Part shown: one piece after another, positions 1 through 64,000 of the stretch | Position numbering within the stretch: the stretch's first letter is position 1 | Layout: each line of letters starts with the position of its first letter | Source of the DNA: Marsupella aquatica | Lineage: Eukaryota > Plantae > Marchantiophyta | Direction: 5' to 3' | Assembly: GCA_973895155.1 (NCBI GenBank) | Contig: OZ316891.1 | Span: forward strand, 23,435,899 to 23,499,898 | Length of the DNA stretch: 64,000 nt | Notes under the pieces: generated by a model | The model's input: the letters and a program-made list of their open reading frames with translations, nothing else | What the model was told of the DNA's origin: nothing | The model's database searches: none | Position numbers and translations under genes: made by a program

Positions 1-773
1 GGGAGAAGGAACACACAACAAAAGCCCATCAAGTCAAATGTACAGATCCATATCTCTTGGGAAAAACGATACACATTGCATGAGTAACCCGGCCTCCTGC
101 CGTCTACTCAACTCCTGCCTCTCCGGACAATGAGTATGGCTCCCCCTCACTACTCTGAACACGCTTTCAAACTCCTCAGGCTCCACTCTATCCCTCCTTG
201 CTAACTTCACACTGAGTCCCCCTAACTACTTCGGGGCTATCCCCCTAAATACTGAAAAATCACACCAAAGCACCCCTCACAGGGTCACAACGGTGGCGGC
301 TACCCTAGCGGCGCCGCTAAAACCTTGCACTAAGAGAAATCCTTAAACTGAAGAGGAGCATGCGGCACACACATGCTGCTAAAACCCTAAACCCAAAACA
401 AGGGGGCCGACGGTGCCTTCGACGGCGCCCCAACAGTACACGTGAACCCTGAAAGTGAGAGGCACCCCAAAATGGCCGAAACTAGGTGCCCTTCCAAGTG
501 CACACCTGAGCTCACCCCTGGATAGCTCTTCTTTTCCTGCTTCCGAATCACTAAGTCGCTCCCTCAACGGACTTCAGACGCCTGAGTTATGGCCGTTTCC
601 GTACCGCAAAAACATAAGTTCTCCAGGCCATAACTTGCTCATCCTGGCTCCGTTTGAGGAGCGCCGCCTCTTGTTGGAATCAGCTCCGCGAGCTCATCCC
701 AACAAGCCCATGAGTGACCCCCCACTAAAATGTTGGAAATCTGGAGGCCGTACACCCACGTCCGTACGCCTAT

Positions 774-2630
774 CTAATCCTCCTCTTCTTCTTCGCTCTC
801 GGTGCCCGGACTTGTGCCCCGTGAGTGGTCCTCCTCCTCATCACTCACGGGAGTGAGTGCCACCGTACTTTTCTTCTTCTTCGACGGAGTACTCTTAGTG
901 CTGCTGCTCCCGCGCTTCCTCAAAGCAGCCAAGGCCTGCCACGCCTTGATGTACCCCTCACCAATTGTGTCCTTCCAGAGGGTAGCCTCTTCTCCGGACC
1001 GCAACTCCAACGGTAGAACTTGCCCCGTGGCCATGGGAGTCCCGGGGGTGACAGACCTGGGTGGCATCCCCGTACTGACCTGAGCCTCCCGTAACGATTT
1101 CCGTACCTCCCGGAGCTTCTTCTCCAAGCTCTTACTCTTCTCCTGACTCTTCTTGGCTCCATCCAACAAGGGTCCATACTTCCCACTAACCTCCTTCACC
1201 ACCATCTCGATAGCTTGGGAGATCACATCCGGGGAAAGTGTGGAGCCAGGTGTGCCGGGACTCTTCCGTTTCCCTAGACTCAGGGCCTCACTTCTCTTCG
1301 CTCGTGTCTCAAAGGCTGCCACCTGACTCCGTAGTGCTCCCACCTGGTTCCTCCACTCCATCACTTCTCCAGAATTTTGCTTCTCTTTGGCCAATGCTTG
1401 CCTCAACGCTCCTACTTCTTCTGCTTCCTTGGCCTTGGTGGACAAAGCTCCCTTCAAGTTGGTGATCTCTACGTGAGCTGCATTGATGTGCCTGACCTTC
1501 TCATGAATGGTCTGCTCCTTGGTCTTGATCACCTCCTTCAGTGACAGGATGCTCTGCTCTAACATCTCTACTTTGACTGTGGCGTGCTTGAGAGACTCCC
1601 TCAATGCGTGGACTAGCTTGAGTCCCTCGTGGACTCCCTCTCTGAAATCCCGTAGCTCTGCCAAGTAAACATCCGGAATGTTGTATTCCAGAGGCTGTTT
1701 CGGATCTCCCACGAGTGATTCAAGCCACTCCAATGTGCAATCATCCTCCTGGTTCTCTTCTTCTCTATTATCCTCCCCACCAGCAGACAATGATTCCTCC
1801 GTGAGCTTCCCTAAAACGGTAGTGGCAATACTCCGGATCTCCGTGGTGAGAGATGATCCCGTGTCTTCATGCCCCGGAGAACCAATCAACCCTTCTGCCC
1901 TGGCCAATACAAATGACCCCATCAAATGTACAGCCCCACCTGGTTTCACACTCCCGGGCTCAGCGGCCAATAGCTTCTTCAATCCGTAGCACCACCATCC
2001 GTACACATGGGCTGGGTAGTTCTTGATGTCCATAGCTACCACGAAATGCTCCTCATTCAGCACTCCGGATTGCACGTTGCCAAGAACCCGTTGATGCACC
2101 TTGGCCAGGAAGCCCTTATACTCAACATCCTTGACAGCAGAAAGAGGGATGGCGGTGGTGGAGGTAGGATTGGTCACCCAAGTGGCCACCATTTTCAACG
2201 TGAGTTCTCCCCTGATATTCCGAGGTGTGAATGAGAATTTCTGATTCTCAAGAAACAATAGCTTAGCCAACTCCACATGGGGCACTACACGTTTGAGACA
2301 TTCAAAGTAGATTCCCTCCGTTCGGAACTCCATCCCGGCCTCAATGTCCCAGCTCTTCCCTGAAGGGATGGTAATCTCCACCTTCATGAATTCTGTAAGC
2401 CCGGTGGCTTGGAAAATGTTCCGACAATCCTCCATCACCTTGGTGGAGGTCTTGGGATAAATTCGACGAAAAATCTTCCTACCCACCGGTGAGGAACCCG
2501 CTGCCAATCCCGTGCTCATCATAACTTCTCTCTCTTCCCTTTCCCGTGTAATCCGAGTCTCCACGTAGTCACGGTAAGCAGCCTTGTATCTCCGAATGCG
2601 TGACGCACTAAACTCTGGTTGATCTAGCAT
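774..2630 (-). CDS. Retrotransposon accessory protein: plant-transposon-type N-terminal domain (FQATGLTEFMKV...), long coiled coil, basic/acidic tail
   Basis: Uninterrupted 618-aa ORF with a heptad-rich C-terminal half. Architecture parallels the ORFs at 8201, 41195 and 57384. Confidence 0.6.
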   Translation of the reverse strand: MLDQPEFSASRIRRYKAAYRDYVETRITREREEREVMMSTGLAAGSSPVGRKIFRRIYPKTSTKVMEDCRNIFQATGLTEFMKVEITIPSGKSWDIEAGMEFRTEGIYFECLKRVVPHVELAKLLFLENQKFSFTPRNIRGELTLKMVATWVTNPTSTTAIPLSAVKDVEYKGFLAKVHQRVLGNVQSGVLNEEHFVVAMDIKNYPAHVYGWWCYGLKKLLAAEPGSVKPGGAVHLMGSFVLARAEGLIGSPGHEDTGSSLTTEIRSIATTVLGKLTEESLSAGGEDNREEENQEDDCTLEWLESLVGDPKQPLEYNIPDVYLAELRDFREGVHEGLKLVHALRESLKHATVKVEMLEQSILSLKEVIKTKEQTIHEKVRHINAAHVEITNLKGALSTKAKEAEEVGALRQALAKEKQNSGEVMEWRNQVGALRSQVAAFETRAKRSEALSLGKRKSPGTPGSTLSPDVISQAIEMVVKEVSGKYGPLLDGAKKSQEKSKSLEKKLREVRKSLREAQVSTGMPPRSVTPGTPMATGQVLPLELRSGEEATLWKDTIGEGYIKAWQALAALRKRGSSSTKSTPSKKKKSTVALTPVSDEEEDHSRGTSPGTESEEEEED

Positions 2631-3049
2631 CCATGCATCCCGAAATCAATTTCTCAATCACCAATCCCGTCACCCGTGGCAATGTCAATTCCCTGGCCCG
2701 AAACAGCCCCCGTAGCCCGATCACTTAAATTCTCTCAATTTCCCGTCACTACTCCGTGCGGCCGCCACTAATGCCTGGAAGAATGACGCCAGCAAGCCCC
2801 ACTAATCCACCATGAAAGAGAGAGCTTCAAAAATAATTAGAATCTGGAGAGAGCTTCCGGCAAGAGAGAGAAGAACCCCGTTTTTGCTTTCGGCAATGAG
2901 AGGGTCGTGCAAAAGGAAGAGGGAAAGAAAAAGGAAGGAAAAAAAAATAGAACCGAAAAAACTCTTGGCGCCTTCGCCATGCGCCCCGGCCCATTTCTCG
3001 GGCCTTACCCTTGCGTCCTCCTGCGCGCGGCCCTATGCAGGGCGCGCGG

Positions 3050-3380
3050 CCATTCCTCCCGGCTCGTGGGAGGCCCTTCAACTCCCCCCCGCTCGCGTGA
3101 TCCTCCCAGCTCGCGGGAGGCCCTTTAACTCCCCCCCGCTCGCGTGATCCTCCCAGCTCGCGGGAGGCCCTTTAACTCCCCCCCGCTCGCGTGATCCTCC
3201 CAGCTCGCGGGAGGCCCTTTAACTCCCCCCCCCCCGCTCGCTTGCGCTCCTTCAGCTCGCGGAGCCTCATTAATTGCCCGGGCACGCAGCCCTATGGGCT
3301 CGCGAGGCAGCCCCTTCAGCTCGCGGAGCCCCATTAATCGCCCGGGCACGCAGCCCTATGGGCTCGCGAGGCAGCCCCTC
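3050..3380. repeat. GC-rich tandem repeats (~47-bp unit x~4, then ~64-bp unit x2)
   Basis: GCTCGCGTGATCCTCCCAGC recurs at 3091, 3138 and 3185. Confidence 0.9.
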
Positions 3381-3480
3381 TTTCTCTCGGACGGCCACTA
3401 ATGGGACTCGCCCTCCTGAGGAGGGATTTATTTAAAAAAAAACCCCCCCCTCTCCTGACTTTGCAATGGGGGTCTCAACA

Positions 3481-3741
3481 ATAGCTCTTGAAGCAAAATG
3501 GTAAGTCCTATGGGGCTGGTCCTGGCTAGTTTCAAGGTCCCAAAATATTTGCCCACTTAGGTCGCCGCAAATCTTAGAACTATTATGAGAGAAAGAATAT
3601 AAAGTCACCTGGGGCATCATCAACCTATAATGACGGAATTAACTAAAAATTAAAAAATGGCTTATTTACATTGACTATTAACAAGGTATCGGCCTTTGCA
3701 ACCAGTTATGTGTGACTTCCCGTGACGGGGTACCCGTCACA
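3481..3741 (-). mobile_element. 5' end of an LTR (TGTGACGGG...) inserted into the MULE transposase
   Basis: Transposase homology stops at ...KRFEH, exactly where the minus strand reads TGTGACG. This is the same terminus as the units at 17232-19701 and 40298-44285. Confidence 0.65.
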
Positions 3742-5065
3742 TGCTCGAATCTCTTACTTGGGACAATGTGCTTCTGCATTCTCTGTACTGATTGGGCCCA
3801 GTGAAATGCATCAGACCTCTCTCTATGGGAATTTACCTTTCCATCCCAAAATTCATTGCGGATCGCATTCCACCCAGCAGCAACATTATCAGCCATAAAT
3901 CCACAAAATTGCACATTCTTCAGCCCATGTTCTTCACATACCCTCCTCATGACCTTCCATGCAGTTTGCAATGACTTGCTGTCTTCTGAAACTAGCTCAC
4001 AGACAAAGATTATGCATAAGCCTCGATAGAAATGGTCATATACGTGTGCAAACATAGTGCACCATCTATTGTCAAGTATGCGGTGCATGACATCAGACAT
4101 CACCCAAGAATGCTCAAGATCCCCTCCTGGCTGCATTCTTCGAACAAGGTCCACTCCTGACCTGGGACCTTCTGTACTCATTTTAAAAATGTGCGGCCGC
4201 TCATTTGTTCCCACGTTTTGGGCTGGGAACAAAACACTTTGGATAAAAGGAAATGCAGTCTGCTTCCGCATCTCTAGTATCATGCTTACATCAGACAACA
4301 CATGAGAGTATCTCTTGATGCTCCTGATCATCGAGCGGAAAACAGATTCGTCGCCCAGAATGGCCAACATTTCATCAAGGTCGTTTGCCTCCTCAATGGT
4401 GACCATCTCAGCCACTGGGTCCTCAAAAATATCTTTAAGTTTTTGTACTGCTTCGACCTTGATCACAGACGGCCGTGCAGTAGGACTCCTCTTCAGTTCC
4501 TCCTCCATGAGATTACGCACAAGTGATCGTTGATCTTTGTTGTGCGTGAACATTGCGGGATGGGTGTGATTTCCAACATGCATGGCAACACGAGACTTGT
4601 GACAGTAATTAAGGTCATCCTTGGTTGGAGTGATGTAGTACATCTCACTTGGGCATCCAGCTATACACCTAGGAGGCCTCCTGCAGAAGCTACAAATTAC
4701 ACTTGATGGGGGAATGTCGCATCCAACAGGGAAAGGCAGCTCATTTGTGCCTGCTCGATCTCGGGTCCACTTTGCAGAATTGTGCTCTTTACGCTCTTCA
4801 AAATTCTCCAATCCCTATGCATACAACGCAGAGAACCCAAACACTTCACAGTTTGGATCTTGTAAGAGTGACTGTTGTTGTTTAGCTTTGGGCCGATATT
4901 TGCTCCTGTCTCAATCAACCTCCTCCACATGTAACAATCATTCTTTCGCTCCATGCCCAAAAAGAAACACCCCTTCGAGTATGGACCTGTAAAAGGTGGC
5001 AACTCAAAAACATGGTCTCCATCATACACTTCTGGTAATCGTTGAACTCTCTCCGGCAATTTTGT

Positions 5066-5392
5066 GGGTATGGCATGCATGACAGTAAACAGGAAACAGG
5101 TTTACTAGTACCAGCAAAAATTTTCCTGTTACCAGTAAAACGTTACTCTTACCAGGAAAAATAACCATGTCAAATTTTTTTCTAAAAAGTCAATTTCCCC
5201 AAAAAATTAAATTACAACATTTTTTGGCTAGCTTTGGGCGCTAGCATTACAAGCGCCGGGCGCTAGCAAAAAAAATAAAAAATTCAAAAAAAAATTCAAA
5301 AAAAAAATTCAAAAAAAAATTACCACTCATTTTCCTGTTACCAGTTTCTGTTTGCTGTTACTTTTTGCTGTTACTGTTTGCTGTAAATACCC
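5066..5392. mobile_element. Mutator-like MITE, family GGGTA...TACCC (327 bp)
   Basis: 9-bp TSD CAATTTTGT at 5057-5065 and 5393-5401. Homologous to 35608-35897. Confidence 0.92.
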
Positions 5393-5529
5393 CAATTTTG
5401 TGCTCAAAATCTTACGAGCAGCTTGTACACATCGAGAGGTCCCTTTCCCGTGTAGCATGGCATGAACAACACTGACAAGGAACTCATCCTTCCATACTGA
5501 ATTGCCTTCTCGAAGACCCTCTCTGAGAA

Positions 5530-6190
5530 GGAATGCCTTTGATCGAGGTGTCTCCTTTGGTGGAGTATAAGCAGCTCCTCGATCCTCCCAAAATTGGGAT
5601 GATGTAGACTCGGGTGTATTCATCCGAGAAGGTTCACCATCTTGAAGACCCCCTCTGAGATTGAATGCACTTGATCGAGATTTCTCTTTCACTGGTGTAT
5701 CACCATCTCCAAGATCCTCCCACATTTGGAATGAATTGGACCCAGCTGTACTTGTCCGAGGAGGTTCACCATCTCAAAGACCCCCTCTGACATTAAATGC
5801 ACTTGATCGAGGTTTCTCTTTCACTGGTGTATCACCATCTCCAAGATCCTCCCACATTTGGAATGAATTGGACCCAGGTGTACTTGTCCAAGGAGGTTCA
5901 CCATCTCGAAGACCCCCTCTGAGATTGAATGCACTTGATCGACGTTTCTCCTTCACTGGTGTATCCACATCTCCAACATCTTCCCACATATGGAATGAAT
6001 TTGACCGAGGTGTACTCAATCGAGAAGGTTCACCATGTCGAAGACCCCCTCTGAGATTGATTGCGCTGGGTCGAGGTGTCTCCTTCACTGGCTCATCTGC
6101 CTCTCCAACATCCTGCCACACTGGCGACGAATTTGAGTGGGGTCTACCAACTCGGTGAATGTCCTCCCAAAATTGGGACGATTTCTGACA
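5530..6190 (-). repeat. 132-bp (44-aa) coding tandem repeat, ~5 copies, in the transposase N-terminus
   Basis: TT(G/A)AATGCACTTGATCGA at 5661, 5793 and 5925. Peptide unit MWEDLGDGDTPVKEKPRSSAFNLRGGL... Confidence 0.9.
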
Positions 6191-6997
6191 CGGTGTATTG
6201 TTCCATAATTCACCCGGTTCATCAATCTGTGGGGAGTGCGCAAAATCTCCAAGACCCTCACTAACATTGCATGAACTTGCTTTCTTTTTGCAGATAGTAT
6301 AGGACACGCCACATTTTAGATACCACTCTCGCTCATCTCCGTCGCCTTTGGATTCAGCAGAAGTGGACAGCCCATCTTCTCTCTCCTCGTAAATCATGAA
6401 ATCCCCTACCTTCAAACCAAATCGGCTTGCTACTTCATGCTCCTTAGTGACTCGAACACTGTCTCCCTCAATCTGACGAAAAACAACAACATCCCCGGTT
6501 ACTGATCGGATTATCACAAGAGAAGCCATGTGTCCCAAATCCACACTGGGAATGTTAGTCCCCAGGCCTTCGGCTTTATACATCAAACGTTAAAGTCTTG
6601 GTACCACTTTATGCCAATAATACCACACTTTCAGGCTTAGAACTTGGGCGGTACATCAGACGTTAAAGTACCCGTACTTTACGCCAAGAATACCGTTCCA
6701 GACAACGTGCGTACCATATAACGATCATAGAATCTGGAGCGTACATATAACAATTGTACCACAAAGAAGGTACCTATTTGCTAGCGGCCGCCAAGAAGGT
6801 ACAGATTCTGCACATGTATAAGGTACATATTTGCCAGCAGCCGCCAAGAAGGTACATGCAAACTCTAGGGATGTAGTATATTCTCCAAGATTCCATCCGG
6901 CCTTGCCTAAAACATTTCTTCTTCTTCCGTCGTGTGGCTTATAATCCCCTTTGCAAATATGCCTGACTTGAAGGATGAATAAATAGCCTTCTGACTT

Positions 6998-7635
6998 CCT
7001 ACTCGGCGAGGGTGTCTGACATGCGATCGCGCTATCTGGCGAGCCTCTTTGTGGTGGATTAGGGACTTCCTTGGTTGCTGAGTGTCATTTACTTTTCATC
7101 CCGAGTCATTCTTGGCGGGGGTCTCCAAGATTCTAAGATGGATTCTCATAGACTTTTACCTAGAATCCTACTCGGCGAGGGTGTCTGACATGCGGTCGCG
7201 CTATCTGGCGAGCCTCGTTGTGGTGGATTAGGGACTTCCTTGGTCGTTGAGTGTCATTTACTTTTCATCCCAAGTCATTCTCGGCGGGGGTCTCCAAGAT
7301 TCTGAGATGGATTCTCATAGACTTTTATCTAGAATCCTACTCGGCGAGGGTCTCTGACATGCGGTCGCGCTATCTGGCGAGCCTCTCTGTGGTGGATTAG
7401 GGACTTCCTTGGTCGCTGAGTGTCATTTACTTTTCATCCCAAGTCATTCTTGGCGGGGGTCTCCGAGATTCTAAGATGGATTCTCATAGACTTTTATCTA
7501 GAATCCTACTCGGTGAGGGTCTCTGACATGCGGTCGCGCTATCTGGCGAGCCTCTCTGTGGTGGATTAGGGACTTCCTCGGTCGCTGAGTGTCATTTACT
7601 TTTACCTAGAATCCTACTCGGCGAGGGTCTTTGAC
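6998..7635. repeat. 169-bp tandem repeat (~3.7 copies), each unit with several CTCGGCGAG/CCGAGAT palindrome variants
   Basis: CCTACTCGG(C/T)GAGGG at 6998, 7167, 7336, 7505 and 7613; the unit starting at 7505 is internally deleted. Confidence 0.92.
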
Positions 7636-8200
7636 ATTTAGTTTCCTATGACATGGGTAACGTGTCACTTAATGGAACCCAGGTCGTAGATTAGGCCTTA
7701 TACGGGCATTAGGACCGTAGCCATAGCATAGAATAGCACGTGTAGCCGTCTATTGCCATTATGAATAGATTAGGAGTAGGTTAAAATGACCGAATAATTA
7801 CGAGTTCAGGAAGAGGATTATTACGCACGACCGAGGTACGGTGGTGGCAGCGGAGTAAAAATCAGTTAGAAGAATCACGCTTGGACCAAGGCGCCGACTT
7901 TAGCTTGTTATCAATGACCAAAACGGCCTGGCCTTCTCACGCTCGGGCTCATCCTGGCACCTCCATAAGAGAGGAGCCGATGGTGCTGTGGGCCATTTGC
8001 TCATGTCTACCCTTTTTTGAATTCGCAGACGTTGCCACCCACTCGCCCTGCTGATCGAATCGAGTTGACCTTTACAAGGAGATTATTGAGGGAGAAGAGC
8101 GGAATGTGGTGAGATTTAGTCAGGATGAGCGAGGCCTCCACGAGAAAGAGGACCAGCCGGGTGGGAACGCGGACTCAACAAACCGGACTACGAGGTTAGT

Positions 8201-10516
8201 ATGACCCTCATAGCCTTGGGATTTTGGACCTTGTTTTGCGAGGTAGGTGCTAAGTTCTCCAAAACTTACTGGTACTCTTGTCCCGAGAAAGCCGCTTACG
8301 AACAAAGATACGCAAAGCTGGTGACCAAGGTAGCACTGGTTAATTGCGAAAGGACAGCCATCACCAGGGATTCTAGCTACAACGAGTTGCGAGACTACAT
8401 CACCGAACTATATCTTAGCGAGGAAGGGCTTAGATCGGTAGCTGAGGCGATTCTTGAGGTTCCAGCGAAGTTCTTTAAGCTGAAGGGCAGCCAGCGGCTT
8501 ACTCAAGCGGAGTTCGACAAGATACCAGGGTACCTAGACCAGCAGATCGCAGCCGAAAAGCGCCAAGAAGACATCAGCAAACAATGGGAAGCGGCGCGTA
8601 ATCTTACGTTCCTCGGGTAAAGCTCCAACGCCTTCAACTGGGATATGGCTACCCCGATACCACCAGTGCCTCAGCCGATGACCACCCGCGTACCGCCGAA
8701 CCGGTCCCAAGTCCATCCAGTAATCAACACAAAGTGTTCTTCGGGTTCCGAGCAAGCTAGTCTGCAACTCCAACAGCATCCTCGTAAGCGGCCAAGGACT
8801 ACGACGGCCCCCGAATCAATAACGCGGACCAACGCCGCGCCTGCACCTGCCCCGGTAAACCCCCCGACCAACCAGACCCGACGGCCCCCGGATAACCCGA
8901 AGTCCAACTTATTATAGGTAATCCGCGTCCCCGAAGTAGTCTGGATTGCAATCAAGAAACTCAAACATGCGAACTATCTAAAGGAGCATCAGTTGGAGCA
9001 GTTTGCTCACTTGCTTTGGAGGCCGTGCGCCGCCGGGCCAAAGGAGATTTGTGAGTTCATCTCCAATTTCGACACTGACGCGTCGACCACCAAGGTTTTG
9101 GGGCAGGCCTTATCACTCACGGAGCATTGGTTAACGCAAATCTTCTGCCTACCAACCGGGCCAGTGCCGGTGGAAATCCAAATTCGGGATAAGGAGTATA
9201 CGCCGTGGCACTTCAAACCCGAGGGTAAGACGGACAACGGATACAAGCAGGGGGCGTGCACCAACTTAACCTGTATGGAGCGGCTTAACTTCATATGGAC
9301 TACCCTACACATGATTGAGCCACGATCCGAGATTTCCCTCTGCACGATCGTGCTGGTGGAATAGTACAAACGACAAAACTGGGCCCAATTCTTCTATCAA
9401 AGATTCTCGGGGGAGCTGAAGCGGGCTCAGGGTGGTATGGCTATTGGGGGGAAGACTTACTTAGGAAGTCATATCGCCATTATCCTCGCCTGGTACAAGG
9501 CACGGCGGGAGGCCAGAGGAAAGAATATGGCCACCTCAGCCCTGGCTAAAGTCACCCCCGCCCCGGAGGAGGCAACCCCGAGCATGCGGACTACCGTCCC
9601 TCGGGCAAACCCCAAGCCGGAAGCCCCGACTAATACTCCGCCACCTCCTCCTGTGGAAATTCTGCCGCCCCCTTCCGTTGAGCCTCCACTACCCGCAGTA
9701 CAACCACCCCCAATCCCTCCACCACCTGAAGATATCTTCCCCTCCCCAGCGCTGACTACAGAGGAGATCATTGCTCCACCCGAGGACCCACCGATACCCA
9801 AGAGGATGGAGGACTACCAAGTAGCCCCGGGGACCATGGCCTATGACCTGGTCCAGAAGTTTAGCCAGACTATGTCTGGGGAGCTGGCAACATACATCGG
9901 ACAACAAGTCTCGGCGTACTTTCAACCAACCTTCTTCATGTTAGAGCACCAACCATGGATCGTAAGCCGCTTGGAAGAAGAACTCATGGCGAAGGGGAAT
10001 GAGATCGGGCGCCTCCAGATGCTGGTAGAGCACCTCGAGGAGGAGGCAACAACCCACCGCAAGGAGTTAGTCCACACCGTCGAACAAAGGGACGGACTAA
10101 CCCATGAGTTAAGCGGAGCGCAGGCCGAACTCAAGAAGCTGGACGACACCGTGCTTCAATTACGCTCAGAATCTTTGGCTCGGGTTACCAGCCTGACCGA
10201 CCTCAACAAACAATTCCTGCAGGCAGCACAGCAGGTGGCTAGTCTCTCCGTCGAACGAGATAAATTGCTAGCGCAGGACCAGATCCATCGCAACTCCATT
10301 GACCAGCTCAATCTGGAGGTAGCACGGCTCCAGACCGAAGCCGATGAAGCTGCAAATGAGGCGGAGGAGGCGGTACGGGACAACAAGGCCTTGCAGGACC
10401 GTATTACCCTGCTCGTCCTCCAGCAGGGAAAACCTGGGCCCACCTCTGATCAAGGCGGCTCAAGGTCTCGTCCCGACAAGGGGACCAGCCCTGGTCCAAC
10501 CACTGCACACACGTAA
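8201..10516 (+). pseudogene. LTR-embedded accessory gene (plant-transposon-type domain + Pro-rich linker + coiled coil); one frame with 3 premature stops
   Basis: ORFs 8201, 8645, 8993 and 9437 are all in the same frame. Homologous to 41195-43819 (HMIEPRSEIS vs HMMEPRGEIS; IGGKTYLGSHIAIILAWY vs IGGKAYFASHIEIILEWY). Confidence 0.85.
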
Positions 10517-11231
10517 GGGGTGGTTAGCAAAGGGTGGAAGTAGGCGCCGCGCGAGGCAGTTAAGTCAGCGGCATCTTTTGGTTAGGCGTAACGACAGCAT
10601 GACTGTCATTAGGTGCCGATTAGCGGCAGTAAGAAGAATTAGGGCCAGATCAGTTAGGATAAGCCAACATAGGATGGAGTCCATCAACGGACTAGAATTT
10701 GTCAATAGGCTTGGCCGCTGCCATCCTGGTCGGCACCTTATCGTCGACGGTCAACCAGTCAGTGCGGCGCGGCCAGTAGTCAATAGGTAGTATCCCGGAA
10801 GGCAGTATCCTCCGGCTCTCCTCCGCGATTGTAGTATTTAGGCTTCCCCTTCCGCTATGGTCAGGGGAGAAGGCTTAGTTATCTCAGCAGAAGAAAGGTG
10901 AGGCACGGGGAGTCCCGGCCTGAGCAGGGTCAGAGCGCACCAAGGAGTGAGAGCCAGAGTCAAGCTTGCTGGGCAAGTGCGAGGCAGGGCCTCGTAGAGA
11001 CTGGGCATCAACTGCCGTTGGGCCTGCTGACCCCCTTTGAAGTCGAGTCAACCATGTAAACTGATGCTTCGCTGAGTAAATGTAGTCTTTTCCCCCTAAT
11101 GTTTCCGCAAGTAACTGGTGTTGTGTGTATGCTTTGTCTGGGTAAAGGCGCCATTTTAAGGGACGTACCGGGTGTGAACTAATGGTAGGGATTGCCACTC
11201 ATTGTATGTCACAAGGTCCTATCGTGTCGAT

Positions 11232-11311
11232 GGCTTGAAAGGCCCCAAGCCGGGAGTTAGTCCGAGTCACTAACTAAGGGAATATTCCAGCGGTGGAAAA
11301 CAAATATACCT
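11232..11311 (+). other. Conserved multi-hairpin RNA motif in LTR unit A
   Basis: Stems GGCTT/AAGCC, AGTTAGT/ACTAACT and TTCCA-GCGG-TGGAA; they covary with the copies at 17538 and 40454. Confidence 0.65.
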
Positions 11312-11489
11312 ATGACTAGTATGAATTACGCAGGTGTTATACCAGTAAGTCTATCAACTTAGCCCGACTTAGGACTAATAGAGGTCACTACACACCTCCT
11401 TGCCCGAACCCTCACCCTTACTGGTGGTCGAGGTCGCACCATGACACTAAACTGGATTTAAGGCCCAGGTTAGTGGCGCAACATTTCCA

Positions 11490-12310
11490 CCCTAAATTAT
11501 TCTCGGTGGGGGTCTCAGAGATGGACTCGGGTCATTTGGGCAACAGTATTTGTACTCGGCAAGCCTCTCTGAGATGGTAGATTTGTACGGACACGCGATC
11601 CATACAAAATTACATTGTAAAAACATTGAAAAGTACTGTACGGTCAGTTTTTGCATGCACTTTTGGGTTCATCCTAGTATTTTGGCGAGGGTCTGACATC
11701 GAATGTGGGATAGAACCAATTTGGGTCCTTCATTTGAAACGGAACACCCTTAATTTCATCTCGGAGAGGGTCTCTGAGAGACATAGTGTATGTTGTAGCT
11801 AACCCTTTGAAATTGTTAACAGGGTCCACAAGTGGTGTCATCTGGCCAAAGTACGCCCACGACTCCATCTCAGAGAGGGTCTCCGAGAGGCTGGGTCTCA
11901 TTTGGCAACCTTTCTGACCCAATATGCGATCTGGGAGAACTGCTCTCTGGCCACTTGGGGCACACGGCTCCATCTCAGAGAGGGTCTCCGAGCGATTGGG
12001 TTGCAATCTCACTTCCCTTTCCACCCAAGACGCGATTGACAATTTTTGTTGTCTGGCCGTTCGGGCCACACCACTCCATCTCAGAGAGGGTCTCTGACAT
12101 CGGATGTTGGATAGAACCATTTTGGGTCCTTCCTTTGAAACGGAATACCCTTAATTTCATCTCGGAGAGGGTCTCTGAGAGACACAGTGTATGTTGTAGC
12201 TAACCCTTTGAAACTGTTAACAGGGTCCACAAGTGGTGTCATCTGGTCCACAAGTGGTGTCATCTGGCCCACGACTCCATCTCAGAGAGGGTCTCCGAGA
12301 GGCTGGCGAC
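11490..12310. repeat. Continuation of the MULE palindrome-rich region, with a ~200-bp block duplicated ~400 bp apart
   Basis: Repeated ATCTC(A/G)GAGAGGGTCTC(C/T)GAG; 11690-11890 resembles 12090-12300. Confidence 0.85.
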
Positions 12311-12388
12311 CTTTTTGACCCAAGAAGCGTACTTTTCTACCGTGAAGTTTGCTAGAGTGTTGGACTTTTTTCTACTTCTCATATTTTA

Positions 12389-12416
12389 CCCTAAACCCTA
12401 AACCCTAAACCCTAAA
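12389..12416. repeat. Four CCCTAAA plant telomere-type repeats (telo-box-like) upstream of the ParB gene
   Basis: CCCTAAACCCTAAACCCTAAACCCTAAA. Confidence 0.85.
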
Positions 12417-15400
12417 CATAATTGGCTGCCTTTATTAAGTCTCCTCCAACAAACCCTCCTTGATCTTGTTGACTTGTGCTCTTCCCCCTTCTCTTAACCC
12501 CAATTTCCTCTTTTAGTTAAGCCACCCAAATGATAATGCATGTGGGCAACCATTTCCTCTTTGAGCTGACGCACTGAGATGTTGACGCGTCTTAGTAGGC
12601 CTTGGAATGAAATGACAGCAAGGGTCTCCTACATTCGGACTCATTTGAGTTGTAGGCCGAAGTCCCTAATTGTACCCTAAATGTACCCTAAACTCTCTCG
12701 TACTAGTGGTGGTCAGTACTCACGTTAGCATTGTGTACTTTCTTGTTTGGGCCGTTAACATGTACGTATCGAAATATAGTTAGGATCTCCCGTATCTATT
12801 GCGTACTTTAGTGTTGTGCAGTACGTGCGGTACGTTATTCCTTGAAGTGGATGTCGTTCCTTCCTCGTCACTCTTCCACGGTGTGACACCTTAGGTTTGG
12901 CGCTCGTCTTTATCACTAATCCCCGGACCTTCTCACTCTGCCTCACTCTTTTGCGTCCCTTACTCGTTCGCGCTCTAATCCGCGCTCTTCCTCAATCTTC
13001 GCATATTGGTCTTGTGCAATCTCTCACTTCTCCGTGCTCACATCCGCATTGTTCCTGCTCTTCTTCAGTCGTCCCACTCACGGTAAACTCTCCTGTGCAA
13101 CCCTGTTATTGTGTCTACTGGATTGCGTTGGTGTTTTGAGGCAGTGAGCGTTTAGGCAACATTTTTTTGTGAGCATTTGCGATAGTGATTTGCCATGAAC
13201 GTTGGTGATTCTCTCAGGTTTTTCTCTTGGCTCCCCCTTTTTCTTGATATGTAAAATCCATTTGTAGATGAATCAAATGTGTGATAGGCTAGACCCCGCA
13301 TATCCTTGAAAACTGGCTCTCTCGGCGGGGCTCGCTGAGATCTTGTCAGGTTTATAGGTCGAGCTATTGCCGAGTAATAACTCTTTCATTTCTCATGTAA
13401 TCTAAGGTCAAAATACCAAAGAGGAAAGACTCGACTGGAGCTGGACCTGCCGACAGCCAAACTTCTCAGCGGAGTAAGAAACCACGATCCAAGTCTCCTT
13501 CGCCAGTCACGTCTCGACTGACGCGCTCACAGGGTGGTCCACTTATGGAGTCAGTCGACTCTAGGAGGAAGTTTGAGCCAAAGCAAATATCATTTGAGCC
13601 TATTGGAGTGGCAGAATTGGCTGATATTGCTGAGAAGGGAGCCTGGGAGTCTATCGTCTCCAAGTATGAGACAAAGTTTAGTAAGGATCCGCCCCGGATC
13701 CCCTTGTGCCGGCTCATGCCAATGGAGGCAGTGAGGAATCTTCAGGATGAGTCGGTTGCAAAATTAAAAAAAGGGTTCAAAGAGAGCGGCTATGTTGTGA
13801 AGCTCAGCGAGTTCCACATTACTGAGTTCAATGAAATTGGAGAAACGCAGACAGTGACAGACTTCAAGCCATTTTGGGACCCTCTATGGACTCAGCTCAA
13901 TGAACAGTTTGAGCAAGAGTGCGATGCATCAAAGGAGTTCAAAGTCCTTAAGGACAAGATGTTTTGGGTTTTTTATGGAAACCATAGATACACAGCCTGG
14001 TCCGCAGTTGCTTCTGAGTATCCGGATCAATTGCAATACCATTCGTGCGTCAGATTCTCTCTTTTGAACGCTGGGAAGGACGGATTCAAGAAGGTTGAGC
14101 AAGCAATGCACGCTCTCAACTCGTAAGTACTCTCATTCGCGTCTTTTTGCAAAATGTGATTACCCGTTTGTGTAAACCTTGTGTGCCATCTTGGAGAGCC
14201 TCTCTGAAATTGCCGCTATGAGTACTGTTTGTCATTTTCAGGATAAGTGCGACTGTCGTAAAGACATCCTGGTTTAATGACGCTGATCGGGTTGCAAAGC
14301 TATTGAACACTCCATTGGAGGAGTATAGTTTGCTCATGTCAAAGGAGACAATGGAGGCTTTCATGAAGGCCCAAAATTGAGGACATGGGAAGACTTGGTA
14401 CTCAAAGAATATGACAAAAGAAGCCGTTGTGTACATCATGTCTTGGTCAAACATTGAAGCGGGACAAATCAATATCTCCAAGGAGATGGCACAAGACGCA
14501 GCTCGTGGGCACCCGTGGAGTGTGAAGAGAACTGAGGAGGAGACGGAGGCAATGATTATTGTTGCATGCAAGGCCTGGGACAACAAGTTCCCCAAGCTTG
14601 CGGCCTGCGTGAATCCGGCCAATGGAGACCAGTTCATGCCGGTATGTCGGCAGCTGTATCACAAGTTGTCAAAGGACGCCAAGCAGGGTGTGATGAATGT
14701 ACAGGTTGGCTTGGACAGGGTTCGCTTGTTTGCTGGGGCTTGGGTAACTGCAGAGTGCAGAGTAAAGCTATTGAAAGCTCATTTTGGAACGGAGGAGGAG
14801 AAGAGTATGTATCACCATCCACGTAGCAATGGTGATGCTGCAATTAGATCCTGGTTAGCGGTCTGGTCAATGTGGTGTTACATTGACCACGTTGGTTGTG
14901 TGATTTTGACCGATTTTGCTGCAAAGGCCTACCAAAGACAGATGTACCGTGAGTTTTCCGGGACAGAGGAGGAATTTGCAGAGCTATATAGAAGGCTTTA
15001 TTGAGCTTATGTGCAAGAGAAATCACTGAAACTAGGCGGGGAAATTTGGATTGACGGAAAGGCCACGGTCTTGTTAAAAGAATTGTGGAAAAAGCGAACA
15101 AAGAGGTGCGTGACAAGATTTCTAATCAATCAGGAGAACATGAATGCATCCATATTGAAAGAGCTGCCATGGGCACTCACATCTTGGATGGAGCCGAAAG
15201 GGAGCCTTAGCATGTATCCATGTGATGGCCAAATTCCTAATGGCAGAGTAGTCTGCGATTGGGAACGTCAAAACTGCCCATGGTATATGGAATACCGTGA
15301 CTGGAATACTTTTATCGATGACGCTGAGAAGGAGTGTGCAATGAAGCTGAAGGACCAACAGGAGCCTACAAATTACTACGATATATCCAAGCTGCGACAA

Positions 15401-15629
15401 TTGACGGACTCTATGCCCCAGGCAATAGCTTTGGAGGCCATAATCCCAATGGACCCAGCCTATGATGGGAAAAAGGCCCGAAAGGAAGGAGGCGAGAAGA
15501 AGGTCGACAAGGAACAATCCGCCGAGGCCAGTCAGTCAAATTCTATAAGCACTCCAACAAAGACCCCATCAGGTAACTCAATTCCTTTCAAATCAGGTGG
15601 TGGCTTGCATTGGAAAAAACCTTGGCTGG

Positions 15630-15805
15630 GTTGGCGAGGCTTGCCGAGATTAAGTGTCTGGTCCAGTCCAGATGTTGGCGAGGCTCTCCGAGATTAAGTG
15701 TCTGGTCCAGTCCAGATGTCAACGAGGCTCGCCGAGATGAAGTATTAGTTGAGTAATAAGTTGCTTGCATATAATGAACCCGATCTTGGCGAGGCTCGCC
15801 GAGAT
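15630..15805. repeat. Intronic ~43-bp repeats with the palindrome, e.g. ATCTTGGCGAGGCTCGCCGAGAT (15783-15805)
   Basis: Four palindrome copies lie between donor 15572 and acceptor 15847. Confidence 0.85.
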
Positions 15806-17537
15806 GCAGTTGCCATCATGAAGCTCATCAATTTGCATCCTATGCAGGTCATGCAGAGATCCAAACGGAACCTGATTCTATCAAGAGCAAGGGTGTAGAG
15901 CTGGCTACAAAGGCAGCAGTTGAGGACAGTCCAGGGGTTTTGCAGGGTCCAGGGCACAAGGATAAACAACCAATAGTTGAGTTGGGTCCAGACGAGGCTC
16001 CACTGCAAGAATTTGACTTGCCTCCGCATGAGGCTCCTGAAGTACAAGATGAATTGGCTGACGAGCAGCAAGGTGAGGATGATGTGGGTGAGCAAGAGGA
16101 AGAGGAGCGAGAGGAAGAGGACAAAGGACAATCCGGAGATGAAGGGCGCTTGTCTGATATCTCTCATGTGCCTTACCGGCCACCATTACTGTCACGGCAA
16201 AAGGAAAAGGCCTTAAAAAAAAAGCAAACTAGGCGACTCAGAGCTCCCAAAGGGAGCCCAAGCAAAGCACGTGACGAGGAATTTCCTCCTCTTCCTTCCC
16301 CCACTGAGTCGCCTCCCCCGCCCGGCACTGGAGAGGTTCCGCCCACAACCATCCAACCTGACCCCACATTGGAAAATGAGGAGGATGAAGAGGCCCTTGG
16401 AGAACAGGATAACACAAAGCTGGAAGGAGTAAGGCGTCCTTATGCCAATACCATGTCTTCCCAGAGCAAACATATGTATTTTAGGTGGTCTCCAAATCTA
16501 TTTCCAACTTTTTTTGATGCGGCTAAAGAAGGTACCGAACCCCCTGTAGTTAGTAAATTGATCTCATGGTGCAGAAAGCTATTGCGGGAAGGTTTGTGTC
16601 AAAATGCCTGGAGAAAAGGGGGGAAGCGAGTGAAGACTGGTGCAGATTTAATTCTGATACATATGGGAACAGACACGCGTATGGTCGAGGGTAAGTCCAC
16701 CCCGTTGTGGAATTTGTTCCGGGAGGACGACTTGAACCGGGTTCAGGAGTTTGCTCGAGATGTCCTTGATTCCGAAGGACTGTTTGCCATCGTGCACAGT
16801 GGTTCGCTTCGGCACTCAACTTGCATTTATGATGCATTAGTTTACGAGAATACCAACTGGGGGTTGAAAGAAAGCTTCTTTATCTGGAACGACACACCCA
16901 CCTACGATGGTAGGACTGGGAAGCGAGTAAGTCCCATCAATTACCTACTTCTTCATTTATTTTTTATTCCAATGACTTACTATCCTAAACTAAGGAAGTC
17001 TGACCTCTGAATATGTTTGGCCGATCCAGAGCGAATATCTCAAGCTAGACCTGTGGGGGTTTCAATCTGCTGTGGAGATATGCCCAAAGGACGATGTGGC
17101 ACCAATTAGTGCAGAGCTTGATATGAAGAGTAGGAATGGGCTAACGAACTATACATCCAAGAAGAATCAGGTTAACGATCCTTTTGCGGGCACATTGTCG
17201 CCAGCAACGCTCCAATGTATCATCGAATATATGTCACGCGATTGACATGGGTCTTAACACCAAAAATGTCACTATGGGTGCCAAAACCATCTCCTTGTAC
17301 CTGAGGATCACGAAGGGATGTTGTGAAGGTCGATAAACACCAATTTATGCCCTTAACACCAGACTATCATAGCAAGACTCTATCACACATCACCCAAGCT
17401 CAATCCCAAGGAACCAAGGTTGGGGATCAGGTCTGCGCTCATGATAGTTCTGGTGAGAAGGGGTCTTCATATTGGGCCCGTACACACAGGGCCTAGCGCT
17501 ATGGTGCGCATAGGTCTATACGTATGCTTACTGTCAT

Positions 17538-17619
17538 AGGTATGTTTCTATTCCGCCGCCGGAATGTACCCATAAACCAGTGACTCCGGACTGATTCCCG
17601 GCTTAGGGACTTCTAAGCC
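17538..17619 (-). other. Conserved multi-hairpin RNA motif in LTR unit B
   Basis: Minus strand: GGCTT/AAGCC, AATCAGT/ACTGGTT and TTCCG-GCGG-CGGAA. Confidence 0.65.
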
Positions 17620-18964
17620 ATTGCCCCACCACTCTACCATTCCACTCTCAGCAATCAGAGCTATGACAGTCCTCACCCAGCCCGCTTCAATGCACCCTGT
17701 ACACCTCTCAGTGGCGCTGCTAGTCCCATCATACACTCAGATTGCCTCACACACACACACATCCATGAGAGAAATGAGGCCTGAGAGGAAAACTCAGTTA
17801 AATTCAAAGATGTGCACAACAGTTCACTGAGAACACTTGATCCGAACACTAGGCCCGAAGGCTGTCTCCTCCAGATTACGACGTGCTTGCCCTGCAAGCC
17901 CCATGCTTGCCATGCAAGCTCAATCCTGAACCTGAGCCCGGCTCACTCCAGATTGCGATGGCAGATTGGACTCGAACCAATCTCGTACTTGCCTTGCAAA
18001 CTCAATCCTGAACTCAACCTCCTTCACTGCACTTCATTCTTGGGGGCACATACAGATCTCACACCTCCAATTCAGAACGTCAAGTTACGCATACATAGTT
18101 GACTCAACTTCAAAGCTGGTACCAGGCTAACGGCGATCTACCCCAGGCTGCAATGAGGCTCGGCCTCACGCTTGCCCTGCAAGCTCCGCTCTGGCCATAG
18201 ATCCCTTAGTGCTCTCCACCAGACAAAGGGCGGGACTCCCCATGGATCACGTAGCCTTGCCAGACTGAACTGTAAATGCTCCTCTTGTTGCCCCTCAATC
18301 AATGTCTCAACCTCCCTAATGTGCTCACCACAAATCAAATTGACATCCTCCCCACAATTTACAATCACCAATACATCACCTATCACCAAGGCTCTGTATC
18401 GGGGAAAAGAACCCAGTTGTGCTACCCACTAGAAAGAGCCACAATCCAGCTCGCAAACCTAGCAACTCGTTGCTGTGAAGCTTGGCTGATTACTCCCTGA
18501 GTAATAGCACAACCAAGCTCTCCCCAACACGCAGCGTCCAAGTCCAGCCTTGCTTGCACAGAGCTCCTCCCTGCTGCTCAGTCTAAGTGAGATCACACAA
18601 CTGAAGTCCCCCCTGCCTCTACCGGGGGGCTGCTCTATATACTCTCTCATTGAGCCCAAATGGGTGGATGCTACGCTGCTGGAGCCCCATCCCAGCCCTA
18701 ACAGAGCCACCACTATCTCTAAATACTGAACCCTAACTCGCAGCTTTATTTCTATCTCAAATTGGCTATGTACTTCGGATTTGGCCCTCCTCCATGGTTT
18801 TTGCGAGCTTGCGCCTCCTCTCTTGATTTCTCTATTCAACCATTTTCTGCGTGGATAGCAGCGTTGGAAGCGGCTTGAGCTCTTCTTTCCAACGAGGTTA
18901 ATTATAGCCGATTTGGTCAAATACACAGAGAGTTATGCCCCCGCAACCGAGAGGGGGTACTCAC

Positions 18965-19345
18965 TCCTGCGCTAACCCGAGTTACATAGCTAACCCGAGT
19001 TCGGCTAACCTAGCTATCCTATCTAACCCGAGTAGAGCTAACCCGTGGTCTCGGGTTAGGCCGCTACCCACTATCCGCTAACCGCTAACCTAAGCTGAGC
19101 CCAAACCCGAGCTTACCTATGCTAACCTGAGCCCGAGTTTAGGCTAACCCGAGTTAAGTCTAACCCAGGATCAATCTAATCCGAACCCGGGTTAAGCCTA
19201 AGCTGAAGCTGTGCTTACTTGAGCTAAGCTGAAGCCGTGCTTACCTAAGCTAAGCTGAAGCCGTGCTTACCTAAGCTAAGTTGAAGCCGTGCTTACCTGA
19301 GCTAAGCTGAAGTCGTGCTTACCTAAGCTAAGCCGTGGTCAAGCT
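18965..19345. repeat. Short CTAACCCGAG-type repeats and a 26-bp tandem array (x~5) near the 5' end of unit B
   Basis: Unit GCTAAGCTGAAGCCGTGCTTACCTAA at 19223, 19249, etc. Confidence 0.85.
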
Positions 19346-20164
19346 TGGGTTAACCCGAAACTGAAGCCGAATCCGCTAATTTCGGCCACAAGTTAACCCG
19401 TCACACTAATCAGGCCGTATCTTTCTTAATACACCTCCGTTTCTCAAGTGTTTTATATCGATTTTACTCGCCTTGACCAGATCTTTCCAATGCTCTTTAC
19501 AGATCCAGATTTGGTGACATATTAAAAGAGATATGGTCGTCAACCACCCGCGACATAGCTTTTATTTCCCTACTCTTAACGCCATGATTGCCCTTATTCT
19601 TGCCATCTTGCTAATTGTTATGCAATATCAATAGCTACTCCTTGCATACAGCAACCTACTTAATCAAATTACAAAATAAGGACCATGTCATTGGCGTCAC
19701 AATATACAACACACCCTGGGGCAACTATCCTCACTTTCAACGCACAGTTTGGGGCAATATTCAAGGCGGGTGAAAATTGCGGGCGGATGGTGTTGGGACT
19801 GAATCCTATCCTCACTTCGGAACTTGTGCGCAAGACCAACTGGCACAACTGGTTGGAGTGATCTCCCCGGAGGAGGAAGAGGTGGTCTGTTCAAAAGCCA
19901 ATCCAGAAAAGCGCAAGAAGAAAAAGCCGGCAGTACTCCCAACGACATGTAAGTTTTCTGGCGTTTGACGTTGTTCATTTCATATTTGCTTGCTCGTCGC
20001 AATGGTTGACAATAGAGGGATACAAGTCAGCGGCCTCGCCGATATGTATGCATGTCGGCTGACCTCGCTGACATTCATAGTGTCTGGCCTCCTCTACAAG
20101 CGAGGGCAAGTCCTAACTTGAGATGCATGTTGGCGGACCTTGCCAAGATTCATTCCTCTACATG

Positions 20165-21285
20165 CAACTCAGGAAGAGTCATCTTGGCGGGCCTCTCCAA
20201 GATCCGTCTGAGGAAGAGTGATCTCGGCTGGCCTCTCCAAGATCCGTCTCAGGAAGAGTTAATCTCGGCTGGCCTCTCTGAGATCCATCTCAGGAATAGT
20301 CATCTCGGTTGGCCCGTCTCAGGAAGAATGATCTTGGCTGGCCTATCCAAGATCCGTTGTAGGAAGAGTCAATCTCGGCTGGCCTCTCTGAGATCCGTCT
20401 CCGGAATAGTCATCTCGGTTGGCCTTTCCGAGATCCATCTCAGGAAGAGTGATCTCGGCTGGCCTCTCCAAGATCCGTCTTAGGAAGAGTCAATCTCGGC
20501 TGGCCTCTCTAAGATCCGTCTCCGGAATAGTCATCTCGGCTGGCCTCTCTGAGATCCATCTCAGGAATAGTCATCTCGGCTGGCCTCTCCGAGATCCGTC
20601 TCAGGAAGAGTGATCTTGGCTGGCCTCTCCAAGATCCGTCTTAGGAAGAGTCAATCTCGGTTGGCCTCTTTGAGATCCGTCTCAGGAACAGTCATCTCGG
20701 CTAGCCTCTCCGAGATCCGTGTACCGAAGAGTCATCTCGGCTGGCATCTCCAAGATCTGTCTCAGGAATAGTCAATCTCGGCTGGCCTCTCTAAGATCCA
20801 TCTCAGGAATAGTCATCTCGGCTGGCCTCTACGAGATCCGTCTCAAGAAGAGTGATCTCGGCTGGCCTCTCCGAGATCCGTGTACCGAAGAGTCATCTCG
20901 GCTAGCCTCTCTGAGATCCGTGTACCGAAGAGTCATCTTGGCTGGCGTCTCCAAGATCTGTCTCAGGAATAGTCAATCTTGGCTGGCCTCTCTGAGATCC
21001 GTCTCAGGAATAGTCATCTCGACTGGCCTCTCCAAGATTCGTCTTAGGAAGAGTCAATCTCGGCTGGCCTCTCCAAGATCCGTGTACCAAAGAGTCATCT
21101 CGACTAGCCTCTCCGAGATCCATGTACCGAAGAGTCATCTCGGCTGGCGTCTCCAAGATCTGTCTCAGGAATAGTCAATCTCGGCTGGCCTCTCTGAGAT
21201 CCGTCTCAGGAATAGTCATCTCGGCTGGCCTCTACGAGATCCATCTCAGGAAGAGTGATCTCGGCTGGCCTCTTCGAGATCCGTC
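20165..21285. repeat. Tandem array of ~28 units of 40-41 bp, each containing ATCTCGGCTGGCCTCTCCGAGAT
   Basis: Unit AGGAAGAGTCATCTCGGCTGGCCTCTCC(A/G)AGATCCGTCTC with no unique spacers. Lies between donor ~19949 and the exon at ~21380. Confidence 0.95.
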
Positions 21286-21321
21286 GATCCATGTTGACTA
21301 CCTTCCCCGACAGATGCCTTC

Positions 21322-22503
21322 TTGTTTACGTCTATTTTGGGCGCAATACATTATTTGATTGAATTTAAGTATAACTTAGTAGCAGTTCCCGACAGGACTA
21401 TCGAGTCAGCTACAGCGAAATGGGACAGCCAGGACAGACGGCTTGTCAAGCTCGCGTGGGAGGAAGCTTCGGCATATTTCTCACCGGAGAAGTTAACCCT
21501 TCCGTGCTACGCTGCTGATACCTATCATGAAGAAATAGTGCCTCGCTGTGTACAAGAGAGAAAGAGGAAAACTCTCAAATTTGTCGATGATAGGGCAAAA
21601 GAAGCTCAATCGGATGAGAGTAGCTCGGTAGGAAGTGACAGTCTCCAAACTCACCATGTAAGTATAAGATTATCAAGCTCCAGTTCCAAAGAGTAATGTT
21701 TGAATGAATTTACCTTCATTGCAGCTCAGGAGAGACCTGAGCAACCAGTGAATGAGGGGCTGACTCCCCGGGTAGGAGTGAAAGAGGTGGGGCTTGCAAA
21801 CAAAGGAGTGCCCGCACAACAGCAACCATCCAAATTTTTGGCGATAGTGAAGAAGGCATTGGACCCCAAGGCGGACCAAAAAGAGGTCATAGTGACAATC
21901 GAGGACGTGCACTTGACGAGGGCACATTTAAAATGCTTGAGGCCAAAAAAATGGATCACTTGCGACGTCATCAATGCTTACATTGCTTTACTGGAACGAA
22001 GAGCACAAACCCTTCATAAACCCAAGGCCATGTTATTGCCAACACATTTTTACCAAGTGATGACATCTCCGGAATATAACTTCAACGCAACGTTGGCATA
22101 TTGGCGGGGCATTCAAATGTGGGAGCACAAGTACGTTTTAATCCCTGTCTACCAGCCAAAACACTGGGTACTAGTTGTGGTTGATACTGCCTTGCGGCAA
22201 CTGCATTTACTTGATCCGCTTGTGCCCGAAGCACAGGATGGCACAGAAGTGTTCAAAGTAGCTCAGTTTCTTTCGGACCTCTCCATCTTGCGGGGTCGTA
22301 CCTTGTTATGTCCATTAGAATGGCCACGCATTTACCGAGATAACATTCCAGGTCAAGGGGATGATTACAATTGTGGTGTATATATCATAATCTACATGGA
22401 GCGTATTTCTGGAGGCGGCGTACTGAACTTTGACCCTGCACTTATAGACATCATGCGGCAAAAGATTGTTGTGGACCTTGTCTGCCAGACAATTACCCTG
22501 TAG
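21322..22503 (+). CDS. Ulp1/SENP-family (peptidase C48) SUMO-type protease; probably terminal exons (~21380-21657, 21725-22503) of the MULE cargo gene
   Basis: CLRPKKWITCDVINAYI, LLPTHFY, VLIPVYQPKHWVLVVVD, LLDPL and PGQGDDYNCGVY: His-Asp-Cys triad plus oxyanion Gln intact. Confidence 0.9.
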
Positions 22504-22935
22504 AGAGGATGGAAGATGGAGACGCAGCCTAGTGGAATTTAGTTCAGAAAATTGAGATAGACAACATCGTTGTAAAGTACAAAGTTTAATAAAAAGTGTG
22601 TCATCCAAATGTTCTTAATGTGGCTCCTATTTGATATGCTATGTTGTACACGTTGCTGGGTATGTTTTCATCTTGGCGAGCTCAGCCGAGATGGAACAAC
22701 ACTCCAAGGATATCTCAGAGAGGGCGCCAAGATGGTTAGAAAGGGCACCAAGATGGTCAGAGAGGCAGCCGACATTACTAATTGTCCGAACCAAAACAAT
22801 GTCGGAGTGGACTCCGACATAGGGTTTGACTGTGGGTGTGAATTAAGTCCATGTCGGCGGCGTCGCTGAGTTTCGGGCACAGACTGATATCAGTGACTGA
22901 TGAAAGTCACTGATAACTGATGAAGTTGTGTACCT

Positions 22936-23368
22936 CATCCTTGCGGGGGAAAATTGGATGGTTGCGATGCACATCATCCTCCAATACATCCACGGACGCC
23001 ACAACCTACACCTGTACACCTTCAATTGGGGCACATCCGTCACAATATCTTAGCAATACCCCATCGCAAGTAGGACTTTCACCATCCTCGCGGGGGGAAA
23101 TTGGATGGTTGCGATGCACATCATCCTCCAATACATCCACGGACGCCACAACCTACACCTGTACACCTTCAATTGGAGCACATCCGTCACAATACCTTAG
23201 CAATACCCCATCGCAAGTAGGACTTTCACCATCCTCGCGGGGGGAAATTGGATGGTTGCAATGCACATCATCCTCCAATACATCCACAAACGCCACAGCC
23301 TACACCTACACGCCTGCAATTGGAGCCATCCGTCAGAATTGCCCAACAATACCCCCTCACAAGTGGGT
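22936..23368. repeat. 147-bp tandem repeat (~3 copies), possibly a decayed coding repeat of an older element
   Basis: TTGGATGGTTGC at 22954, 23101 and 23248. Confidence 0.9.
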
Positions 23369-23369
23369 G

Positions 23370-23800
23370 GTTGTACGTAGCTAAATTCCCTGGAGACACG
23401 TAGGGGAGAGGTCAAAATACTTAGAGAGTGATATACCCTGGTACCTGTGGGCTTCCGCAGGTAATTTGGGTGCATTACCCTAAGATGGCCGGAATACCTA
23501 CTTCTTTGTTATCAAACAATGAATTACCGGGGGAATGTTGGGAAATACCCTGCACCCAAACCATGCATATCCTCCTTGTGAGTACAAGAGGAAGACAAGG
23601 GAAGGCATAGAATAGGCCGACTACTTATCTCATGACCCGATGAAGGATCTGTCCAGTATATGTGTGTAAAATGTTAGTAGAGAGCTAGCAGCGTCCCATG
23701 CCGCTAAGCCGCAAAACCGGCCTCGCCAAGAGCAAAACCTATGGGAATCGGCTTGTGCAGGGGGGTTTCTTGGGTTTAGGGAGCCATGGGACGCACCACA
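23370..23800 (+). mobile_element. LTR fragment of the Tat/Phygy-like gypsy family (3' end ...GCACCACA)
   Basis: 23595-23800 matches 35117-35334, and its 3' part matches the reverse complement of 33062-33190. No PBS and no clear TSD. Confidence 0.75.
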
Positions 23801-24681
23801 CATGGCAAGAGAAGAAAGCACATGCATACATGAACTTTCTCATGACTCCCTAGCTGGGTCATCCTCAAGTACACTTGCGTAGTTTTCAAAATGTGTTGAT
23901 GAGTTCAGTTTAGGGTGTGTCTTGCGTATGGCTACAGCTTATTTGATCTATCTCTTATAGATTATTCGATACATGTCTTAGCCATTTTTGTCATCGCTTG
24001 TCTGTAGATCTGACAAGTGACGCTAGTTTTACCATCTCGATAGTATCAAGCGATAGGCATAGGATGCGCGATGCGCGTTGCTTTTTGAATTTTGCAATCC
24101 TTTGGTTACGGGGTGGACACCTCGGATCATTTTGAACTTTTGTAAGCGCCTGGCGCTACCATATTAGTAAATTAATTTTCTATCACAAGACTTTGTGGAT
24201 TGTGGATTGGCGTCGGATGTGCAAATTGGTTGGATTTGGTTCGTCGTTACCCGCCTCTACCGAAGAGGTGTGAGGAGAATGCCATCCTTGGCATTTATGG
24301 TGAGAACGGTTTTACTCCCAACACAGCCACATCTAAGGCTGGCATCAAGGATGACAACGGTTCTTCCACAACCAAAAGGACTAGCGCCAGGCGCTAGCGT
24401 GATCACTTGCCCGACCGAGACGCTGCACGTTCTTCAATATCTTCTTGTACACGAGTTTTTGTTCTTTGGGACGGATTTGCTATTCGCTAACGGATAGCGA
24501 TCAAAATGGTTTTAAATGTACAGTTCCCATAAGCTCATTAAACGAGTGCCTGGCGCTATTCTTGACCATTTTTTGTGCATTCGACTCGAATCTTCTAAAC
24601 GTCCTGTTTTGAATGTCAAGTTCTTTGTTCACACCAGAATAATTTTGGGCATTCTTCGCTGAAGTTTTCTATATTCGGTTT

Positions 24682-27600
24682 TGTTAAGTTATGAAATATT
24701 CATACACCAACAAAAGATGATTGAATTTCCCTTAAGCCAATGTGGCTTATTTTATGTTGTACATTGGGGTAGTTGTAACTACCCTCTCCTAGTCTTGTGT
24801 CTCTTTATATCTAGGTATTGCATACCTCTTTGTATCATCATATGGACTAAGGGTTAAATATATTCTAACACTCCCCTTTGGTTACTTTATGTTTCTTAAA
24901 GTAACCATTTTGGAAATAAATTTAAGCCTAGTTCTAAGTATAATGGAAAAACTCATTGGGGTATGACCTCATTAAAACACCCCGCTTTCTTCTGGGGTAA
25001 AAAGAGTGTCACTACCTTACATGTAATGAGTTAAAACTAGTAAGAAAGGAGTGTAATCATGTATGGCTGAATCTAAACGAGTGTTCGATAGATGTGTCAA
25101 AATGTTCGAGTATGGAGAACATACGTGCAATAGAATATGCATAGAACAGAGGAGGTATCATGGGGAAACACAGTGTTGTCGTGTCGCAATGGAATAAGAA
25201 ATTTATGGAAGAGGTGGGGAAGTCAGATCGCAGTGAAGTCCGATAATCTACGGAGGCCTATTCCAATCAAATGCACTTCGTGAAGAATGCGAGGTAAGGG
25301 CTTCGTAAAAAGGTCAGCGCGATTATCTTTGGAAGGTATCCATTGAACGTTGATTTGGTCCCCGTGCTGTTCATGCGTGTGGAAACATTTGGGGGCAATA
25401 TGTTTGATTCGGTCGCCCTTGATAAAGCCCTTAACTATCTGATCAACACAAGGTTTGTTATCCTCGTAGATGATAGTAGGCTTGGTAAGAATTGCATGGC
25501 CTGTAGACGACTGGATGTGATTGATAAGCTGTCAAAGCCATAGGCATTCACGACTGGCTTCGTATAATGCTATGATTTCCGCGTGGTTGGAGGATGTGGT
25601 CGTCAAAGTCTGTTTGGTACTTTTCCAGGATATGGCTATATGTCCTTGTAGAAACACATATCCCGTTTGGGATTTTGCATCATCGGGGTCTGTAAGGTAA
25701 CCTACATCTGCGTAACCAATCAATTCGTTAGGTACATCTTTAGGGTAATAGAGGCCAGTGTCGATTGTACCTTGAAGGTAGCGCAGTATCCTCTTAATGC
25801 CATTCCAATGTCTAATAGTCGGTTGGGAGCTGTGGCGGGCAAGCAAGTGGACAGCAAAAGAGATGTATGGGCGAGTTTGATTCACCAGGTACATCAAGGC
25901 TCCTATAGTAGAGAGGTAAGGTTTCTCTGGGCCCAAGATTGGTTCGTGTTCGGTCGTGCGCTTATATAGATCTCTGGATGTGTCTGAAGATCGAATTTCC
26001 ATAGGTGTCGTGACTGGATAGCTTTTGTCCATGTTGAATTGTTTTAATAGTTTTCTGGTATATGTAGATTGATGAGTAAGAATACCGTTGGATAAATGTT
26101 CAAATTGAATGCCAATACAAAATAGGGGTTGACCAATATCCTTCATTTCGAATATGCTCTTAAGTGTGGTAATGGTTTGATCCATAATGAGTTTAGTACC
26201 CATTAGGTTAATGTCGTCAACATATATTGCTATGATTATAAATTCAGTGCCATGTCTTTTGATAAAAAGGCATGGAGCAATGTCCTCATTCACGAAACCA
26301 AGTGCAAGCATCTCAGCACGGAAACGTTTATACCAGATGCAGCCACTCTGATTTAAACCATAGAGTGACCTAAGAACCTATACAGCAAATGCTTTCTCTG
26401 GTTTCTTGGCTTTATTGATTCTGTGGTGAACAGGATTTACCTCAGCGAGTAAGTCAGTATAATTCAAGTGCGAATCCGTTGACTGTTCACCATTAGCAAT
26501 TTGCTTGGCCTTTTTATTTTTGACCGCTGATGAGTCATGTATTTCAGTAGGTATCATCTGGCCTGAGTGAACGAGGTGGTCCTTAAAGTCCGATGTAGGG
26601 ACAATCTTATCAATACCCGACTTTAGGTCCGGGGTTGGGGAGGTTGTATGCTCCCCCTTAATGTGGAAAATTACCCTCTGAATTAATTCAGGTGGAGCTT
26701 GCATTTGTATGTCAGTATCAAGTATACCGTAAAGGTAAGCAGTTATCACGTCCATAAGATGCATACGAATTTGATGTGTGAGGGCAAAAGCAATCAGATA
26801 TCGGTAGGAGTCCATGACTGGTGAATGAGTAAGGTCATAATCTTTGCCATATATTTGCGTGTAGCCTCTAGCCACAAGTCTGGCTTTGTAGTGGATTACT
26901 TCACCTGCGGCATTATGTTTGCGTATCAATATAATCCTATACCCAGTTAGGTGTTGTGCAGCAAGGACGATTCGGAGCTCTCCAAAAACTTGGCAAGATA
27001 TCAGAGAATCAAGCTCGGAGTTAATAGCAGAGTTCCATTTGGGCCAGTCTGGTCGTTGTTGTGCTTCTTTAATTGTCCGAGGGTCTGGTAAATCTTTAGT
27101 TATATCCTGGGATATAAGAAAGGCAAAATGCTCATCTGGTTTAGTTAAATTTTGATGCCATAAATGTCCAGTATGCATATAGTGGATGGATATTTCTTCA
27201 TTGTCATCCTGTATAATTGGCGGTAATTGTAAGGATAAATGTGTTGATACAAGTGTCTTCTGCCGTGGTCTAGAGTCTTTGGAACCTGAAGGTCTGCCTC
27301 GCTTAGCCTTGGGAGCGAGGTCTGTGGCTCGAGTATCTGGTATACGAATTCTTGCAAGAGTATTGGCTGCATCTATATGTGATTTTGTTACATTCGTAGC
27401 ATCATTAAATGCATCAGGTATTTTCTCCATAATTTGATGGAGATTCATAATGTGTTTCACTTCATCGTTTGTTAATTGAGTACAAGGATCATTCCAGAAT
27501 GGATCCTTTGTTGTCCATTCTAATGTGTGTGTTGAGACAGGCTGTTTGGAGAGTTGTGCTGGAGTTAGAAGTGGTGGGAAGATTTCTTCACAGAATTTAC

Positions 27601-29975
27601 AGTCCTGGTATCGAGCTCAAAACACATCAGCAGTGGTGGGTTTGAGATATCTTATTATCGAGGGAGAGTCGTAGCCAACATAGATGCCACGTCAACGATG
27701 TGGTCCCATCTTGGTGTGTTTGGGGCATTGAATTGTGATGCCCAGGACTTGACAGAAGTCATCAAATGCTGGTGATGTAAATTCGCCAGCATTATCAATT
27801 CGAATTATTTTGGTAGGAGAGTCAGGGAATTGAGTGCGAAGACGTATAAGCTGTGTTAGCAGTTTGGCAAAGACAAGGTTTCTTGTGGAAATTAAAGAAA
27901 TAGAGGATCATTTGGTTGAGGAGCATATCATTACTAGGAAAAACCTAAAAGGTCCACTCGGTGGATCAATAGGTCCGCAGACGTCCACATTGATCTGTGA
28001 GAGGAAGTCAGGGATTTGATAGGTGTTCTTAGTGGAAGCTGGATGAGTGATAAATTTACCTTGTGCATAGGGGATGCAAGTGTCTAACTTCGTGGATGGG
28101 TGTACTCCTTTTGGTATGCCAATGGTGTTCTTCATAATTTTATGGTACATCCCTAGGCCTGGGTGGCCGAGGCGGATATGCCATAATTCTGTGGGGGATA
28201 ATTGTTGTTGTTGGGAATTGTAAGATATGATCTTAGTGGCATAAACGCCGGGGGGATGGAGTGGTAATGTCTCTAGTGTAATAGGGCCATTATCAGTTTC
28301 TCGAAAAATCTGTAGAGAGTTTATGTGGTTGTCGGGTGCAAAGCGTATATGGAGGTAGTTTTGGCGGACATCATGGAAACTTAGTAAGTTCCGTGTTGCG
28401 AGTGGGGCATATATGGCAGATGCAATTTTAATGGTTGTGCCTTGAGGAAGGGCAAGTTGGGCAGGTCCATGACCTTCCTCTAATTGGTTTATACCTGTGA
28501 TAGTAGTCACAGGTCTATTTGATGGGTATATGTGCTGGAAATAACATTTGTCTTTTAGGATTGAGTGAGAAGTGCCGCTGTCAAGAATGCAAATATCAGC
28601 ACCGGCGAAAGATGTGTCATTCGCTTCATGTGATACTATATGAACCTCTGGTGGGGGAGGTGCAAGCGTGTATTTGGAGAGATCGTCATCGATCTCCAAG
28701 TGATGTGCGGCTGTTAAGGTGTTGGATGTTGTGAGGGTGGCCTGGTATAGTTTGACTAGGTGAGCTTGAATTCTGCAATTATGTTGGATATGCCCTGTCC
28801 CACCGCAACGGAAACACTTGGGCTGATTATTTGTGGGATAATTCTGTGCAGGTTTATTTGGCATATGATTGGGGTTACGATGCCAAGAATTCATAGGAGG
28901 CTTGAAGATTTTGCCTTTGTCTGTGCAAAATTGTTGTCTCTTGTGGAATTTATTAAAACGACTTGGATTGCCTTTAAATTGGCCACGGGGTCGATTGTAA
29001 GAGGAACTACCTCTAGTGGTATTCGTGAATTGTATTTCTGGTTTAGGAAGCGTGCCTGGTGGTCGCTCGCGAGAGTTCCTCAAAAGGAGGAGGTCATTCT
29101 TTTCAGCCAGGAGCATGACTGCAATCAAATCTGAGAATTGGGTGAAATGGCGTTGTCTATAAATCTGCGATAACTGCATGTTTGCTGCCAAGAATGTAGA
29201 AAGAGTCTTTTCGATCTTTGTTGCTTCATCGATTGGTTCGCCGCAGGCTGCTAACTGAGCAGTTATCCAAAATAAGGCGCTATTGAATTTGGCAATTGTA
29301 GGGTAGTCTAGAACTTGTAAATGAATCCATTCATTTTGTGCAGCCGGTAGGGAAATTAGATGCAGATGGTCGAATCTCAATTTGAGAGCGTCCCATAGGG
29401 CTCGGGGATTAAACTCTGTAAGGTATTCAAGTTATAGTTCGGCAACGAGGTGATGGCGAATGATATACAGTGCCTGAGCCTTTAGTTGTAATGTGCCATT
29501 GTTATCTGCTAAGATAATGTCGCCGAGGCCTTTCATGTTGAGAACAATTTCTGTATTCTGTGCCCAAGATAAATAATTGTCGCCATCTGTTGCGAGCAAT
29601 GGGAATTGGAGCTTCTCCAATGTTGTCATAGTCGACAAAATTTTTGTGGTGTACTTGGCAAAAGAAAAGAAATTTGTCTTGGGGAATTTTGTTCGATGCT
29701 TTGTTCACATGAATAGGGAAAAATTCACAAGAGGCCTATAAGTAGCTCGAGAGTCGTTGGAGGAGCAAAATCATGTGTTGATAACGTGTTAAGTTATGAA
29801 ATATTCATACACCAACAAAAGATGATTGAATTTCCCTTAAGCCAATGTGGCTTATTTTATGTTGTACATTGGGGTAGTTGTAACTACCCTCTCCTAGTCT
29901 TGTGTCTCTTTATATCTAGGTATTGCATACCTCTTTGTATCATCATATGGACTAAGGGTTAAATATATTCTAATA
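24682..29975 (-). mobile_element. Ty1/copia retrotransposon, Bianca-like, with both LTRs
   Basis: 189-bp LTRs at 24682-24870 and 29787-29975 (one mismatch seen). TSD GGTTT. PBS CGTTATCAACAC; PPT at 24871-24879. Confidence 0.95.
25240..29638 (-). pseudogene. gag-PR-INT-RT-RNaseH polyprotein, with stops and an internal integrase deletion near 27740
   Basis: MTTLEKLQF gag, CFRCGGTGHIQHNC, ILDSGTSH, WHIRLGHPG, DVCGPIDPPSG, YKARLVARG and YVDD. Confidence 0.92.
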
Positions 29976-29980
29976 GGTTT

Positions 29981-30050
29981 CTTGTTTCCTGTCATCGTTT
30001 CCTGTTTTGGGTTTCCTGTTTTCTTGTTTCCTGTCTTATGTAAATACCCC
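29981..30050. mobile_element. Right terminus of another GGGTA/TACCC-family MULE (body probably ~23800-24676), split by the copia and truncating the gypsy protease region
   Basis: TTTCCTGT repeats ending ATGTAAATACCCC, like 5381-5392 and 35886-35897. GCGCCTGGCGCTA-like motifs at 24146, 24385 and 24546. Confidence 0.6.
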
Positions 30051-33000
30051 CCTCCTATCTCTGTCTTGATGCCGGTTAACACTCCCATGGGAATGACCTG
30101 ATACCCATTGGCCATGTTCAACACTCTTCCAGTCATCTTTGGTGTTAGACCCCACCCTTTTGCTGTTGAATCAATCATAATACATACCCCTGATCCTCCA
30201 TCGATGGGTATCCGTAGTAATATTTCTCCTTGAATCATTAATGGTAATGCTGGGGCTCCTTGATCTTCTTCTATCATCAGCACGTCGGATCTGGTTTCTA
30301 CCTTGGGTAATCTTGGCTTGCCGAGAATGGCCTTCCTTAATTGTTTCCAAAAGTATGGGCTATTTTTCAATAGTTGACCTACTGTTGCTGAGACTCTAGA
30401 TTCTAGTATGTCTTTAGCCAGGTCATAGAAGACTATCGACTTCTCTTCTGGCGGTGTCTCTCTATTGGCTTCGACCTGTTTTGTCACGCTGGTTTCCACA
30501 GCTCTTGGATCTTCCGAAGCAAACAACGCTTTTGCTCGTTTCACATCCTTGGCTATGGATTTGGTATTCTCTAGGGTTTCTAATTCTCGCAGTTGTTCCT
30601 TGACACTAGCCGTGATAGATGGGTAGAACAACTTAGGGTGATCTCGATTGAAGTTACTATCCTGTGAAGGATTGGGCTCACTGGTGGGCTCATGGTTTAC
30701 CTATGTTGCCGGCGCCCTTCCTTCTCTTTCCATTGATGTTGACGAAGAGTCGATGTTTTCTTCTTTAACCTTCCCTTTATTTTTGGCCAGCCCATCCCAC
30801 CTTTCCTTCCTTCTGGTGGATCGAGTAGAGACCCGGTAGCAATCATGATCCAAATCCTCTTCTGAAAATGTTGATAGGGCCTCGGCCTCATCATCAGATG
30901 GTCCAAACTCTGCCTCGGCATCCACTTGCCATCCGAGTTTGATGTGGTTGATTTGAACTCCTCCTGGGGTAGTACCTGGCGGCAAGACCTTGACCGGCAA
31001 GAGCTTATGATTTGCGGCCAGTCCTGCCAACCAAGTAGGACATTGTCCTAGCATGTGACCCTCCTATCGGCATCCCATACATAGCTGAGCTGGCTGTCCA
31101 TCACCTTGTTTGCGTGCATTCGGGCATTCTCTAGCAAAATTGTTGGGTATTTACTCTTACGTCTAGGTTAGGTATGACGTGGTTGGTACAACAACGTGGG
31201 TTGGTACAACTACGTGGTTAGGTACAACTACGTGATTAGGTACAACTATGTGGTTAGGTACAACTACGTGATTAGGTACAACTATGTGGTTAGGTACAAC
31301 TACGTGATTAGGTACAACTATGTGGTTAGGTACAACTATGTGGTTAGGTACAACTAAGTTGCACACTATATCATAAGAGGCATGTGTGCTTGGAGAGGTA
31401 GAACCAAGGCTCATTGTTATGGAGCCACTTGAGAGATAGGGAGAGCTTACACTGTGGAGACTCGGTATAGCCGACGGGCTTAGAGTTTAGTAAAGCTCTC
31501 TTGTGTATTCCCGTGGACGTAGCCTCAAGGAGGTGAACCACGTATCTCTTGTGTCGACTATTGTGCGTTGGATGGTTCATGGGCTTGCCGTTGCGATCGT
31601 CGTCTATGCTCAACAAAAATGGCCAGGTTGACCACAATTATAGCATGCCGCAAATCTTTGCACATTTGGCCTAGGAGGTACTAACGGATTCTGAATAATC
31701 CAAGGATAATCTCTCCCGGATTGTTCCTTAATCCTGACCAGAGAGATGCAGGTCGGTTGGATAGGTCTCGTGCTCTGGACAGTCTCATTGATGCCGAAAA
31801 CACTATCAGTGGCATCCCCTAGAAAGTACTCTACTTCTCCCTGACATGGTCTGACCTCAGCCACATGCCGAACATGACTAGTATTAAGTTTAGGACATGT
31901 GTCTTTATGGTGTCCGGTTTTATAACATAAGGCACACCATACAAAGCTATCCTCGAGTACTACTTTCTTCTTGGGCTTTACCTCTGCTATTATAGCCTTA
32001 AGCTGCTCGGTAAGAGCTACAATGTTATCTGGTGTTTTAGCTTCTAGCTTGACTTTCAACTTCCCCCTCCTTCCACCCTTCTTTTTCCAAGATTTTTCTT
32101 CTTCAGAACTAGAAGATGACTCACTCTTGCTACTTCCACTATCCGAGCTTGAGTTATCACTTCTTGACTTCTTAGAATGTTTCTTTTTCTTATCTTTTTT
32201 CTTATGGGGTGATCCTTCCTCCGATGAGGAACTCTCAGACTTGAGCCGTTTTTTCCGGCTTGTGATATTTGCATTAATGTACAATTGAATATCTCTAATT
32301 GCCTCTGCTAAAGTCTCTGGGTTCTCCTTCCTAATTGCAAAACTCATCTTCTGTGGCAAAGCATTCACCAACCATTGAAGTTGCATACCTTCAGATGCAT
32401 TGGTTTTTGTATGTCTTACCAGCTTTTGGAAACATTGCAAGAACTTCCTGAAGGATTTGTTTTCCTTGAACCAAAGTCGTCCCAACTTCAGCACTGCTAG
32501 CTCTGAGGTTCCATTGGGTCAAAACTCCTTAACAAATAGTGTTTTGAAGGTATGCCAGATGGCTTGATCTTCCACATCCAATGCTCTGTACCAAGGCCTA
32601 GCCTCACCCTTGAACAGGTCGGGAAGAATTTGCATCTTGATGGCCGATTTTCCATTTGCTGCAGCGGTTCCCTCAAAGTCATCCAACCATTCATCCAGAT
32701 CCTCATCTCCTCTCCCATGAAATGCCTTGTAATGAATGCACGACCGTTGGCTCAGTCTGGTCCCTGGCCTCTCGTCTGGCCATGCCTCTGGTTCCCCCAT
32801 GTCGGCTGGGGACTCGCTTCTCCTTACCGACTCTTCTTCTAGTATGTCTTCTTCGACGCCACTTTCAGTTTCAGAGCTACCAGCTCTTTCTGCCCCTCTC
32901 AATCGTTGTGTATCATGCCACCCGGCGAGCTGCTGCAGACGAGCTCTCTCTCATTGAATCGCTCTTTCCTCCCTCGGCGTAGGTTCAGTCATTACCTACG

Positions 33001-33193
33001 CTTCTTTCCTAACTTCATATCTCACGGCTTAAGAAATGCCCCCTCCATCTATCGCCAAAAATGTGGTGCATCCCATGGCTCCCTAAACCCAAGAAACCCC
33101 CTGTACAAGCCGATTCCCGCAGGTTTTGCTCTCGGCGAGGCCGGTTCCGCGGCTTAGCGGCATGGGACGCTGCTAAACTCCTTTACTACTATT
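30051..33193 (-). mobile_element. Ty3/gypsy (Tat/Phygy-like) 5' part: LTR end (33062), PBS TGGCGATAG, degenerate gag with Zn knuckles and protease
   Basis: FHGRGDEDLDEWLDDFE, CALCYKTGHHKDTC, CYNCGQPGHF and PIDGGSG. High identity to the plus-strand copy at 35130-38350. Confidence 0.9.
31141..31615 (+). mobile_element. Copia-type solo LTR (475 bp) with an 18-bp tandem array, inserted in a gag Zn knuckle
   Basis: TGTTG...CAACA ends; TSD AAAAT. CCCGTGGACGTAG...GAACCACGTA motif. GGTTAGGTACAACTA(C/T)GT x~10. Confidence 0.92.
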
Positions 33194-34626
33194 TGTTGTG
33201 AGACAAGGTTTTTGATCATAATAATAGATCACTCACTCCATTAAGCTAAGGTATGGCTTTATATAGCCATTGGGTTACATCATATAAGGTTAAAGGTAAC
33301 CTTATTCTAGGGTTAAAGAGTAAACTATGGTTTACAACACTCCCCCTTGGTTAGTTTATGGGTGTGTAAAGTAACCACAGTTTTAACCCTAGGATATCAG
33401 TAATTGGTATTCCCATTGATGTAGCCTCATTAAAACCTTGCCGCTTTCTTCTCAAGGAAAGAGTACTACCATCATTACATATTGGGATCCAATTGGTCCG
33501 TTTTGGATATCATATTTGTATTTTGTCTAAAAATATGTTTCTTATGAATGTGTATGGTCATTCATTCTATAGATTTGTTATACTACGGGTATTTATAATT
33601 TTCCTATACTATCCGATGGTTCGTATAATGTCGATTCTGTAGGTCTTTGTTTTATTGACGACCTAACTTAGCTATGTGTTGTGCTTTCTCCAAGATGACT
33701 TTTTTAAGTTCGTAAGATCTTTGTCGTAAGTCGTCGGATGGGGGAAAAGCTTGGCTTGTGAGCTGTGCATTGCTAGCATGTCCGATCGAGCCGTCAGGTG
33801 TTATGCATCTTGATCTGCTGTGTATTTGAAGATCCTTCATTCGGGTGGATCGCCTTCGCTCTTATGTGTTAGTACGAGTCTTCTATCGATTCATGGTGTG
33901 GCCTTCATGGTGGTGGCATGTTGAGTGTTGGCGATCTGTATCATAGTAACAGTGATGGACGAAGAAAAAAATGATGAAGTGAAAGTTATGAACGGGGTTT
34001 CAGTGGGGGTTGCAAACCTCTAATATGAGCTGCTTTGCGCTGGTTCTTTCAGTTTTGTTTGTCAATAGTTGGATTGCTCGTGTTGGCATTTGTAGTTTAT
34101 GCACTTTTCGTTAAGGATTGTATGTCATGGCTTTCATGGAGTAATGTTGATAGCTTTTTCATACCTATGCCTGTGATGTGGTCTCGATGAGTTCCTGCAG
34201 GTAGAGGTTTTGTAAATATATCTGCCCTGTTGTCCTGTGATCAAATCCATTCTACTTGTATGTTTTTGCCTTGCTGTTCTTGGGTAAAGAAGAACTTGGG
34301 ATCGATGTGCTTTGTTATTTTGGTTTTCATAATGCCGTTGACAATTTGGTCTATGCAGGCTTTGTTGTCCTCATATATTATTGTAGGTTCTATTATCTTT
34401 GACTTGCCCGTGCTGGTCCTGATGTGGTTAATGATACTTCTTAACCATAGGGCTTCTCTGCATGCCTCGTATAATGCTATGACTTTTGAATGATTCGATG
34501 ATGTGGTTGTCATCGTTTGCTTTGTGCTACGCTAGGATATTGCAGTGGTGCCTTGCAGGAAGACATAGCCCGTTTGTGATTTTGAGTCTTGGGGTCAGAT
34601 AGGTATCCAACATCTGTGTATCCTGC
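33194..34626 (-). mobile_element. 3' fragment of a Bianca-like copia (RNase H, PPT, 146-bp 3' LTR 33194-33339)
   Basis: TTSSNHSKVIALYEACRE, YEDNKACI and TKHIDPKFF; PPT AAGGGGGAG. LTR is similar to 59373-59512. Confidence 0.9.
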
Positions 34627-35607
34627 GTGAGAAGGACGACCAGCTCAACCAGACTTATGCCAAGATGAATAAGATGGAGTCTGAGGGATAAATACCTGGG
34701 CAACAGGGAGTCCAGGGCCTCTTCTGTAACAAGTTTTTAGTTGCACCAGCAGCGCTGGGATCAAGTAGTAAGAGAAGCTCTTGGTTAGTTATACAGTGAC
34801 CCTTGTGTATATTCATGTTTCCTCATGCCTAAGAACTGAATAGAGTTGGCCTCATGGCTTAGTTCGCAGAGCTTGTGTATGAGATGTACTGTTTGTATGG
34901 CAAGTGCATGGTATAACTCAGTCAGAAGGAGTCATTTTGCTATTTGTGTGTCGCATTAACTTGTGTGAAGAGTGCCCACATCAATGAAGGGAAGTAGCAA
35001 GGGAGTGAGAGTTGGATGTGTCGAGCTCAGAGAGGTCTTAGCGGCTTAACCAAACCAATTGGGGATCATTCTGGCGGCGGAATCCAAACATACCTAATGG
35101 AAGACCAGGAGAAAAATACAAGGGAAGGCCTAGAATAGGCCGGCTAAGTATCTCATGACCCAATGAAGGATCTGTCCAGTATATGTGTGTAAAATGTTAA
35201 TAGTAGTAGAAGGAGAGTTAGCAGCGTCCCATGCCGCTAAGCCACGGAAACGGCCTCGCCGAGGATGAAACCTGCGGGAATCGGCTTGAGCAAGGGGGTT
35301 TTCTTGGGTTTGGGGAACCATGGGACGCACCACATTTTTGGCGCTAGATGGAGGGGGCATTTCTTAAGACGTGAGATATGAAGTTAGGAAGGAAGCGTGG
35401 GTAATGACTGAACCTATGCCAAGAGAGGAAAGAGCGATTCAACGGGAGAGAGCTCGTCTGCAGCAGCTCACCGGGTGGCATGATACACAACGACTGAGAG
35501 GGGCAGAAAGAGCTAGTAGCTCTGTAATTGAAAGTGGCATCGAAGAAGACATACCAGAAGAAGAATTGGTAAGGAGAAGTGAGTCTCCAACCGACATGGG
35601 GGAACCA

Positions 35608-35897
35608 GGGTATGGCCCGCGTGACAGTAAACAGGAAACAGGTTTACTGGTACCAGGAAAATTTTTCCTGTTACCAGCAAAAAGTTACTGTTACCAGCAA
35701 AAACAACCATGTCAAAATATTTTCTAAAAATTCTCATTTTCCAAAAAAATTTAAGTTACAACATTTTTTGGCTAGCTTTGGGCGCTAGCAAATAAAATTT
35801 CAAAAAAAAATTTCAAAAAAAATTACCACTCATTTTCCTGTTACCAGTTTCTGTTTTCTATTATTGTTTGTTGTTTCCTATCGTTTATAAATACCCC
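35608..35897. mobile_element. Mutator-like MITE, GGGTA...TACCC family (290 bp)
   Basis: 9-bp TSD GGGGAACCA at 35599-35607 and 35898-35906. The empty site is present in the paralog near 32790. Confidence 0.93.
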
Positions 35898-36076
35898 GGG
35901 GAACCAGAGGCACGGCCAGACGAGAGGCCAGGGACCAGACTGAGCCAATGGTCGCGTATTAATTACAAGGCCTTTCATGGAAGAGGAGATGAGGATCCGG
36001 ACAAATGGTTGGATGACTTTGAAGGAACCACTGCAGCAAATGGAGAATCGGCCATCAAGATGCAAATTCTTCCCGG

Positions 36077-36372
36077 CTCGGGGATTTCACTTCCACAAAA
36101 ATGGCATGTCACGTGCGACAAAGTATAGGGTCATTTTATTGGTTCAAAGGGAAGACTTAAGAATTTTCTGAGAAGAACAATAGGGTCTTTTAAATCCAAT
36201 TTTGAGACTTATAAGAACATTAGGGTCCTTATAACCAAATGTCTGGAATATTCCAAGAATATTCCAACTTTATAGGGGTTGAATTTATTTTTTAATTCTT
36301 ACATTTTAGGGGGTCTGAGGCCTAAAAACGTCACAGGTGATTGGGAGGCATCCGTATAGTGAGACCACTGAG
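36077..36372 (-). mobile_element. MITE with CTCGGGG-type TIRs and 8-bp TSD (296 bp)
   Basis: TSD CTTCCCGG / CTTCCCAG. Ends are homologous to 37765-38092 in the opposite orientation; empty site near 32620. Confidence 0.85.
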
Positions 36373-37764
36373 CTTCCCAGCCTGTTCAAGGATGAGGCTA
36401 GGCCTTGGTATAGAGCATTGGACGTGGAAGATCAAGCCATCTGGAATACTTTCAGATCACTATTTGTCAAGGAGTTTTGACCCATTGGAACTTCAGAGTT
36501 AGCAGTGCTGAAGTTGGGACGACTTTGGTTCAAGGAGAACAAATCTTTCAGGAAGTTCCTGCAACGCTTTCAAAAGCTGGTAAGACGTACCAAGACCAAT
36601 GCATCTTAAGGTATGCAACTTCAATGGTTAGTGAATGCTTTGCCACAGAAGATGAGTTTTGCAATTAGGAAGGAGAATCCAGAGACTTTAGCCGAGGCAA
36701 TTAGAGATATTCAATTATACATTAATGCAGATATCACAAGCCGAAAGAAACAGCTTAAGTTTGAGAGTTCCTCATCGGAGGAAGGATCAACCCATAAGAA
36801 AAACTATAAGAAAAAGAAACATTCTAAGAAGTCAAGAAGTGATAACTCAAGCTCGGATAGTGGAGGTAGCAAGAGTGAGTCATCTTCTAGTTGTGAAGAA
36901 GAAAAAACTAGGAAAAGGAAGGGCAGAAGGAGGGGAAAGATGAAAGTCAAGATAGAGGCTAAAACACCAAATAACATCATAGCCCTTACCGAGCAGCTTA
37001 AGGCTATAATAGCAGAGGTAAAACCGAAGAAGAAGGTAGTACAAGAGGATAGCTATGTATGGTGTGCCTTATGTTATAAAACCGGACACCATAAAGATGC
37101 GTGTCCTAAACTTAATACTAGTCATGTTTGGCATGTGGCTGAGGTCAGACCATGTCAGGGAGAAGTAGAGTACTTTTTAGGGGATGCCGCTGATAGTGTT
37201 TTTGGCATCAGTGAGACTGGAGCACAAGACCTATCCAACAGACCTCCTAGGCCGAATGTGCAAAGATTTGCGGCATGCTATAATTGTGGTCAACCTGGTC
37301 ATTTTGCTAGAGAATGCCCGAATGCACGCAAACAAGGTGATGGACAACCAGCTCAGCTATGTATGGGATGCCGACAGGAGGGCCGCCTGCTAGGACAATG
37401 TCCTACGTGGCTGGCAGGCCTGGCCGCAAATCATAAGCTCTTGCCAGTCAAGGTCTTGCCACCAGGTACTACCCCCGGAGGAGCTCAAATCAACCACATC
37501 AAACTCGGATGGCAAACGGATGCCGAGGCAGAGTTCGGACCATCTGATGATGAGGCCAAGGCCCTATCAACCTTCTCAGAGGAGGATTTGGATCATGATT
37601 GCTACCGGGTCTCTACTCGATCTACCAGAAGGAAGGAAAGGTGGGATCGGCTGGCCAAAAATAAAGGGAAGGATAAGGAAGAAAGAATTGACTCTTCGTC
37701 AACATCAACACAAGGGAAAGGAAAGGCGCCAGCAACACAGGTAAGCCATGAGCCCACTAGTGAG

Positions 37765-38092
37765 CTCGGGGGGGTCACTATATGGAGGGTCATACATCGC
37801 GTGCGACGTTTTAGGGTTTGACCCCCCTAACTTTAAAGTGAAAAATATTTTTTTGCAAAGCCCTTTCTTTCTTAAAATTTTGTCATTTTTTATTAAAAAA
37901 CCCCTAAAAACTTTATAGAAAGTATTTTTTGCAATTAAATAGGCCTATGTGTTCTTTAAAGTCGACCAATCAATAAAACATGCCCTATGTGTTCTTCCAC
38001 CAAACTTTGGAAGTCTTCCGCCACACCCATTTAAATGGGCCTATACTTCGTCGCACGTGATGTGTCACTTCCGTGGAAGTGACCCCCCCGAG
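37765..38092 (+). mobile_element. MITE with perfect 15-bp TIR CTCGGGGGGGTCACT and 8-bp TSD (328 bp)
   Basis: TSD CTAGTGAG at 37757-37764 and 38093-38100; empty site near 30680. Confidence 0.95.
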
Positions 38093-40453
38093 CTAGTGAG
38101 CCCAATCCTTCACAGGATACCAACTTCAATCGAGATCACCCTAAGTTGTTCTACCCCTCTATTACGGCTAGTGTTAAGAAACAATTGCGAGAATTAAAAA
38201 CCCTGGAGAATATTGAAGCCATAGCCAAGGATGTGAAATGAGCAAAAGCGTTGTTTGCTTCGGAGGATCCAATGGCTGTGGAAACCAGCGTGAAAAAACA
38301 GGCCGAAGCCAAGATGAAGACACCGCCAAAAGAGAAGCCGATAGTTCCCTATGCACTACTACATATTGGCCCCTTTTGCGAAGCTTTTTTTTGACGCCGG
38401 GATGGTCTTGCGATGTCATCGACTTCAGATATTTTGTGATCAAACACGCATCACAATAAACCATGCTCACAGGTTCGCAACATGGTGTTGCGAAGCTAAA
38501 TACCTCGCAATTTGTTTGAGATCGGATTGAATTCGCAACTCTTTCAGATACTATTCGTCTCGCAAAGTATTTGTGGATCCGCGACCATCGCGACTGCATT
38601 TGGATCTCTTTTGTTTCATAATTTAGCGATAATAATGTACTCAAATATATATTGTGAACCTATTAGCTTCGCAGAATATTGTGAAGCATAAATAGTCGCA
38701 AGTTACCGAATCCAGTTGATTCGCAAAGTTGAGAACACATTGGCATCACAATTACCGATGGTGTGTTATTCACAAAGTGTTCAGAAGTTGCTTCTTGACA
38801 AGCTTGAAAATGTTTTGCAAAGAGAGTTGTTTGAAAATTTTGTAGAATGGAAATGTTTGAGAGAGTTTCTTTACAAGATGGAGAATGCATGTGTTTAGGT
38901 TACAGCTAGGGTTTTCAAAAAGGTGGCATGCATGAGGATAGCTTTGGAAACAGCTAAGGTTGCATATATAACAGTGAGATGAAATTTCAAAGTCCAATTA
39001 AGTGTTTGTAAAACAAAAGAAGAAAAGTAATATGTTAATATAAATAAAACCATGATAGTTAGTTTAGGGTCAAATTTTGGGCCCACAACAAGTTTTACTA
39101 CTAGTGCATCAAACCTGGTCCTCATCCTCGCCTCCATTTGACACAATAATAACGTCAGGTTTTTCCGAGATAATGGAACGGGACCGTGGCACATACGGTA
39201 TAACAACTGACCACTCTAGGTCTGGTGGGTACGGAATATAGAAACACTGCTCAAGGTGACTTGGGAATGTAAATGGTTCAGATGTTTGCCAATGAGATGG
39301 TTGAAAGCTAGTTGCTGATGTCTTCAGTCGAGTAAACCCACACTCATCAAGAAGTACCATGCGATTATCACCAACCAGGTGAATTTTGAACCACTTACAC
39401 TTGAAGACATACTCTTCAAATTTGGAATCGGCATCATAGGATATGATCAAGATCTCCTCAATCTTCCCATAGTGAGGCACCACATCTCTGATCACATTAG
39501 TGTCATGACGGCTACTTTGTGAATCTTGCATGAACTGCCCTTGAACTCCACAATCAAAAGTTCTTCCCCTCTTCTCATCAAGGTTAGAAATCCTGAAATG
39601 CCTCCCTTGTGTCCACATTGTTGTTATGGTTTGAACAAGTCTTAAAGGACCATGAACAATTGTTCGAACCTCAGGAGTCATATCTGGAAAATGTGATACA
39701 TTCTCACCTTGGGCCACCATAGCATCCAACTGAAGTACTTTCTCCTTCATATACTCAAGGAACTTTGGAAAGATCCTTGGGCGACGACTCTCCCTCTTTG
39801 CATCCTCATAAAACTCTCTCCAATCTTCCATCACATTGCTGTTACTCAACATGAAAGTACTAACCTGTGTCAACTCCACTGCGGTTAGTAAGCGTGTTTT
39901 TTTTGCACCTGTTAAACGGTCCTCCTCCACTTCCCTCTCTTCCATCCAAGTGCGTGGAAAACTAGGATCAATGGTAGCTAAGATGTTACTACAATAAAAC
40001 ATACTCTCAGCTGCCAAGTATCCAGTTGCCATGCTCCCCTCCACTCGTGCACGGTTCCATACATAAGCCTTTAACACGGCCATATACCTTTCCAGCCAAT
40101 ACATCCACCTACAATGCACCGGACCGGCAATGGCAACCTCCCTCACAAGATGAACGAGAAGATGCACCTGACAATCAAAGAAGGAAGGAGGGAGGGCCTT
40201 CTCCAACTTGCATACCACCTCTGCTGCCAATACCTCCATCCGTGGTATCTCTTCTTCATATATTTCCTTTGAGCATATCCATCTCAACAAAGTGCCCTGT
40301 CACGTCGTAGGCTTCGGCCTTAACTCAGACTTCAGCTTAGACGGGCACATCCCTCGTAAATCTGAGGGTTCGGGCAGGAAGGGAAGCACGTAATGCACCT
40401 TATTTTCGTAAACTAGCGCTAAGTGCGCATACTGCTAAATACGAACACCTCCT

Positions 40454-40531
40454 AGGTATGGTTTGTGTTCCGCCGCCGGAACGTACCTTAGTCGATAGCA
40501 GGATCGACCCCGGCTTAAGGGCTTCTAAGCC
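40454..40531 (-). other. Conserved multi-hairpin RNA motif in LTR unit C
   Basis: Minus strand: GGCTT/AAGCC, GTCGAT/ATCGAC, and AGGTA..TTCCG-GCGG-CGGAA..TACCT. Confidence 0.65.
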
Positions 40532-41194
40532 TTCGTGCTGTCCGCCTTCGATCCGGATTCGATGATACAGGTCCTCAACCCGTGCTCGCAACCACTTACC
40601 CGCAGGCTGCACCCTGTGCACGTCTCGGGTAGTGCGTTCTGCCTGGCGCTGCCACCCATATACGAGAAACCCACACACATATGCGCACACATGCATACAA
40701 TCTCGATTTACACGAAGGAAAATGATGGGAAAGGATTTTACTTCAAAGGGAACATATGCGTACACTTAGTTGACACGACAGCCCTGGAATGCACAGGTTC
40801 AAGGCCGAGGGTGCACACTACAACGGAGCCCGGCTCCGCACTCGCCCGACGAGCTTAGTCCTACCCCCTCCCCTTGGTACTCTGTCATTCCCAAAGGTCG
40901 GGACTCCCCGCATGTCCCGCGGATGTCCGACTCTGAAACTAAAAACCCCCCCTGCCTCTACCGAGGGGTGCACTAAATACTAAGAGCCGAGGAACGGGGT
41001 GTCCTCCCGCCGAAGATTCGTTGACTAAGGTCCTAACTAAGCTGACAGTCAGGCCGGAAAACGGTTGTGTCTTATTAGAAGATCCTAATCTACGCAGGCT
41101 GGACAGCAGGGCAGCGCTGCTGTACCTAAGGCAGGTGCCTGTCCCAAGAGCCTGACTAAGCCAATCCTAATCCTAATCTATTCCTACTCCGCCG

Positions 41195-43819
41195 CTAATG
41201 CCTGGCACGCTTGCCAGAGCCGCCCGAATGGGAACGGCCATCCCGCTGCCTTGGAAGCCTGTCATTGTCCGCCTTGAGGAGCTGGACCTGGTCCAGCAGA
41301 GATTTGTTCTCTCGCCTCGCCGCGTCCGTCTCCTCTGCTGCCTCCTGACATGCCTCCTCCAGCTGCTGGGCGTCGCTCGTCAGTTTACTCGCCAGCTGGT
41401 CCTGCTTCTCGGCCTCGGTTTGGAGCCGCGCCATCTCGGCCTGCAGCGTGGCTATCTCCGTCGCGTCCCGCTGGGCTCGCTCCTCGGCCTCCTCCAGGTC
41501 TTTCTGCCAGGTGACAGCTTGTTTCTTCAAACTGTCAATCTGGTTCTGGAGTCGTGTAATCTCGGCCTCGTTCCCGGCTTTGGCCTGTTCGGCTAGGGCG
41601 GGAAGAGCGTACACCTTTGCTAACAACTCATCGGCGGCTGCAACCTTGGGTCGTAGTTGCAGAAGCTCAGCCTCTTGAGCCGCCACTTCGTTCTTTAGGT
41701 ACACGGACTCCACCCGATACCGCTCTATCCTCTGAAGGGCCTCCGACTGGGCCCGACCTGCCTTTACGGCGGCAACCAACTCCTGATTGAAGAAACAGGC
41801 TACCTTCCGGGCCATGAACTCCCCGGTATCCCGGGCAATTTGATGAGAGAAATCTCCCAGAAGCCCGTTCAGAAACGTACCCTGTACGAAGAGTTCCGAG
41901 TGGTCCAAGTTGTGCCTGTCCGGATTTGGGCACGGGCAGACATCAACACGCGCAGGGGCCGGGGCAGTGACGTCCAGCCCTGGGGACATAACGTTGGAAG
42001 GGAATGGAGTGTCCTCCTGCAGCGATGTCCGGTTCTCCGGAATTGCCACCGGCGGGTCCTTGGGAGACCCGGGTTCGGGTAAGACCTCTGCCGTACCAAC
42101 TTCTGTACTTAGCCCGGCTAGTTGGGTCGCATCAACGGTTGCGACAACCGACCCCTCCGGCGCCTCCTCGGTTACGATTACAGCTATTTGTGGAGGTGGG
42201 GTGGGTGAAGCTGGCGTGTCCACTGGACTCCGGGCCTCGGGTTGGGGCCGTCTCTTCAATGCCGGAAAAACCCACCTAGCTGGGACCAGCTTTGTAACGT
42301 TGATGCGGGGAAGGGTTCGTCGATCAAACCGGGCATACCACTCAAGAATGATTTCGATGTGGCTAGCAAAATACGCCTTCCCGCCAATGTACAGCGTCTT
42401 CCTTCGCCGCTCCATCTCTTCATGGAATTTCTTAGCGAAGTACGACGCCCATTTCCTAGGTCGATAGTTCTCGACCTGGATAACCTGGGCGGCGGAGATC
42501 TCCCCCCGGGGTTCCATCATGTGGAGAGCGTACCTCTGGAACTCCAGCCGCTCAGCTATCTCGGGCATGAGGCAGGTCCTCATCACGAACCCGTTGTCTA
42601 CTGATCCCTCTGAGGGAAAACTTGAAGATTGGTACTTGGCCCCCTTGCCCCCGGGAGCCCGTGATTCGACTCGATGGTCACCTTCGGGTAACCCGAAGAT
42701 CATCTTGAGCCGTTCTTCTGTGAGGGACATATTCCTTCCCCGCAGCCGAGTCTGTTGACGTACGTCGTCATAATTCTTGACGAATTCTGTCATGTCCTCC
42801 CCGTAGTACCTGCAAGTGTTCCAGGGGAGAGAGGCGAGGTGCTCAAATCCCTGAGTCTTCAGGTACACCGCATGCTTGGGATGGAGGATGTTGCTGTGAA
42901 CGTTTTCCCCCATGCGATGCATCGTCACCTTGGCTACGGCTACCGTGGCCAACGGTAACCCGGATGCAGTGGCGGATTCCTTCCTCTTCTTTCCCCATGA
43001 CTGACTCGGGGAAGGTGATACTTCCACATCCTCCCGATCGGGCCTGGGGAGTGCCACTGCGGTTGGTAACGGGCCCGGGGCGGCCACGGTCACCATGTTG
43101 TCTGCTCGGGCCGCTCCTGGGGTCAGAGCAGGGGGTGGGGATGATATAGTATCGGCCCCCCGAGCGCTTGTTCCTCTGGGCCGCCTGGTCAAGGGTGGGG
43201 TAGCCTCGTCGTCATCGCTAAGATCCACAGCGTTGATGACGGAGCGTACCTGTGCTGGCTGGGTGATAGGTGGTGGGGTTTGGCTAGGCTGCGGCTGAGG
43301 CTGAGGCTGGGGTTGCATGGGCACGGGTACGGGTACGGCTGAGTTGGTCATGTTGGTTGATGGCCGAGTTCCCATGAAGCTCTGCAGGTGCTGGTAGAAG
43401 TTCTCCGAAGCGAGTGCGGGCGCCCTTGTTGAACGGTTGGTACTGGACTCGCCGTTAATGACAGCCCGAACCTGGGCAGGGATGTGGTCGAAGTGATGTC
43501 GCTGCAGGTCGATTGTACCCGGGATATTGAAGACCTCGTCCGGAAGCTGAAGCAATGCTTCCCAGAACCCGATATATTTGTCTCCGTTGAAGAAGTACCC
43601 AGATACCTCAGCTGGTCGGTAAAGCTCGCTCTGAGACGGGTAGTCAAAGTTAAGGACGTAGTGGTGTCGTCCTGCTAGGCGGATGGCTCTCTCGTATTCG
43701 CGTTCGATCTCGTATCGGCGCGGGTTGGCGTGTTTCAATGAATCGGCCAAGTGCCTTCCGGTAGATAGGAACTGCGTCCAGAATCGAATGGCCGAGCTGG
43801 AGAGGATCGTGTGCGACAT
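41195..43819 (-). CDS. LTR-embedded accessory protein: N-terminal domain, Pro/Gln linker, plant-transposon-type domain (Transposase_32-like), coiled coil
   Basis: Intact 874-aa ORF with TATAAAA ~100 bp upstream (43921-43927). Homolog at 8201-10516. Confidence 0.85.
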   Translation of the reverse strand: MSHTILSSSAIRFWTQFLSTGRHLADSLKHANPRRYEIEREYERAIRLAGRHHYVLNFDYPSQSELYRPAEVSGYFFNGDKYIGFWEALLQLPDEVFNIPGTIDLQRHHFDHIPAQVRAVINGESSTNRSTRAPALASENFYQHLQSFMGTRPSTNMTNSAVPVPVPMQPQPQPQPQPSQTPPPITQPAQVRSVINAVDLSDDDEATPPLTRRPRGTSARGADTISSPPPALTPGAARADNMVTVAAPGPLPTAVALPRPDREDVEVSPSPSQSWGKKRKESATASGLPLATVAVAKVTMHRMGENVHSNILHPKHAVYLKTQGFEHLASLPWNTCRYYGEDMTEFVKNYDDVRQQTRLRGRNMSLTEERLKMIFGLPEGDHRVESRAPGGKGAKYQSSSFPSEGSVDNGFVMRTCLMPEIAERLEFQRYALHMMEPRGEISAAQVIQVENYRPRKWASYFAKKFHEEMERRRKTLYIGGKAYFASHIEIILEWYARFDRRTLPRINVTKLVPARWVFPALKRRPQPEARSPVDTPASPTPPPQIAVIVTEEAPEGSVVATVDATQLAGLSTEVGTAEVLPEPGSPKDPPVAIPENRTSLQEDTPFPSNVMSPGLDVTAPAPARVDVCPCPNPDRHNLDHSELFVQGTFLNGLLGDFSHQIARDTGEFMARKVACFFNQELVAAVKAGRAQSEALQRIERYRVESVYLKNEVAAQEAELLQLRPKVAAADELLAKVYALPALAEQAKAGNEAEITRLQNQIDSLKKQAVTWQKDLEEAEERAQRDATEIATLQAEMARLQTEAEKQDQLASKLTSDAQQLEEACQEAAEETDAARRENKSLLDQVQLLKADNDRLPRQRDGRSHSGGSGKRARH

Positions 43820-43920
43820 TCAGAGGAGATAGTAGTGGCGACCTAGAGAGAACGAGAGAGCTGGGGTCGAAGCTGGCGCGCGGACTGATGGACTGGTGCA
43901 CTACAAAGGGTTGGCTCCCC

Positions 43921-43927
43921 TTTTATA
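43921..43927 (-). promoter_or_regulatory. TATA box of LTR unit C
   Basis: Minus strand GTATAAAAGGGGAGCC; similar CCATAAGAGAGGAGCC at ~7963 in unit A. Confidence 0.55.
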
Positions 43928-46526
43928 CTTTGAGGGCTTGTCGATCCCCGACGTCTCCTCGACGTCCATAGGTTGAACCGCTCACGCTTGTGGTGTACCG
44001 GCCACTCCGCCGGTCTGAGTCAACGTGCGTCAGTGGCCGCTTCCTTAAGTTTGTTATACGGACCCGAGGGAGGGGCCCCTCCACGCTCGTAACCCGGGTG
44101 TGCGAATAGCGACCCGCCGCCAGCCCGAACCTGAAGTCCCCCTTATTGCCTAATGATGTCCTACCCCTAATGATTACCTAAATACTGTCGTTATGCTAAT
44201 AATAGCGGCCTAAGACCCACCTAACGCGCGTGCCGAGCGCAGTTAGACTGAATCACTCATTAACCGCCGTACCGGCGGCGTCACATGCCCAGTGACCAAA
44301 GGGCGTCTTGCACTTCTTCACTCCCCAAACCTATGATTGCCACAGGAAGTATATGTTGTAGTAAACGATGATAGTCATGTGTCTTGAGATACATTGGCCA
44401 TTTATGACTGTCCTCCATCCCAAAAGCCTTACGTAGATTGGCACCATAGCCTGTAGGAAACCGCATCTGCCCTATGCGTTGTCGAAACTCTCTTCTTTCA
44501 CCAACACTCAAAACCCATGGAGCTGAAGGATGATGTTCCATCCCTGTGGATTCATCAACTGTTATCCATACATCTGGATGTCGTTCTAGATCCTGGCATG
44601 CCTCCCTAAAATTAATGTTCTTTTCCCCATAAAAGTGCTTGATCAAAGCCTTCCCAACATTTTCCTCTATATGCATGGGGTCTAACAAGTGATGAATCTT
44701 CAACTCAGGCCAATAGGGCAAAGTGGCCAATATACCCCACCTTGTCAATCCACTACCATCAAATCCCATGGCATCTTCAGGGTCTGCCACCCTATCAGCT
44801 ATGGACTTCCAATACGAAAATGTTGTGCGGTCAAGTATCTCACGCTCATCACCATTGATCATGTCAAAGTCTGAAAACAAAAGGGGGTCAGACCTCATGT
44901 GATGCCCAAGTGGAAGAAACTTGGTATGACCAAGGTAGATTATCTTGTGCAGCCATTTTGAGTACTTGGCCATATCGTGAAGGCTTGGACCACAAGTGGA
45001 GCATGCCTTGTACCCTTGAGTTTGGAACCCAGAAACAAACCCAAACCCTGCTCACAAAATAACATTCTCAATTAGAGTCAAAGGAATTGAAAAGTTCATG
45101 TACATAGAATTAAAGAGGGACTTCCTTCCAAACAAACTTGATCTCCAATACATGAAAAAAATACAAATCCATACCACTCACCTGGATAGTCATGCATGGT
45201 CCACATAATGATTCCCTTCAATTGGAAGACACGTGGTAACCCTCCTGTAGTTGTCCGACCATCATATGCCCATACACCCCCCCATAATTTATGGAGTTCC
45301 CCAACCAAGAGCGCCAAGTAGGTGTCCATGTTTTTTACCTTAGATGGACCTGGGATAATCAATGATAGCAATAAGAATCCCTTTTTCATGGACAACCATG
45401 GGGGAAGGTTGTAATTCATAACAACCACCGGCCAAACCGAAGTAGGGCGCCCTTTCCCTCCAAGGGAGTGTGGGCTTACCCCATCTAATGCCAACCCCAA
45501 CCTCACATGACGAGGGTCACGTGCAAATTCTGGCCATTGTGACTCCACATGCTTGTGAGCAGGGGAATCAACTGGCAACCGCATGACACCGGCCTCTGAT
45601 CGATGTGTCTTATGCCATACCATCAATTCTGCCAAGTCAGAAAATCGGTACATGTGCAACAATCGAGGAATAATAGGAAACCAACGAACAGCTTTTCTAG
45701 GCACCTTTGAGGTCAACATGTTGGTTTCATATCGAGGCTCTTGACAAATTGGACACTCAGTTGCGCTGGCATTGGTCTCATGATAGAGAATGCAGTCATT
45801 CACACAAGCATGAATGATATGGTATTCCATGCCAATGGATGATAGAACCCTCTTTGCCTCCTTCCAAGTTCCTGGCAACACATTTTCACTAGGTAACAAG
45901 AGATCATGGCAAATCGCAAACAAATCCGATAGTAGCGCATTGCTTGCCTTGTGTTTTGCCTGAAGATTCATCAATGCCAAGATGGCAGATAGTCTATTCA
46001 AATGAGCACCCCCATAAATAGGTGTTCTAGCATGTGCCTCAGCTTCTTCCCATTGTTTTTGTCCTTCAGGTGTACGTTGAGGCCTTGGATCATGTGCAAC
46101 ATTTGGTGGAGGGTCTCCTTCATTGGGTGGGACACCTCCTTCACCACCAATGTCTACACCAAACCAATCTGTCATGAAGTCATCCATGGCTGACTCTTGG
46201 TCTTGCATGACCTCATAATCTGTCCGAGGTGCCCCTTCATCTGGACTGTCATTATCATTGTCACTTGATGAGGAATCTGCTGATGATGTTTCCCCGTCTT
46301 GTGGCAAGCCCATTTCTTGATATGTAGCTCTCAACGTCCTTGGCAACATATCTTGACTAGGCCGCACATTCTATAGAAAATACAATAAAGTATTCACAAT
46401 GAAATTAACGCCAAATATAGTAGTGCTCGAAACATATTATTAACAATATAAAAAGAACATGTCATTACAAAACATACGTTCACATACGATGAACGTATAA
46501 TACATGTCCCTAAAGTAATCCTAATC

Positions 46527-47335
46527 TCATTCATAATGTGTAAACAACTCCTCTCCAACCAGAATGGTCCTATTAGCTACAACTAGACAATGGTCATGAT
46601 GATATCTCTGCCCATAAGGGGTTGGAGGGGGACCATCAACAAAAACCCATTCACAGTTTTTCCTACGCTTAGGCCGGGTCCCCACAGTACTGTTGATGAA
46701 ACCGGCAATATTCCCACTACGGATGGGATCACCATCAATTATACGCTGGTCACAATACTTTCTGGTGCAACCATCAAAAGTATCCATGTCCAATGCATAA
46801 GTCTTCCACTCATGGTGTTGAACAAGGATCATGTTCCAATGTCTCCTCTTGTAAATGGGTCCACCATACGGGAACAACGTTGGTCCATCTGAAGAGCGCC
46901 CTTTTCCACCCATATCATCCACAATAATGTCCTGACAAGAGAAAATCCCATACCCATGCCTCTCCCCTAGGGTCGAACTCTTGACAACCCAACGTCTTCC
47001 CCAAACTTCTATCTCCTCACCATAGGTTATATCACATGGCAAACCAAGGCACTCCGGATTCCAATCCTTTATGATAGGAACACACTTCCCTGTGAAGGTA
47101 CAAGGGCCCCATCTACCATCAACCCTACAAGTGTACTGATCCACTTCCCCTCTAGGCTGTCTTTTTGACTTTTTTTCCCTCTTGTAACAATACCATCACC
47201 CTTAATTGTCCCAACACTACCTTGCCCTGCTGCCACTAAACGAAAAGCTTGTGAAAGTGCCGAGCCTATAGCATCTAGAACTCCTTGTGAGGGAACATAG
47301 GGTGTTGGTGTAGTGGGTGTAGGCCTACTGGATAC
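46527..47335 (-). pseudogene. SET-domain (lysine methyltransferase-like) exon inside the CACTA transposase gene; apparent 1-nt frameshift in an A7 run near 47173
   Basis: VKSSTLG..GYGIF..QDI, PYGG, IDG.P..GNIAGFINS, and LVVANRTILVGEELFTHY. Phase-0 acceptor TTCCTATAG at 47336. Confidence 0.8.
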
Positions 47336-48114
47336 CTATAGGAAGAAATGGAACCAAGTGAGTGTGATGAACCTCCCAAATTTTATTTTATGCTACCTAG
47401 CAAGATTTACAAAATAAAATGGAAATCACAGTAAGTTTACAACTCACCATACGGGATGAAGAAGCTCCCGGTGTAAGACCTCGATGTTGGCCATATCGAG
47501 CAATGTGCTCCGCACATACATATGACTTTTGGACAACCATCCCCACACATTTTTTACAACCACAAAGTTGGCGTGGTGGACCACTAGGTCGACGTACGGT
47601 TGGTTCAGGTTGAGGAGGAGGATGACTTTCTTCATCGGAAGAGGAATCTGATGTGGTGGAAGTTGTAGAGGATGAAGACATCTGACAAGTATAGCAATTG
47701 GAAGGCGATTAGTAAAAACTTCACCAAAACCATCATTGATAATCCCTACCTAAACATATTAAAAAGAATTGACAGAAAAATACCTTTATGAGACCCGGGC
47801 TTAGCAATGCCTTGACGGATCTTGTGGCTCAAATTTCATGAACCAAATCTGGAAGGAGGGGAAAATCTGCCAATATACAATGAATTAAGCCATGCCTTAT
47901 GGTGAACCAGAAAAAAAGGATGATAGATTGTAACCCCTCCATATTTACAGCAATGACTAGAAATGCATGAGAAAATGTTATACCTTTCAGATGCCCGGGC
48001 TCTCGCAAGGCATTATCATGCATTAGCCAAAACTTTAAAAAACATGGGGAAGTGCCCTACAACGCCAAAGAGTTTTCCTCTCCATGTTAATGAGATAGAC
48101 AAAGAAATATAAGT

Positions 48115-48900
48115 AACCCAAACCCTACCCTAAACCCAAACCATGAAATGAAACCCTTCATTAAAACCTAACCCAAATCCCTCAATCACCCTAAACCCTT
48201 ACCCTTATCCTAACCAATACCCAAATCCCTCATTAAAAATTCAAACCTTTACCCTAAACCCAAACCATGAAATGAAACCCTTCATTAAAACCTAACCCAA
48301 ATCCCTCAAGCACCCTAAACCCTTACCCTTATCCTAACCAATACCCAAATCCCTCATTAAAATTTCAAACCTTTACCCTAAACCCAACCCAAATCCCCCA
48401 ATTACATATAAAACTCTTACCCTATCTACACCTTACTTTACCTATATAGGCCAACCCCCACCCCTATAGTTATTCTAAACTTCACCCTAACCCCTAAATT
48501 GAGGCCCTTTTTTAAAACTTAAGCAAAAATTGTACCCCCTCAATTAGAACCAAATCCAACCCTATATCATGTTACACCCCAACCCAAACACTTACATTAG
48601 AAACCCAACCCCTTTAAAAAAACCACAATTAAACCCCCCAACTAAAAACCAAACCCAATCCCTTTAAAAAACAACCACAATTCAACCCCTCAACTAAAAC
48701 CAAACCCAACCCCTGTAATTCCTCACAACCTAATGCAAACCTCTACCTTAAACCCTAAGCCAAACCCATTAATTTAAACCCAACCCTTTTATTCCAACCT
48801 AACCCAAGTTTTAACCCCCTTAATTAAACCAAATACTCCTAGATTAAAACCAAATATAAACCTAACCTTTAATTAAACCCAAACCTTTGTTAACTTATAT
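48115..48900. repeat. C/A-rich low-complexity region with AAACCC(TA) motifs and a ~125-bp direct repeat
   Basis: 48128-48250 resembles 48251-48385; lies between the divergent CACTA genes. Confidence 0.8.
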
Positions 48901-49384
48901 TCTAGTTATCCTTACAACCCAAACATCCATTGACACCCCTTCCATGTTAACTTATGGGCACTTAACATACCTTAAATGTCGTTTGACAAACCTTAATAGC
49001 CGTTTGACACCCCAAAGTGTTTTCCAACCCTAAACCGATAAGACCTGCCTCGCAAATTATTTCACAAGTTAGAGAATATTTTTGCGAACCTACGACCTTC
49101 GCACTTGCTTCGCAAAAACAGAGGCCGAGAACGATTTTTTGGGTCTTCTGCGGGTTGCGATGGCTTTGCGAAGGGAATAGATTCGGAAGTGCCTCGCAAG
49201 TTGCGAGACTATTTGCGAGGGCACGGGCTTCGCAGTTTCCCATGTGTATGTCATCGCAAACCCGTTTTTGAACGGCGTAAACATCGGTGGGAGCTCGCAT
49301 TCGGGCTCATTTCAGTTTTTGAGCGAGACGAGAAGGGCCGGGCCGCGCGCAACAGTACGAGGGAGACTGTGAGAGAGGGGAGCT

Positions 49385-51431
49385 ATGGCTACCGGTGAGG
49401 GGAGTGGAGGGCAAGGTGGTAGTGGTAGTGGTAGTGGCAATGGGGGAAATCCAGAGAAAGAGAAGAATGCCTGGGCAGACTTAGTGGCCCAACATCTCAG
49501 TGCTGCACAATTGGGAGAAGTGAATCTCAATTCTCCAGCAGGGCTTGCCTCTTTGAGTGCCATTCTTGGACAGGTTTTGCAAACTGGGATTGTAGCAGGA
49601 CAAGCTACTAGAGAGGGGGAGGAGAGGGCCGCAGCTGAAGAGAAGGCTAGAGAGAAAAAAAGGAAGAGAGAGGAAAGAACTAAGTCGGGAGTTGCCTCTC
49701 CTCAAGCCCTAGAGAAGCAGAAGAGAAGAGAGGAGAGAGATTCAATTCGAAAACAGAGGGAGGAGCAACGTCAGAAAGAGGAAGCAAGAAAAAAACTTCC
49801 ATTCATTGCCTTGGAGACGAGTGGGACTCCAACTGAGCTAGCATATGCAGGGGCTAAGAGCACAATCAAGCAAATTATCACAAGCAATTTCTCACGAGGC
49901 ATCCAGTGGGGGAAGATTGAGAAGGCAGAGCGAAAGAGGGTCATCAACCAAATCAAGGATGCATTTCGCAATGGGCCTGACATAGATGAGCAATGGTTGG
50001 CAGATAAGATTTCAAATTCTATGTCTCAAATGCGATACCATGACAGGATGAAGATTAGAGCCCACCTGAAAGACTTGAGATCATACAGGAACTTGCGCAG
50101 ACCCCTCCACTTCACCGAGGACATCTGGAATTCGTTTTACAAGATTGAGGTGCAAATTAAGGCAGCTCACGAGTTGGAAGAGTGGAAGGGCAATCTAGAT
50201 CGAGCCTTGAAAGCAAAGGAGGCCGGGAAGCTCCCCCCTGACCACGACCTGAAGCCACTTGAGCAGAAGGTAGCTGAGATGCAGAAGGTGGCCAACCAGG
50301 AGGGAAAGCCACCCAAGCGTTTCACAGATGCAGCCAAACGAGTGAAATCCACCCCCAATCCAGTCCACAAGTTGGGTCAAGGCGGGCTCCCCGGCCTCAA
50401 GTCACACTTTGTGAGTGCCTCTTGCTCCTCCCTAACCTCTCTATTCCTTTCAGAGTTGTGCAATGCAAGTGAATGACATCCCCGAAGGTTCTTGCTGTTG
50501 TGCATGCTTGCTTGGTTACTAGTTTAGGGCAACTCTGACACTTAGAATTTCTGGCAAATTTTTAAAAACTCTCGGGAACACAGTTTGCGAAGGTGTTGTG
50601 ATGCGTATTTGTTCGCAAACCCCTCGCAAAGTCTATCATAGACTTTTTCCATTTCAATTTTCCGATGCCTTTGCGAACAAATGCGCATCGCAAACTCCAT
50701 TGCAACGCCTTCGCAAAAAAAGGTGGTTCGCAAGTTGCTATGCTTATAGGTTCACAAATTTGAATTTTAAAATTTTTTTGGGTCATGTTTAGTAGTTGAG
50801 GATTTAGGCGTCACTTGTGGCTATAGGGTATGCTTAAGGGCAAATTTAACCAATTTTAATTGGTTTTATGCATGGCAGTATCGGAGGTACAAAAGGAAGA
50901 TATCAAAAAAGCATATTGAGGTGGCGATAGAGCATGGACGAAAGTACCTCTTTGCGATGGTAGATGCCGAGTTGGCTACTGTAAGTGTCTAAGTGTGAAC
51001 CATATGATTAGCATGCGAACATTGTGAGTGACCCTTTATGTCTTGCGGAAACTAATGATATGTAATGGATGCAGGATTCGGATGAGCCTGAGGGGTCGGG
51101 TGCTGATGTGACCAGTAGTGATGACGATGAGGGGGCTACTCCTGGTACTAGTGGTGCTCGGGGGGGGAGTAGTCGTGAGGTAGGTTCTTCCCACCGTGGT
51201 AGTGGTGGTAGTCATGTGTCATCAGCACACGTTGATGACCAGGGGGAGGAGGAGGACCCTGAGGATGAGGAGGAGGAACAGGAGGGGCAGGAGGAGCCAG
51301 AGGAGCAGCAGGAGCAGGAGCAGGAGCGCCGACGGCCATCACACACCCGTCACCAACAGGATCCCCGGAAGGATAAGGGCAAGAAGCCAGCCAAGAATCC
51401 AACCAAGAGGAGCCGCAAGAGCCCATTCTAG
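49385..51431 (+). CDS. CACTA second gene (TnpA/Ptta-like); 3 exons 49385-50410, 50879-50980, 51075-51431
   Basis: Phase-0 GT-AG introns. HKLGQGG motif reminiscent of Transposase_24. Acidic tail; frame open after splicing. Confidence 0.7.
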
Positions 51432-52220
51432 TTATTTTGTAGAGATACATGCATGAGAGTGACTTGTCATGCCGGAGCTTAGGGTAGGAAGAGGCAGCAT
51501 AGGTTTAGAAGGGCGGACCTAGCATCAGATATTTCCCCCCTCTTGTCCATGTATAGGGTTCTTTGAAGCCCTATCATTTTGTTCATGCTTTTCCATTTTA
51601 TAAAACAACAATTTTGCCTTCCACATTGGGTTCCAAGGAAAACCCCTCGCAAATAATGTATTGAATCCTGTGTGATCATAATTTTGCGAACCCTTTAAGA
51701 AATCATTCCCATCGCACAATATTAACCCCAAGGCGTCGCACTTTTTGAGTCAATTAACTTCAGAACTTCAGATCCAAATATGTCGGGTTTTTTGTGATAC
51801 TTCTAGGATCGCACTTTCCTAATCGCAACCGTTCACAAACTTCTGAAATCACCGGTATCGCTCTTTGTCATACAATCCCCATCAAAACAATTGAACCAGT
51901 ATCAATCGCAAATATGATGCGATGGTAAATCCGTCTCAAATATTGATGCCCGCACGGGACGTGTGCGTGTATGTTTGCGAACCTTATGCGACGTATAATG
52001 GATCGCAGAAGTATTGAATATTGTGAACCTCTCAGCTTCTCAGTTTGCCATGATGTTGCGATGCCGTTGCGATGGTCCGCGTGCGAAGTTATTAGGTTCG
52101 CAAAGTGCGAAGGGGGTGCGATGCGCGTATGTTCGCAATAGCCAGAATTATGAAAATCAGGGGCTTGTTAGTTGCGATGAGATTGTCTTCGCAAAACCGG
52201 CCGATAGTGTTGTAGTGATG

Positions 52221-53730
52221 ACCTGGCTAAAGATGTGCTAGAATCTAGAGTCTTGGCAACCGTAGGTCAACTATTGAAAAATAGCCCATACTTCCAGAAG
52301 CAGTTAAGGAAGGTGATTCTCGACAAGCTGAGATTACCCAAGGTAGCAACCAAATCCGGTGTGTTGATGATAGAAGAAGATCAAGGTGCCCCAGCATTAC
52401 CATTAATGATTCAAGGAGAAATATTATTGCAAGTACCCATTGATGGAGGATCCGGGGTATGTATTATGATTGATTCAACAGCAAAAGGATGGGGTCTAAC
52501 GCCAGAGATGACTGGAAGAGTGTTAAACATGGCCAATGGGTATCAAGTCATTCCCACAGGAGTGTTAACCGACATCAAAATGGAGATAGGAGATATATTC
52601 TTTAGCATTAACTATGTAGTAATGAAGCCAGTAAACCCTACATTGTTCCGGCTTTTAATTGGCAGGCCATGGCTGTACCTAGCCAAAGTAATAGAGGATT
52701 GGGGTAAGAAGGAGTTCACCTTTGGGGCCCCATCTATCACGATATCCTGGGACACCAAGGATGACCGCAGGAAAAGCATCAGGGAGATAGATGGGTACGA
52801 CAGTGGACTGGAATCCGCCGATGAGGTACGTTGGCTAGAATGCCTCACTGACCTAACCGAAGAAAGTGTCTTTGGACCAGAGGTACCCCCCAGCGGATTA
52901 TGGCAAGAACCTATGGAAGGTGACTTAGAGGAAGGTGAAGAAGAGGTCGAGGACTGCTTTACCATAGAATCCACCTTTTTAGCTTCAATCTCGAAGGAAG
53001 CACCAAAGGTGAACCAGTTGGGTGAAACGGTTAAGTGGGGAGCTACAGCAGGGACCGTGGATTTTCCTCAGGCATTGTGGCAGAGCCGACAGGATCCACA
53101 ACGCCATCTATCCCCAGCAACAAATTAAATACAAGGGGATCATCTTACAAGCCAATCTCAAGGGCAGAGCAAATTGAGGCCCTACTAGAAGCCGGAAGAG
53201 CACGACGGCCTGACCCTCAGGAAGCAGGAATAGATGACATGTACGGGAAGAATCCAAAACCGAGTCAGGAAGGGAAGCCGACAACTAAATCAAAACCGAG
53301 CAGAACGGCAAGGGAATAGTCTGTGAGAACCAGGGAGAAATTAAGTCAACAAACTCGGCTAGTACTGCCGAGATTCCAGTCTATGGAGGTATGAGACTGG
53401 AAAGGCTGGAAGCCGAGCTGGACCCAAATTTGAAGAAGCAGATTAATATGATCCAAGCACGGCAATATCGGAAGCTCGACTTAGGAGAAGGAAGGGAACT
53501 GAACTTAGGGAGGGACCTAATACCTGAGCTCGAGAAGGAGATCAATGAATTACTAATTGAATTTCAGGATGTGTTTGCATGGAGTCACCAAGATCTGAAG
53601 GGAGTAGACCCAAAACTAGGAGAACACTGAATCGATCTCATGTTAGGGGCCAAATCATTTTGACAACCGATTTGACGGATGAACCCTAAGTATTCCCTGA
53701 TGGTCAAAACTAAAATCGACAAATCGCTCA
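52221..53730 (+). pseudogene. Gypsy protease and start of RT, then deletion of RT/RH/INT
   Basis: VPIDGGSG, LLIGRPWL, EFQDVFAWSHQDLKGVDPK and RMNPKYSLMVK. Confidence 0.9.
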
Positions 53731-53739
53731 GTCTGACAA

Positions 53740-54700
53740 TCAGATTATCAAAGATAAACTGACTCGGACCCAGGGAGAGTTGGCCGACGCAGTCAAGGAA
53801 AGAGAGAAATGGAAGCGGGAGCTAAGGGATGCAGAGGAGGCCCACTTAGCAACCAACAATTGGGCCATGACGGAGAACCAGAGAAGGGAGAGGGCGTTGA
53901 AAGGAGAGCTCAAAGATATCCGCGGAGCCCTTGAGCAAAAGGAAGCAGAGTTAGGGAAATCCTATCAAGGGATTATTGCGCTGTAGCAGGAGCTTGCGTC
54001 CCTGACGACCAGCTTCAAGGCCGACCTGCGTGAAAAGGAGGACCAGCTCGACCAGACTTATGCCAAGATGAATAAAATGGAGTCTGTGGTCGTAGTAGAG
54101 CTCGACAAGGAGCTAAGAGCAACCCAGGAGGAGAGGGCTACCTTAAGGAGGGAATTGGAGGAAGCCAATAAGGAGCTGGAGGAGGCGTGAAAGGACCTGG
54201 ACGAGACCCAGGAGGAGTTGGAGGAAATCACGAGAAAGATGGAGAACCTACAATGGCGGGCCGACAACCAAACGGAGCGGCTGAAGACACAAGCCGCAGT
54301 ATTTAAATGCTTGGCTTCATCAGGTCCAACTCCAATTGGGGGAACCCAGTTACCAGGGGTAGTATTGGCCGTAGGACAAGCCAAAACACTCACCCCGGTG
54401 CCGAAGGTAGGTGGCAAGGGGAAGGAACTGGCTGTCAAAATAGGGAAGAAGAAGAAGCGGAAACCTTCTAGGTCTGGGAGTTATACGGCTTCTCAAGCCG
54501 AGGGGACCGAGAGGATAAACCCGACACCGATCTCCAGCATCTGCACGGCGGTGGATCCACCAGTCCTAGGAAGTGGAGATGGACCGGATCCTCCGCTAGG
54601 GCGCGCATGCCGGAGCCGTATCAGAGGCTGGAGCCGTATCGGAGGCCGGAACCGATGATGAAGCCGAAGCCGGGGGTGGACCTAGTCAGGCCAATGAAGA
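53740..54700 (+). pseudogene. Coiled-coil accessory ORF remnant in the gypsy 3' LTR region
   Basis: Heptad-rich frame with stops. Part of it (54030-54085) is duplicated in the 5' LTR remnant at 34627-34685. Confidence 0.65.
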
Positions 54701-56789
54701 GTTGACTCGGTCAAGGGCAGGTAATCTGTCAGTGGACGGACCAACGGTAGTGGCTGCGGAGGAAACGTTGGGGGCGTCCATTGAGAACCAGCCACCGGTG
54801 TCGTGACGGTGTAAAGGCGCCGTCCCTTTTAGGGAGGGCAGACGTGGAGGTAGGAGGCGTGAGTGGGTAGGGCGGGCGCTGATCTCCAAGTTTAGATTTA
54901 GGATCAAGACCAGGAGACGGCCCTGACACTTAGATTAGTGGGATTTTGGATCCGCGGTTGAGGGTGACACTTGTGCTCCTGCCTCGCTGTACATAGGTAG
55001 ATTACAGTTAGGTAGATTACAGTGGATAGATTAGGCTTACGCTGCAAGGAATCAGGCGGATCCACAACCAGGATAAGTACCTGGGCTGCAGGGAGTTCAG
55101 GGCCTCTTCTTTAGCAAGTTTTTAGTTGCACCAGCAGGGCTGGGATCAAGTAGTAAGAGAAGCTCTCGGTTAGTTATACAATGACCTTGTGTATATCCAT
55201 GTTTTCTCATACTTAAGAACTGAATAGAGTTGGCCTCACGGCTTAGTTCGCAGAGCTTGTGTATGAGATGTACTGTTTGTATTGCAAGTGCAGGGTATAA
55301 CTCAGTCAGAAGGAGTCATTTTGCTATTTGTGTGTCGCATTAACTTGTGTGAAGAGTGCCCACATCAACGAAAGAAGGGAAGTAAGCAAGGGAGTGAGAG
55401 TTGGATGTGTCGAGTGTGGTAAAATGTATCTTATTAACTCAGATTCGTTCCCGTAGGGAATAGAGGAAATTGATTTACGATAGTATTAATGTTTTTGAGA
55501 CCTCAAAGGATTTCTATCTTATCATACTTGCTATAAAACATATAATATATTTATGTTTAATCGTCTTGGTATGGAATCTCTCTGATTATCGTTCTCTCTC
55601 CATAGAAGTTTGATTTTCATTTCATTCCTAAATTCCATATACTCCTTAGAGATTGGTTTTACATTAGGAATGTCATTACAATTCTCTAAACTCTAGATTT
55701 CAGAATTTACTCAGATTTTCCATGCAAAACTCAAGAAACATTTTCTTAAAAGATGTTCACTCATTCCAAAGTTTACGAGAAGATAACGAGGAATTCATGA
55801 ACAATAGTGGAATTTTAGTGGTGGTGCATTTTCCAATTCATCGATTCTCCCTCCTACGCCCAATTTGGCACAAGGAAAAGACCCACATTGGTCACAAATC
55901 GCTTCCAAAGAAAATGACAAGGAATTTCTTCCTGGGAGTTCAATTGTAATACTCCCTCACAGATCAAAGAGATCTGAAAAGGTTACCTAACTACCTAAAA
56001 ACTAACTATTGATTGAAAATCTGAAGAGGTGAGTAGTTCTAACTACTTTCCTAAGCTAAGATTCCTAATGATGGCTAAACTAGTTTAACTAAGCTTAATT
56101 CTATCTAATGAGCTCGGTTTAGGAAAAAGGGAGAGGGAAAACGGTTTAAGAGAAGTTGAATCAAAATCCAACTTAAAAACGCCTGAACAATTCTTCCGAT
56201 GTAAAGCAATTGTCGATTAAAAAGGATCCTTCAATGTGAAAGCAGTTTTAGAGCTTCAACTCCTTCATCTTCTTTAAATAACTTCATTTGTCGCTTAAAA
56301 GGTTTCAAAAGTTTTGGAAAATGTAGATTGAATACTCCTTTAGAACACTTCCTCAGAAAAGGCTTTCCACAGAATCCCCTCCTCAAATGTGAAGCGACCT
56401 CGCGAACAATAAATCTTAAAAAAGTAGCAAGTAAAATTGGTAAAGAGGATATCATTTCTTACTGAAAGAAACAAGGAGTGAGTCCATGGAATTTTGGGGA
56501 CTGCAGGTTCGGTTCTGAGCTTGGTGTGGGGTGTAAAACAAATGAACTGGGAGGTGTAGTTCAGCAAATTGGATCAAGTTGAGTAAATTCGGAGTGAAAA
56601 ATACAAAGGAAAGAAACATAGGGAATTTGTGGTAAAGAGAATGAAGTGCAAATGAACCGTCACCAATGTACAAAGTAGTGATATGCTGGGAGATATTCGC
56701 TTTAGAAAAGCTCAAAATGAGATCTTTCTCATCACCATCCGAGAAGATCATTACATTCAAGGAAAATGCTCGTACTTCCACTAACTGTG

Positions 56790-57352
56790 GAGATAAGTAA
56801 TCTCATCAGTTATCAGTCACTTTCATCAGTGTACCTGATATCAGCTGCCACCTCATCTTAGAGAGGTCACCAAGTTGCGATGTGAAAAAGAAAAAAATGA
56901 AGAAAAAAAAAAATCTTGAAATTTTCTTCAAAATTTGAAGGAAAACTTCTTTTTTTCCAAAAAAAATTCGCCATGAGGCATCCGTACCGTACGGACACCT
57001 ATCTCGGCGAGCCCAGCCGAGATGGGAAAAAAATTCCAAAATTTTTTTTTTCAAATTTTTTATTGGGGAAAATTTTTGGTTTTTTTTTTACCACATTTTT
57101 TTTCGATCCGTACGCCCATCTCGGTGAGGCCAGCTGAGATGGGGAAAAAATTTTCAAATTTTTTTTTTCGGGAAATTTTTATGTTTTTTTTTTTTGATTT
57201 TTTTTCGGTCGTACGCCCATCTTGGCGAGGTCAGCCGAGATTGAATCAACCTTGGCTGCCCAGCTGAGATGAACGGAAGTTCGAAAGCCCCATCTCAACT
57301 CCTCAACTGAGATTCTAAAATTTTTGAGATAACTGATGATGTTGTATACCCC
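56790..57352. mobile_element. Mutator-like MITE (563 bp) related to the large MULE and filled with the ATCTCGGC-N7-GCCGAGAT palindrome
   Basis: 9-bp TSD CTAACTGTG / CTAACTGCG. Left end CATCAGTTATCAGTCACTTTCATCAGT matches the reverse complement of 22885-22925. Palindromes at 57001, 57118 and 57219. Confidence 0.85.
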
Positions 57353-57383
57353 CTAACTGCGCTGGAAACTCAAAAGCTGCCTC

Positions 57384-59267
57384 CTAGTGCTTGCGCTTCA
57401 GTTTCTTCTTCTTTGGAAGGCGAGTTTGGGTCACTGCTTCAGACTCAGTATCTGATTCAACTACGTCAACTTCCACCTGTAAATTAGCCTGTGCTACTAA
57501 ATCTGTGGTGGGAGCAGTCATGGATCGTAATAGGGCAGTGTTGGAAAAATCATCATAGACATTAGAAAGTGGTGACTGCTGTTTAGGGGTAGGAACTAGA
57601 AGACAAGCGGCCTCAATTGCAGAAATTGTCTGGCGCTGATCAGTAGAAACTGTGTGGGAAGCAAGATCTTCTAATGTCGTGATTAGGGTTGGACCCACAC
57701 TCGATTTTCGATCAGCATCCTTCTCACAGGGAGCAATCACTTCAACGATAGTCATTTTGTCCTCCTTCGAGCCATGAGTTACTTCTTCTGGCAGGTCGGC
57801 TGAAGTTCCCTGGTCAGGTGTAAAAGCTGAACAGAATTCCAAATGATTTTCAGTATACGTTTGCAAATCTCCAATCAATTTCAAAATCGATTCATACTTC
57901 CTGTCCAACAAATTCTTCTGGTTGGTAATTGCCAAAGCAATTTTTGTCAAATTCTTGCTGTCATTTTTCCATCCTTCAGACGTCAACGCAGCAAGCTGAA
58001 GAGTATCAGTAACAGAGAGAGCCATTCCAGTTGTGGCAGTGGAGAGGGTCTGAACCGATTGCTGAATTGCTGGTAAAACTGAGCCATGGAGCAACTCCTT
58101 CAATCGTTTCTCAAGCTCACGTTTCTCCAATCTCCACTGTTTCCTTTCTTGATCGATTTGCGTAGAGGAGTACAAGTCTTCGATCTTAGCAAATAAAGCA
58201 TCTCCTGAACAAGAAAACTTAGCGTGTAGTTGATTAATCAAACCAGCATTGATAGAATTAGCTCTGCAGAAATCATCCACAGTGCTGCGTAGTCATTTTT
58301 CCAAGGGACACAAAGGATCATCCAAATCCACCTGAATAACAGAGGTTTCTTGAGGTTTCTTGATTGATGTTGAACCACGTGGTCGACCCCTCAACACTCG
58401 CACAGGGGATGCCTGAACCTCAGTTTTGACAGGCATCTCGACAACGTCATCCTCGTCTGTCTCACTGTCTTCATCTTTGGAGGATGGGTCTTCAATAAGG
58501 GCTCTATTCGCTTCTGCTTCTTCATAGGACTGTAACTCTGCTGTCGAAAGCTTCTTCTCAAACTTGTACAAGTGGAACAACATGGGCGCCACAAACAAAT
58601 CGATTCCGTTCTTCACTTTCTTGCACCTCAGCTGAAATGAATCTAAAAGCACGCAAGCCCAATTGATTGGTTTACCTTTAACGTAGGCGGTGACAATCAT
58701 GGCAGCCAACATGCCTGCAATACATCTGGGCTTATCGGGTGTCAAGATCGGTACAATGAAGCGGAGGATTGCTCGAAGTGCTGGATCCTTTGCTGAGTTT
58801 GGGGTATAGCCTTCCTTCGCAAACTCAACAGAGAATTGATCCTCGCAAATGTCATGGAACAATCGGGAGGAAGTGAAATCTTCTGCAATCAGGCCTACCA
58901 AAGAAACGCCATAGCAATCCGCCATCGTCTGCTCAGTAATCGCCATGTAATCCGATCGGGCAGTCACGTTCTTCCCACGTTTATTCCGCAGGCGTATTTC
59001 GTCCACCATCTTCACATTGTTGATCACCCAGAGGAAGTCAGCCAATGAATCGATGCCCACCTTCTTGTAATTCTCGCGATTGCTGGCTATCTCGGATTCA
59101 GGAGGCATCACAATCGTCTTCTCCTTCACCATTGCTGCTCGAACTTCGCTTCCAATGGGCGCCTCGACTACACCAGACAGCCGATCTTGCTCTTGGCCTT
59201 CTTCTGACCTGCGCGCGCAATGTTCAGGCCCGATTGCTCTTCGCACTCTACTTCTTGCGATTGCCAA
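57384..59267 (-). pseudogene. Plant-transposon-type accessory protein (~627 aa, one in-frame TGA at 58293) with coiled coil and NLS-like tail
   Basis: GIDSLADFLW..MVDEI, AITEQTMADCYG, EGY...DPALRAILRFIVPIL.P.KP, INWA and APMLFHLY. ORFs 58293-59267 and 57384-58280 are in frame. Confidence 0.75.
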
Positions 59268-59372
59268 TCTTCTTTCAAGAATGATTTGTTAATAGCCGGT
59301 ATGAAGTATTTGTTTGGCCTCTATGTATGTGCTTCAGTACACGTATTTCTCCATGCCGCCAAATCAAACCGT

Positions 59373-62300
59373 TGTCATAAACCATAGTTTACTTTAACCC
59401 TAGACTAGAGTAGGTTAACCTTAACCCAATATGTTAACCTCTTAGGACTATATAAGTCCTTGATATAATGGAAGTGTGTGGAAGATTACAATTATCTACT
59501 TTGTTTACAACACGTTATTAGCACGACTGGCTCAATGATTTTTTTTCCTAGGCTGCCCCAACAGACATATTGAGAGATCATAGTTTTTACATAGAAAATT
59601 ACCAAGAATGTTGCATTTTTGGCACCGGAATCCTATGTAACCGCCTAACTACCCCAAAATTGAGTACAATCCCACCTAAAAAGTGATGCTAGTTTACGCA
59701 AAAATTGAGCCCGGACATCAGATTGCTATGAGGAAGGCATCCATTAGCAATCTCAATCTTCATTGCCGTAAGGACGGATTTGTCTAATTTTTTTGTTCCA
59801 TCCAACTTATTTCATCAAGGAATCCAATGCAGGATTTGGGAATGGCCGTTATGCCAAATTAGAAACAACAATGCTACGGTGAAATCCCAAAATTGGACTT
59901 ATAGGTGCTTCGAACCAGCACCTATAACTCCCCGAAGCATATATTTACCAATTGGATAGACCCAAGTATTATATATATACACCACCACACCGAGCATTAC
60001 AATCCCGAGTACAAGCGCAAGAAATATGGCAACATTGGAGAAATTGCATTTTCAGGCCCTTTCAGTAGACGGCAGCAACTACCTAACGTGGTCAGTAGAT
60101 GCAGAAACATATTTTGCATCACTGGAACTGGAAGATACTTTGATAACTGATAATAATCTGACACTACAACAGAAGGCTAAGGCCGTTTTCTTATTACGCC
60201 AGCATTTGGCTCCTCCACTCAAAACCCAATATATGAACGAGGTCAACCCACGCCTACTATGGGATAAATTAAAATCAAGATTTGACCATATGCGCGAAGT
60301 CTGGCTCCCAGAAGCCCGCCGTGATTGGTATAACCTGCGAGTGATGGACTACACATCAATAGCCAGCTACAACAACGCATTATTTAGAATCACATCCCAA
60401 TTGGAGTTGTGTGGCCATCCGGTCCCTGATGTAGATATGATCGACAAAACACTAAGCACATTCCCAGAAGCAAATATAGCCCTCGGTACACAGTACAGAA
60501 ATATGAGATTTACAGTCTACTCAGACCTCATTGCACATTTACTGGTAGAAGAGAAGCAGCAGACCGTTGCCCTGCAGAACGCTAGAAAACGACCTGCAAG
60601 ATCAGCCCCACCACCACAAAAACCAGAAACAAATTATAATATGAGAAACCAAAGGGGACGAGGCAGATCAAGAGGCAGAGGCGGATATCAAGACAGAAGC
60701 AGGAATCAAAATCCCAGAGGCCGAGGAAACCGTTTTTCATACAACTCACGGGGTCGAGGAGCAAGCGGCCGAGACAGCAGACGAAACATACCACCTGATA
60801 ACATCAGAGAAGATAGGCTGTGTTACCGGTGTGGTAAAATAGGACACATAAAGAAGAACTGCTGGGCATCAGACCAAGTAGCTAAACGACATTCAGAAGC
60901 AAGGGCCCAATTAAAGCAAAATCCAGAAGGCAACTATATGGAGATGGAGGAAGACTTAGCTAACTATCAGGACCCGGAAGAAACACCTACACAACAACCT
61001 GAAGAACAGGAGACCCATATGGTAACACCAGCATCAATACACACCTCATTAGATGACCCCAACCTTGGGATAATTGACAGCGGAACATCACATACAATTC
61101 TTAAAGACAAGAAGTACTTCCACAGTATCACCCCATCTACACGATCAATGACCACAATTTCGGGTATAAACCAGATAGAAGAAGGTAAGGGAGCCGCAAT
61201 AGTGACATTCCCACAAGGAACAGTTATTGATATTGATGCAACAATCTTTGCCCCACGAGCTACTCGAAATTTGATAAGCTTTCGGGACGTAGTCGCTAAT
61301 AAATACCAACTGCGAACGGCAAAGACAGATGAAGAGGACACACTACAAATTTTGGAGATTACCAATGATGGAACCAATATTAAAGAGACATTACCACTCA
61401 TACCCCCCGGTCTCTATGCGACTCAAATTACTGTAAATTATTCTACAACTGAATCATCAGAAATAACACACCTATGGCACTACCGACTGGGACACCCAGG
61501 AGTAAATATGTACCGGAGAATTATCAAGGACTCCAGAGGAATCCCACAAGGAGTCAACCCATCCACAATGAAACAACAATGCTTAGCCTGTTCTCAGGGG
61601 AAGCTGATTACAAGACCACCAATACCGAAGACGATCCATGCTATCCCGAATTTTTTGGAACACCTGAACGCAGATGTATGTGGGCCAATACACCCACCCA
61701 GTGGACCGTTTAAGTACTTCCTGGCCATAATTGACTCATCGACTAAATGGTTACAAGTATCCCTCCTTTCTAGTCGAAACTTAGTCTTTGCACGAATCTT
61801 AGCCAATATATTAAAACTTAAAGCACAGTTCCCAGAAAATCCAATCCGGAAACTGAGAGTGGATGGAGCAGGGGAATTTACCTCCAAAGCATTCGATGAT
61901 TTCTGCTGGACGGCGGGAATTGACACAGAATACTCAGTTCCCTACGTCCATTTTCAAAACGGAATTGCCGAATCCGTTATAAAGCGTATCCAAATGATTA
62001 CTCGACCACTCCTACTGAACTCCAAGTTACCCCTCTCCGCATGGGGACATGCAGTCCTCCACGCCACCACATTGCTGAAGTACAGGCCCTCAGCGTTTAA
62101 TACCAAAACTCCACACCACTTAGCGTTCGGATTACCCCCTGACCTGTCACATCTGCGCATCTTTGGATGCAAAGTGATGGTCCCCATCCTTGGGCCAAAG
62201 CGCACTAAAATAGGACCTCAAAGACAGGAAGGCATCTACGTTGGCTACGACTCCTCATCCATAATCCGTTACCTGGAACCGACCACTGCAGACCTATTTA

Positions 62301-64000
62301 AAGCCAGATACGCAGACTGTCACTTCTATGAAGATTCATTCCCCCAGTTACTTACAGAAAAACCACTGACGAGGGATACACCTCCACAAAGCATAAATTG
62401 GAACAGTTGAAACTTACTCAACCAGGACCCGCGAACAAAGCGAGCGGATGAGGAAGTCCGCAGACTACTACACCTCCAAGAAATGTTGGACAAGATCCCC
62501 GACGCCTTTAATGATGCGGCCAACGTTACAAGATCCCATGTAGAGGCAGCAAACATACCAGCTCGAGTACAACCTGCCACAAAATCAGCAATGGAGACCA
62601 CGGCAAAGAAAAAAAGAGGTAGGCCACCAGAATCTAGAGACTCCCGACCACGCCAGAGACTCCCTCATCAGGTACTACCTGAAACCACGATGCATGCTAT
62701 TACTAATGAACCAGATAGATCTAACGTACCAGATAATGAAGAAATGGCCATCCCATACCAATACACCGGACAAATCTATAAAAGACCCAACACTATCGTT
62801 GATGCACAATTCGCCTATCACATAGCTCAGCAAATATCAACTGACACTCCGGACCCCCTAACCATTAAAGAAGCACAAGCGAGGTCGGATTGGCCATAGT
62901 GGCAAGAGGCCATTAACACTGAAATGGATGCATTGATCCGTAGGCATGTCTTTGGCCCGTTAAAACAAGTCCAACCTAACAATGATTACACAGATAGCAG
63001 ATTCACATTTGTCAGAAAGAGAAATGCCAAAGGAGATGTCATTAGATACCGCGCACGCTTAGTAGCGAAAGGCTACACTCAAATCCCGGGAAGGGATTAT
63101 GATTTGACCTATTCACCTGTTATGGATGTGACTACATTCAGGTATCTTATAGCTTTCTCTCGAAAACACCAACTCTGTAATATACTAATGGACGTTGTAA
63201 CAGCGTACCTATATGGAGTACTAGACTCCGAAATTTTCATGAAAGCCCCAAAAGAACTACTCGCAAGAATGACAGAACATGTCCAAGGGAAACATTTCCA
63301 GAACTTGAGTAAGGACATGAAGTCGGGAATACGACAGATTGTACCAGATGAGAAGCTCAAAGGCCTAGTGTTGAGCACTGGCAACACAAATAAAGATCCA
63401 CTCCAGCACCCCAGAAAAAGTGGGACTGGACAGCAGGCGTTTGCTGTGCAAGTCCTGAAATCCATCAACGGGTTAAAACAAAGTGGACGCATCTGGTACC
63501 AGAAGTTTAAAACTGAGATGCAAACCCTTGGATTTATCAACAACGATATCGCACCGTGCATATTCATCAAACACATCGATACAGAATTCGTCATCCTCGC
63601 CCTATACGTCGATGATGTCAACTTATTTGGTACTCCACAACTCTTACGCAAAACTATTAATACAATGAAGAGTATTTTTGAGATGAAAGAAATTGGAGAG
63701 CCGACATACTGCTTAGGACTACAATTTGAATACCTGCAAACTGGCACATTTATTAGTCAATCAACCTATACCAAGAAGATCATTTGACAATTTAATATGC
63801 ACAATGCATATCCTGTGTCCACACCCATGGAGATGCGGTCATTGGACATAGCTAAGGACATGTTCAGGCGACGACAGGAGAATGAACCAGCCCTTGACTC
63901 GGATAAGCCATATCTATCAGCCATTGGCGCCCTTCTCTACCTGGCAAACAATACAAGACCGGATATCTCCTTTGCAGTAAGCTTACTGGCACGACACAGT
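59373..64000 (+). mobile_element. Ty1/copia retrotransposon, Bianca-like (5' LTR 59373-59512, PBS CGTTATTAGCACG), runs off the right edge
   Basis: TGTCATAAACC...ACAACA 140-bp LTR; half-tRNA-Met-type PBS. Confidence 0.93.
60026..64000 (+). pseudogene. Copia gag-pol (gag, CCHC, PR, INT, RT) with a frameshift near 62405 and stops at 62897 and 63785
   Basis: CYRCGKIGHIKKNC, IIDSGTSH, DVCGPIHPPSG, VDGAGEF, QNGIAES, RYRARLVAKG and YVDD. Confidence 0.95.

Follow-up and report, generated by a model that had tools for sequence, protein, structure and literature searches.

Do land-plant transposons encode proteins that recognize repeats in their own non-coding DNA? The question is raised by positions 3742–22935 of the 64-kb window (the whole stretch of DNA analysed here), where a transposase gene on the minus strand and an accessory gene on the plus strand are divergently oriented and where, as the initial annotation had pointed out, variants of the palindrome ATCTCGGC-N7-GCCGAGAT are abundant, although the single exact copy lies outside this interval, at 57001. 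The reading proposed here, which is given a little better than an even chance, is that the accessory protein binds the palindromes of the element and counters host silencing, in a VANC-like self-recognition performed by a ParB-fold protein. It is favored because the ParB fold, the placement and conservation of the motif (including a copy kept in an intron) and a distinct motif at the terminus fit it, and to that extent the self-recognition suggested initially is retained.

A decayed Mutator-type element

The element belongs to a multi-copy Mutator-type transposon family, and this copy of it has decayed. Its broken transposase gene (3742–6560, minus strand) was recognized from ORFs, repeats, PWM matches to the palindrome and an Atlas search in which the top match for 3720–4814 (minus strand) was a MULE (0.95) with PF10551 in 61% of its cluster; 175 features were shared and the best family matches fell in the same clan in 10/10 cases. 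Pfam alone (HMM scan) gave no match for the transposase ORF, nor did a PDB sequence search with the transposase. The gene is damaged by a stop near 5774, a frameshift near 4700–4814 and the insertion of an unrelated MITE (5066–5393, flanked by a 9-bp duplication) that has a related copy near 35608–35875. Position 3742, at which the interval of the initial annotation starts, is not an end of the element but coincides with the border of an insertion, apparently of a retroelement, that truncates the transposase gene at about 3741; the left end of the element is outside the 64-kb window. Within the gene, 132-bp coding repeats (5508–6120) carry five palindrome variants and a sixth is found at 6245.

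Between the two genes, intergenic DNA with 169-bp tandem repeats and eight palindrome copies (6561–7650) is followed by a nested foreign insertion with retroelement-like accessory ORFs and no palindromes (7651–11480, plus strand, edges approximate), one of whose ORFs (8918–9361) is 38% identical (E 1e-26) to an ORF at 41198–43819 of the same window, and then by further intergenic DNA that likely includes the accessory gene's 5' leader and has 10 palindrome copies (11481–13412). A second insertion, solo-LTR-like and of very high copy number (17232–19701, TG...CA ends, 5-bp duplication), interrupts the accessory gene; it appears to be missing from most copies of the element, since the LTR-free joint (17225 to 19701) has an X1 depth of 190.6, close to the value of about 200 for the element. 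The term giant used initially is inflated, since about 6.6 kb of the 19.2-kb span is due to nested insertions. The 3' region and right terminus (22504–22936) contain one palindrome (22670), and the last 55 bp contain repeated ATCAGT-type units that are likely the transposase site. A separate non-autonomous relative of 563 bp (56790–57352) has three palindromes, no gene and termini similar to those of the big element, and it is the only one of the two with a readable target duplication (9 bp, one mismatch). Rfam gave no match.

As described initially, this copy is broken, by stops, a frameshift, a lost start codon and nested insertions. C>T/G>A changes account for 26 of the 36 copy-specific changes, and 22 of those 26 are in CG/CHG contexts, which hold 34% of the cytosines, an excess that is counted as a sign of host pressure on the element. 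X1 contigs spanning exons 2–6 have depths of 170–226 with 0–6 differences each, the contig depth of exon 6 being the same as that of the other exons. The ParB, methyltransferase-fold and Ulp1 modules thus travel together in near-identical copies of the element.

The accessory gene and its domains

The spliced gene with a ParB/Srx-type GNHR domain that had been noticed opposite the transposase is borne out: six exons with matching splice phases predict a single gene of about 1,540 codons. Its relatives come from one liverwort and from ferns, and none were found among prokaryote genomes and viral contigs. A word-index search (weak evidence) returned no long relatives of exon 1 or of the Ulp1 exon, so that no full-length ParB-to-Ulp1 relative appears to be on record.

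Exon 1 (13413–14122), whose start codon is lost in this copy, carries what structure modelling presents as a real ParB/Srx fold. The structure prediction proposed in the initial annotation was run on this exon with AF2 (13620–14123, pLDDT 94) and ParB-type structural matches were obtained: the best nine of 14 VIA rows are of ParB/Noc/KorB/Srx type, the KorB N-domain (52–147) aligns over 90 residues with Z 7.7 and rmsd 2.5, and the rows listed by Foldseek to rank 47 are all of the same types, none with E ≤0.001. Box II (13974–13988) reads YGNHR in the present copy, DGNHR in most relatives and (D/E)GNHR overall; it includes the GxxR phosphate-binding motif and is well kept in the alignment (G120 95/102, N121 100/102, H122 95/102, R123 85/102). 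At E ≤0.1, Pfam finds ParB in none of the 102 aligned members, with weak DndB (2) and DUF1015 (1) rows only, and PDB sequence searches with exon 1 and with the alignment profile A1 gave no match. A quick ParB tree of 116 rows (rows <110 aa excluded), which supports no claim on origin, places the window beside four proteins, next to Riccia members. A ParA-type family is absent among the 16 ORFs scanned across the element.

Intron 1 (14123–14241) holds one palindrome (14188). Exon 2 (14242–15572), with two stops in the present copy, would encode an all-helical domain of about 390 aa; it matches Riccia proteins (tblastn E 1e-41) and its model has a pLDDT of 74. Structure comparisons gave no clear fold match and established no DNA-binding fold for it. 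Residues 7–211 align weakly to KorB 151–252 over 101 positions (rmsd 3.8), at rank 33 with Z 4.2. The colinear order of the two KorB matches, the N-domain in exon 1 and the next domain in exon 2, speaks for self-recognition, whereas the place of the second match within the noise band of helical models speaks against it.

Intron 2 (15573–15847) has four palindromes, three of them within a 44-bp tandem repeat. Exon 3 (15848–16926) comprises an acidic/basic low-complexity linker and the first half of an amino-methyltransferase fold, and exon 4 (17030–19948, as 17030–17231 plus 19707–19948) comprises the second half, split in this copy by the solo LTR and damaged by a 1-bp deletion near 19792. The beta-class amino-methyltransferase-like fold announced initially is recovered: PF01555 matches 3/4, 4/13 and 1/27 relatives in three sets, with a best E of 9e-6 and scores that all fall slightly short of the curated 26.7-bit threshold, and window exons 3 and 4 match the profile of the relatives with E 5e-14 and 0.009, although a PDB sequence search with the exon-3 half gave no match. 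Exons 3–4 are thus predicted to encode a beta-class fold in which motif IV precedes the SAM loop. The catalytic motif of amino-methyltransferases is (D/N/S)PP(Y/F/W) and their SAM-binding loop is FxGxG. The catalytic motif is absent from the window and from all 19 relatives with a readable site; its position is occupied by HMGT in the window (16660–16671) and by DxP(T/S/I) in 18/19 relatives (DLPT, DLPS, DMPT, DMPS, DFPT, DFPI), the remaining one having DVPF. The SAM loop is degenerate in the window (TFNAQFG, 19733–19753) and reads DFAGGWG in Riccia members. Judged from these residues, the fold is likely catalytically dead.

Intron 4 (19949–21385) contains a 40-bp tandem array (20168–21285, 28 units) with 29 palindrome matches. 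Exon 5 (21386–21657) encodes a short tail resembling the C-termini of Riccia proteins (weak profile match, E 1.3) and has an in-frame 6-bp insertion in other copies. Exon 6 (21730–22503) encodes an Ulp1/SENP (C48) protease whose triad is intact, as first claimed: PF02902 scores 54.9 bits, the cut-off being 20.7, and alignment with SENP2 (E 1e-19) places the triad at His 22162, Asp 22213 and Cys 22372, with the oxyanion Gln also kept. Ulp1 looks optional, since none of the six Riccia models extending to the shared C-terminal tail continues beyond it.

The 23-bp palindrome and rival readings

At ≤3 mismatches the motif is found 39 times against 0.12 expected, with 7-bp arms and a 9-nt spacer as the only spacing seen. 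A PWM trained on 17 of the window's own sites gives 63 matches in the window, 53 in non-coding DNA of the element, six in the transposase coding repeats, three in the small relative and one elsewhere, compared with 0–2 in each of 10 simulated windows; the accessory exons (4,610 nt) and the nested insertions (6,305 nt) contain none. The introns and the intergenic region, said initially to be packed with the motif, are so in part: three of the five introns carry it, not all, and coding repeats carry it as well. The copy in intron 1 recurs in the identically placed intron of two short contigs outside the PWM training (L001 and L002), whose exon 1 is 53% and 55% identical to that of the window and whose 4-fold sites are saturated (8/27, 8/29). 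In 3/3 pairwise comparisons of this intron the best local alignment falls on the palindrome, which is also the sole alignable piece. The more distant L003 (33%) shows no palindrome, its contig ending about 60 nt into the intron. That the comparison draws on two short contigs counts against self-recognition. Exact motif copies were also met in prokaryotes (2 loci) and viruses (29 loci); nearly all are solitary, without a ParB or methyltransferase profile match, and they were put down to chance.

It might be that the palindrome belongs to the transposase, as an internal transposition enhancer or through transposase-driven activation, and that the ParB-methyltransferase-Ulp1 gene is unrelated to it. 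Six palindromes do lie inside the transposase gene, and the AtMu1 transposase is described as binding family motifs, also in non-autonomous elements, and as lowering methylation (bioRxiv 10.64898/2026.08.24.746577). That the gene-less 563-bp element keeps its three palindromes counts against self-recognition and is predicted equally well by a transposase site. However, the termini of both elements share another repeated motif, which differs from the palindrome and whose units are absent from four interior stretches; about 245 bp separate the right end from its nearest palindrome and >8 kb from the conserved copy of intron 1, whereas AtMu1 binding is described in the same source as peaking at TIRs. 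A transposase site is therefore regarded as unlikely. Still more doubtful is that the palindrome is a host transcription-factor site, a hoarded RNA or ssDNA hairpin, or an unselected passenger of local tandem duplication. Many copies are indeed in tandem units of 40, 44, 132 and 169 bp and some fold as 7–10-bp hairpins, but the same 23-mer occurs in unrelated repeat units and survives in otherwise dissimilar introns at saturated divergence, while the other repeats of the window, about 44 kb in all, have one weak match. T4 is kept in 46/46 and G7 in 45/46 half-sites, and 34/39 departures are unmirrored in the other arm, so two protein half-sites fit better than a hairpin; several copies barely fold, and a hairpin role was ranked low.

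The remaining alternative is that the protein is an active 6mA or 4mC writer, targeted by ParB, that marks the DNA of the element, at least in better-kept relatives. The beta-class motif order, the Riccia SAM loop and the PF01555 matches agree with it, as do the best 30 phage rows (E 0.01–7), in which 18/18 annotated ones name a DNA methyltransferase, the enrichment of ParB-N6_N4 methyltransferase fusions in phages (described in PMC12704722) and the motif IV Asp and Pro, kept in 19/19 relatives read. Against it, motif IV lacks the aromatic residue in 18/19 relatives, the window family combines HMGT with TFNAQFG, and DIRS1 elements are described as keeping inactive amino-methyltransferase folds (PMC4738411). 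The marking of its own copies suggested initially, taken as methylation, accordingly finds no support, and an active writer is considered very improbable.

Proposed mechanism and known systems

Under self-recognition by the accessory protein, splicing would join the exons into a single protein of about 1,540 aa, which would bind the 23-bp palindromes as a dimer, its predicted ParB fold acting as a nucleotide switch for loading or release. The helical domain behind this fold would read the two ATCTCGG half-sites, like the central domain of ParB/KorB; the methyltransferase fold would be a non-catalytic DNA- or SAM-binding module; and Ulp1, an optional module like that of KIU-type VANC genes, would strip SUMO from nearby silencing proteins, the transposase reading a different motif at the termini. 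Within this reading, binding of the palindrome by the accessory protein is probable, anti-silencing as its outcome is slightly favored, and true CTP clamp sliding is improbable. A bolder version, held to be unlikely, is a transposon-borne, nucleotide-switched ParB clamp of seedless land plants that loads at parS-like intron sites and slides along chromatin, with the SUMO protease and a methylase-fold reader unsilencing the whole element, having converged on VANC/KIU from a phage-type ParB-methylase fusion. If sliding were true, it would be the first sliding ParB clamp on eukaryotic chromatin; spreading of the protein away from its site would make it a programmable tool against silencing and an instance of the ParB switch at work in a eukaryote. 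According to bioRxiv 10.1101/2025.02.11.637652, only for VANDALs has an accessory protein been shown to bind the DNA of its own element and reactivate it. The present element would provide land plants with a second, unrelated solution, in which the 23-bp site and the protein are both defined and sister copies look intact, and it raises the question of why Ulp1 has repeatedly been fused to factors of this kind in MULEs.

The VANC core domain is DUF1985/DUF287, and no VANC-type Pfam domain was found in the window ORFs or in 33 aligned relatives. The likeness to VANDAL/VANC and KIU lies in the MULE host, the accessory protein with an optional Ulp1 (Kaonashi KIU is described as VANC plus Ulp1; PMC13317346) and motifs in introns, intergenic and tandem DNA, as described for VANC21 sites (PMC5735166). 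Unlike VANC motifs, which are 8–9 bp, non-palindromic and fast-evolving (PMC5735166), the site here is palindromic, 23 bp long and shared by families that have diverged; this contrast, its slow change included, is a point against self-recognition.

The ParB/Srx N-terminal fold, the GxxR-type box II and the palindromic site recall ParB-parS, KorB, Noc and VirB, the last a ParB-family anti-silencer (PMC6237886), but unlike bacterial ParB there is no ParA partner, neither an HTH nor a dimerization domain is established, and about 45 extra residues lie inside the fold. ParB folds fused to other domains are described as binding ATP, CTP, GTP or nothing detectable (PMC12704722), a preference reported as unpredictable from sequence or AF3. 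A ParB N-terminal to a beta-class amino-methyltransferase in one chain is also found in phage ParB-N6_N4 methyltransferase fusions and ParB-Tls loci (PMC12704722, PMC4738411), and such a phage-type fusion is likely the ancestral architecture. The present protein differs from them by its introns, about 600 aa of helical/low-complexity sequence between the domains and an eroded catalytic motif, and sequence searches found no prokaryotic match. Counting against self-recognition, a phage ParB partner of a DNA dioxygenase is described as having no obvious DNA-binding domain and needing no NTP residues (PMC13229309), so that site reading does not necessarily come with a ParB fold placed beside a DNA-modifying one.

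The closest precedent is in red algae, where Petroll et al. (bioRxiv 10.1101/2025.02.11.637652) proposed self-binding for PAG2/PAG3, ParB proteins with inverted-repeat arrays in Plavaka (EnSpm) and Chondrus Mutator elements; that precedent aside, the combination of ParB, methyltransferase and Ulp1 in plants was not found in the literature searched. The core idea is thus already published, the new parts being land plants, one fused protein (predicted) and the optional Ulp1, and it becomes directly testable in liverworts. None of the 30 relatives looked up names a red alga as its source. Compared by described architecture, both systems are giant DNA transposons with an N-terminal ParB-like protein, adjoining inverted-repeat arrays and a PF01555 methylase in the cassette. 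In PAG2/PAG3, however, ParB is fused to a 2OG oxygenase, C-terminal in PAG3, and the methylase is separate and fused to SET, whereas the present land-plant element is predicted to unite the three modules in one protein, ParB first and a degenerate methylase fold with Ulp1 at the C-terminal side, and it has the motif in introns.

Domains of the accessory gene

The gene divergent from the transposase of the decayed Mutator-like element (MULE) is predicted to comprise six exons with GT-AG introns at 13413-14122, 14242-15572 and 15848-16926 (exons 1-3) and at 21386-21657 and 21730-22503 (exons 5 and 6), together with an exon 4 in two pieces (17030-17231 and 19707-19948) that enclose a solo LTR; two exon boundaries were moved by one base relative to the splice-trial coordinates. 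If the solo LTR and a 1-bp deletion in this copy are disregarded, all exon phases agree. The ParB/Srx-type GNHR domain of the initial annotation was recovered in the exon 1 model (pLDDT 94), which matches ParB-CDP, Noc, KorB, PadC, Srx and SerK (best Foldseek E 0.024, probability 1.00; VIA comparison with KorB, Z 7.7, rmsd 2.5, 90 aligned), and the box II motif of the exon 1 family is mostly (D/E)GNHR. This family counts 202 relatives at E<=0.001, many of which terminate at the same intron; among 30 accessory-protein relatives looked up, 11 came from the liverwort Riccia sorocarpa and six from Adiantum ferns, which makes a seedless land plant the likely host. Riccia proteins, the longest of 1,244 aa, align in the same order to exons 1-3 (E 1e-24, 1e-41 and 3e-14). 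Exon 2 is modeled as an all-helical domain (pLDDT 74) for which structure searches returned no clear fold match; its first 211 residues align colinearly with the KorB domain that follows the ParB fold, at a level within noise (Z 4.2, rank 33).

The Atlas clusters (feature-based protein comparison) nearest to 13536-14123 (0.95) are eukaryotic and carry DUF3723 on 31-47% of their members. DUF3723 is mentioned in Starship papers and may hold a ParB-type domain; a literature search for DUF3723 together with ParB found no paper pairing both terms. Additionally, in two public sequencing runs (X5 and X7) there are contigs with loose ends that share only the box II region (13942-14198); their depths add up to about 33,000 and 2,700, and a related family seems to be extremely abundant in other organisms.

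The beta-class amino-methyltransferase-like fold is also supported, by way of the relatives: PF01555 was found in 3/4, 4/13 and 1/27 proteins of three sets, always under the curated cut-off, both halves in the window match the family profile, and in a phage search with this family every one of the 18 rows with an annotation among the best 30 (E 0.01-7) was a methylase. Motif IV is DxP(T/S/I) in 18 and DVPF in one of the 19 relatives in which the pattern located it, within a set of 173 proteins that are mostly single-exon fragments. The window copy has HMGT at this position and a degenerate SAM loop, which makes methyltransferase catalysis in the window family unlikely as judged from sequence. 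The C-terminal Ulp1 domain exceeds the Pfam cut-off and keeps its triad, reported earlier as intact, in the alignment with SENP2. A C48 domain is missing from all 44 scanned relatives, and six Riccia models extend as far as the shared tail and stop at it; Ulp1 thus seems to have been added in this family specifically, although the gene models are possibly incomplete. In a gene model from Adiantum capillus-veneris (P0062), the ParB and helical domains and a methyltransferase remnant are followed at the C-terminus by a NIF/FCP1-type phosphatase (E 2e-12); either the enzyme at this end can perhaps be swapped, or the model fuses neighbours.

The element, its copies and its neighbours

Transposons of plant type lie nested in one another across the window. 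The MULE transposase, on the minus strand from about 6560 down to 3742, was recognized by Atlas features (0.95), whereas a Pfam scan gave no match. Its reading frame is interrupted by a stop, a frameshift and the insertion of a MITE flanked by a 9-bp duplication, in line with the earlier description of a broken copy, and at about 3741 it runs into an apparent retroelement end, which would place the left end of the element outside the window. The right end lies at 22936, and its final 55 bp match the sequence at either end of a separate 563-bp non-autonomous MULE at 56790-57352; this small element has a 9-bp target duplication and three palindromes with A/T-tract linkers of about 100-117 bp between them. 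The label "giant" is inflated, as about 6.6 kb of the 19.2-kb span consists of three nested insertions (the MITE, a 3.8-kb insert whose ORFs are related to another repeat within the window, and the 2.5-kb solo LTR). The MITE inside the transposase gene (5066-5393) belongs to a second MITE family, with another copy at 35608-35875. A 147-bp tandem repeat (22936-23364) begins exactly at the element end with a depth in public runs X1 and X2 comparable to or above that of the element, and may be another repeat that was the target of its insertion.

Contigs from the public runs contain family members without several lesions of the window copy: three of these lesions, namely the 1-bp deletion, the stop at 15002 and the loss of the start codon, are found in this copy alone; the comparison rows listed do not include the stop near 14378. 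In X1, depth is 190.6 at the joint across the solo-LTR site, where the element as a whole has about 200, and it varies little (170-226) among the contigs that cover exons 2 to 6, which show 0-6 differences each. Variant contigs at depths of 12-25 suggest roughly ten near-identical copies of the element, where depth is no copy number and the public runs may include the source sample. In 36 copy-specific rows where the window disagrees with almost the entire X1 depth (hand-picked among 80 rows listed, with 906 further rows beyond these), 26 changes are C>T or G>A, and 22 of these 26 fall in CG/CHG, which makes up 34% of cytosines; from this excess we infer that the window copy was probably methylated by its host.

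Elsewhere in the window, a broken CACTA/EnSpm element at 39109-47195 (minus strand; Transposase_21, DUF4218, DUF4216) has a SET-domain ORF directly upstream of its transposase (PF00856, 25.6 bits, above cut-off) and may be another transposon carrying a chromatin enzyme. Two Copia-type retrotransposons, with gag-pol ORFs assigned by eye, occupy 24682-29973 and 59960-63787; the former has identical 187-bp direct repeats and is thus very young.

The internal palindrome

Allowing up to three mismatches, the 23-bp palindrome has 39 matches against 0.12 expected, and its 7-bp arms with up to two mismatches match 43 times at a spacer of 9 compared to 0-2 times at each of eleven other spacers. A matrix trained on 17 sites yielded 63 matches in the window (null 0-2). 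The claim that introns and intergenic DNA are packed with the motif is correct for introns 1, 2 and 4 (34 matches) and the intergenic region (18), but does not extend to every intron; the remaining matches are in the 3' region (1), the transposase coding repeats (6), the 563-bp element (3) and elsewhere (1), and in the same scan the accessory exons and both large nested insertions were free of matches. The in-frame 132-bp coding repeats of the transposase (5508-6120, minus strand) each contain palindrome variants, and the palindrome would therefore have spread into coding DNA with the frame unbroken. Another variant, at 22799-22820, lies 115 bp inward of the right end; its arms are perfect and its spacer is shorter by one base.

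The strongest new evidence on the palindrome comes from comparison with relatives. Of three metagenome contigs bearing exon 1, L001 has two palindromes and L002 one in the same intron, while L003, which stops about 60 nt into the intron, has none. L001 and L002 share 53-55% identity with the window in exon 1, where 4-fold sites are saturated (8/27 and 8/29), and in each pairwise intron comparison among window, L001 and L002 (three in all) the palindrome aligns better than any other segment.

Proposed function and comparison with known systems

The simplest account would give each of two proteins a site of its own: the transposase would act on the terminal repeats, and the internal palindromes would be the target of the accessory protein. 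Self-binding of this kind with an anti-silencing outcome is modestly probable. The motifs bound by VANC21, which strips methylation element-wide, lie in introns, intergenic DNA and tandem repeats (PMC5735166), a site placement mirrored by that of the palindrome, and a Shigella ParB-family protein binds a parS-like site and relieves silencing (PMC6237886). Counting against self-binding, only 11 of 28 orphan ParB folds tested were binders, of ATP, CTP or GTP, and for the others no bound nucleotide was detectable (PMC12704722); in phage, a DNA dioxygenase is activated by a ParB protein that has no obvious DNA-binding domain (PMC13229309).

On the other hand, MULE transposases are able to bind and activate their own family (bioRxiv 10.64898/2026.08.24.746577), and the palindrome could be a transposase site; this is rather unlikely, and the element termini bear a different repeated unit with no occurrence in four interior stretches. 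Slightly less probable is that the palindrome is a host site, a hairpin or a product of neutral spread: 34 of 39 departures from the consensus are unmirrored in the other arm, and half-site T4 and G7 are nearly fixed over 23 non-redundant sites, which argues for two protein half-sites. An accessory protein serving as an active methyl writer is improbable; the catalytic motif of amino-methyltransferases is absent from the protein.

Self-binding by a ParB-like accessory protein was proposed earlier outside land plants. Plavaka elements of red algae and Mutator elements of Chondrus carry a ParB-like gene (PAG3) with adjoining tandem inverted-repeat arrays, as well as a gene for a PF01555 methylase (PAG2); Petroll et al. 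proposed self-binding for them (bioRxiv 10.1101/2025.02.11.637652); ParB-N6_N4 MTase fusions are known in phages (PMC12704722). Literature searches found neither this land-plant family, nor its single ParB-helical-MTase(-Ulp1) chain, nor the conservation of its motif at the intron level. KIU is a VANC gene with a captured Ulp1 described as of unknown function (PMC13317346), which the optional Ulp1 of the present element mirrors. In its proposed mode of working, the element would thus resemble VANC/KIU and PAG3, although its accessory protein is not a VANC family member; it is a real and new land-plant form of a kind of element for which ParB self-recognition has been proposed.

Follow-up and report, generated by a model that had tools for sequence, protein, structure and literature searches.

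A palindromic motif private to one Mutator-like transposon family in a liverwort, and a ParB-like fusion protein as its likely binder

A 23-bp palindrome that recurs through a 64,000-nucleotide stretch of DNA from the liverwort Marsupella aquatica (the whole stretch is called the window below) appears to be peculiar to one family of Mutator-like transposons. It is likely bound by the ParB-like fusion protein that the same family encodes, which would oppose silencing by the host; we put this reading at roughly 60%, judging from sequence comparison and from analogy with known systems. The half-site is conserved, its spacing is specific to the family, the sites crowd around one gene, and they vary less than their flanks; together these features fit a dimer of the protein that this gene encodes. 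The first-pass annotation had described the palindrome as re-amplified in several unrelated repeats. The clusters are instead parts of one transposon and its MITE, and the annotation overlooked both that the sites are confined to a single transposon family and that this family encodes a protein that might bind them.

The window consists of eukaryotic DNA rich in transposons, with these features:

3742..22936, no strand: decayed Mutator-like DNA transposon, with a right-end terminal sequence common to it and the MITE
3742..6529, minus strand: transposase gene, 818 codons read, with one stop, one frameshift and one nested MITE
5507..6267, minus strand: transposase linker with six copies of the palindrome, of which five lie in a 132-bp in-frame repeat and one outside it
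6997..7637, plus strand: 169-bp tandem units that hold 8 sites and form the first half of the intergenic block
7647..11483, no strand: nested retroelement with the 5-bp duplication TTTCC, splitting the intergenic block; no sites
11500..12301, plus strand: irregular units with 8 sites, second half of the intergenic block
13319..13341, plus strand: single site directly upstream of the first coding exon of the accessory gene
13545..22503, plus strand: spliced accessory gene, 1,492 codons, five GT-AG introns, head-to-head with the transposase gene
14123..14241, plus strand: intron with one site, at 14188
15573..15847, plus strand: intron with 44-bp units, 4 sites
17232..19701, no strand: nested LTR-type insertion with the 5-bp duplication ATATA, inside the methyltransferase-like exon; no sites
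19949..21385, plus strand: intron with a 40-41-bp array, 29 sites, in the orientation opposite to the upstream clusters
22670..22872, plus strand: subterminal sites, with spacer 7 at 22670 and spacer 6 at 22712, 22799 and 22851
22884..22936, no strand: terminal region, where five CTGAT/ATCAG units form a motif other than the palindrome
56789..57351, no strand: MITE of the same family, 563 bp, with a 9-bp target duplication (7 of 9 identical)

The left part of the element is cut off by an LTR element that ends at 3741, and its right end lies at about 22934-22936. Both MITE ends and the right end of the element have in common a short imperfect terminal inverted repeat (TIR), much shorter than the typical long TIRs of MULEs. 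The empty site of the MITE is seen as joints that skip 572 bp in four of four runs, and the insertion at 17232..19701 is not in other copies, the joint 17225-19701 appearing in two of four runs. The transposase, read in the frame 6529-3742 with the nested MITE and the frameshift bridged by N, is 66% identical to two database proteins and consists of an N-terminal domain, a repeat linker, a Cys/His-rich region that we take to resemble GCM, and a D..D..DxxH core. The transposase alignment (A2) has conserved D, D and [CD]xFH columns along with the Cys/His-rich region, possibly the marks of a MULE-type DDE transposase with C/DxxH and a WRKY-GCM1-type DNA-binding domain. The assignment to Mutator follows from these alignment motifs and from the 9-bp target duplication of the MITE; target-site duplications of Mutator-like elements are 8-11 bp long (PMC6446971). 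Searches with the transposase against Pfam, PDB sequences and known folds gave no transposase match (model pLDDT 47), and the fold search with this low-confidence model returned weak ubiquitin-like matches at the N-terminus only.

The exact core, ATCTCGGC-N7-GCCGAGAT, occurs once in the window, at 57001, and with up to three mismatches the pattern has 39 matches, against 0.12 expected. A 23-column profile, built from nine clusters and used at a threshold of at least 12 bits, finds 63 matches in the window against 1.0 in shuffles; 60 of the 63 are training sites, and the new ones lie at 6245, 12612 and 53352. The core and its near variants are present in the clusters where they were first noticed, that is, the 169-bp and 40-bp arrays, the 44-bp units, 11500-12301, 13319, 22670 and the MITE. 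Under a half-site profile, spacer 7 accounts for 58 sites in the window (0.7 expected) and spacer 6 for six (0.3 expected), all close to element or MITE ends, and every other spacer from 0 to 15 has at most four. Spacer length, earlier described as largely kept, is dominated by 7 and has a second value of 6 at six sites. A spacer-2 peak of 18 matches with up to four mismatches was rejected, given that only two were left under the half-site profile. The seven middle bases, previously treated as free sequence, are partly conserved, with a central GAG or GGG kept, so that the motif is better described as an oriented 23-bp quasi-palindrome.

With nested insertions set aside, 62 of the 63 profile matches fall within one Mutator-like element or its MITE. 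Introns hold 34 of the 63, intergenic DNA 17, the transposase linker 6 and the MITE 3, with one each before the first coding exon, in the subterminal region and elsewhere. The remaining 40.5 kb of the window, itself mostly transposons, has one match, at 53352 inside a retroelement, which is regarded as chance; the nested insertions (10.4 kb) have none. That copies are lacking from coding exons proved right for the accessory gene, with no profile match in 4.6 kb of exons, and wrong for the transposase frame, which holds six of the 63. The 132-bp coding repeats there have 9 synonymous versus 24 non-synonymous codon differences in the three of five copies compared, among which protein-level selection is not evident. 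The linker of a relative, P0002, contains the similar peptides LGEVLRD and LGDPLRD, which suggests that the same DNA motif may underlie them. The 169-bp array and the cluster at 11.5-12.3 kb were a single block before the retroelement split them, and this intergenic block reaches within 471 bp of the transposase ATG.

Flanks differ between clusters, as had been claimed, with a mean identity of 0.25 and a maximum of 0.45 over nine clusters. Flanks that are about 25% identical between clusters mean that the clusters are not descended from one tandem duplication, an origin that is thereby excluded. Within tandem arrays, motif columns were compared with flanks by change rates that exclude C>T and G>A. 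In the 40-bp array the rate of such non-decay change per base is 1.0% in the motif versus 9.1% in the flanks (25 of about 28 units after removal of the irregular and last ones), and the corresponding values are 2.6% versus 14.8% in an array of the related locus L047 (7 of 8 units) and 1.5% versus 13.2% in one of L038 (6 of 9 units). In three tandem arrays, the change rate of motif columns is thus 6-9 times lower than that of the flanks; the units of an array are related rather than independent, such that Fisher p-values overstate the support. The constrained spacer, the lower variation of the motif in these arrays and the unlike flanks of the clusters lend partial support to the initial suggestion, in that they speak for selection on a dimeric-protein-type site.

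The palindromes might instead be a neutral by-product, either of hairpin-prone sequence that promotes local duplication or of gene conversion within the element. Most copies do lie in tandem arrays, 29 of the 63 in one intron, and 74 of the 119 half-site changes would count as unrepaired decay of the CG/CCG type. Yet single copies at 13319, 14188 and 22670 stand in unrelated flanks, flanks compared across clusters are no more alike than background, motif columns within arrays have changed less than the sequence beside them, and spacers are fixed per family (in relatives, 40 of 50 at 0, and 18 of 19 at 4 in L067). Such a by-product is highly improbable and is already largely refuted. All 74 replace C by T or G by A within the CGG core, as would be expected of a methylated, silenced copy. 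The system in the window copy is dead: neither gene is intact, and decay of the CG/CCG type accounts for most changes in the sites; the damage to the accessory gene comprises two premature TGA codons, one frameshift and one nested LTR insertion.

A metagenome scan with the transposase alignment found 80 related loci, ten of which contain ParB-like remnants, seven of them distinct. In six of these seven, the ParB-like gene is head-to-head with the transposase, as in the window. The transposases of the ParB-like loci are 26-34% identical to the query and form a branch separate from that of the window in a tree made by a quick method only. The window palindrome itself is absent from the 80 loci, save for one match with two mismatches that is common to L017-L019. 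All seven distinct ParB-like loci have clustered palindromes of the TCGGC|GCCGA type. A 22-bp dyad, CAACTTT-N8-AAAGTTG, is found in L047, L035, L038, L073 and L019, and L058 and L067 have variants of it with other flanks. The eight central columns of the dyad vary almost exclusively as C/T or G/A, which leads to a reconstructed ancestor with TCGGC directly abutting GCCGA. Half-sites of the relatives are spaced by 0 in 40 of 50 matches (39 loci scanned), and a second array in L067, made of 46-bp units, has the same half-site with spacer 4 in 18 of 19 matches.

In six of the seven loci, the cluster closest to the ParB exon match lies 160-747 bp upstream of it. A second array type lies inside the accessory gene in L047, L035 and L038, and in the latter two it precedes weak methyltransferase-like remnants. 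The clusters of the relatives are 2.7-7.6 kb from the first transposase match, the true start of the gene being somewhat nearer. Loci with no ParB have single sites at most, some near contig edges, and look truncated; association between ParB and arrays was rejected as evidence for the binder, since the loci that lack both look truncated. A first de novo scan for dyads was dominated by AT-rich noise, and clusters called in L031 and at L019 5353-6685 were rejected as noise of that kind. The L035 cluster merely ties its shuffles in the dyad scan and is supported by other motif analyses.

Recurrence of a TCGGC-like half-site across divergent families is a pattern that a conserved host factor could impose, had the element co-opted a host transcription factor that the sites recruit. 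This is very unlikely, given that the spacing varies between families (0, 4, 6/7), even within one contig (L067), and that the motif is nearly missing from the other 40.5 kb of the window, where other transposons prevail.

A different binder could be the transposase, with the palindromes serving as subterminal transposition enhancers, in self-activation or both, and the ParB-like gene a passenger or partner. The MITE, which lacks the gene, retains six sites, three internal with spacer 7 (57001, 57118, 57219) and three near the ends with spacer 6 (56855, 57249, 57292). The spacer-6 sites number three at the right end of the element and three in the MITE, none of them farther than about 230 bp from an end. 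The six sites of the MITE, the six subterminal ones, the six in the transposase gene and a block 471 bp from its ATG would fit a transposase as binder too. There are precedents: according to the accessible sections of the respective reports, subterminal repeats strengthen binding by the Muta1 transposase (PMC5499845), and the transposase of AtMu1 recognizes motifs in the TIRs and lowers the methylation of cognate copies (bioRxiv 2026.08.24.746577). Most sites, however, lie in the introns of the accessory gene or upstream of it, kilobases away from the known end, and the clusters of the relatives hug the ParB-like gene rather than the transposase. The termini, moreover, have a separate CTGAT/ATCAG repeat, which is itself a candidate transposase site. 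We consider the transposase the main alternative binder, though an unlikely one; the two proteins might also share the sites, spacer 6 being bound by the transposase and spacer 7 by the accessory protein.

The accessory protein, the binder that we favor, consists of a ParB-like domain with GNHR at residue 145, a helical region, a beta-class N4/N6-methyltransferase-like domain at residues about 900-1100, and an Ulp1/C48 protease. Its named homologs are from the liverwort Riccia sorocarpa, at roughly 25-40% identity; a first homolog search, confined to longer proteins, gave no matches. The N-terminus is probably ParB-like, in that Atlas matches, a sequence motif and a predicted fold agree, each weak alone. 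Its top Atlas matches include a ParB_N cluster (11% of members), and [DEN]GNHR has 108 occurrences among 156 proteins; matches to DGQHR are weak (4 of 68), and the ParB-like fragment of the window itself has no Pfam or NCBIfam match. The AlphaFold model of P0170, a homolog from a liverwort, resembles KorB over residues about 90-265 (Z 7.7, rmsd 2.7, 95 aligned) and also PadC (Z 6.7) and the serine kinase 5x0b (Z 6.0), all with Z scores below 8 that are inconclusive alone by the scale of the fold tool. The domain seems to have the fold and a GxxR-type motif. Fold and Atlas searches of the accessory protein gave no match to a DNA-recognition module or HTH, and the helical region has no convincing fold match, with Atlas matches all below 0.9. 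Searches of PDB sequences with A1, A2 and P0168 returned chance matches only.

Residues 790-1070 of the P0170 model match beta-class amino-methyltransferases with Z up to 13.8, PF01555 is found below threshold in four of 21 homologs of the accessory protein, and the methyltransferase-like exon of the window matches the homolog profile with E 6e-18. Active beta-class amino-methyltransferases have a (D/N/S)PP(Y/F/W) catalytic motif and an FxGxG SAM motif. The canonical catalytic motif was not found in the homologs, which have D[MLI]P[ST]G, or in the window copy, which has HMGT; some homologs have a FAGGWG-like SAM motif, which has degenerated in the window copy. Given the non-canonical catalytic motif, the domain is possibly a binder rather than an enzyme. 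The Ulp1 domain matches PF02902 (Peptidase_C48) above cut-off, with E 1.4e-14, and the His-Asp-Cys residues of such a protease are represented by KHWVLV and DDYNCG. Peptidase_C48 was the only match in a Pfam scan of the ORFs of the element, which found no VANC-type domain. Neither the 177 homologous proteins nor the 80 loci that were searched showed an Ulp1 domain, and the fusion of ParB, methyltransferase and Ulp1 may therefore be lineage-specific.

In the reading that we prefer, a dimer of the accessory protein would recognize two TCGG(C/A) half-sites at a spacing specific to the family, and tandem duplication of site-bearing units would raise the density of sites near the promoter of the gene and in its introns. 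The methyltransferase-like domain and the SUMO-type protease would counter DNA methylation or heterochromatin, and the non-coding DNA of the element would thereby be kept open. A further step may be CTP-dependent spreading in the style of ParB. The anti-silencing role is suggested by analogy with VANC and with the ParB-type anti-silencer VirB. More speculatively, and with doubt, a CTP-gated ParB clamp could load at the palindromes and slide along the element, carrying the methyltransferase-like domain and the SUMO protease with it; families would be orthogonal, with TCGGC kept and the spacer changed (0, 4, 7), and the 6-bp variant would mark the ends.

If the preferred reading is true, this would be a second, independent anti-silencing system beside VANDAL/VANC, VANDAL being a multi-gene Mutator-type element with the Ulp1-like VANB, and possibly a eukaryotic use of the bacterial ParB clamp. 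A concrete motif, a conservation signal and natural spacer variants make a protein-by-motif specificity matrix directly testable. A literature search that covered subscription journals thinly found no paper describing this system in land plants. Two papers of 2025 on algal transposons propose, with no test in their accessible portions, that ParB-like proteins bind and modify their own element. The locus places this ParB-like architecture in a Mutator-like clade of land plants as well, and has an Ulp1 protease fused to it. Going by the same portions, the pairing of a ParB-like accessory gene with neighboring arrays of inverted repeats has already been published as a hypothesis, as has a ParB-methyltransferase gene on the strand opposite a transposase. 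What is new, within the literature searched, is that the carrier is a Mutator-like element of a land plant, that Ulp1 is part of the fusion, that one half-site recurs with spacers of 0, 4 and 7, and that a 6-bp class is specific to the ends.

The bacterial ParB-parS and KorB systems combine a ParB/Srx fold with a DGNHR signature and repeated palindromic sites. Unlike these and VirB, the present system has no ParA partner and no HTH match, would act in eukaryotic chromatin and has extra enzyme-like domains. Iyer and colleagues are said to have reported similar green-algal proteins in 2011. The accessible text on VirB of Shigella describes it as a ParB-type anti-silencer that requires CTP (PMC10653881), and the ParB-HTH methyltransferase fusions described in chlorophytes and chytrids, as far as that source is accessible, do not have the architecture found here (PMC4738411).

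In Arabidopsis VANDAL/VANC, as here, a family-specific motif is tandem-amplified in the non-coding DNA of the cognate family; through tandem repeats, VANC motifs have accumulated in intronic, intergenic and terminal non-coding DNA, according to the available parts of two studies (PMC5735166, PMC10398659). The VANC motifs differ in being short and in the same orientation, and the accessible text does not describe them as palindromes (PMC5735166). By those accounts VANC binding and demethylation are proven, whereas the function of the accessory protein here is a proposal.

The giant Plavaka elements of Bostrychia have inverted-repeat arrays beside the ParB-like PAG3, for which self-binding was proposed in the sections of the preprint that are accessible (bioRxiv 10.1101/2025.02.11.637652). 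As in the present element, a giant DNA transposon is combined with a ParB-like accessory protein, a PF01555 methylase domain and tandem inverted-repeat arrays alongside the ParB-like gene; the accessory genes of Plavaka are PAG2 and PAG3. Plavaka differs, by the same sections, in that it is an element of a red alga with an EnSpm/CACTA transposase, ParB is fused to a 2OG oxygenase and the methylase is on a separate gene with SET, whereas here a Mutator-like element has one ParB-methyltransferase-like-Ulp1 gene. The accessible main text gives no motif sequence or conservation test, and the supplements may list repeat sequences. Sola1-1_Ec32 of Ectocarpus, a 21.5-kb DNA transposon for which self-modification was proposed (PMC12477816), belongs to a brown alga and to the Sola1 superfamily, with no Ulp1 or binding motif described in the accessible text; like the element in the window, it carries a gene for a ParB-like protein with an N4C/N6A-methyltransferase on the strand opposite its transposase.

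The N-terminal domain of the transposase (6296-6529, minus strand) is predicted to adopt a ubiquitin-like beta-grasp, given weak Foldseek matches (E 0.02-0.2) of residues 1-83 of a database homolog, P0002, to ubiquitin-like folds. The same element also codes for a Ulp1 protease. In P0001, a close relative of the transposase, the linker at residues ~105-200 carries a different, SPVQVSSH-like peptide repeat, the DNA of which could possibly encode a different family motif.

A homolog of the ParB-like accessory protein, P0064, has a NIF phosphatase domain at its C terminus (E 2.4e-12), and therefore the effector end varies across the ParB-like protein family. The metagenome locus L067 contains two palindromes (1846-2348 and 3200-4460) that share the inferred half-site and have spacers of 0 and 4; this single locus may be one element or two nested elements.

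Further features of the window are as follows.

5067-5390 and ~35607-35890: second MITE family
22936-23364: 147-bp tandem repeat, beginning exactly at the right end of the Mutator-like element
24682-29973: Copia-type element with 187-bp terminal repeats
~39100-51000: CACTA-type element with Transposase_21 and DUF4218/4216 domains
46527-47195, minus strand: SET-domain ORF of the CACTA-type element
50596-50693: dyad in the CACTA-type element

The second MITE family has the termini GGGTAT...ATACCC and its own repeated dyad, TTTACTGGTACCAG(G/T)AAA. One copy lies within the transposase gene of the Mutator-like element, and a 9-bp duplication, CAATTTTGT, is present at the first site, 5067-5390. The terminal repeats of the Copia-type element are identical to each other, so that its insertion is recent, although stops are present in its frames. 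The SET-domain ORF of the CACTA-type element is reminiscent of transposon accessory genes with SET domains.

Follow-up and report, generated by a model that had tools for sequence, protein, structure and literature searches.

A three-hairpin RNA motif in liverwort LTRs that is complementary to tRNA-Asn and probably forms the second half of a multipartite primer-binding site

The window analyzed here, a stretch of 64,000 nucleotides from the liverwort Marsupella aquatica (contig OZ316891.1), raises the question of what function is served by a multi-stem RNA motif of about 85 nt that recurs near the end of several long terminal repeats (LTRs). A first-pass annotation had placed three copies in divergent LTR units and had proposed a packaging or dimerisation signal, a translation element or an unclassified ribozyme. 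The three copies were found again in the sequence at the places and on the strands given there (Table 1), and the divergence was borne out by the LTR-borne proteins of two of the units, which are only about 38% alike.

Units 1 to 3 are solo LTRs with ends of the TG..CA type and 5-bp target duplications, and the motif lies 180-330 nt from the LTR end in each of them. The ORF proteins of units 1 and 3 matched with 38% over 149 aa and 45% over 44 aa. Pfam assigned no family at its cut-off to the 874-aa ORF of unit 3; a word-based protein search returned 0 relatives and a profile-free full scan 42, the named ones being from the liverwort Calypogeia fissa. The insertion site of unit 3 is a CACTA transposase gene. 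The window holds no intact reverse transcriptase of the motif-bearing elements, and an aspartic protease match was obtained only below the cut-off (E 0.03). Loose LTR ends in contigs were absent among the 24 listed of 1098. The lineage that carries the motif is probably a plant Ty3/gypsy lineage of liverworts, and it shares with the non-chromovirus group (Athila/Tat, OTA), as its traits are described in PMC6317226, a non-Met primer tRNA, a long LTR, an extra ORF and a 5-bp duplication.

Table 1. Positions of LTR units, motif copies, primer-binding sites and tRNA-Asn-complementary boxes in the window.
Feature	Position	Strand	Description
Unit 1, solo LTR	7647..11483	+	3837 bp; duplication TTTCC; broken copy of the LTR-borne ORF inside
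Unit 2, solo LTR	17232..19701	-	2470 bp; duplication ATATA; without long ORF
Unit 3, solo LTR	40298..44285	-	3988 bp; duplication TGCCC
LTR-borne ORF of unit 3	41195..43819	-	open, 874 aa; C-terminal coiled coil
GCGCCA, units 1-3	11148-11153; 17717-17712; 40644..40649	+; -; -	~85-115 nt upstream of motif
Motif copy 1	11232..11312	+	stem 1 11232-11251, stem 2 11255-11275, stem 3 11285-11298, kept tail to 11312
Motif copy 2	17537..17619	-	in unit 2
Motif copy 3	40453..40531	-	in unit 3
Motif copy 4 (new here)	35043..35096	+	stem 3 and tail kept; stems 1-2 absent
Primer-binding site, copy-4 element	35339..35355	+	complement of tRNA-Asn nt 60-76, 16/17
Second tRNA-Asn primer-binding site	33041..33057	-	15/17
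Box T, copy 1	11232..11239	+	complement of tRNA-Asn nt 54-61 (T loop), 8/8; stem-1 5' arm and 2 loop bases
Box D, copy 1	11270..11277	+	complement of tRNA-Asn nt 16-22 (D loop), 8/8, one G.U; stem-2 3' arm and linker
Box A, copy 1	11283..11291	+	complement of tRNA-Asn nt 1-9 (5' acceptor strand), 9/9; stem-3 5' arm and first two loop bases
Box T, copy 2	17619-17611	-	5+3 pairs, one bulge
Box D, copy 2	17580-17573	-	7/8, four G.U
Box A, copy 2	17565-17558	-	8/8, one G.U
Box T, copy 3	40531-40523	-	5+3 pairs, one bulge
Box D, copy 3	40495-40488	-	7/8, three G.U
Box A, copy 3	40482-40475	-	8/8, two G.U
Box T, copy 4	35043-35051	+	9 pairs, one tRNA bulge
D-arm complement, copy 4	35053-35063	+	11 pairs, two G.U
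Box A, copy 4	35068-35075	+	8/8, two G.U

A pattern over stems 1-3 gave 3 matches in the window and 0 in 100 shuffles, and all 17 base pairs are kept in each of copies 1-3. Stems 2 and 3 agreed with the earlier description, with pairing kept in all three copies. Stem 1 was also present, with 6 bp and an 8-nt loop, and one double change in it (G-C in copy 1 versus A-U in copies 2 and 3) had been overlooked. The three pairwise comparisons of copies yielded 4, 5 and 3 double changes, and the chance of such pairing under random placement of an equal number of changes, all of them transitions, was 6e-4, 6e-5 and 1.6e-3, values that are optimistic since the stems were picked after looking. Copy-to-copy double changes in the 17 pairs are all transitions, the one in stem 3 consisting of two CpG-type transitions; the sole transversion-type double change, seen in contigs of three runs, falls on the stem-2 pair directly outside box D, and little variation is seen in stems 1 and 3, in each of which the 5' arm is a box. 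Folding z-scores of copies 1-3 were only −0.46, −1.96 and −1.26, and the best predicted fold of copy 2 is without stem 2. The motif pattern had 1 match in viral contigs, without stems, and 65 matches in metagenomes, none of which (0/65) had the stem-1 arm, as expected of chance.

Two further elements of the proposed structure were not supported. An enclosing helix, GG(T)A with TACC, had been suggested, in which the 3' side proved invariant and changes on the 5' side disrupt one of the 4 pairs in copy 1 and two of them in copy 4. Pairing of the loop CCC with a downstream GGG as a pseudoknot is opposed by the G run directly abutting the stem, with no linker, and by its first G being A in 3-15% of the summed contig depth of three runs. 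The comparison with Rfam asked for in the annotation, made with the whole window and in three local scans, gave no fitting family, even at E=10. Likenesses to twister, pistol, HDV and hairpin ribozymes, judged by eye, failed on order or pairing. The data support a conserved, covarying cis-acting RNA structure close to the LTR end, and that part of the first functional reading stands; there is no support for the unclassified ribozyme or the translation element, the invariant letters being explained by complementarity to the primer tRNA.

This complementarity was assigned by eye against the published rice tRNA-Asn (taken from a paper supplement), from which the host's own tRNA may differ; searches of the window, of 18 viral loci and of prokaryote genomes turned up no plant tRNA-Asn. 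In colinear fashion, the motif carries complements of the T loop, the D loop and the 5' acceptor strand of tRNA-Asn, the parts that the ordinary primer-binding site leaves free. The corresponding boxes T, D and A are present in 4/4 copies, on the same strand and for the same tRNA as the ordinary site, with one box under each hairpin in copies 1-3 and all three boxes kept in copy 4, which lacks two hairpins. They span 60, 62 and 57 nt in copies 1-3, against 62 nt in the tRNA. Differences from copy 1 in copies 2-4 are mostly changes that leave G.U pairs, and box D pairs in 29 of 32 cells over the four copies (counted by eye).

The boxes of copy 1 (T 8/8, D 8/8, A 9/9) lie on nearly one diagonal, with a chance of about 5e-7 before corrections. 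Among 15.6 million random 62-mers, 9+8 blocks so placed occurred in 379 and the third block as well in 7, with thresholds taken from the observed match. The complement of box T occurred 15 times in the rice tRNA file (13 Asn rows and 2 Lys rows), and that of box A 10 times, which by count equals the 10 Asn rows beginning so. A wobble-tolerant three-box pattern recovered all 4 copies among 9 sites and was not discriminating (shuffle mean 3.5, maximum 11). The tRNA match leaves three parts of the motif without explanation, namely the second half (GG) of the GCGG loop, the stem-1 3' arm and the AAA..ATACCTA tail; a packaging or dimerisation role, as first proposed, is possible for the loop and tail letters among these or as a side effect of tRNA binding.

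About 260 nt separate copy 4 from a downstream primer-binding site for tRNA-Asn, which comes behind the LTR end at 35334 and is itself followed by gag with a CCHC knuckle; gag and candidate protease remains lie behind this copy. The LTR that belongs to the second tRNA-Asn site is cut by another insertion before the motif, and a primer-binding site was directly seen in the copy-4 family only. For units 1-3, being solo LTRs, the primer site is assumed to be that of the copy-4 element. Upstream of the motif these units carry the hexamer GCGCCA, which has the letters of the tRNA 3' end and could, on base complementarity, pair with the primer site; it occurs 19 times in the window, both strands counted.

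We consider it probable (about 0.7) that the motif completes a multipartite primer-binding site as its second half, with a mode of action like that in Ty1, Ty3 and Drosophila gypsy, and its letters would be invariant because they are complementary to the primer tRNA. The boxes would stay hidden in closed hairpins until assembly. Annealing of the tRNA 3' end to the ordinary site would then free the 5' acceptor strand and the T loop, and, helped by the zinc-knuckle domain of Gag, the freed strands may use unpaired loop bases as entry points into stem 3 and stem 1; the D arm would pair with the stem-2 3' arm, leaving only the anticodon arm and the variable loop free. Were the motif in R/U5, it would lie 180-330 nt plus a spacer upstream of the ordinary site and might help to load and activate the primer; were it in U3, the tRNA would connect the two ends of the RNA in the manner of Ty3. 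In the energy model, the box A duplex was stronger than hairpin 3 in 4/4 copies (−12.0, −10.8, −11.1 and −7.9 versus −4.5, −6.2, −7.8 and −4.0 kcal/mol). Against this reading, the box T duplex was predicted to be stronger than hairpin 1 only in copy 1, with a tie in copy 3 and a weaker duplex in copy 2, and a 6-nt D-loop probe was weaker than hairpin 2 in 3/3 copies. Box T overlaps the ordinary site at tRNA nt 60-61; it needs the pair with A58, a base whose methylation is described as blocking pairing.

Several other explanations were weighed. The motif could have arisen through capture of the primer tRNA in antisense orientation and now be a protein-bound packaging or dimerisation signal; the hairpins would then carry the function, and the match to the tRNA would be a relic. 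The box spacing fits copying, an unmodified primer tRNA can, according to a review, be copied to its 5' end, and the invariant G-rich tetraloop and tail, together with the CCHC knuckle in gag, would suit protein binding. However, 9/9 and 8/8 matches would not be kept without selection in families whose proteins are 38% alike, and copy 4 has kept its boxes despite having neither two of the hairpins nor the spacing, so that we regard this reading as unlikely. It is less likely still that binding of tRNA-Asn or its 5' fragments to the boxes serves some purpose other than initiation, such as selective primer packaging, support of DNA-stage strand transfer or the trapping of tRNA fragments by a decoy. 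This would agree with the strongest boxes matching the 5' part of the tRNA, with the additional service of the extra Ty1 boxes in primer packaging (as reported in PMC4974528) and with accounts of tRNA fragments acting on plant retrotransposon RNA; against it, box T lies in the 3' half of the tRNA and forms an unbroken extension of the ordinary primer site, which points to one intact tRNA.

A self-cleaving ribozyme of an unclassified kind, as in retrozyme LTRs, would account for the LTR position and the many invariant letters, and copy 2 contains strings that we take to resemble hairpin-ribozyme loops. These strings are, however, misordered and not kept in copies 1 and 3; no Rfam ribozyme (Rfam 15) was found on the motif at E<=10 on either strand, the invariant letters are stem letters that fit the tRNA, and copy 4 is without two of the three stems, all of which makes this reading very improbable. 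We give the least credence to a tRNA-derived polymerase III promoter of the Helenus type on the opposite strand. That strand does resemble tRNA-Asn nt 1-61, and tRNA-like sequence is reported from Helenus LTRs (PMC10886601), but the box B GGTTC, described there as kept in most Helenus, is absent in 4/4 copies, neither ARAGORN nor Rfam detected a tRNA, and the stems contain G.U pairs, which speaks for the given strand; moreover, the LTRs are long (2.5-4 kb) and belong to elements with gag, whereas Helenus (TRIMp3) is short and non-autonomous.

Returning to the multipartite primer site, the motif suggests that it originated when copying of the primer read through. A more far-reaching account, which we put forward tentatively and at somewhat under even odds, is that a liverwort Ty3/gypsy lineage captured the whole reverse-transcribed remainder of its own primer tRNA into the LTR, where it became a three-hairpin switch that, together with the ordinary site, unzips the acceptor stem, T arm and D arm of tRNA-Asn; it would be the first multipartite primer site in plants and would record the way in which such sites come about. 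The description of priming in plant retrotransposons in PMC12786077 follows the yeast analogy and has one primer site, and we found no plant element with extra primer contacts in the open-licence literature. A module of about 85 nt whose pairing partners are named opens primer loading to in vitro tests, and offers a rule for LTR motifs, namely to compare them with the primer tRNA.

Among known systems, Ty3 of S. cerevisiae, likewise Ty3/gypsy, combines an ordinary site with remote segments directed to the T and D arms of one and the same tRNA, the second part being in the LTR region (PMC4974528, PMC5371799, PMC11381356). As described in these sources, Ty3 uses tRNAiMet, an 8-nt first part and two segments of 12 and 11 nt in U3 that are mostly unpaired by SHAPE, whereas the site proposed here would use tRNA-Asn, a full 17-nt first part and three segments that include the 5' acceptor strand, each in a covarying hairpin. 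Ty1 also has three segments complementary to the T and D arms, with a role in primer packaging and initiation, but those lie within 28 nt of each other, downstream in gag (PMC4974528), whereas the present boxes belong to the LTR and precede the ordinary site by hundreds of bases. Drosophila gypsy shares a second site for another part of its primer tRNA, annealing of which needs an NC-like chaperone; according to PMC1635307, it is a single 11-nt site near the 3' end, directed to the anticodon and T stems, that binds tRNA and is dispensable for cDNA synthesis, a point that weighs against the reading proposed here. The HIV-1 primer activation signal is similarly upstream of the primer site and pairs with the T arm, although it is described as one short box in a retrovirus (PMC13191261), against three boxes here over most of the remaining tRNA. 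Finally, Helenus resembles the present elements in having tRNA-related sequence within the LTR; there the polymerase III boxes are kept, with no link to its own primer given in PMC10886601, whereas here these boxes have disappeared, the strand of the element runs antisense to the tRNA, and that tRNA is the primer itself.

The three-hairpin RNA element near the LTR ends of units 1-3 (copies 1-3), described in the first-pass annotation as a covarying motif, is a real element that we reinterpret here: most likely (probability about 0.7), it works like a multipartite primer-binding site. Its stem pattern matched three times in the window and in none of 100 shuffles. All 17 stem pairs (6 + 6 + 5) were kept in copies 1-3, with 4, 5 and 3 double changes, and random placement of the same changes equalled the observed pairing at 6e-4, 6e-5 and 1.6e-3 (transitions only, stems picked post hoc). 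Taken alone, the folding energies of copies 1-3 were unremarkable (z of -0.46, -1.96 and -1.26). Two further proposals of that annotation found no support: in the enclosing GG(T)A/TACC helix the 3' side is invariant and 5' changes break pairs in copies 1 and 4, and in the CCC:GGG pseudoknot the G run directly abuts the stem, without a linker. Comparison with Rfam, which had been suggested, returned no matching family, and pattern scans of viral-contig and metagenome collections gave chance matches only.

A fourth, previously overlooked copy in another LTR family was reached through a one-mismatch match. Behind the end of its LTR, at 35334, come a primer-binding site and then gag, so that the given strand is the element's RNA strand. 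This ordinary site is the complement of the rice tRNA-Asn 3' end (16/17). As reference we used the rice gene set in supplement 1 of PMC5492330 (about 750 genes), where 15 of the 30 Asn rows are of the primer-site-matching type, these 15 being taken by us as cytosolic. Both ordinary sites share a mismatch to rice opposite nt 66 (35349, +; 33047, -), where the host tRNA-Asn may differ. The last 110 nt of the copy 4 LTR fold into a single long hairpin, whose closing helix, a perfect 10 bp, adjoins the primer site.

Matches between the motif and rice tRNA-Asn were read by eye, with standard numbering assigned by us. In copy 1, box T is complementary to nt 54-61 of the T loop (8/8), box D to nt 16-22 of the D loop (8/8, including one G.U) and box A to nt 1-9, the 5' acceptor strand (9/9). 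The boxes follow the reverse complement of tRNA-Asn from nt 61 to 1, spanning 60, 62 and 57 nt in copies 1, 2 and 3 versus 62 in the tRNA, and this stretch is exactly what the ordinary site leaves uncovered. In copies 2-4, box A pairs 8/8 using G.U pairs, box D 7/8 each and box T with one bulge; copy 4 lacks stems 1 and 2 but makes nine pairs with the T arm and eleven consecutive ones with the D arm. The GG preceding stem 3, formerly assigned to the enclosing helix, can pair with D-stem nt 11-13. Box A had been suspected beforehand, boxes T and D being recognised only in the comparison with the tRNA sequence. Among 15.6 million random 62-mers, 379 had 9 + 8 blocks so placed and 7 had the third block too; multiplied by 8 (copies, strands) and by about 50 (as if the primer site had not fixed the tRNA), chance is near 2e-4, at thresholds set post hoc. 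In the rice file, where alignment gaps may hide some occurrences, there are 15 occurrences of the complement of box T (13 in Asn and 2 in Lys rows) and 10 of that of box A, equal to the 10 Asn rows so beginning.

All four copies share a tail, AAA(C/T)..ATACCTA, which the tRNA-Asn match leaves unexplained; read on the opposite strand, it resembles a 5' splice site. Other families in the sequencing contigs diverge directly behind it in 6 of 21 loose-end rows among those listed. Downstream of the motif, units 2 and 3 carry an 8-base palindrome, TAGCGCTA, a possible dimer contact that is absent from unit 1.

Each hairpin holds one box (stem 1 has box T as its 5' arm, stem 2 has box D as its 3' arm and stem 3 has box A as its 5' arm), the two or three unpaired bases left at each being a possible toehold. 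Annealing at an ordinary site releases tRNA nt 1-7 and the T loop, which would open the hairpins with assistance from the nucleocapsid domain. Model energies, computed for unmodified RNA and for the parts separately, favour stem 3 opening in 4/4 copies, give a borderline result for stem 1 and disfavour stem 2 opening on the D loop alone. Methylated A58 would cost box T one pair (PMC13191261). A sequence serving as both box and hairpin would account for the near constancy of stems 1 and 3 and for the transition-type changes of stem 2. If the module lies in U3, the tRNA would bridge both RNA ends; if in R/U5, the primer would be activated locally. Upstream of the motif lie two TATA-like stretches and, about 200 nt away, a stretch rich in U and UG, possibly the poly(A) region. 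The second TATA-like stretch precedes a C-run/G-run hairpin in units 1-3.

Contigs from four coded runs (494, 769, 526 and 6 pieces) were aligned to copy 3. All 20 variant rows fell within 40472-40512, so the edges of this copy were probably beyond reach of the assay. Thirteen were of CpG type, 3 of which would break a hairpin pair if alone, at 0.4-5.5% of summed depth; the other seven affected loop 2 (n = 5), a linker (n = 1) and a stem-2 pair that became G.U (n = 1). The six stem-2 pairs were kept in all seven loose-end rows that show stem 2, five times via a double change; five of the seven rows combine majority cells from several contigs, and the other two come from a single contig each. 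In all 8 variant rows within boxes D and A, pairing with the tRNA is maintained or becomes better, which is weak evidence because most transitions there would do so anyway.

The DNA of the window is of plant type, rich in repeats, and includes remains of CACTA transposase, copia and gypsy. Related long ORFs lie within the LTRs of units 1 and 3 (38% identity over 149 aa by protein comparison), an uncommon arrangement, downstream of a TATA-like box some 330-360 nt into the LTR. These ORFs had no matching Pfam family; among 42 relatives, those with a species name belong to the liverwort Calypogeia fissa (6 of the 10 clusters examined), which makes a liverwort the probable host. A 623-aa ORF, without a Pfam match, has a coiled-coil end resembling the LTR-borne ORF. 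Several tandem arrays have a common CTCGGCGAG/CTCAGAGAG-like core, comparable to CACTA subterminal repeats.

Coordinates of the motif copies and of the features around them
Feature	Position	Strand	Remark
Unit 1, solo LTR	7647-11483	+	5-bp duplication; holds copy 1
Unit 2, solo LTR	17232-19701	-	5-bp duplication; holds copy 2
Unit 3, solo LTR	40298-44285	-	5-bp duplication; holds copy 3
Copy 1	11232-11312	+	tail 11299-11312
Copy 2	17537-17619	-	tail 17537-17550
Copy 3	40453-40531	-	tail 40453-40466
Copy 4	35043-35096	+	tail 35083-35096
LTR-borne ORF, unit 1	8129-10516	+	broken; wholly within solo LTR
LTR-borne ORF, unit 3	41195-43819	-	open; wholly within solo LTR
623-aa ORF	774-2645	-	
Ordinary primer site	35339-35355	+	behind copy 4 LTR
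Ordinary primer site	33041-33057	-	
Terminal hairpin, copy 4 LTR	35225-35330	+	
Copies of terminal hairpin region	23690-23800; 33062-33175		
TATA-like stretch and hairpin, unit 1	10833-10870	+	
TATA-like stretch and hairpin, unit 2	18645-18600	-	
TATA-like stretch and hairpin, unit 3	40983-40935	-	
Palindrome, unit 2	17501-17494	-	
Palindrome, unit 3	40419-40412	-	
Tandem arrays	6972-7637; 11692-12308; 20168-21396; 56980-57241		

Previous work has described three-segment sites for the T and D arms of tRNAiMet in Ty1 and Ty3 (PMC4974528, PMC5371799, PMC11381356), a second 11-nt site in Drosophila gypsy that binds tRNA yet is dispensable (PMC1635307), and a T-arm box upstream of the HIV-1 primer site (PMC13191261). 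Helenus LTRs contain tRNA-like promoters unrelated to priming (PMC10886601); the present motif is missing the polymerase III box B. Tat clades of liverworts have been described (PMC13468544, PMC10508981), as has an extra ORF upstream of gag-pol (PMC3485330). With a primer tRNA other than Met, long LTRs and an additional ORF, the elements studied here fit non-chromovirus gypsy (PMC6317226). No plant element with a multipartite primer site was found in the open-licence literature, surveyed mostly at listing level. Compared with the known multipartite sites, the motif has another host and another tRNA, adds a box for the acceptor strand, is laid out colinearly with the tRNA and has its boxes caged in covarying hairpins.

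Follow-up and report, generated by a model that had tools for sequence, protein, structure and literature searches.

A SET-domain exon, probably a splice alternative to the transposase, in bryophyte CACTA transposons and in a broken copy from Marsupella aquatica

Element and locus features

The DNA analysed here (the window) is a stretch of 64,000 nucleotides from Marsupella aquatica, which carries on its reverse strand a complete CACTA/EnSpm transposon (38354..52217; 13,864 bp with its nested insertion) with CACTAC ends. The termini, CACTACTACATAT and CACTACAACACTA at 38354 and 52217, are inverted repeats beginning CACTA, and CACTACAAC also forms the first letters of five related loci. The duplicated target site of 3 bp is ATG, with one copy on each side of the element. 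At a paralogous empty site within the window (30424-30426), both element flanks are contiguous around a single ATG, which identifies the element as a genuine insertion event. Of 21 copies of the motif TTCGCAA in the window, 19 lie within the element (38376..52194, not strand-specific), clustered at both element ends and on either side of a second gene. The CACTA ends, the 3-bp duplication, the subterminal motif and a TnpD-type transposase together place the element in CACTA/EnSpm.

The second gene (49382..50476, forward strand) is divergently oriented and shows 45-60% identity to sequence at the same position in nine related loci; a further exon is probable at 51066-51431. Searches of Pfam and PDB with this gene returned only low-complexity matches, and a TnpA-like role is suggested for its product. 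The nested insertion (40298..44285, reverse strand; 3,988 bp, TG...CA ends, GGGCA duplicated) divides the transposase gene and lies outside the SET/transposase system; related loci run uninterrupted at the corresponding point.

Structure of the transposase gene

The transposase gene is read from the reverse strand, as are all of its exons and introns given below. The first coding exon (47448..47681; 234 nt, 78 aa) ends in a phase-0 donor, GTGAGT, and is common to both predicted products. It encodes a zinc-type motif, CxCxxC...H, here CGCKKC...H, and both the exon limits and the motif agree with an earlier note on this DNA that had been made from the letters alone. Against PF13963 the exon gave a weak, sub-threshold match (16.7 bits, E 0.0086; cut-off 27.7). 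Two acceptors follow, TTCCTATAG (47336) and TTCTATAG (46371), which lie where the earlier note had put them and are conserved in related loci.

The nearer acceptor closes a short intron (47336..47447; 112 nt, compared with 117 nt in the related locus L004) and leads to the SET exon (46521..47335), which comprises a helix, a variable linker, an N-terminal extension and a SET domain up to the stop codon of the family, and which is broken in this copy. The SET frame at 47195-46527 matched PF00856 with 25.6 bits (E 1.7e-5), above the Pfam cut-off of 22.4, as the proposed domain assignment had anticipated. A non-coding spacer (46371..46520) separates the SET exon from the transposase and ends in the second acceptor. 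Transposase exon 2 (45182..46370) is TnpD-type by its match to PF02992 (E 1.6e-38), which bears out the reading of the downstream exon as transposase. An intron read from the sequence (45181-45048) separates it from exon 3, of which the part ahead of the nested insertion (44286..45047) is an open frame matching PF02992, and the part beyond it (39109..40292) matches DUF4218 (PF13960, E 1.8e-33) and DUF4216 (PF13952, E 2e-6). The nearest long proteins to the transposase are plant En/Spm transposases. Use of the near acceptor would thus give a product of about 345 aa with zinc motif, linker and SET domain, and use of the far acceptor the usual TnpD architecture.

Two other gene models were considered. 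A separate spacer intron was rejected: GTATGT donors behind the SET stop of the window copy are not conserved in relatives. A transposase start at an internal methionine (MLP) is disfavoured, as conservation starts at the acceptor and the junction to the acceptor was observed.

Lesions of the window copy

The SET exon of the window copy carries two lesions. The first is a frameshift: the SET frame offset is 2, so that one base is missing from the window copy (or two have been added). Its likely place is an A7 run at 47170-47176, within an interval (47160..47195, reverse strand) in which relatives are in frame. The slip can be placed between an in-frame stop at 47198-47196 and about 47160, and not more finely because the linker is hypervariable. 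The proposal of a slip in the A7 run therefore stands as regards the run and the frameshift, with the exact site given only to this interval; the expectation that intact copies would have six A residues was wrong, the offset implying A8 in the frame of the relatives. The second lesion is a premature TGA (46527..46529, reverse strand), two codons ahead of the family stop. Relatives have TGG at this codon and C-termini reading YEWD, YEWN or YEWS, so the supposition that the stop was once tryptophan was right.

The transposase frames have neither stop nor slip. With the frameshift, the premature stop and the nested insertion, the window copy is dead for both products. In a rough count over related loci, lesion density was 0.53 per 100 codons for SET and 0.70-1.37 for the transposase, which makes the SET exon no denser in lesions.

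Relatives of the SET protein

A search with the SET frame recovered 44 proteins among 64 candidates, and the full HMMER scan gave 90 matches. The closest were P0001 from Calypogeia fissa (75% identity) and P0005 from Sphagnum jensenii (68%), both of which are annotated as exon 1 fused in frame to SET. The cluster of P0005 has 360 members, with five Sphagnum species named among the 15 members listed. Annotated zinc-plus-SET proteins come from Calypogeia and several Sphagnum species. The named distant members are from Riccia sorocarpa and Calypogeia; at about 40% identity, the Riccia relatives retain the zinc motif or adjoin a transposase. Two Riccia models (P0158 and P0222) have SET joined in frame to transposase and are taken as gene predictions. 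A distant cluster contains one protein that bears the label of a bacterial MAG, on a 2.3-kb contig; this origin is that of the label only. Among the long proteins, none was annotated as a full-length protein of the family consisting of exon 1 and transposase.

In a quick tree of 57 rows, built without the host SET classes, the window copy fell into a clade of 13 rows (support 99) that also holds Calypogeia and Sphagnum proteins, with P0001 nearest to it. The window copy represents a diverged family (dS above 1.1), with a Calypogeia protein as its nearest relative.

Regarding domain content, 43 of 45 scanned relatives had SET or transposase domains only, or no match (two of the 43 also gave a marginal match of unknown function), and the remaining two were unrelated repeat proteins. 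No pre-SET, AWS, PHD or SRA match was found among the 45. Solved eukaryotic SET domains matched the family profile with E of 0.007 or worse. Fold matches in BFVD were generic, those at E 0.001 or better having 11-25% identity, and speak neither for nor against a viral origin. As far as sequence comparison reaches, the SET lineage is one without a close host gene; the scan and the E values thus run counter to the possibility, named as a refutation in the earlier note, that the segment is nearly identical to an exon of a host gene.

Exon order, splice sites and selection

Gene order was compared across 41 metagenome loci, which were selected for SET, so that the share of family copies lacking SET is not readable from them. 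Transposase exon 2 lies downstream of the SET end in all 23 loci with at least 250 nt of downstream sequence, and exon 1 lies upstream of SET in 16 of the 17 loci with at least 450 nt upstream. The SET segment is thus present in other copies of the family as predicted, its exon order holding in 23 of 23 informative loci. Exon 1, the transposase or both are present at 32 of the 41 loci; neither was found at the remaining nine, eight of which hold a truncated SET or lie on short contigs; the ninth is a weak match of 33 residues. At the exon 1 donor, all 14 loci shown have the GT; 12 of 14 retain the SET acceptor and 19 of 20 that of the transposase (TAG before AAT), although the interiors of intron and spacer have diverged from those of the window. 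From the SET stop to the second acceptor, no donor is conserved across the compared loci.

Selection was estimated by pairwise counting with Jukes-Cantor correction, on pairs that are not independent of one another. For the SET core, the window copy compared with 12 loci gave dN/dS of 0.148-0.186 at dS of 1.10-1.36, and for the transposase, compared with four loci, dN/dS of 0.117-0.135 at dS of 1.20-1.25. In one pair the pN/pS of SET was 0.28 (bootstrap 0.20-0.36). The expectation of dN/dS below 1 was thereby upheld, and neutral evolution of the segment was not borne out. On these codon comparisons the SET exon is under purifying selection, and the equal dS of SET and transposase indicates that the two exons have diverged together, as a unit. 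Between close copies, pN/pS was 0.73 for SET and 0.55 for the transposase, values that decaying insertions would be expected to give, though slightly worse for SET.

These data bear on the simplest alternative, that the SET segment is a piece of a host gene picked up passively, or a neighbour by chance, and does nothing for the element. The double break of the SET exon in the window copy and the nine of 41 loci lacking both exon 1 and transposase would agree with it. Against it stand a dN/dS of 0.15-0.19 at a transposase-like dS, fixed position and splice sites and the lack of a close host gene, and eight of those nine loci are truncated or too short and the ninth is a weak match. Passive capture is therefore largely refuted and is regarded as very improbable. 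The fixed order, the splice sites and the purifying selection agree instead with the view in the earlier note that SET is built into the gene structure.

Evidence for both junctions in probable RNA

Eight of 23 listed sequencing runs were examined against the related loci L004 and L006 rather than against the window. Runs X13-X16 derive from one organism and one year and are RNA by the guess of the tool; the evidence consists of contigs, with 19-29 letters on the sides of a joint. At L004, runs X14, X15 and X16 contain the joints 2152>2270 and 2152>3217, both GT..AG and both from the same exon 1 donor, the first skipping 117 nt and leading to SET, the second skipping 1064 nt and leading to the transposase. 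Contig depths of the two joints were similar, in X14, X15 and X16 being 42.5, 40 and 27.7 for 2152>2270 and 29, 56.4 and 65.6 for 2152>3217. At L006, run X13 contains both junctions as loose ends at the exact sites. Both junctions from one donor were accordingly seen in four of four probable RNA runs of one relative, so that the junctions sought for both isoforms exist in probable RNA of a relative (X13-X16). The two isoforms could stem from different copies.

The DNA-like run X23, with even intron coverage and 900 contigs aligned, contained neither junction, and the spliced words were absent from all 41 DNA loci. In three of three metatranscriptomes (X1, X2 and X5) no exon 1 junction was found; these runs cover the introns, so that these data look like carried-over DNA or unspliced RNA. 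An upstream exon was also seen in RNA, which none of the 41 loci has.

In X14-X16 the SET contigs continue across the second acceptor (contigs cannot show message ends). Splicing therefore seems to select one of two acceptors, and the SET message to run on into the transposase. The exon architecture with alternative splicing is held with high confidence.

SET fold and catalytic motifs

The predicted fold of a homolog, P0003 (73% identical), has a pLDDT of 92.8, and comparison of this model by Foldseek and VIA-align returned SET domains, with Z up to 12.2 and an rmsd of 2.6 over 124 residues. By profile (PF00856) and by the modelled fold of this homolog, the domain is a SET domain. A PDB search with the single sequence found nothing; with the family profile, the best match was LegAS4 (E 3e-5), which was solved with an H3 peptide and whose motif, YINFS, is without the usual histidine.

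The SET motifs are GxG, YxG, ELxxxY and the NH dipeptide, the tyrosine of ELxxxY being catalytic. Among 64 aligned members, the two glycines of GxG are kept in 60 and 61, YxG has Tyr in 47 and Phe in 16, the motif III Asn is kept in 57 and the second Asn in 64, and ELxxxY has Glu in 56 and Tyr in 53 (seven gaps at Tyr). The GxG on the SAM side, the Asn and the catalytic Tyr are retained down to 24-30% identity. The histidine of the NH motif is present in none of the 64, 61 having Ser, so that a canonical NH dipeptide is lacking. Since LegAS4 also lacks this His, its loss lowers the case for a canonical SET domain and not that for one that works like it; the objection is softened and not removed. 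By the general rules for SET domains, the small residue at the switch position suggests transfer of more than one methyl group per lysine. The SET product is probably catalytically active.

A pseudo-enzyme is the alternative on this point. Such a SET domain would bind a histone tail or methyl-lysine, or act as a decoy for the partners of host methyltransferases, and use of the near acceptor would also throttle transposase output. The motif His missing from 64 of 64 members and the Phe for Tyr of YxG in 16 of 64 would be expected of it, and the SET contigs that cross the second acceptor in X14-X16 mean that each choice of the near acceptor costs a transposase message. Set against these are GxG, Asn and catalytic Tyr retained at 24-30% identity and the same missing His in LegAS4, and the pseudo-enzyme reading is considered quite unlikely.

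If the enzyme is active, its substrate may lie elsewhere than on histones. In the fold comparison of P0003, Set1, EZH2, SET7/9, ASH1L, SET8 and LegAS4 tie at Z 11-12, so no mark is predictable from them, and the tie singles out none of the named plant or animal classes (Set1/MLL, EZH, SUV39, SET8, ATXR5/6). The same gene structure could yield an active enzyme that methylates the transposase, the product of the second gene or a protein of host silencing, with transposition tuned after translation. SET7/9 and SET8 are among the matches tied at the top, and titles of SET7/9 entries name the non-histone peptides ER and TAF10; the first exon that they have in common could draw the SET protein and the transposase to each other, and no reader domain was found among the scanned relatives. 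On the other side, the H3 peptide in the best sequence-profile match, LegAS4, points to histones, and published transposon SET genes are interpreted as histone methyltransferases in the available text of PMC12730594 and bioRxiv 10.1101/2025.02.11.637652. A non-histone substrate is accordingly rated unlikely.

An active histone methyltransferase could also be repressive, the element dampening itself or silencing host defence genes. The tied fold matches include EZH2, G9a and ATXR5, and Spm TnpA is described, in the accessible part of PMC2613891, as regulating both positively and negatively. The high copy number in Sphagnum (the cluster of 360) and the co-expression of both isoforms argue in the opposite direction, neither of them decisively. 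We regard a repressive enzyme as improbable.

Proposed role

The reading preferred here is that of an active histone methyltransferase that favours the element. In the proposed mechanism, a CACTA family of mosses and liverworts would splice one zinc-motif first exon either to a SET exon or to the transposase. The putative zinc module, or the second gene product, would bring the SET protein to the chromatin of the element, where the predicted enzyme would write a histone mark that may counter host silencing or open the ends for excision. The whole chain, from a broken copy through alternative splicing to an active lysine methyltransferase acting on histones in favour of the element, is put forward tentatively, as a reading with a serious claim. 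The stronger proposition is that an ancient bryophyte CACTA lineage puts a SET enzyme in place of the catalytic part of the transposase, behind one and the same zinc module, and so aims a chromatin writer of its own at its own copies. This would be the first histone methyltransferase that a land-plant transposon directs at itself, and its SET lineage would be one without a close host relative; we consider this possibility doubtful.

The family offers a compact (about 345 aa), expressed and multicopy land-plant example, of which naturally intact copies occur in Sphagnum and liverworts. If it is true that the SET protein writes a histone mark on its own copies, the element would be countering host silencing directly with an enzyme, and the protein might serve as a sequence-aimed epigenetic tool. 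The family also accounts for many of the gene models annotated in Sphagnum as 'SET domain-containing', which are thereby explained as transposon products.

Comparison with known systems

SETMAR consists of a SET domain and a mariner transposase joined by splicing; it is a domesticated host gene, present in single copy, whose product holds both domains in the same chain. The present family resembles it in that SET and transposase sequences are joined by splicing, whereas here SET resides in a multicopy mobile element and is an alternative to the catalytic domain.

Maize En/Spm produces tnpA and tnpD by alternative splicing of a single unit, according to the part of PMC2613891 that was available. 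Shared with En/Spm are the CACTA ends, the 3-bp duplication, the subterminal repeats, the tnp2-type transposase and two spliced products. In contrast, the other splice product of the present family has a SET fold and includes the first coding exon of the transposase, and the second gene is separate and divergent, without a Pfam or PDB match that would mark it as TnpA.

In red algae, Plavaka elements of the EnSpm/CACTA superfamily carry a SET accessory gene, PAG2, as described in the accessible text of bioRxiv 10.1101/2025.02.11.637652. By that description, the likeness is one of a CACTA-superfamily element retaining SET (PF00856) through long periods of evolution; PAG2, however, is a separate gene fused to an N6-adenine methylase, whereas here the SET exon lies within the TnpD-type transposase gene of a land plant. 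SET genes in HarbingerS and in oomycete MuDR are cited in the available part of PMC12730594, and SET captures by Helitrons in that of the Bostrychia preprint (bioRxiv 10.1101/2025.02.11.637652). These too are DNA transposons encoding proteins like SET lysine methyltransferases, but as far as these texts describe them they are accessory genes in other superfamilies and hosts and not splice alternatives of the transposase. The VANC protein of Arabidopsis VANDAL elements is anti-silencing and induces hypomethylation (PMC12730594 and bioRxiv 10.1101/2025.02.11.637652, in the text available). An element-encoded factor that alters the epigenetic state of its own element is thus shown for VANC and proposed here, although VANC, as presented there, is not a SET protein.

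A search of the full-text literature found no paper on a land-plant or bryophyte CACTA element with a SET exon of this shared-exon kind (subscription journals and Repbase lay outside its scope, and the supplements of the PAG2 preprint could list more); the accessible text of PMC11982613 held nothing relevant, and no assay of a transposon-borne SET appears in that of PMC12730594 and bioRxiv 10.1101/2025.02.11.637652. On the available text of these sources, a transposon-borne SET is already known from HarbingerS, MuDR, Helitron and Plavaka elements, and the land-plant form, in which SET is a splice alternative, is a variant on those.

Transcript structure and the divergent second gene

In contigs from probable RNA runs, compared with the related metagenome locus L004, the zinc-motif first coding exon shared by the SET and transposase products (exon 1) was joined to two exons lying upstream of it. 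One, at L004 264-641, lies opposite the second gene in antisense orientation; the other, at L004 1747-1789, is small and non-coding. Sequence matching a further upstream exon of these contigs was found in none of the 41 related loci, which had been chosen for holding SET. The divergent second gene of the CACTA element (window 49382-50476 and probably 51066-51431, plus strand) is kept in relatives and gave no family match; on its own strand, apparent splicing was seen in the probable RNA runs X14-X16, with a joint at 26>299 (L004 coordinates). The interval between the two divergent genes (window 48100-48900) is filled with degenerate telomere-like repeats of the TTTAGGG/TTTGGG type, read on the minus strand.

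Transposase exon 3 carries an extra gap of approximately 145-155 nt in six related loci (L002, L012, L013, L024, L029 and L030), which is likely an intron; the window copy is without this gap in the 44448 region.

Related SET proteins

Three gene models (P0158 and P0222 from Riccia, and P0196) hold SET sequence fused in frame to transposase; these are probably prediction artefacts, and may alternatively represent a true three-part fusion. A distant multicopy SET group (P0352-P0410; 26-41% identity) has the motif IDGRP..GNIAGFINST and lies on metagenomic contigs of up to 47 kb.

Genomic context and nested insertion

The CACTA insertion site lies inside one of two inverted copies of a gag-like retroelement stretch (window 30052-33101 and 35295-38353), which are about 92% identical. 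Nested in the transposase is a TG...CA insertion of 3,988 bp (window 40298-44285, minus strand), flanked by a 5-bp duplication. It includes an intact 874-aa frame (43819-41195), whose Pfam matches are to coiled-coil only, and the insertion is like a very long solo LTR.
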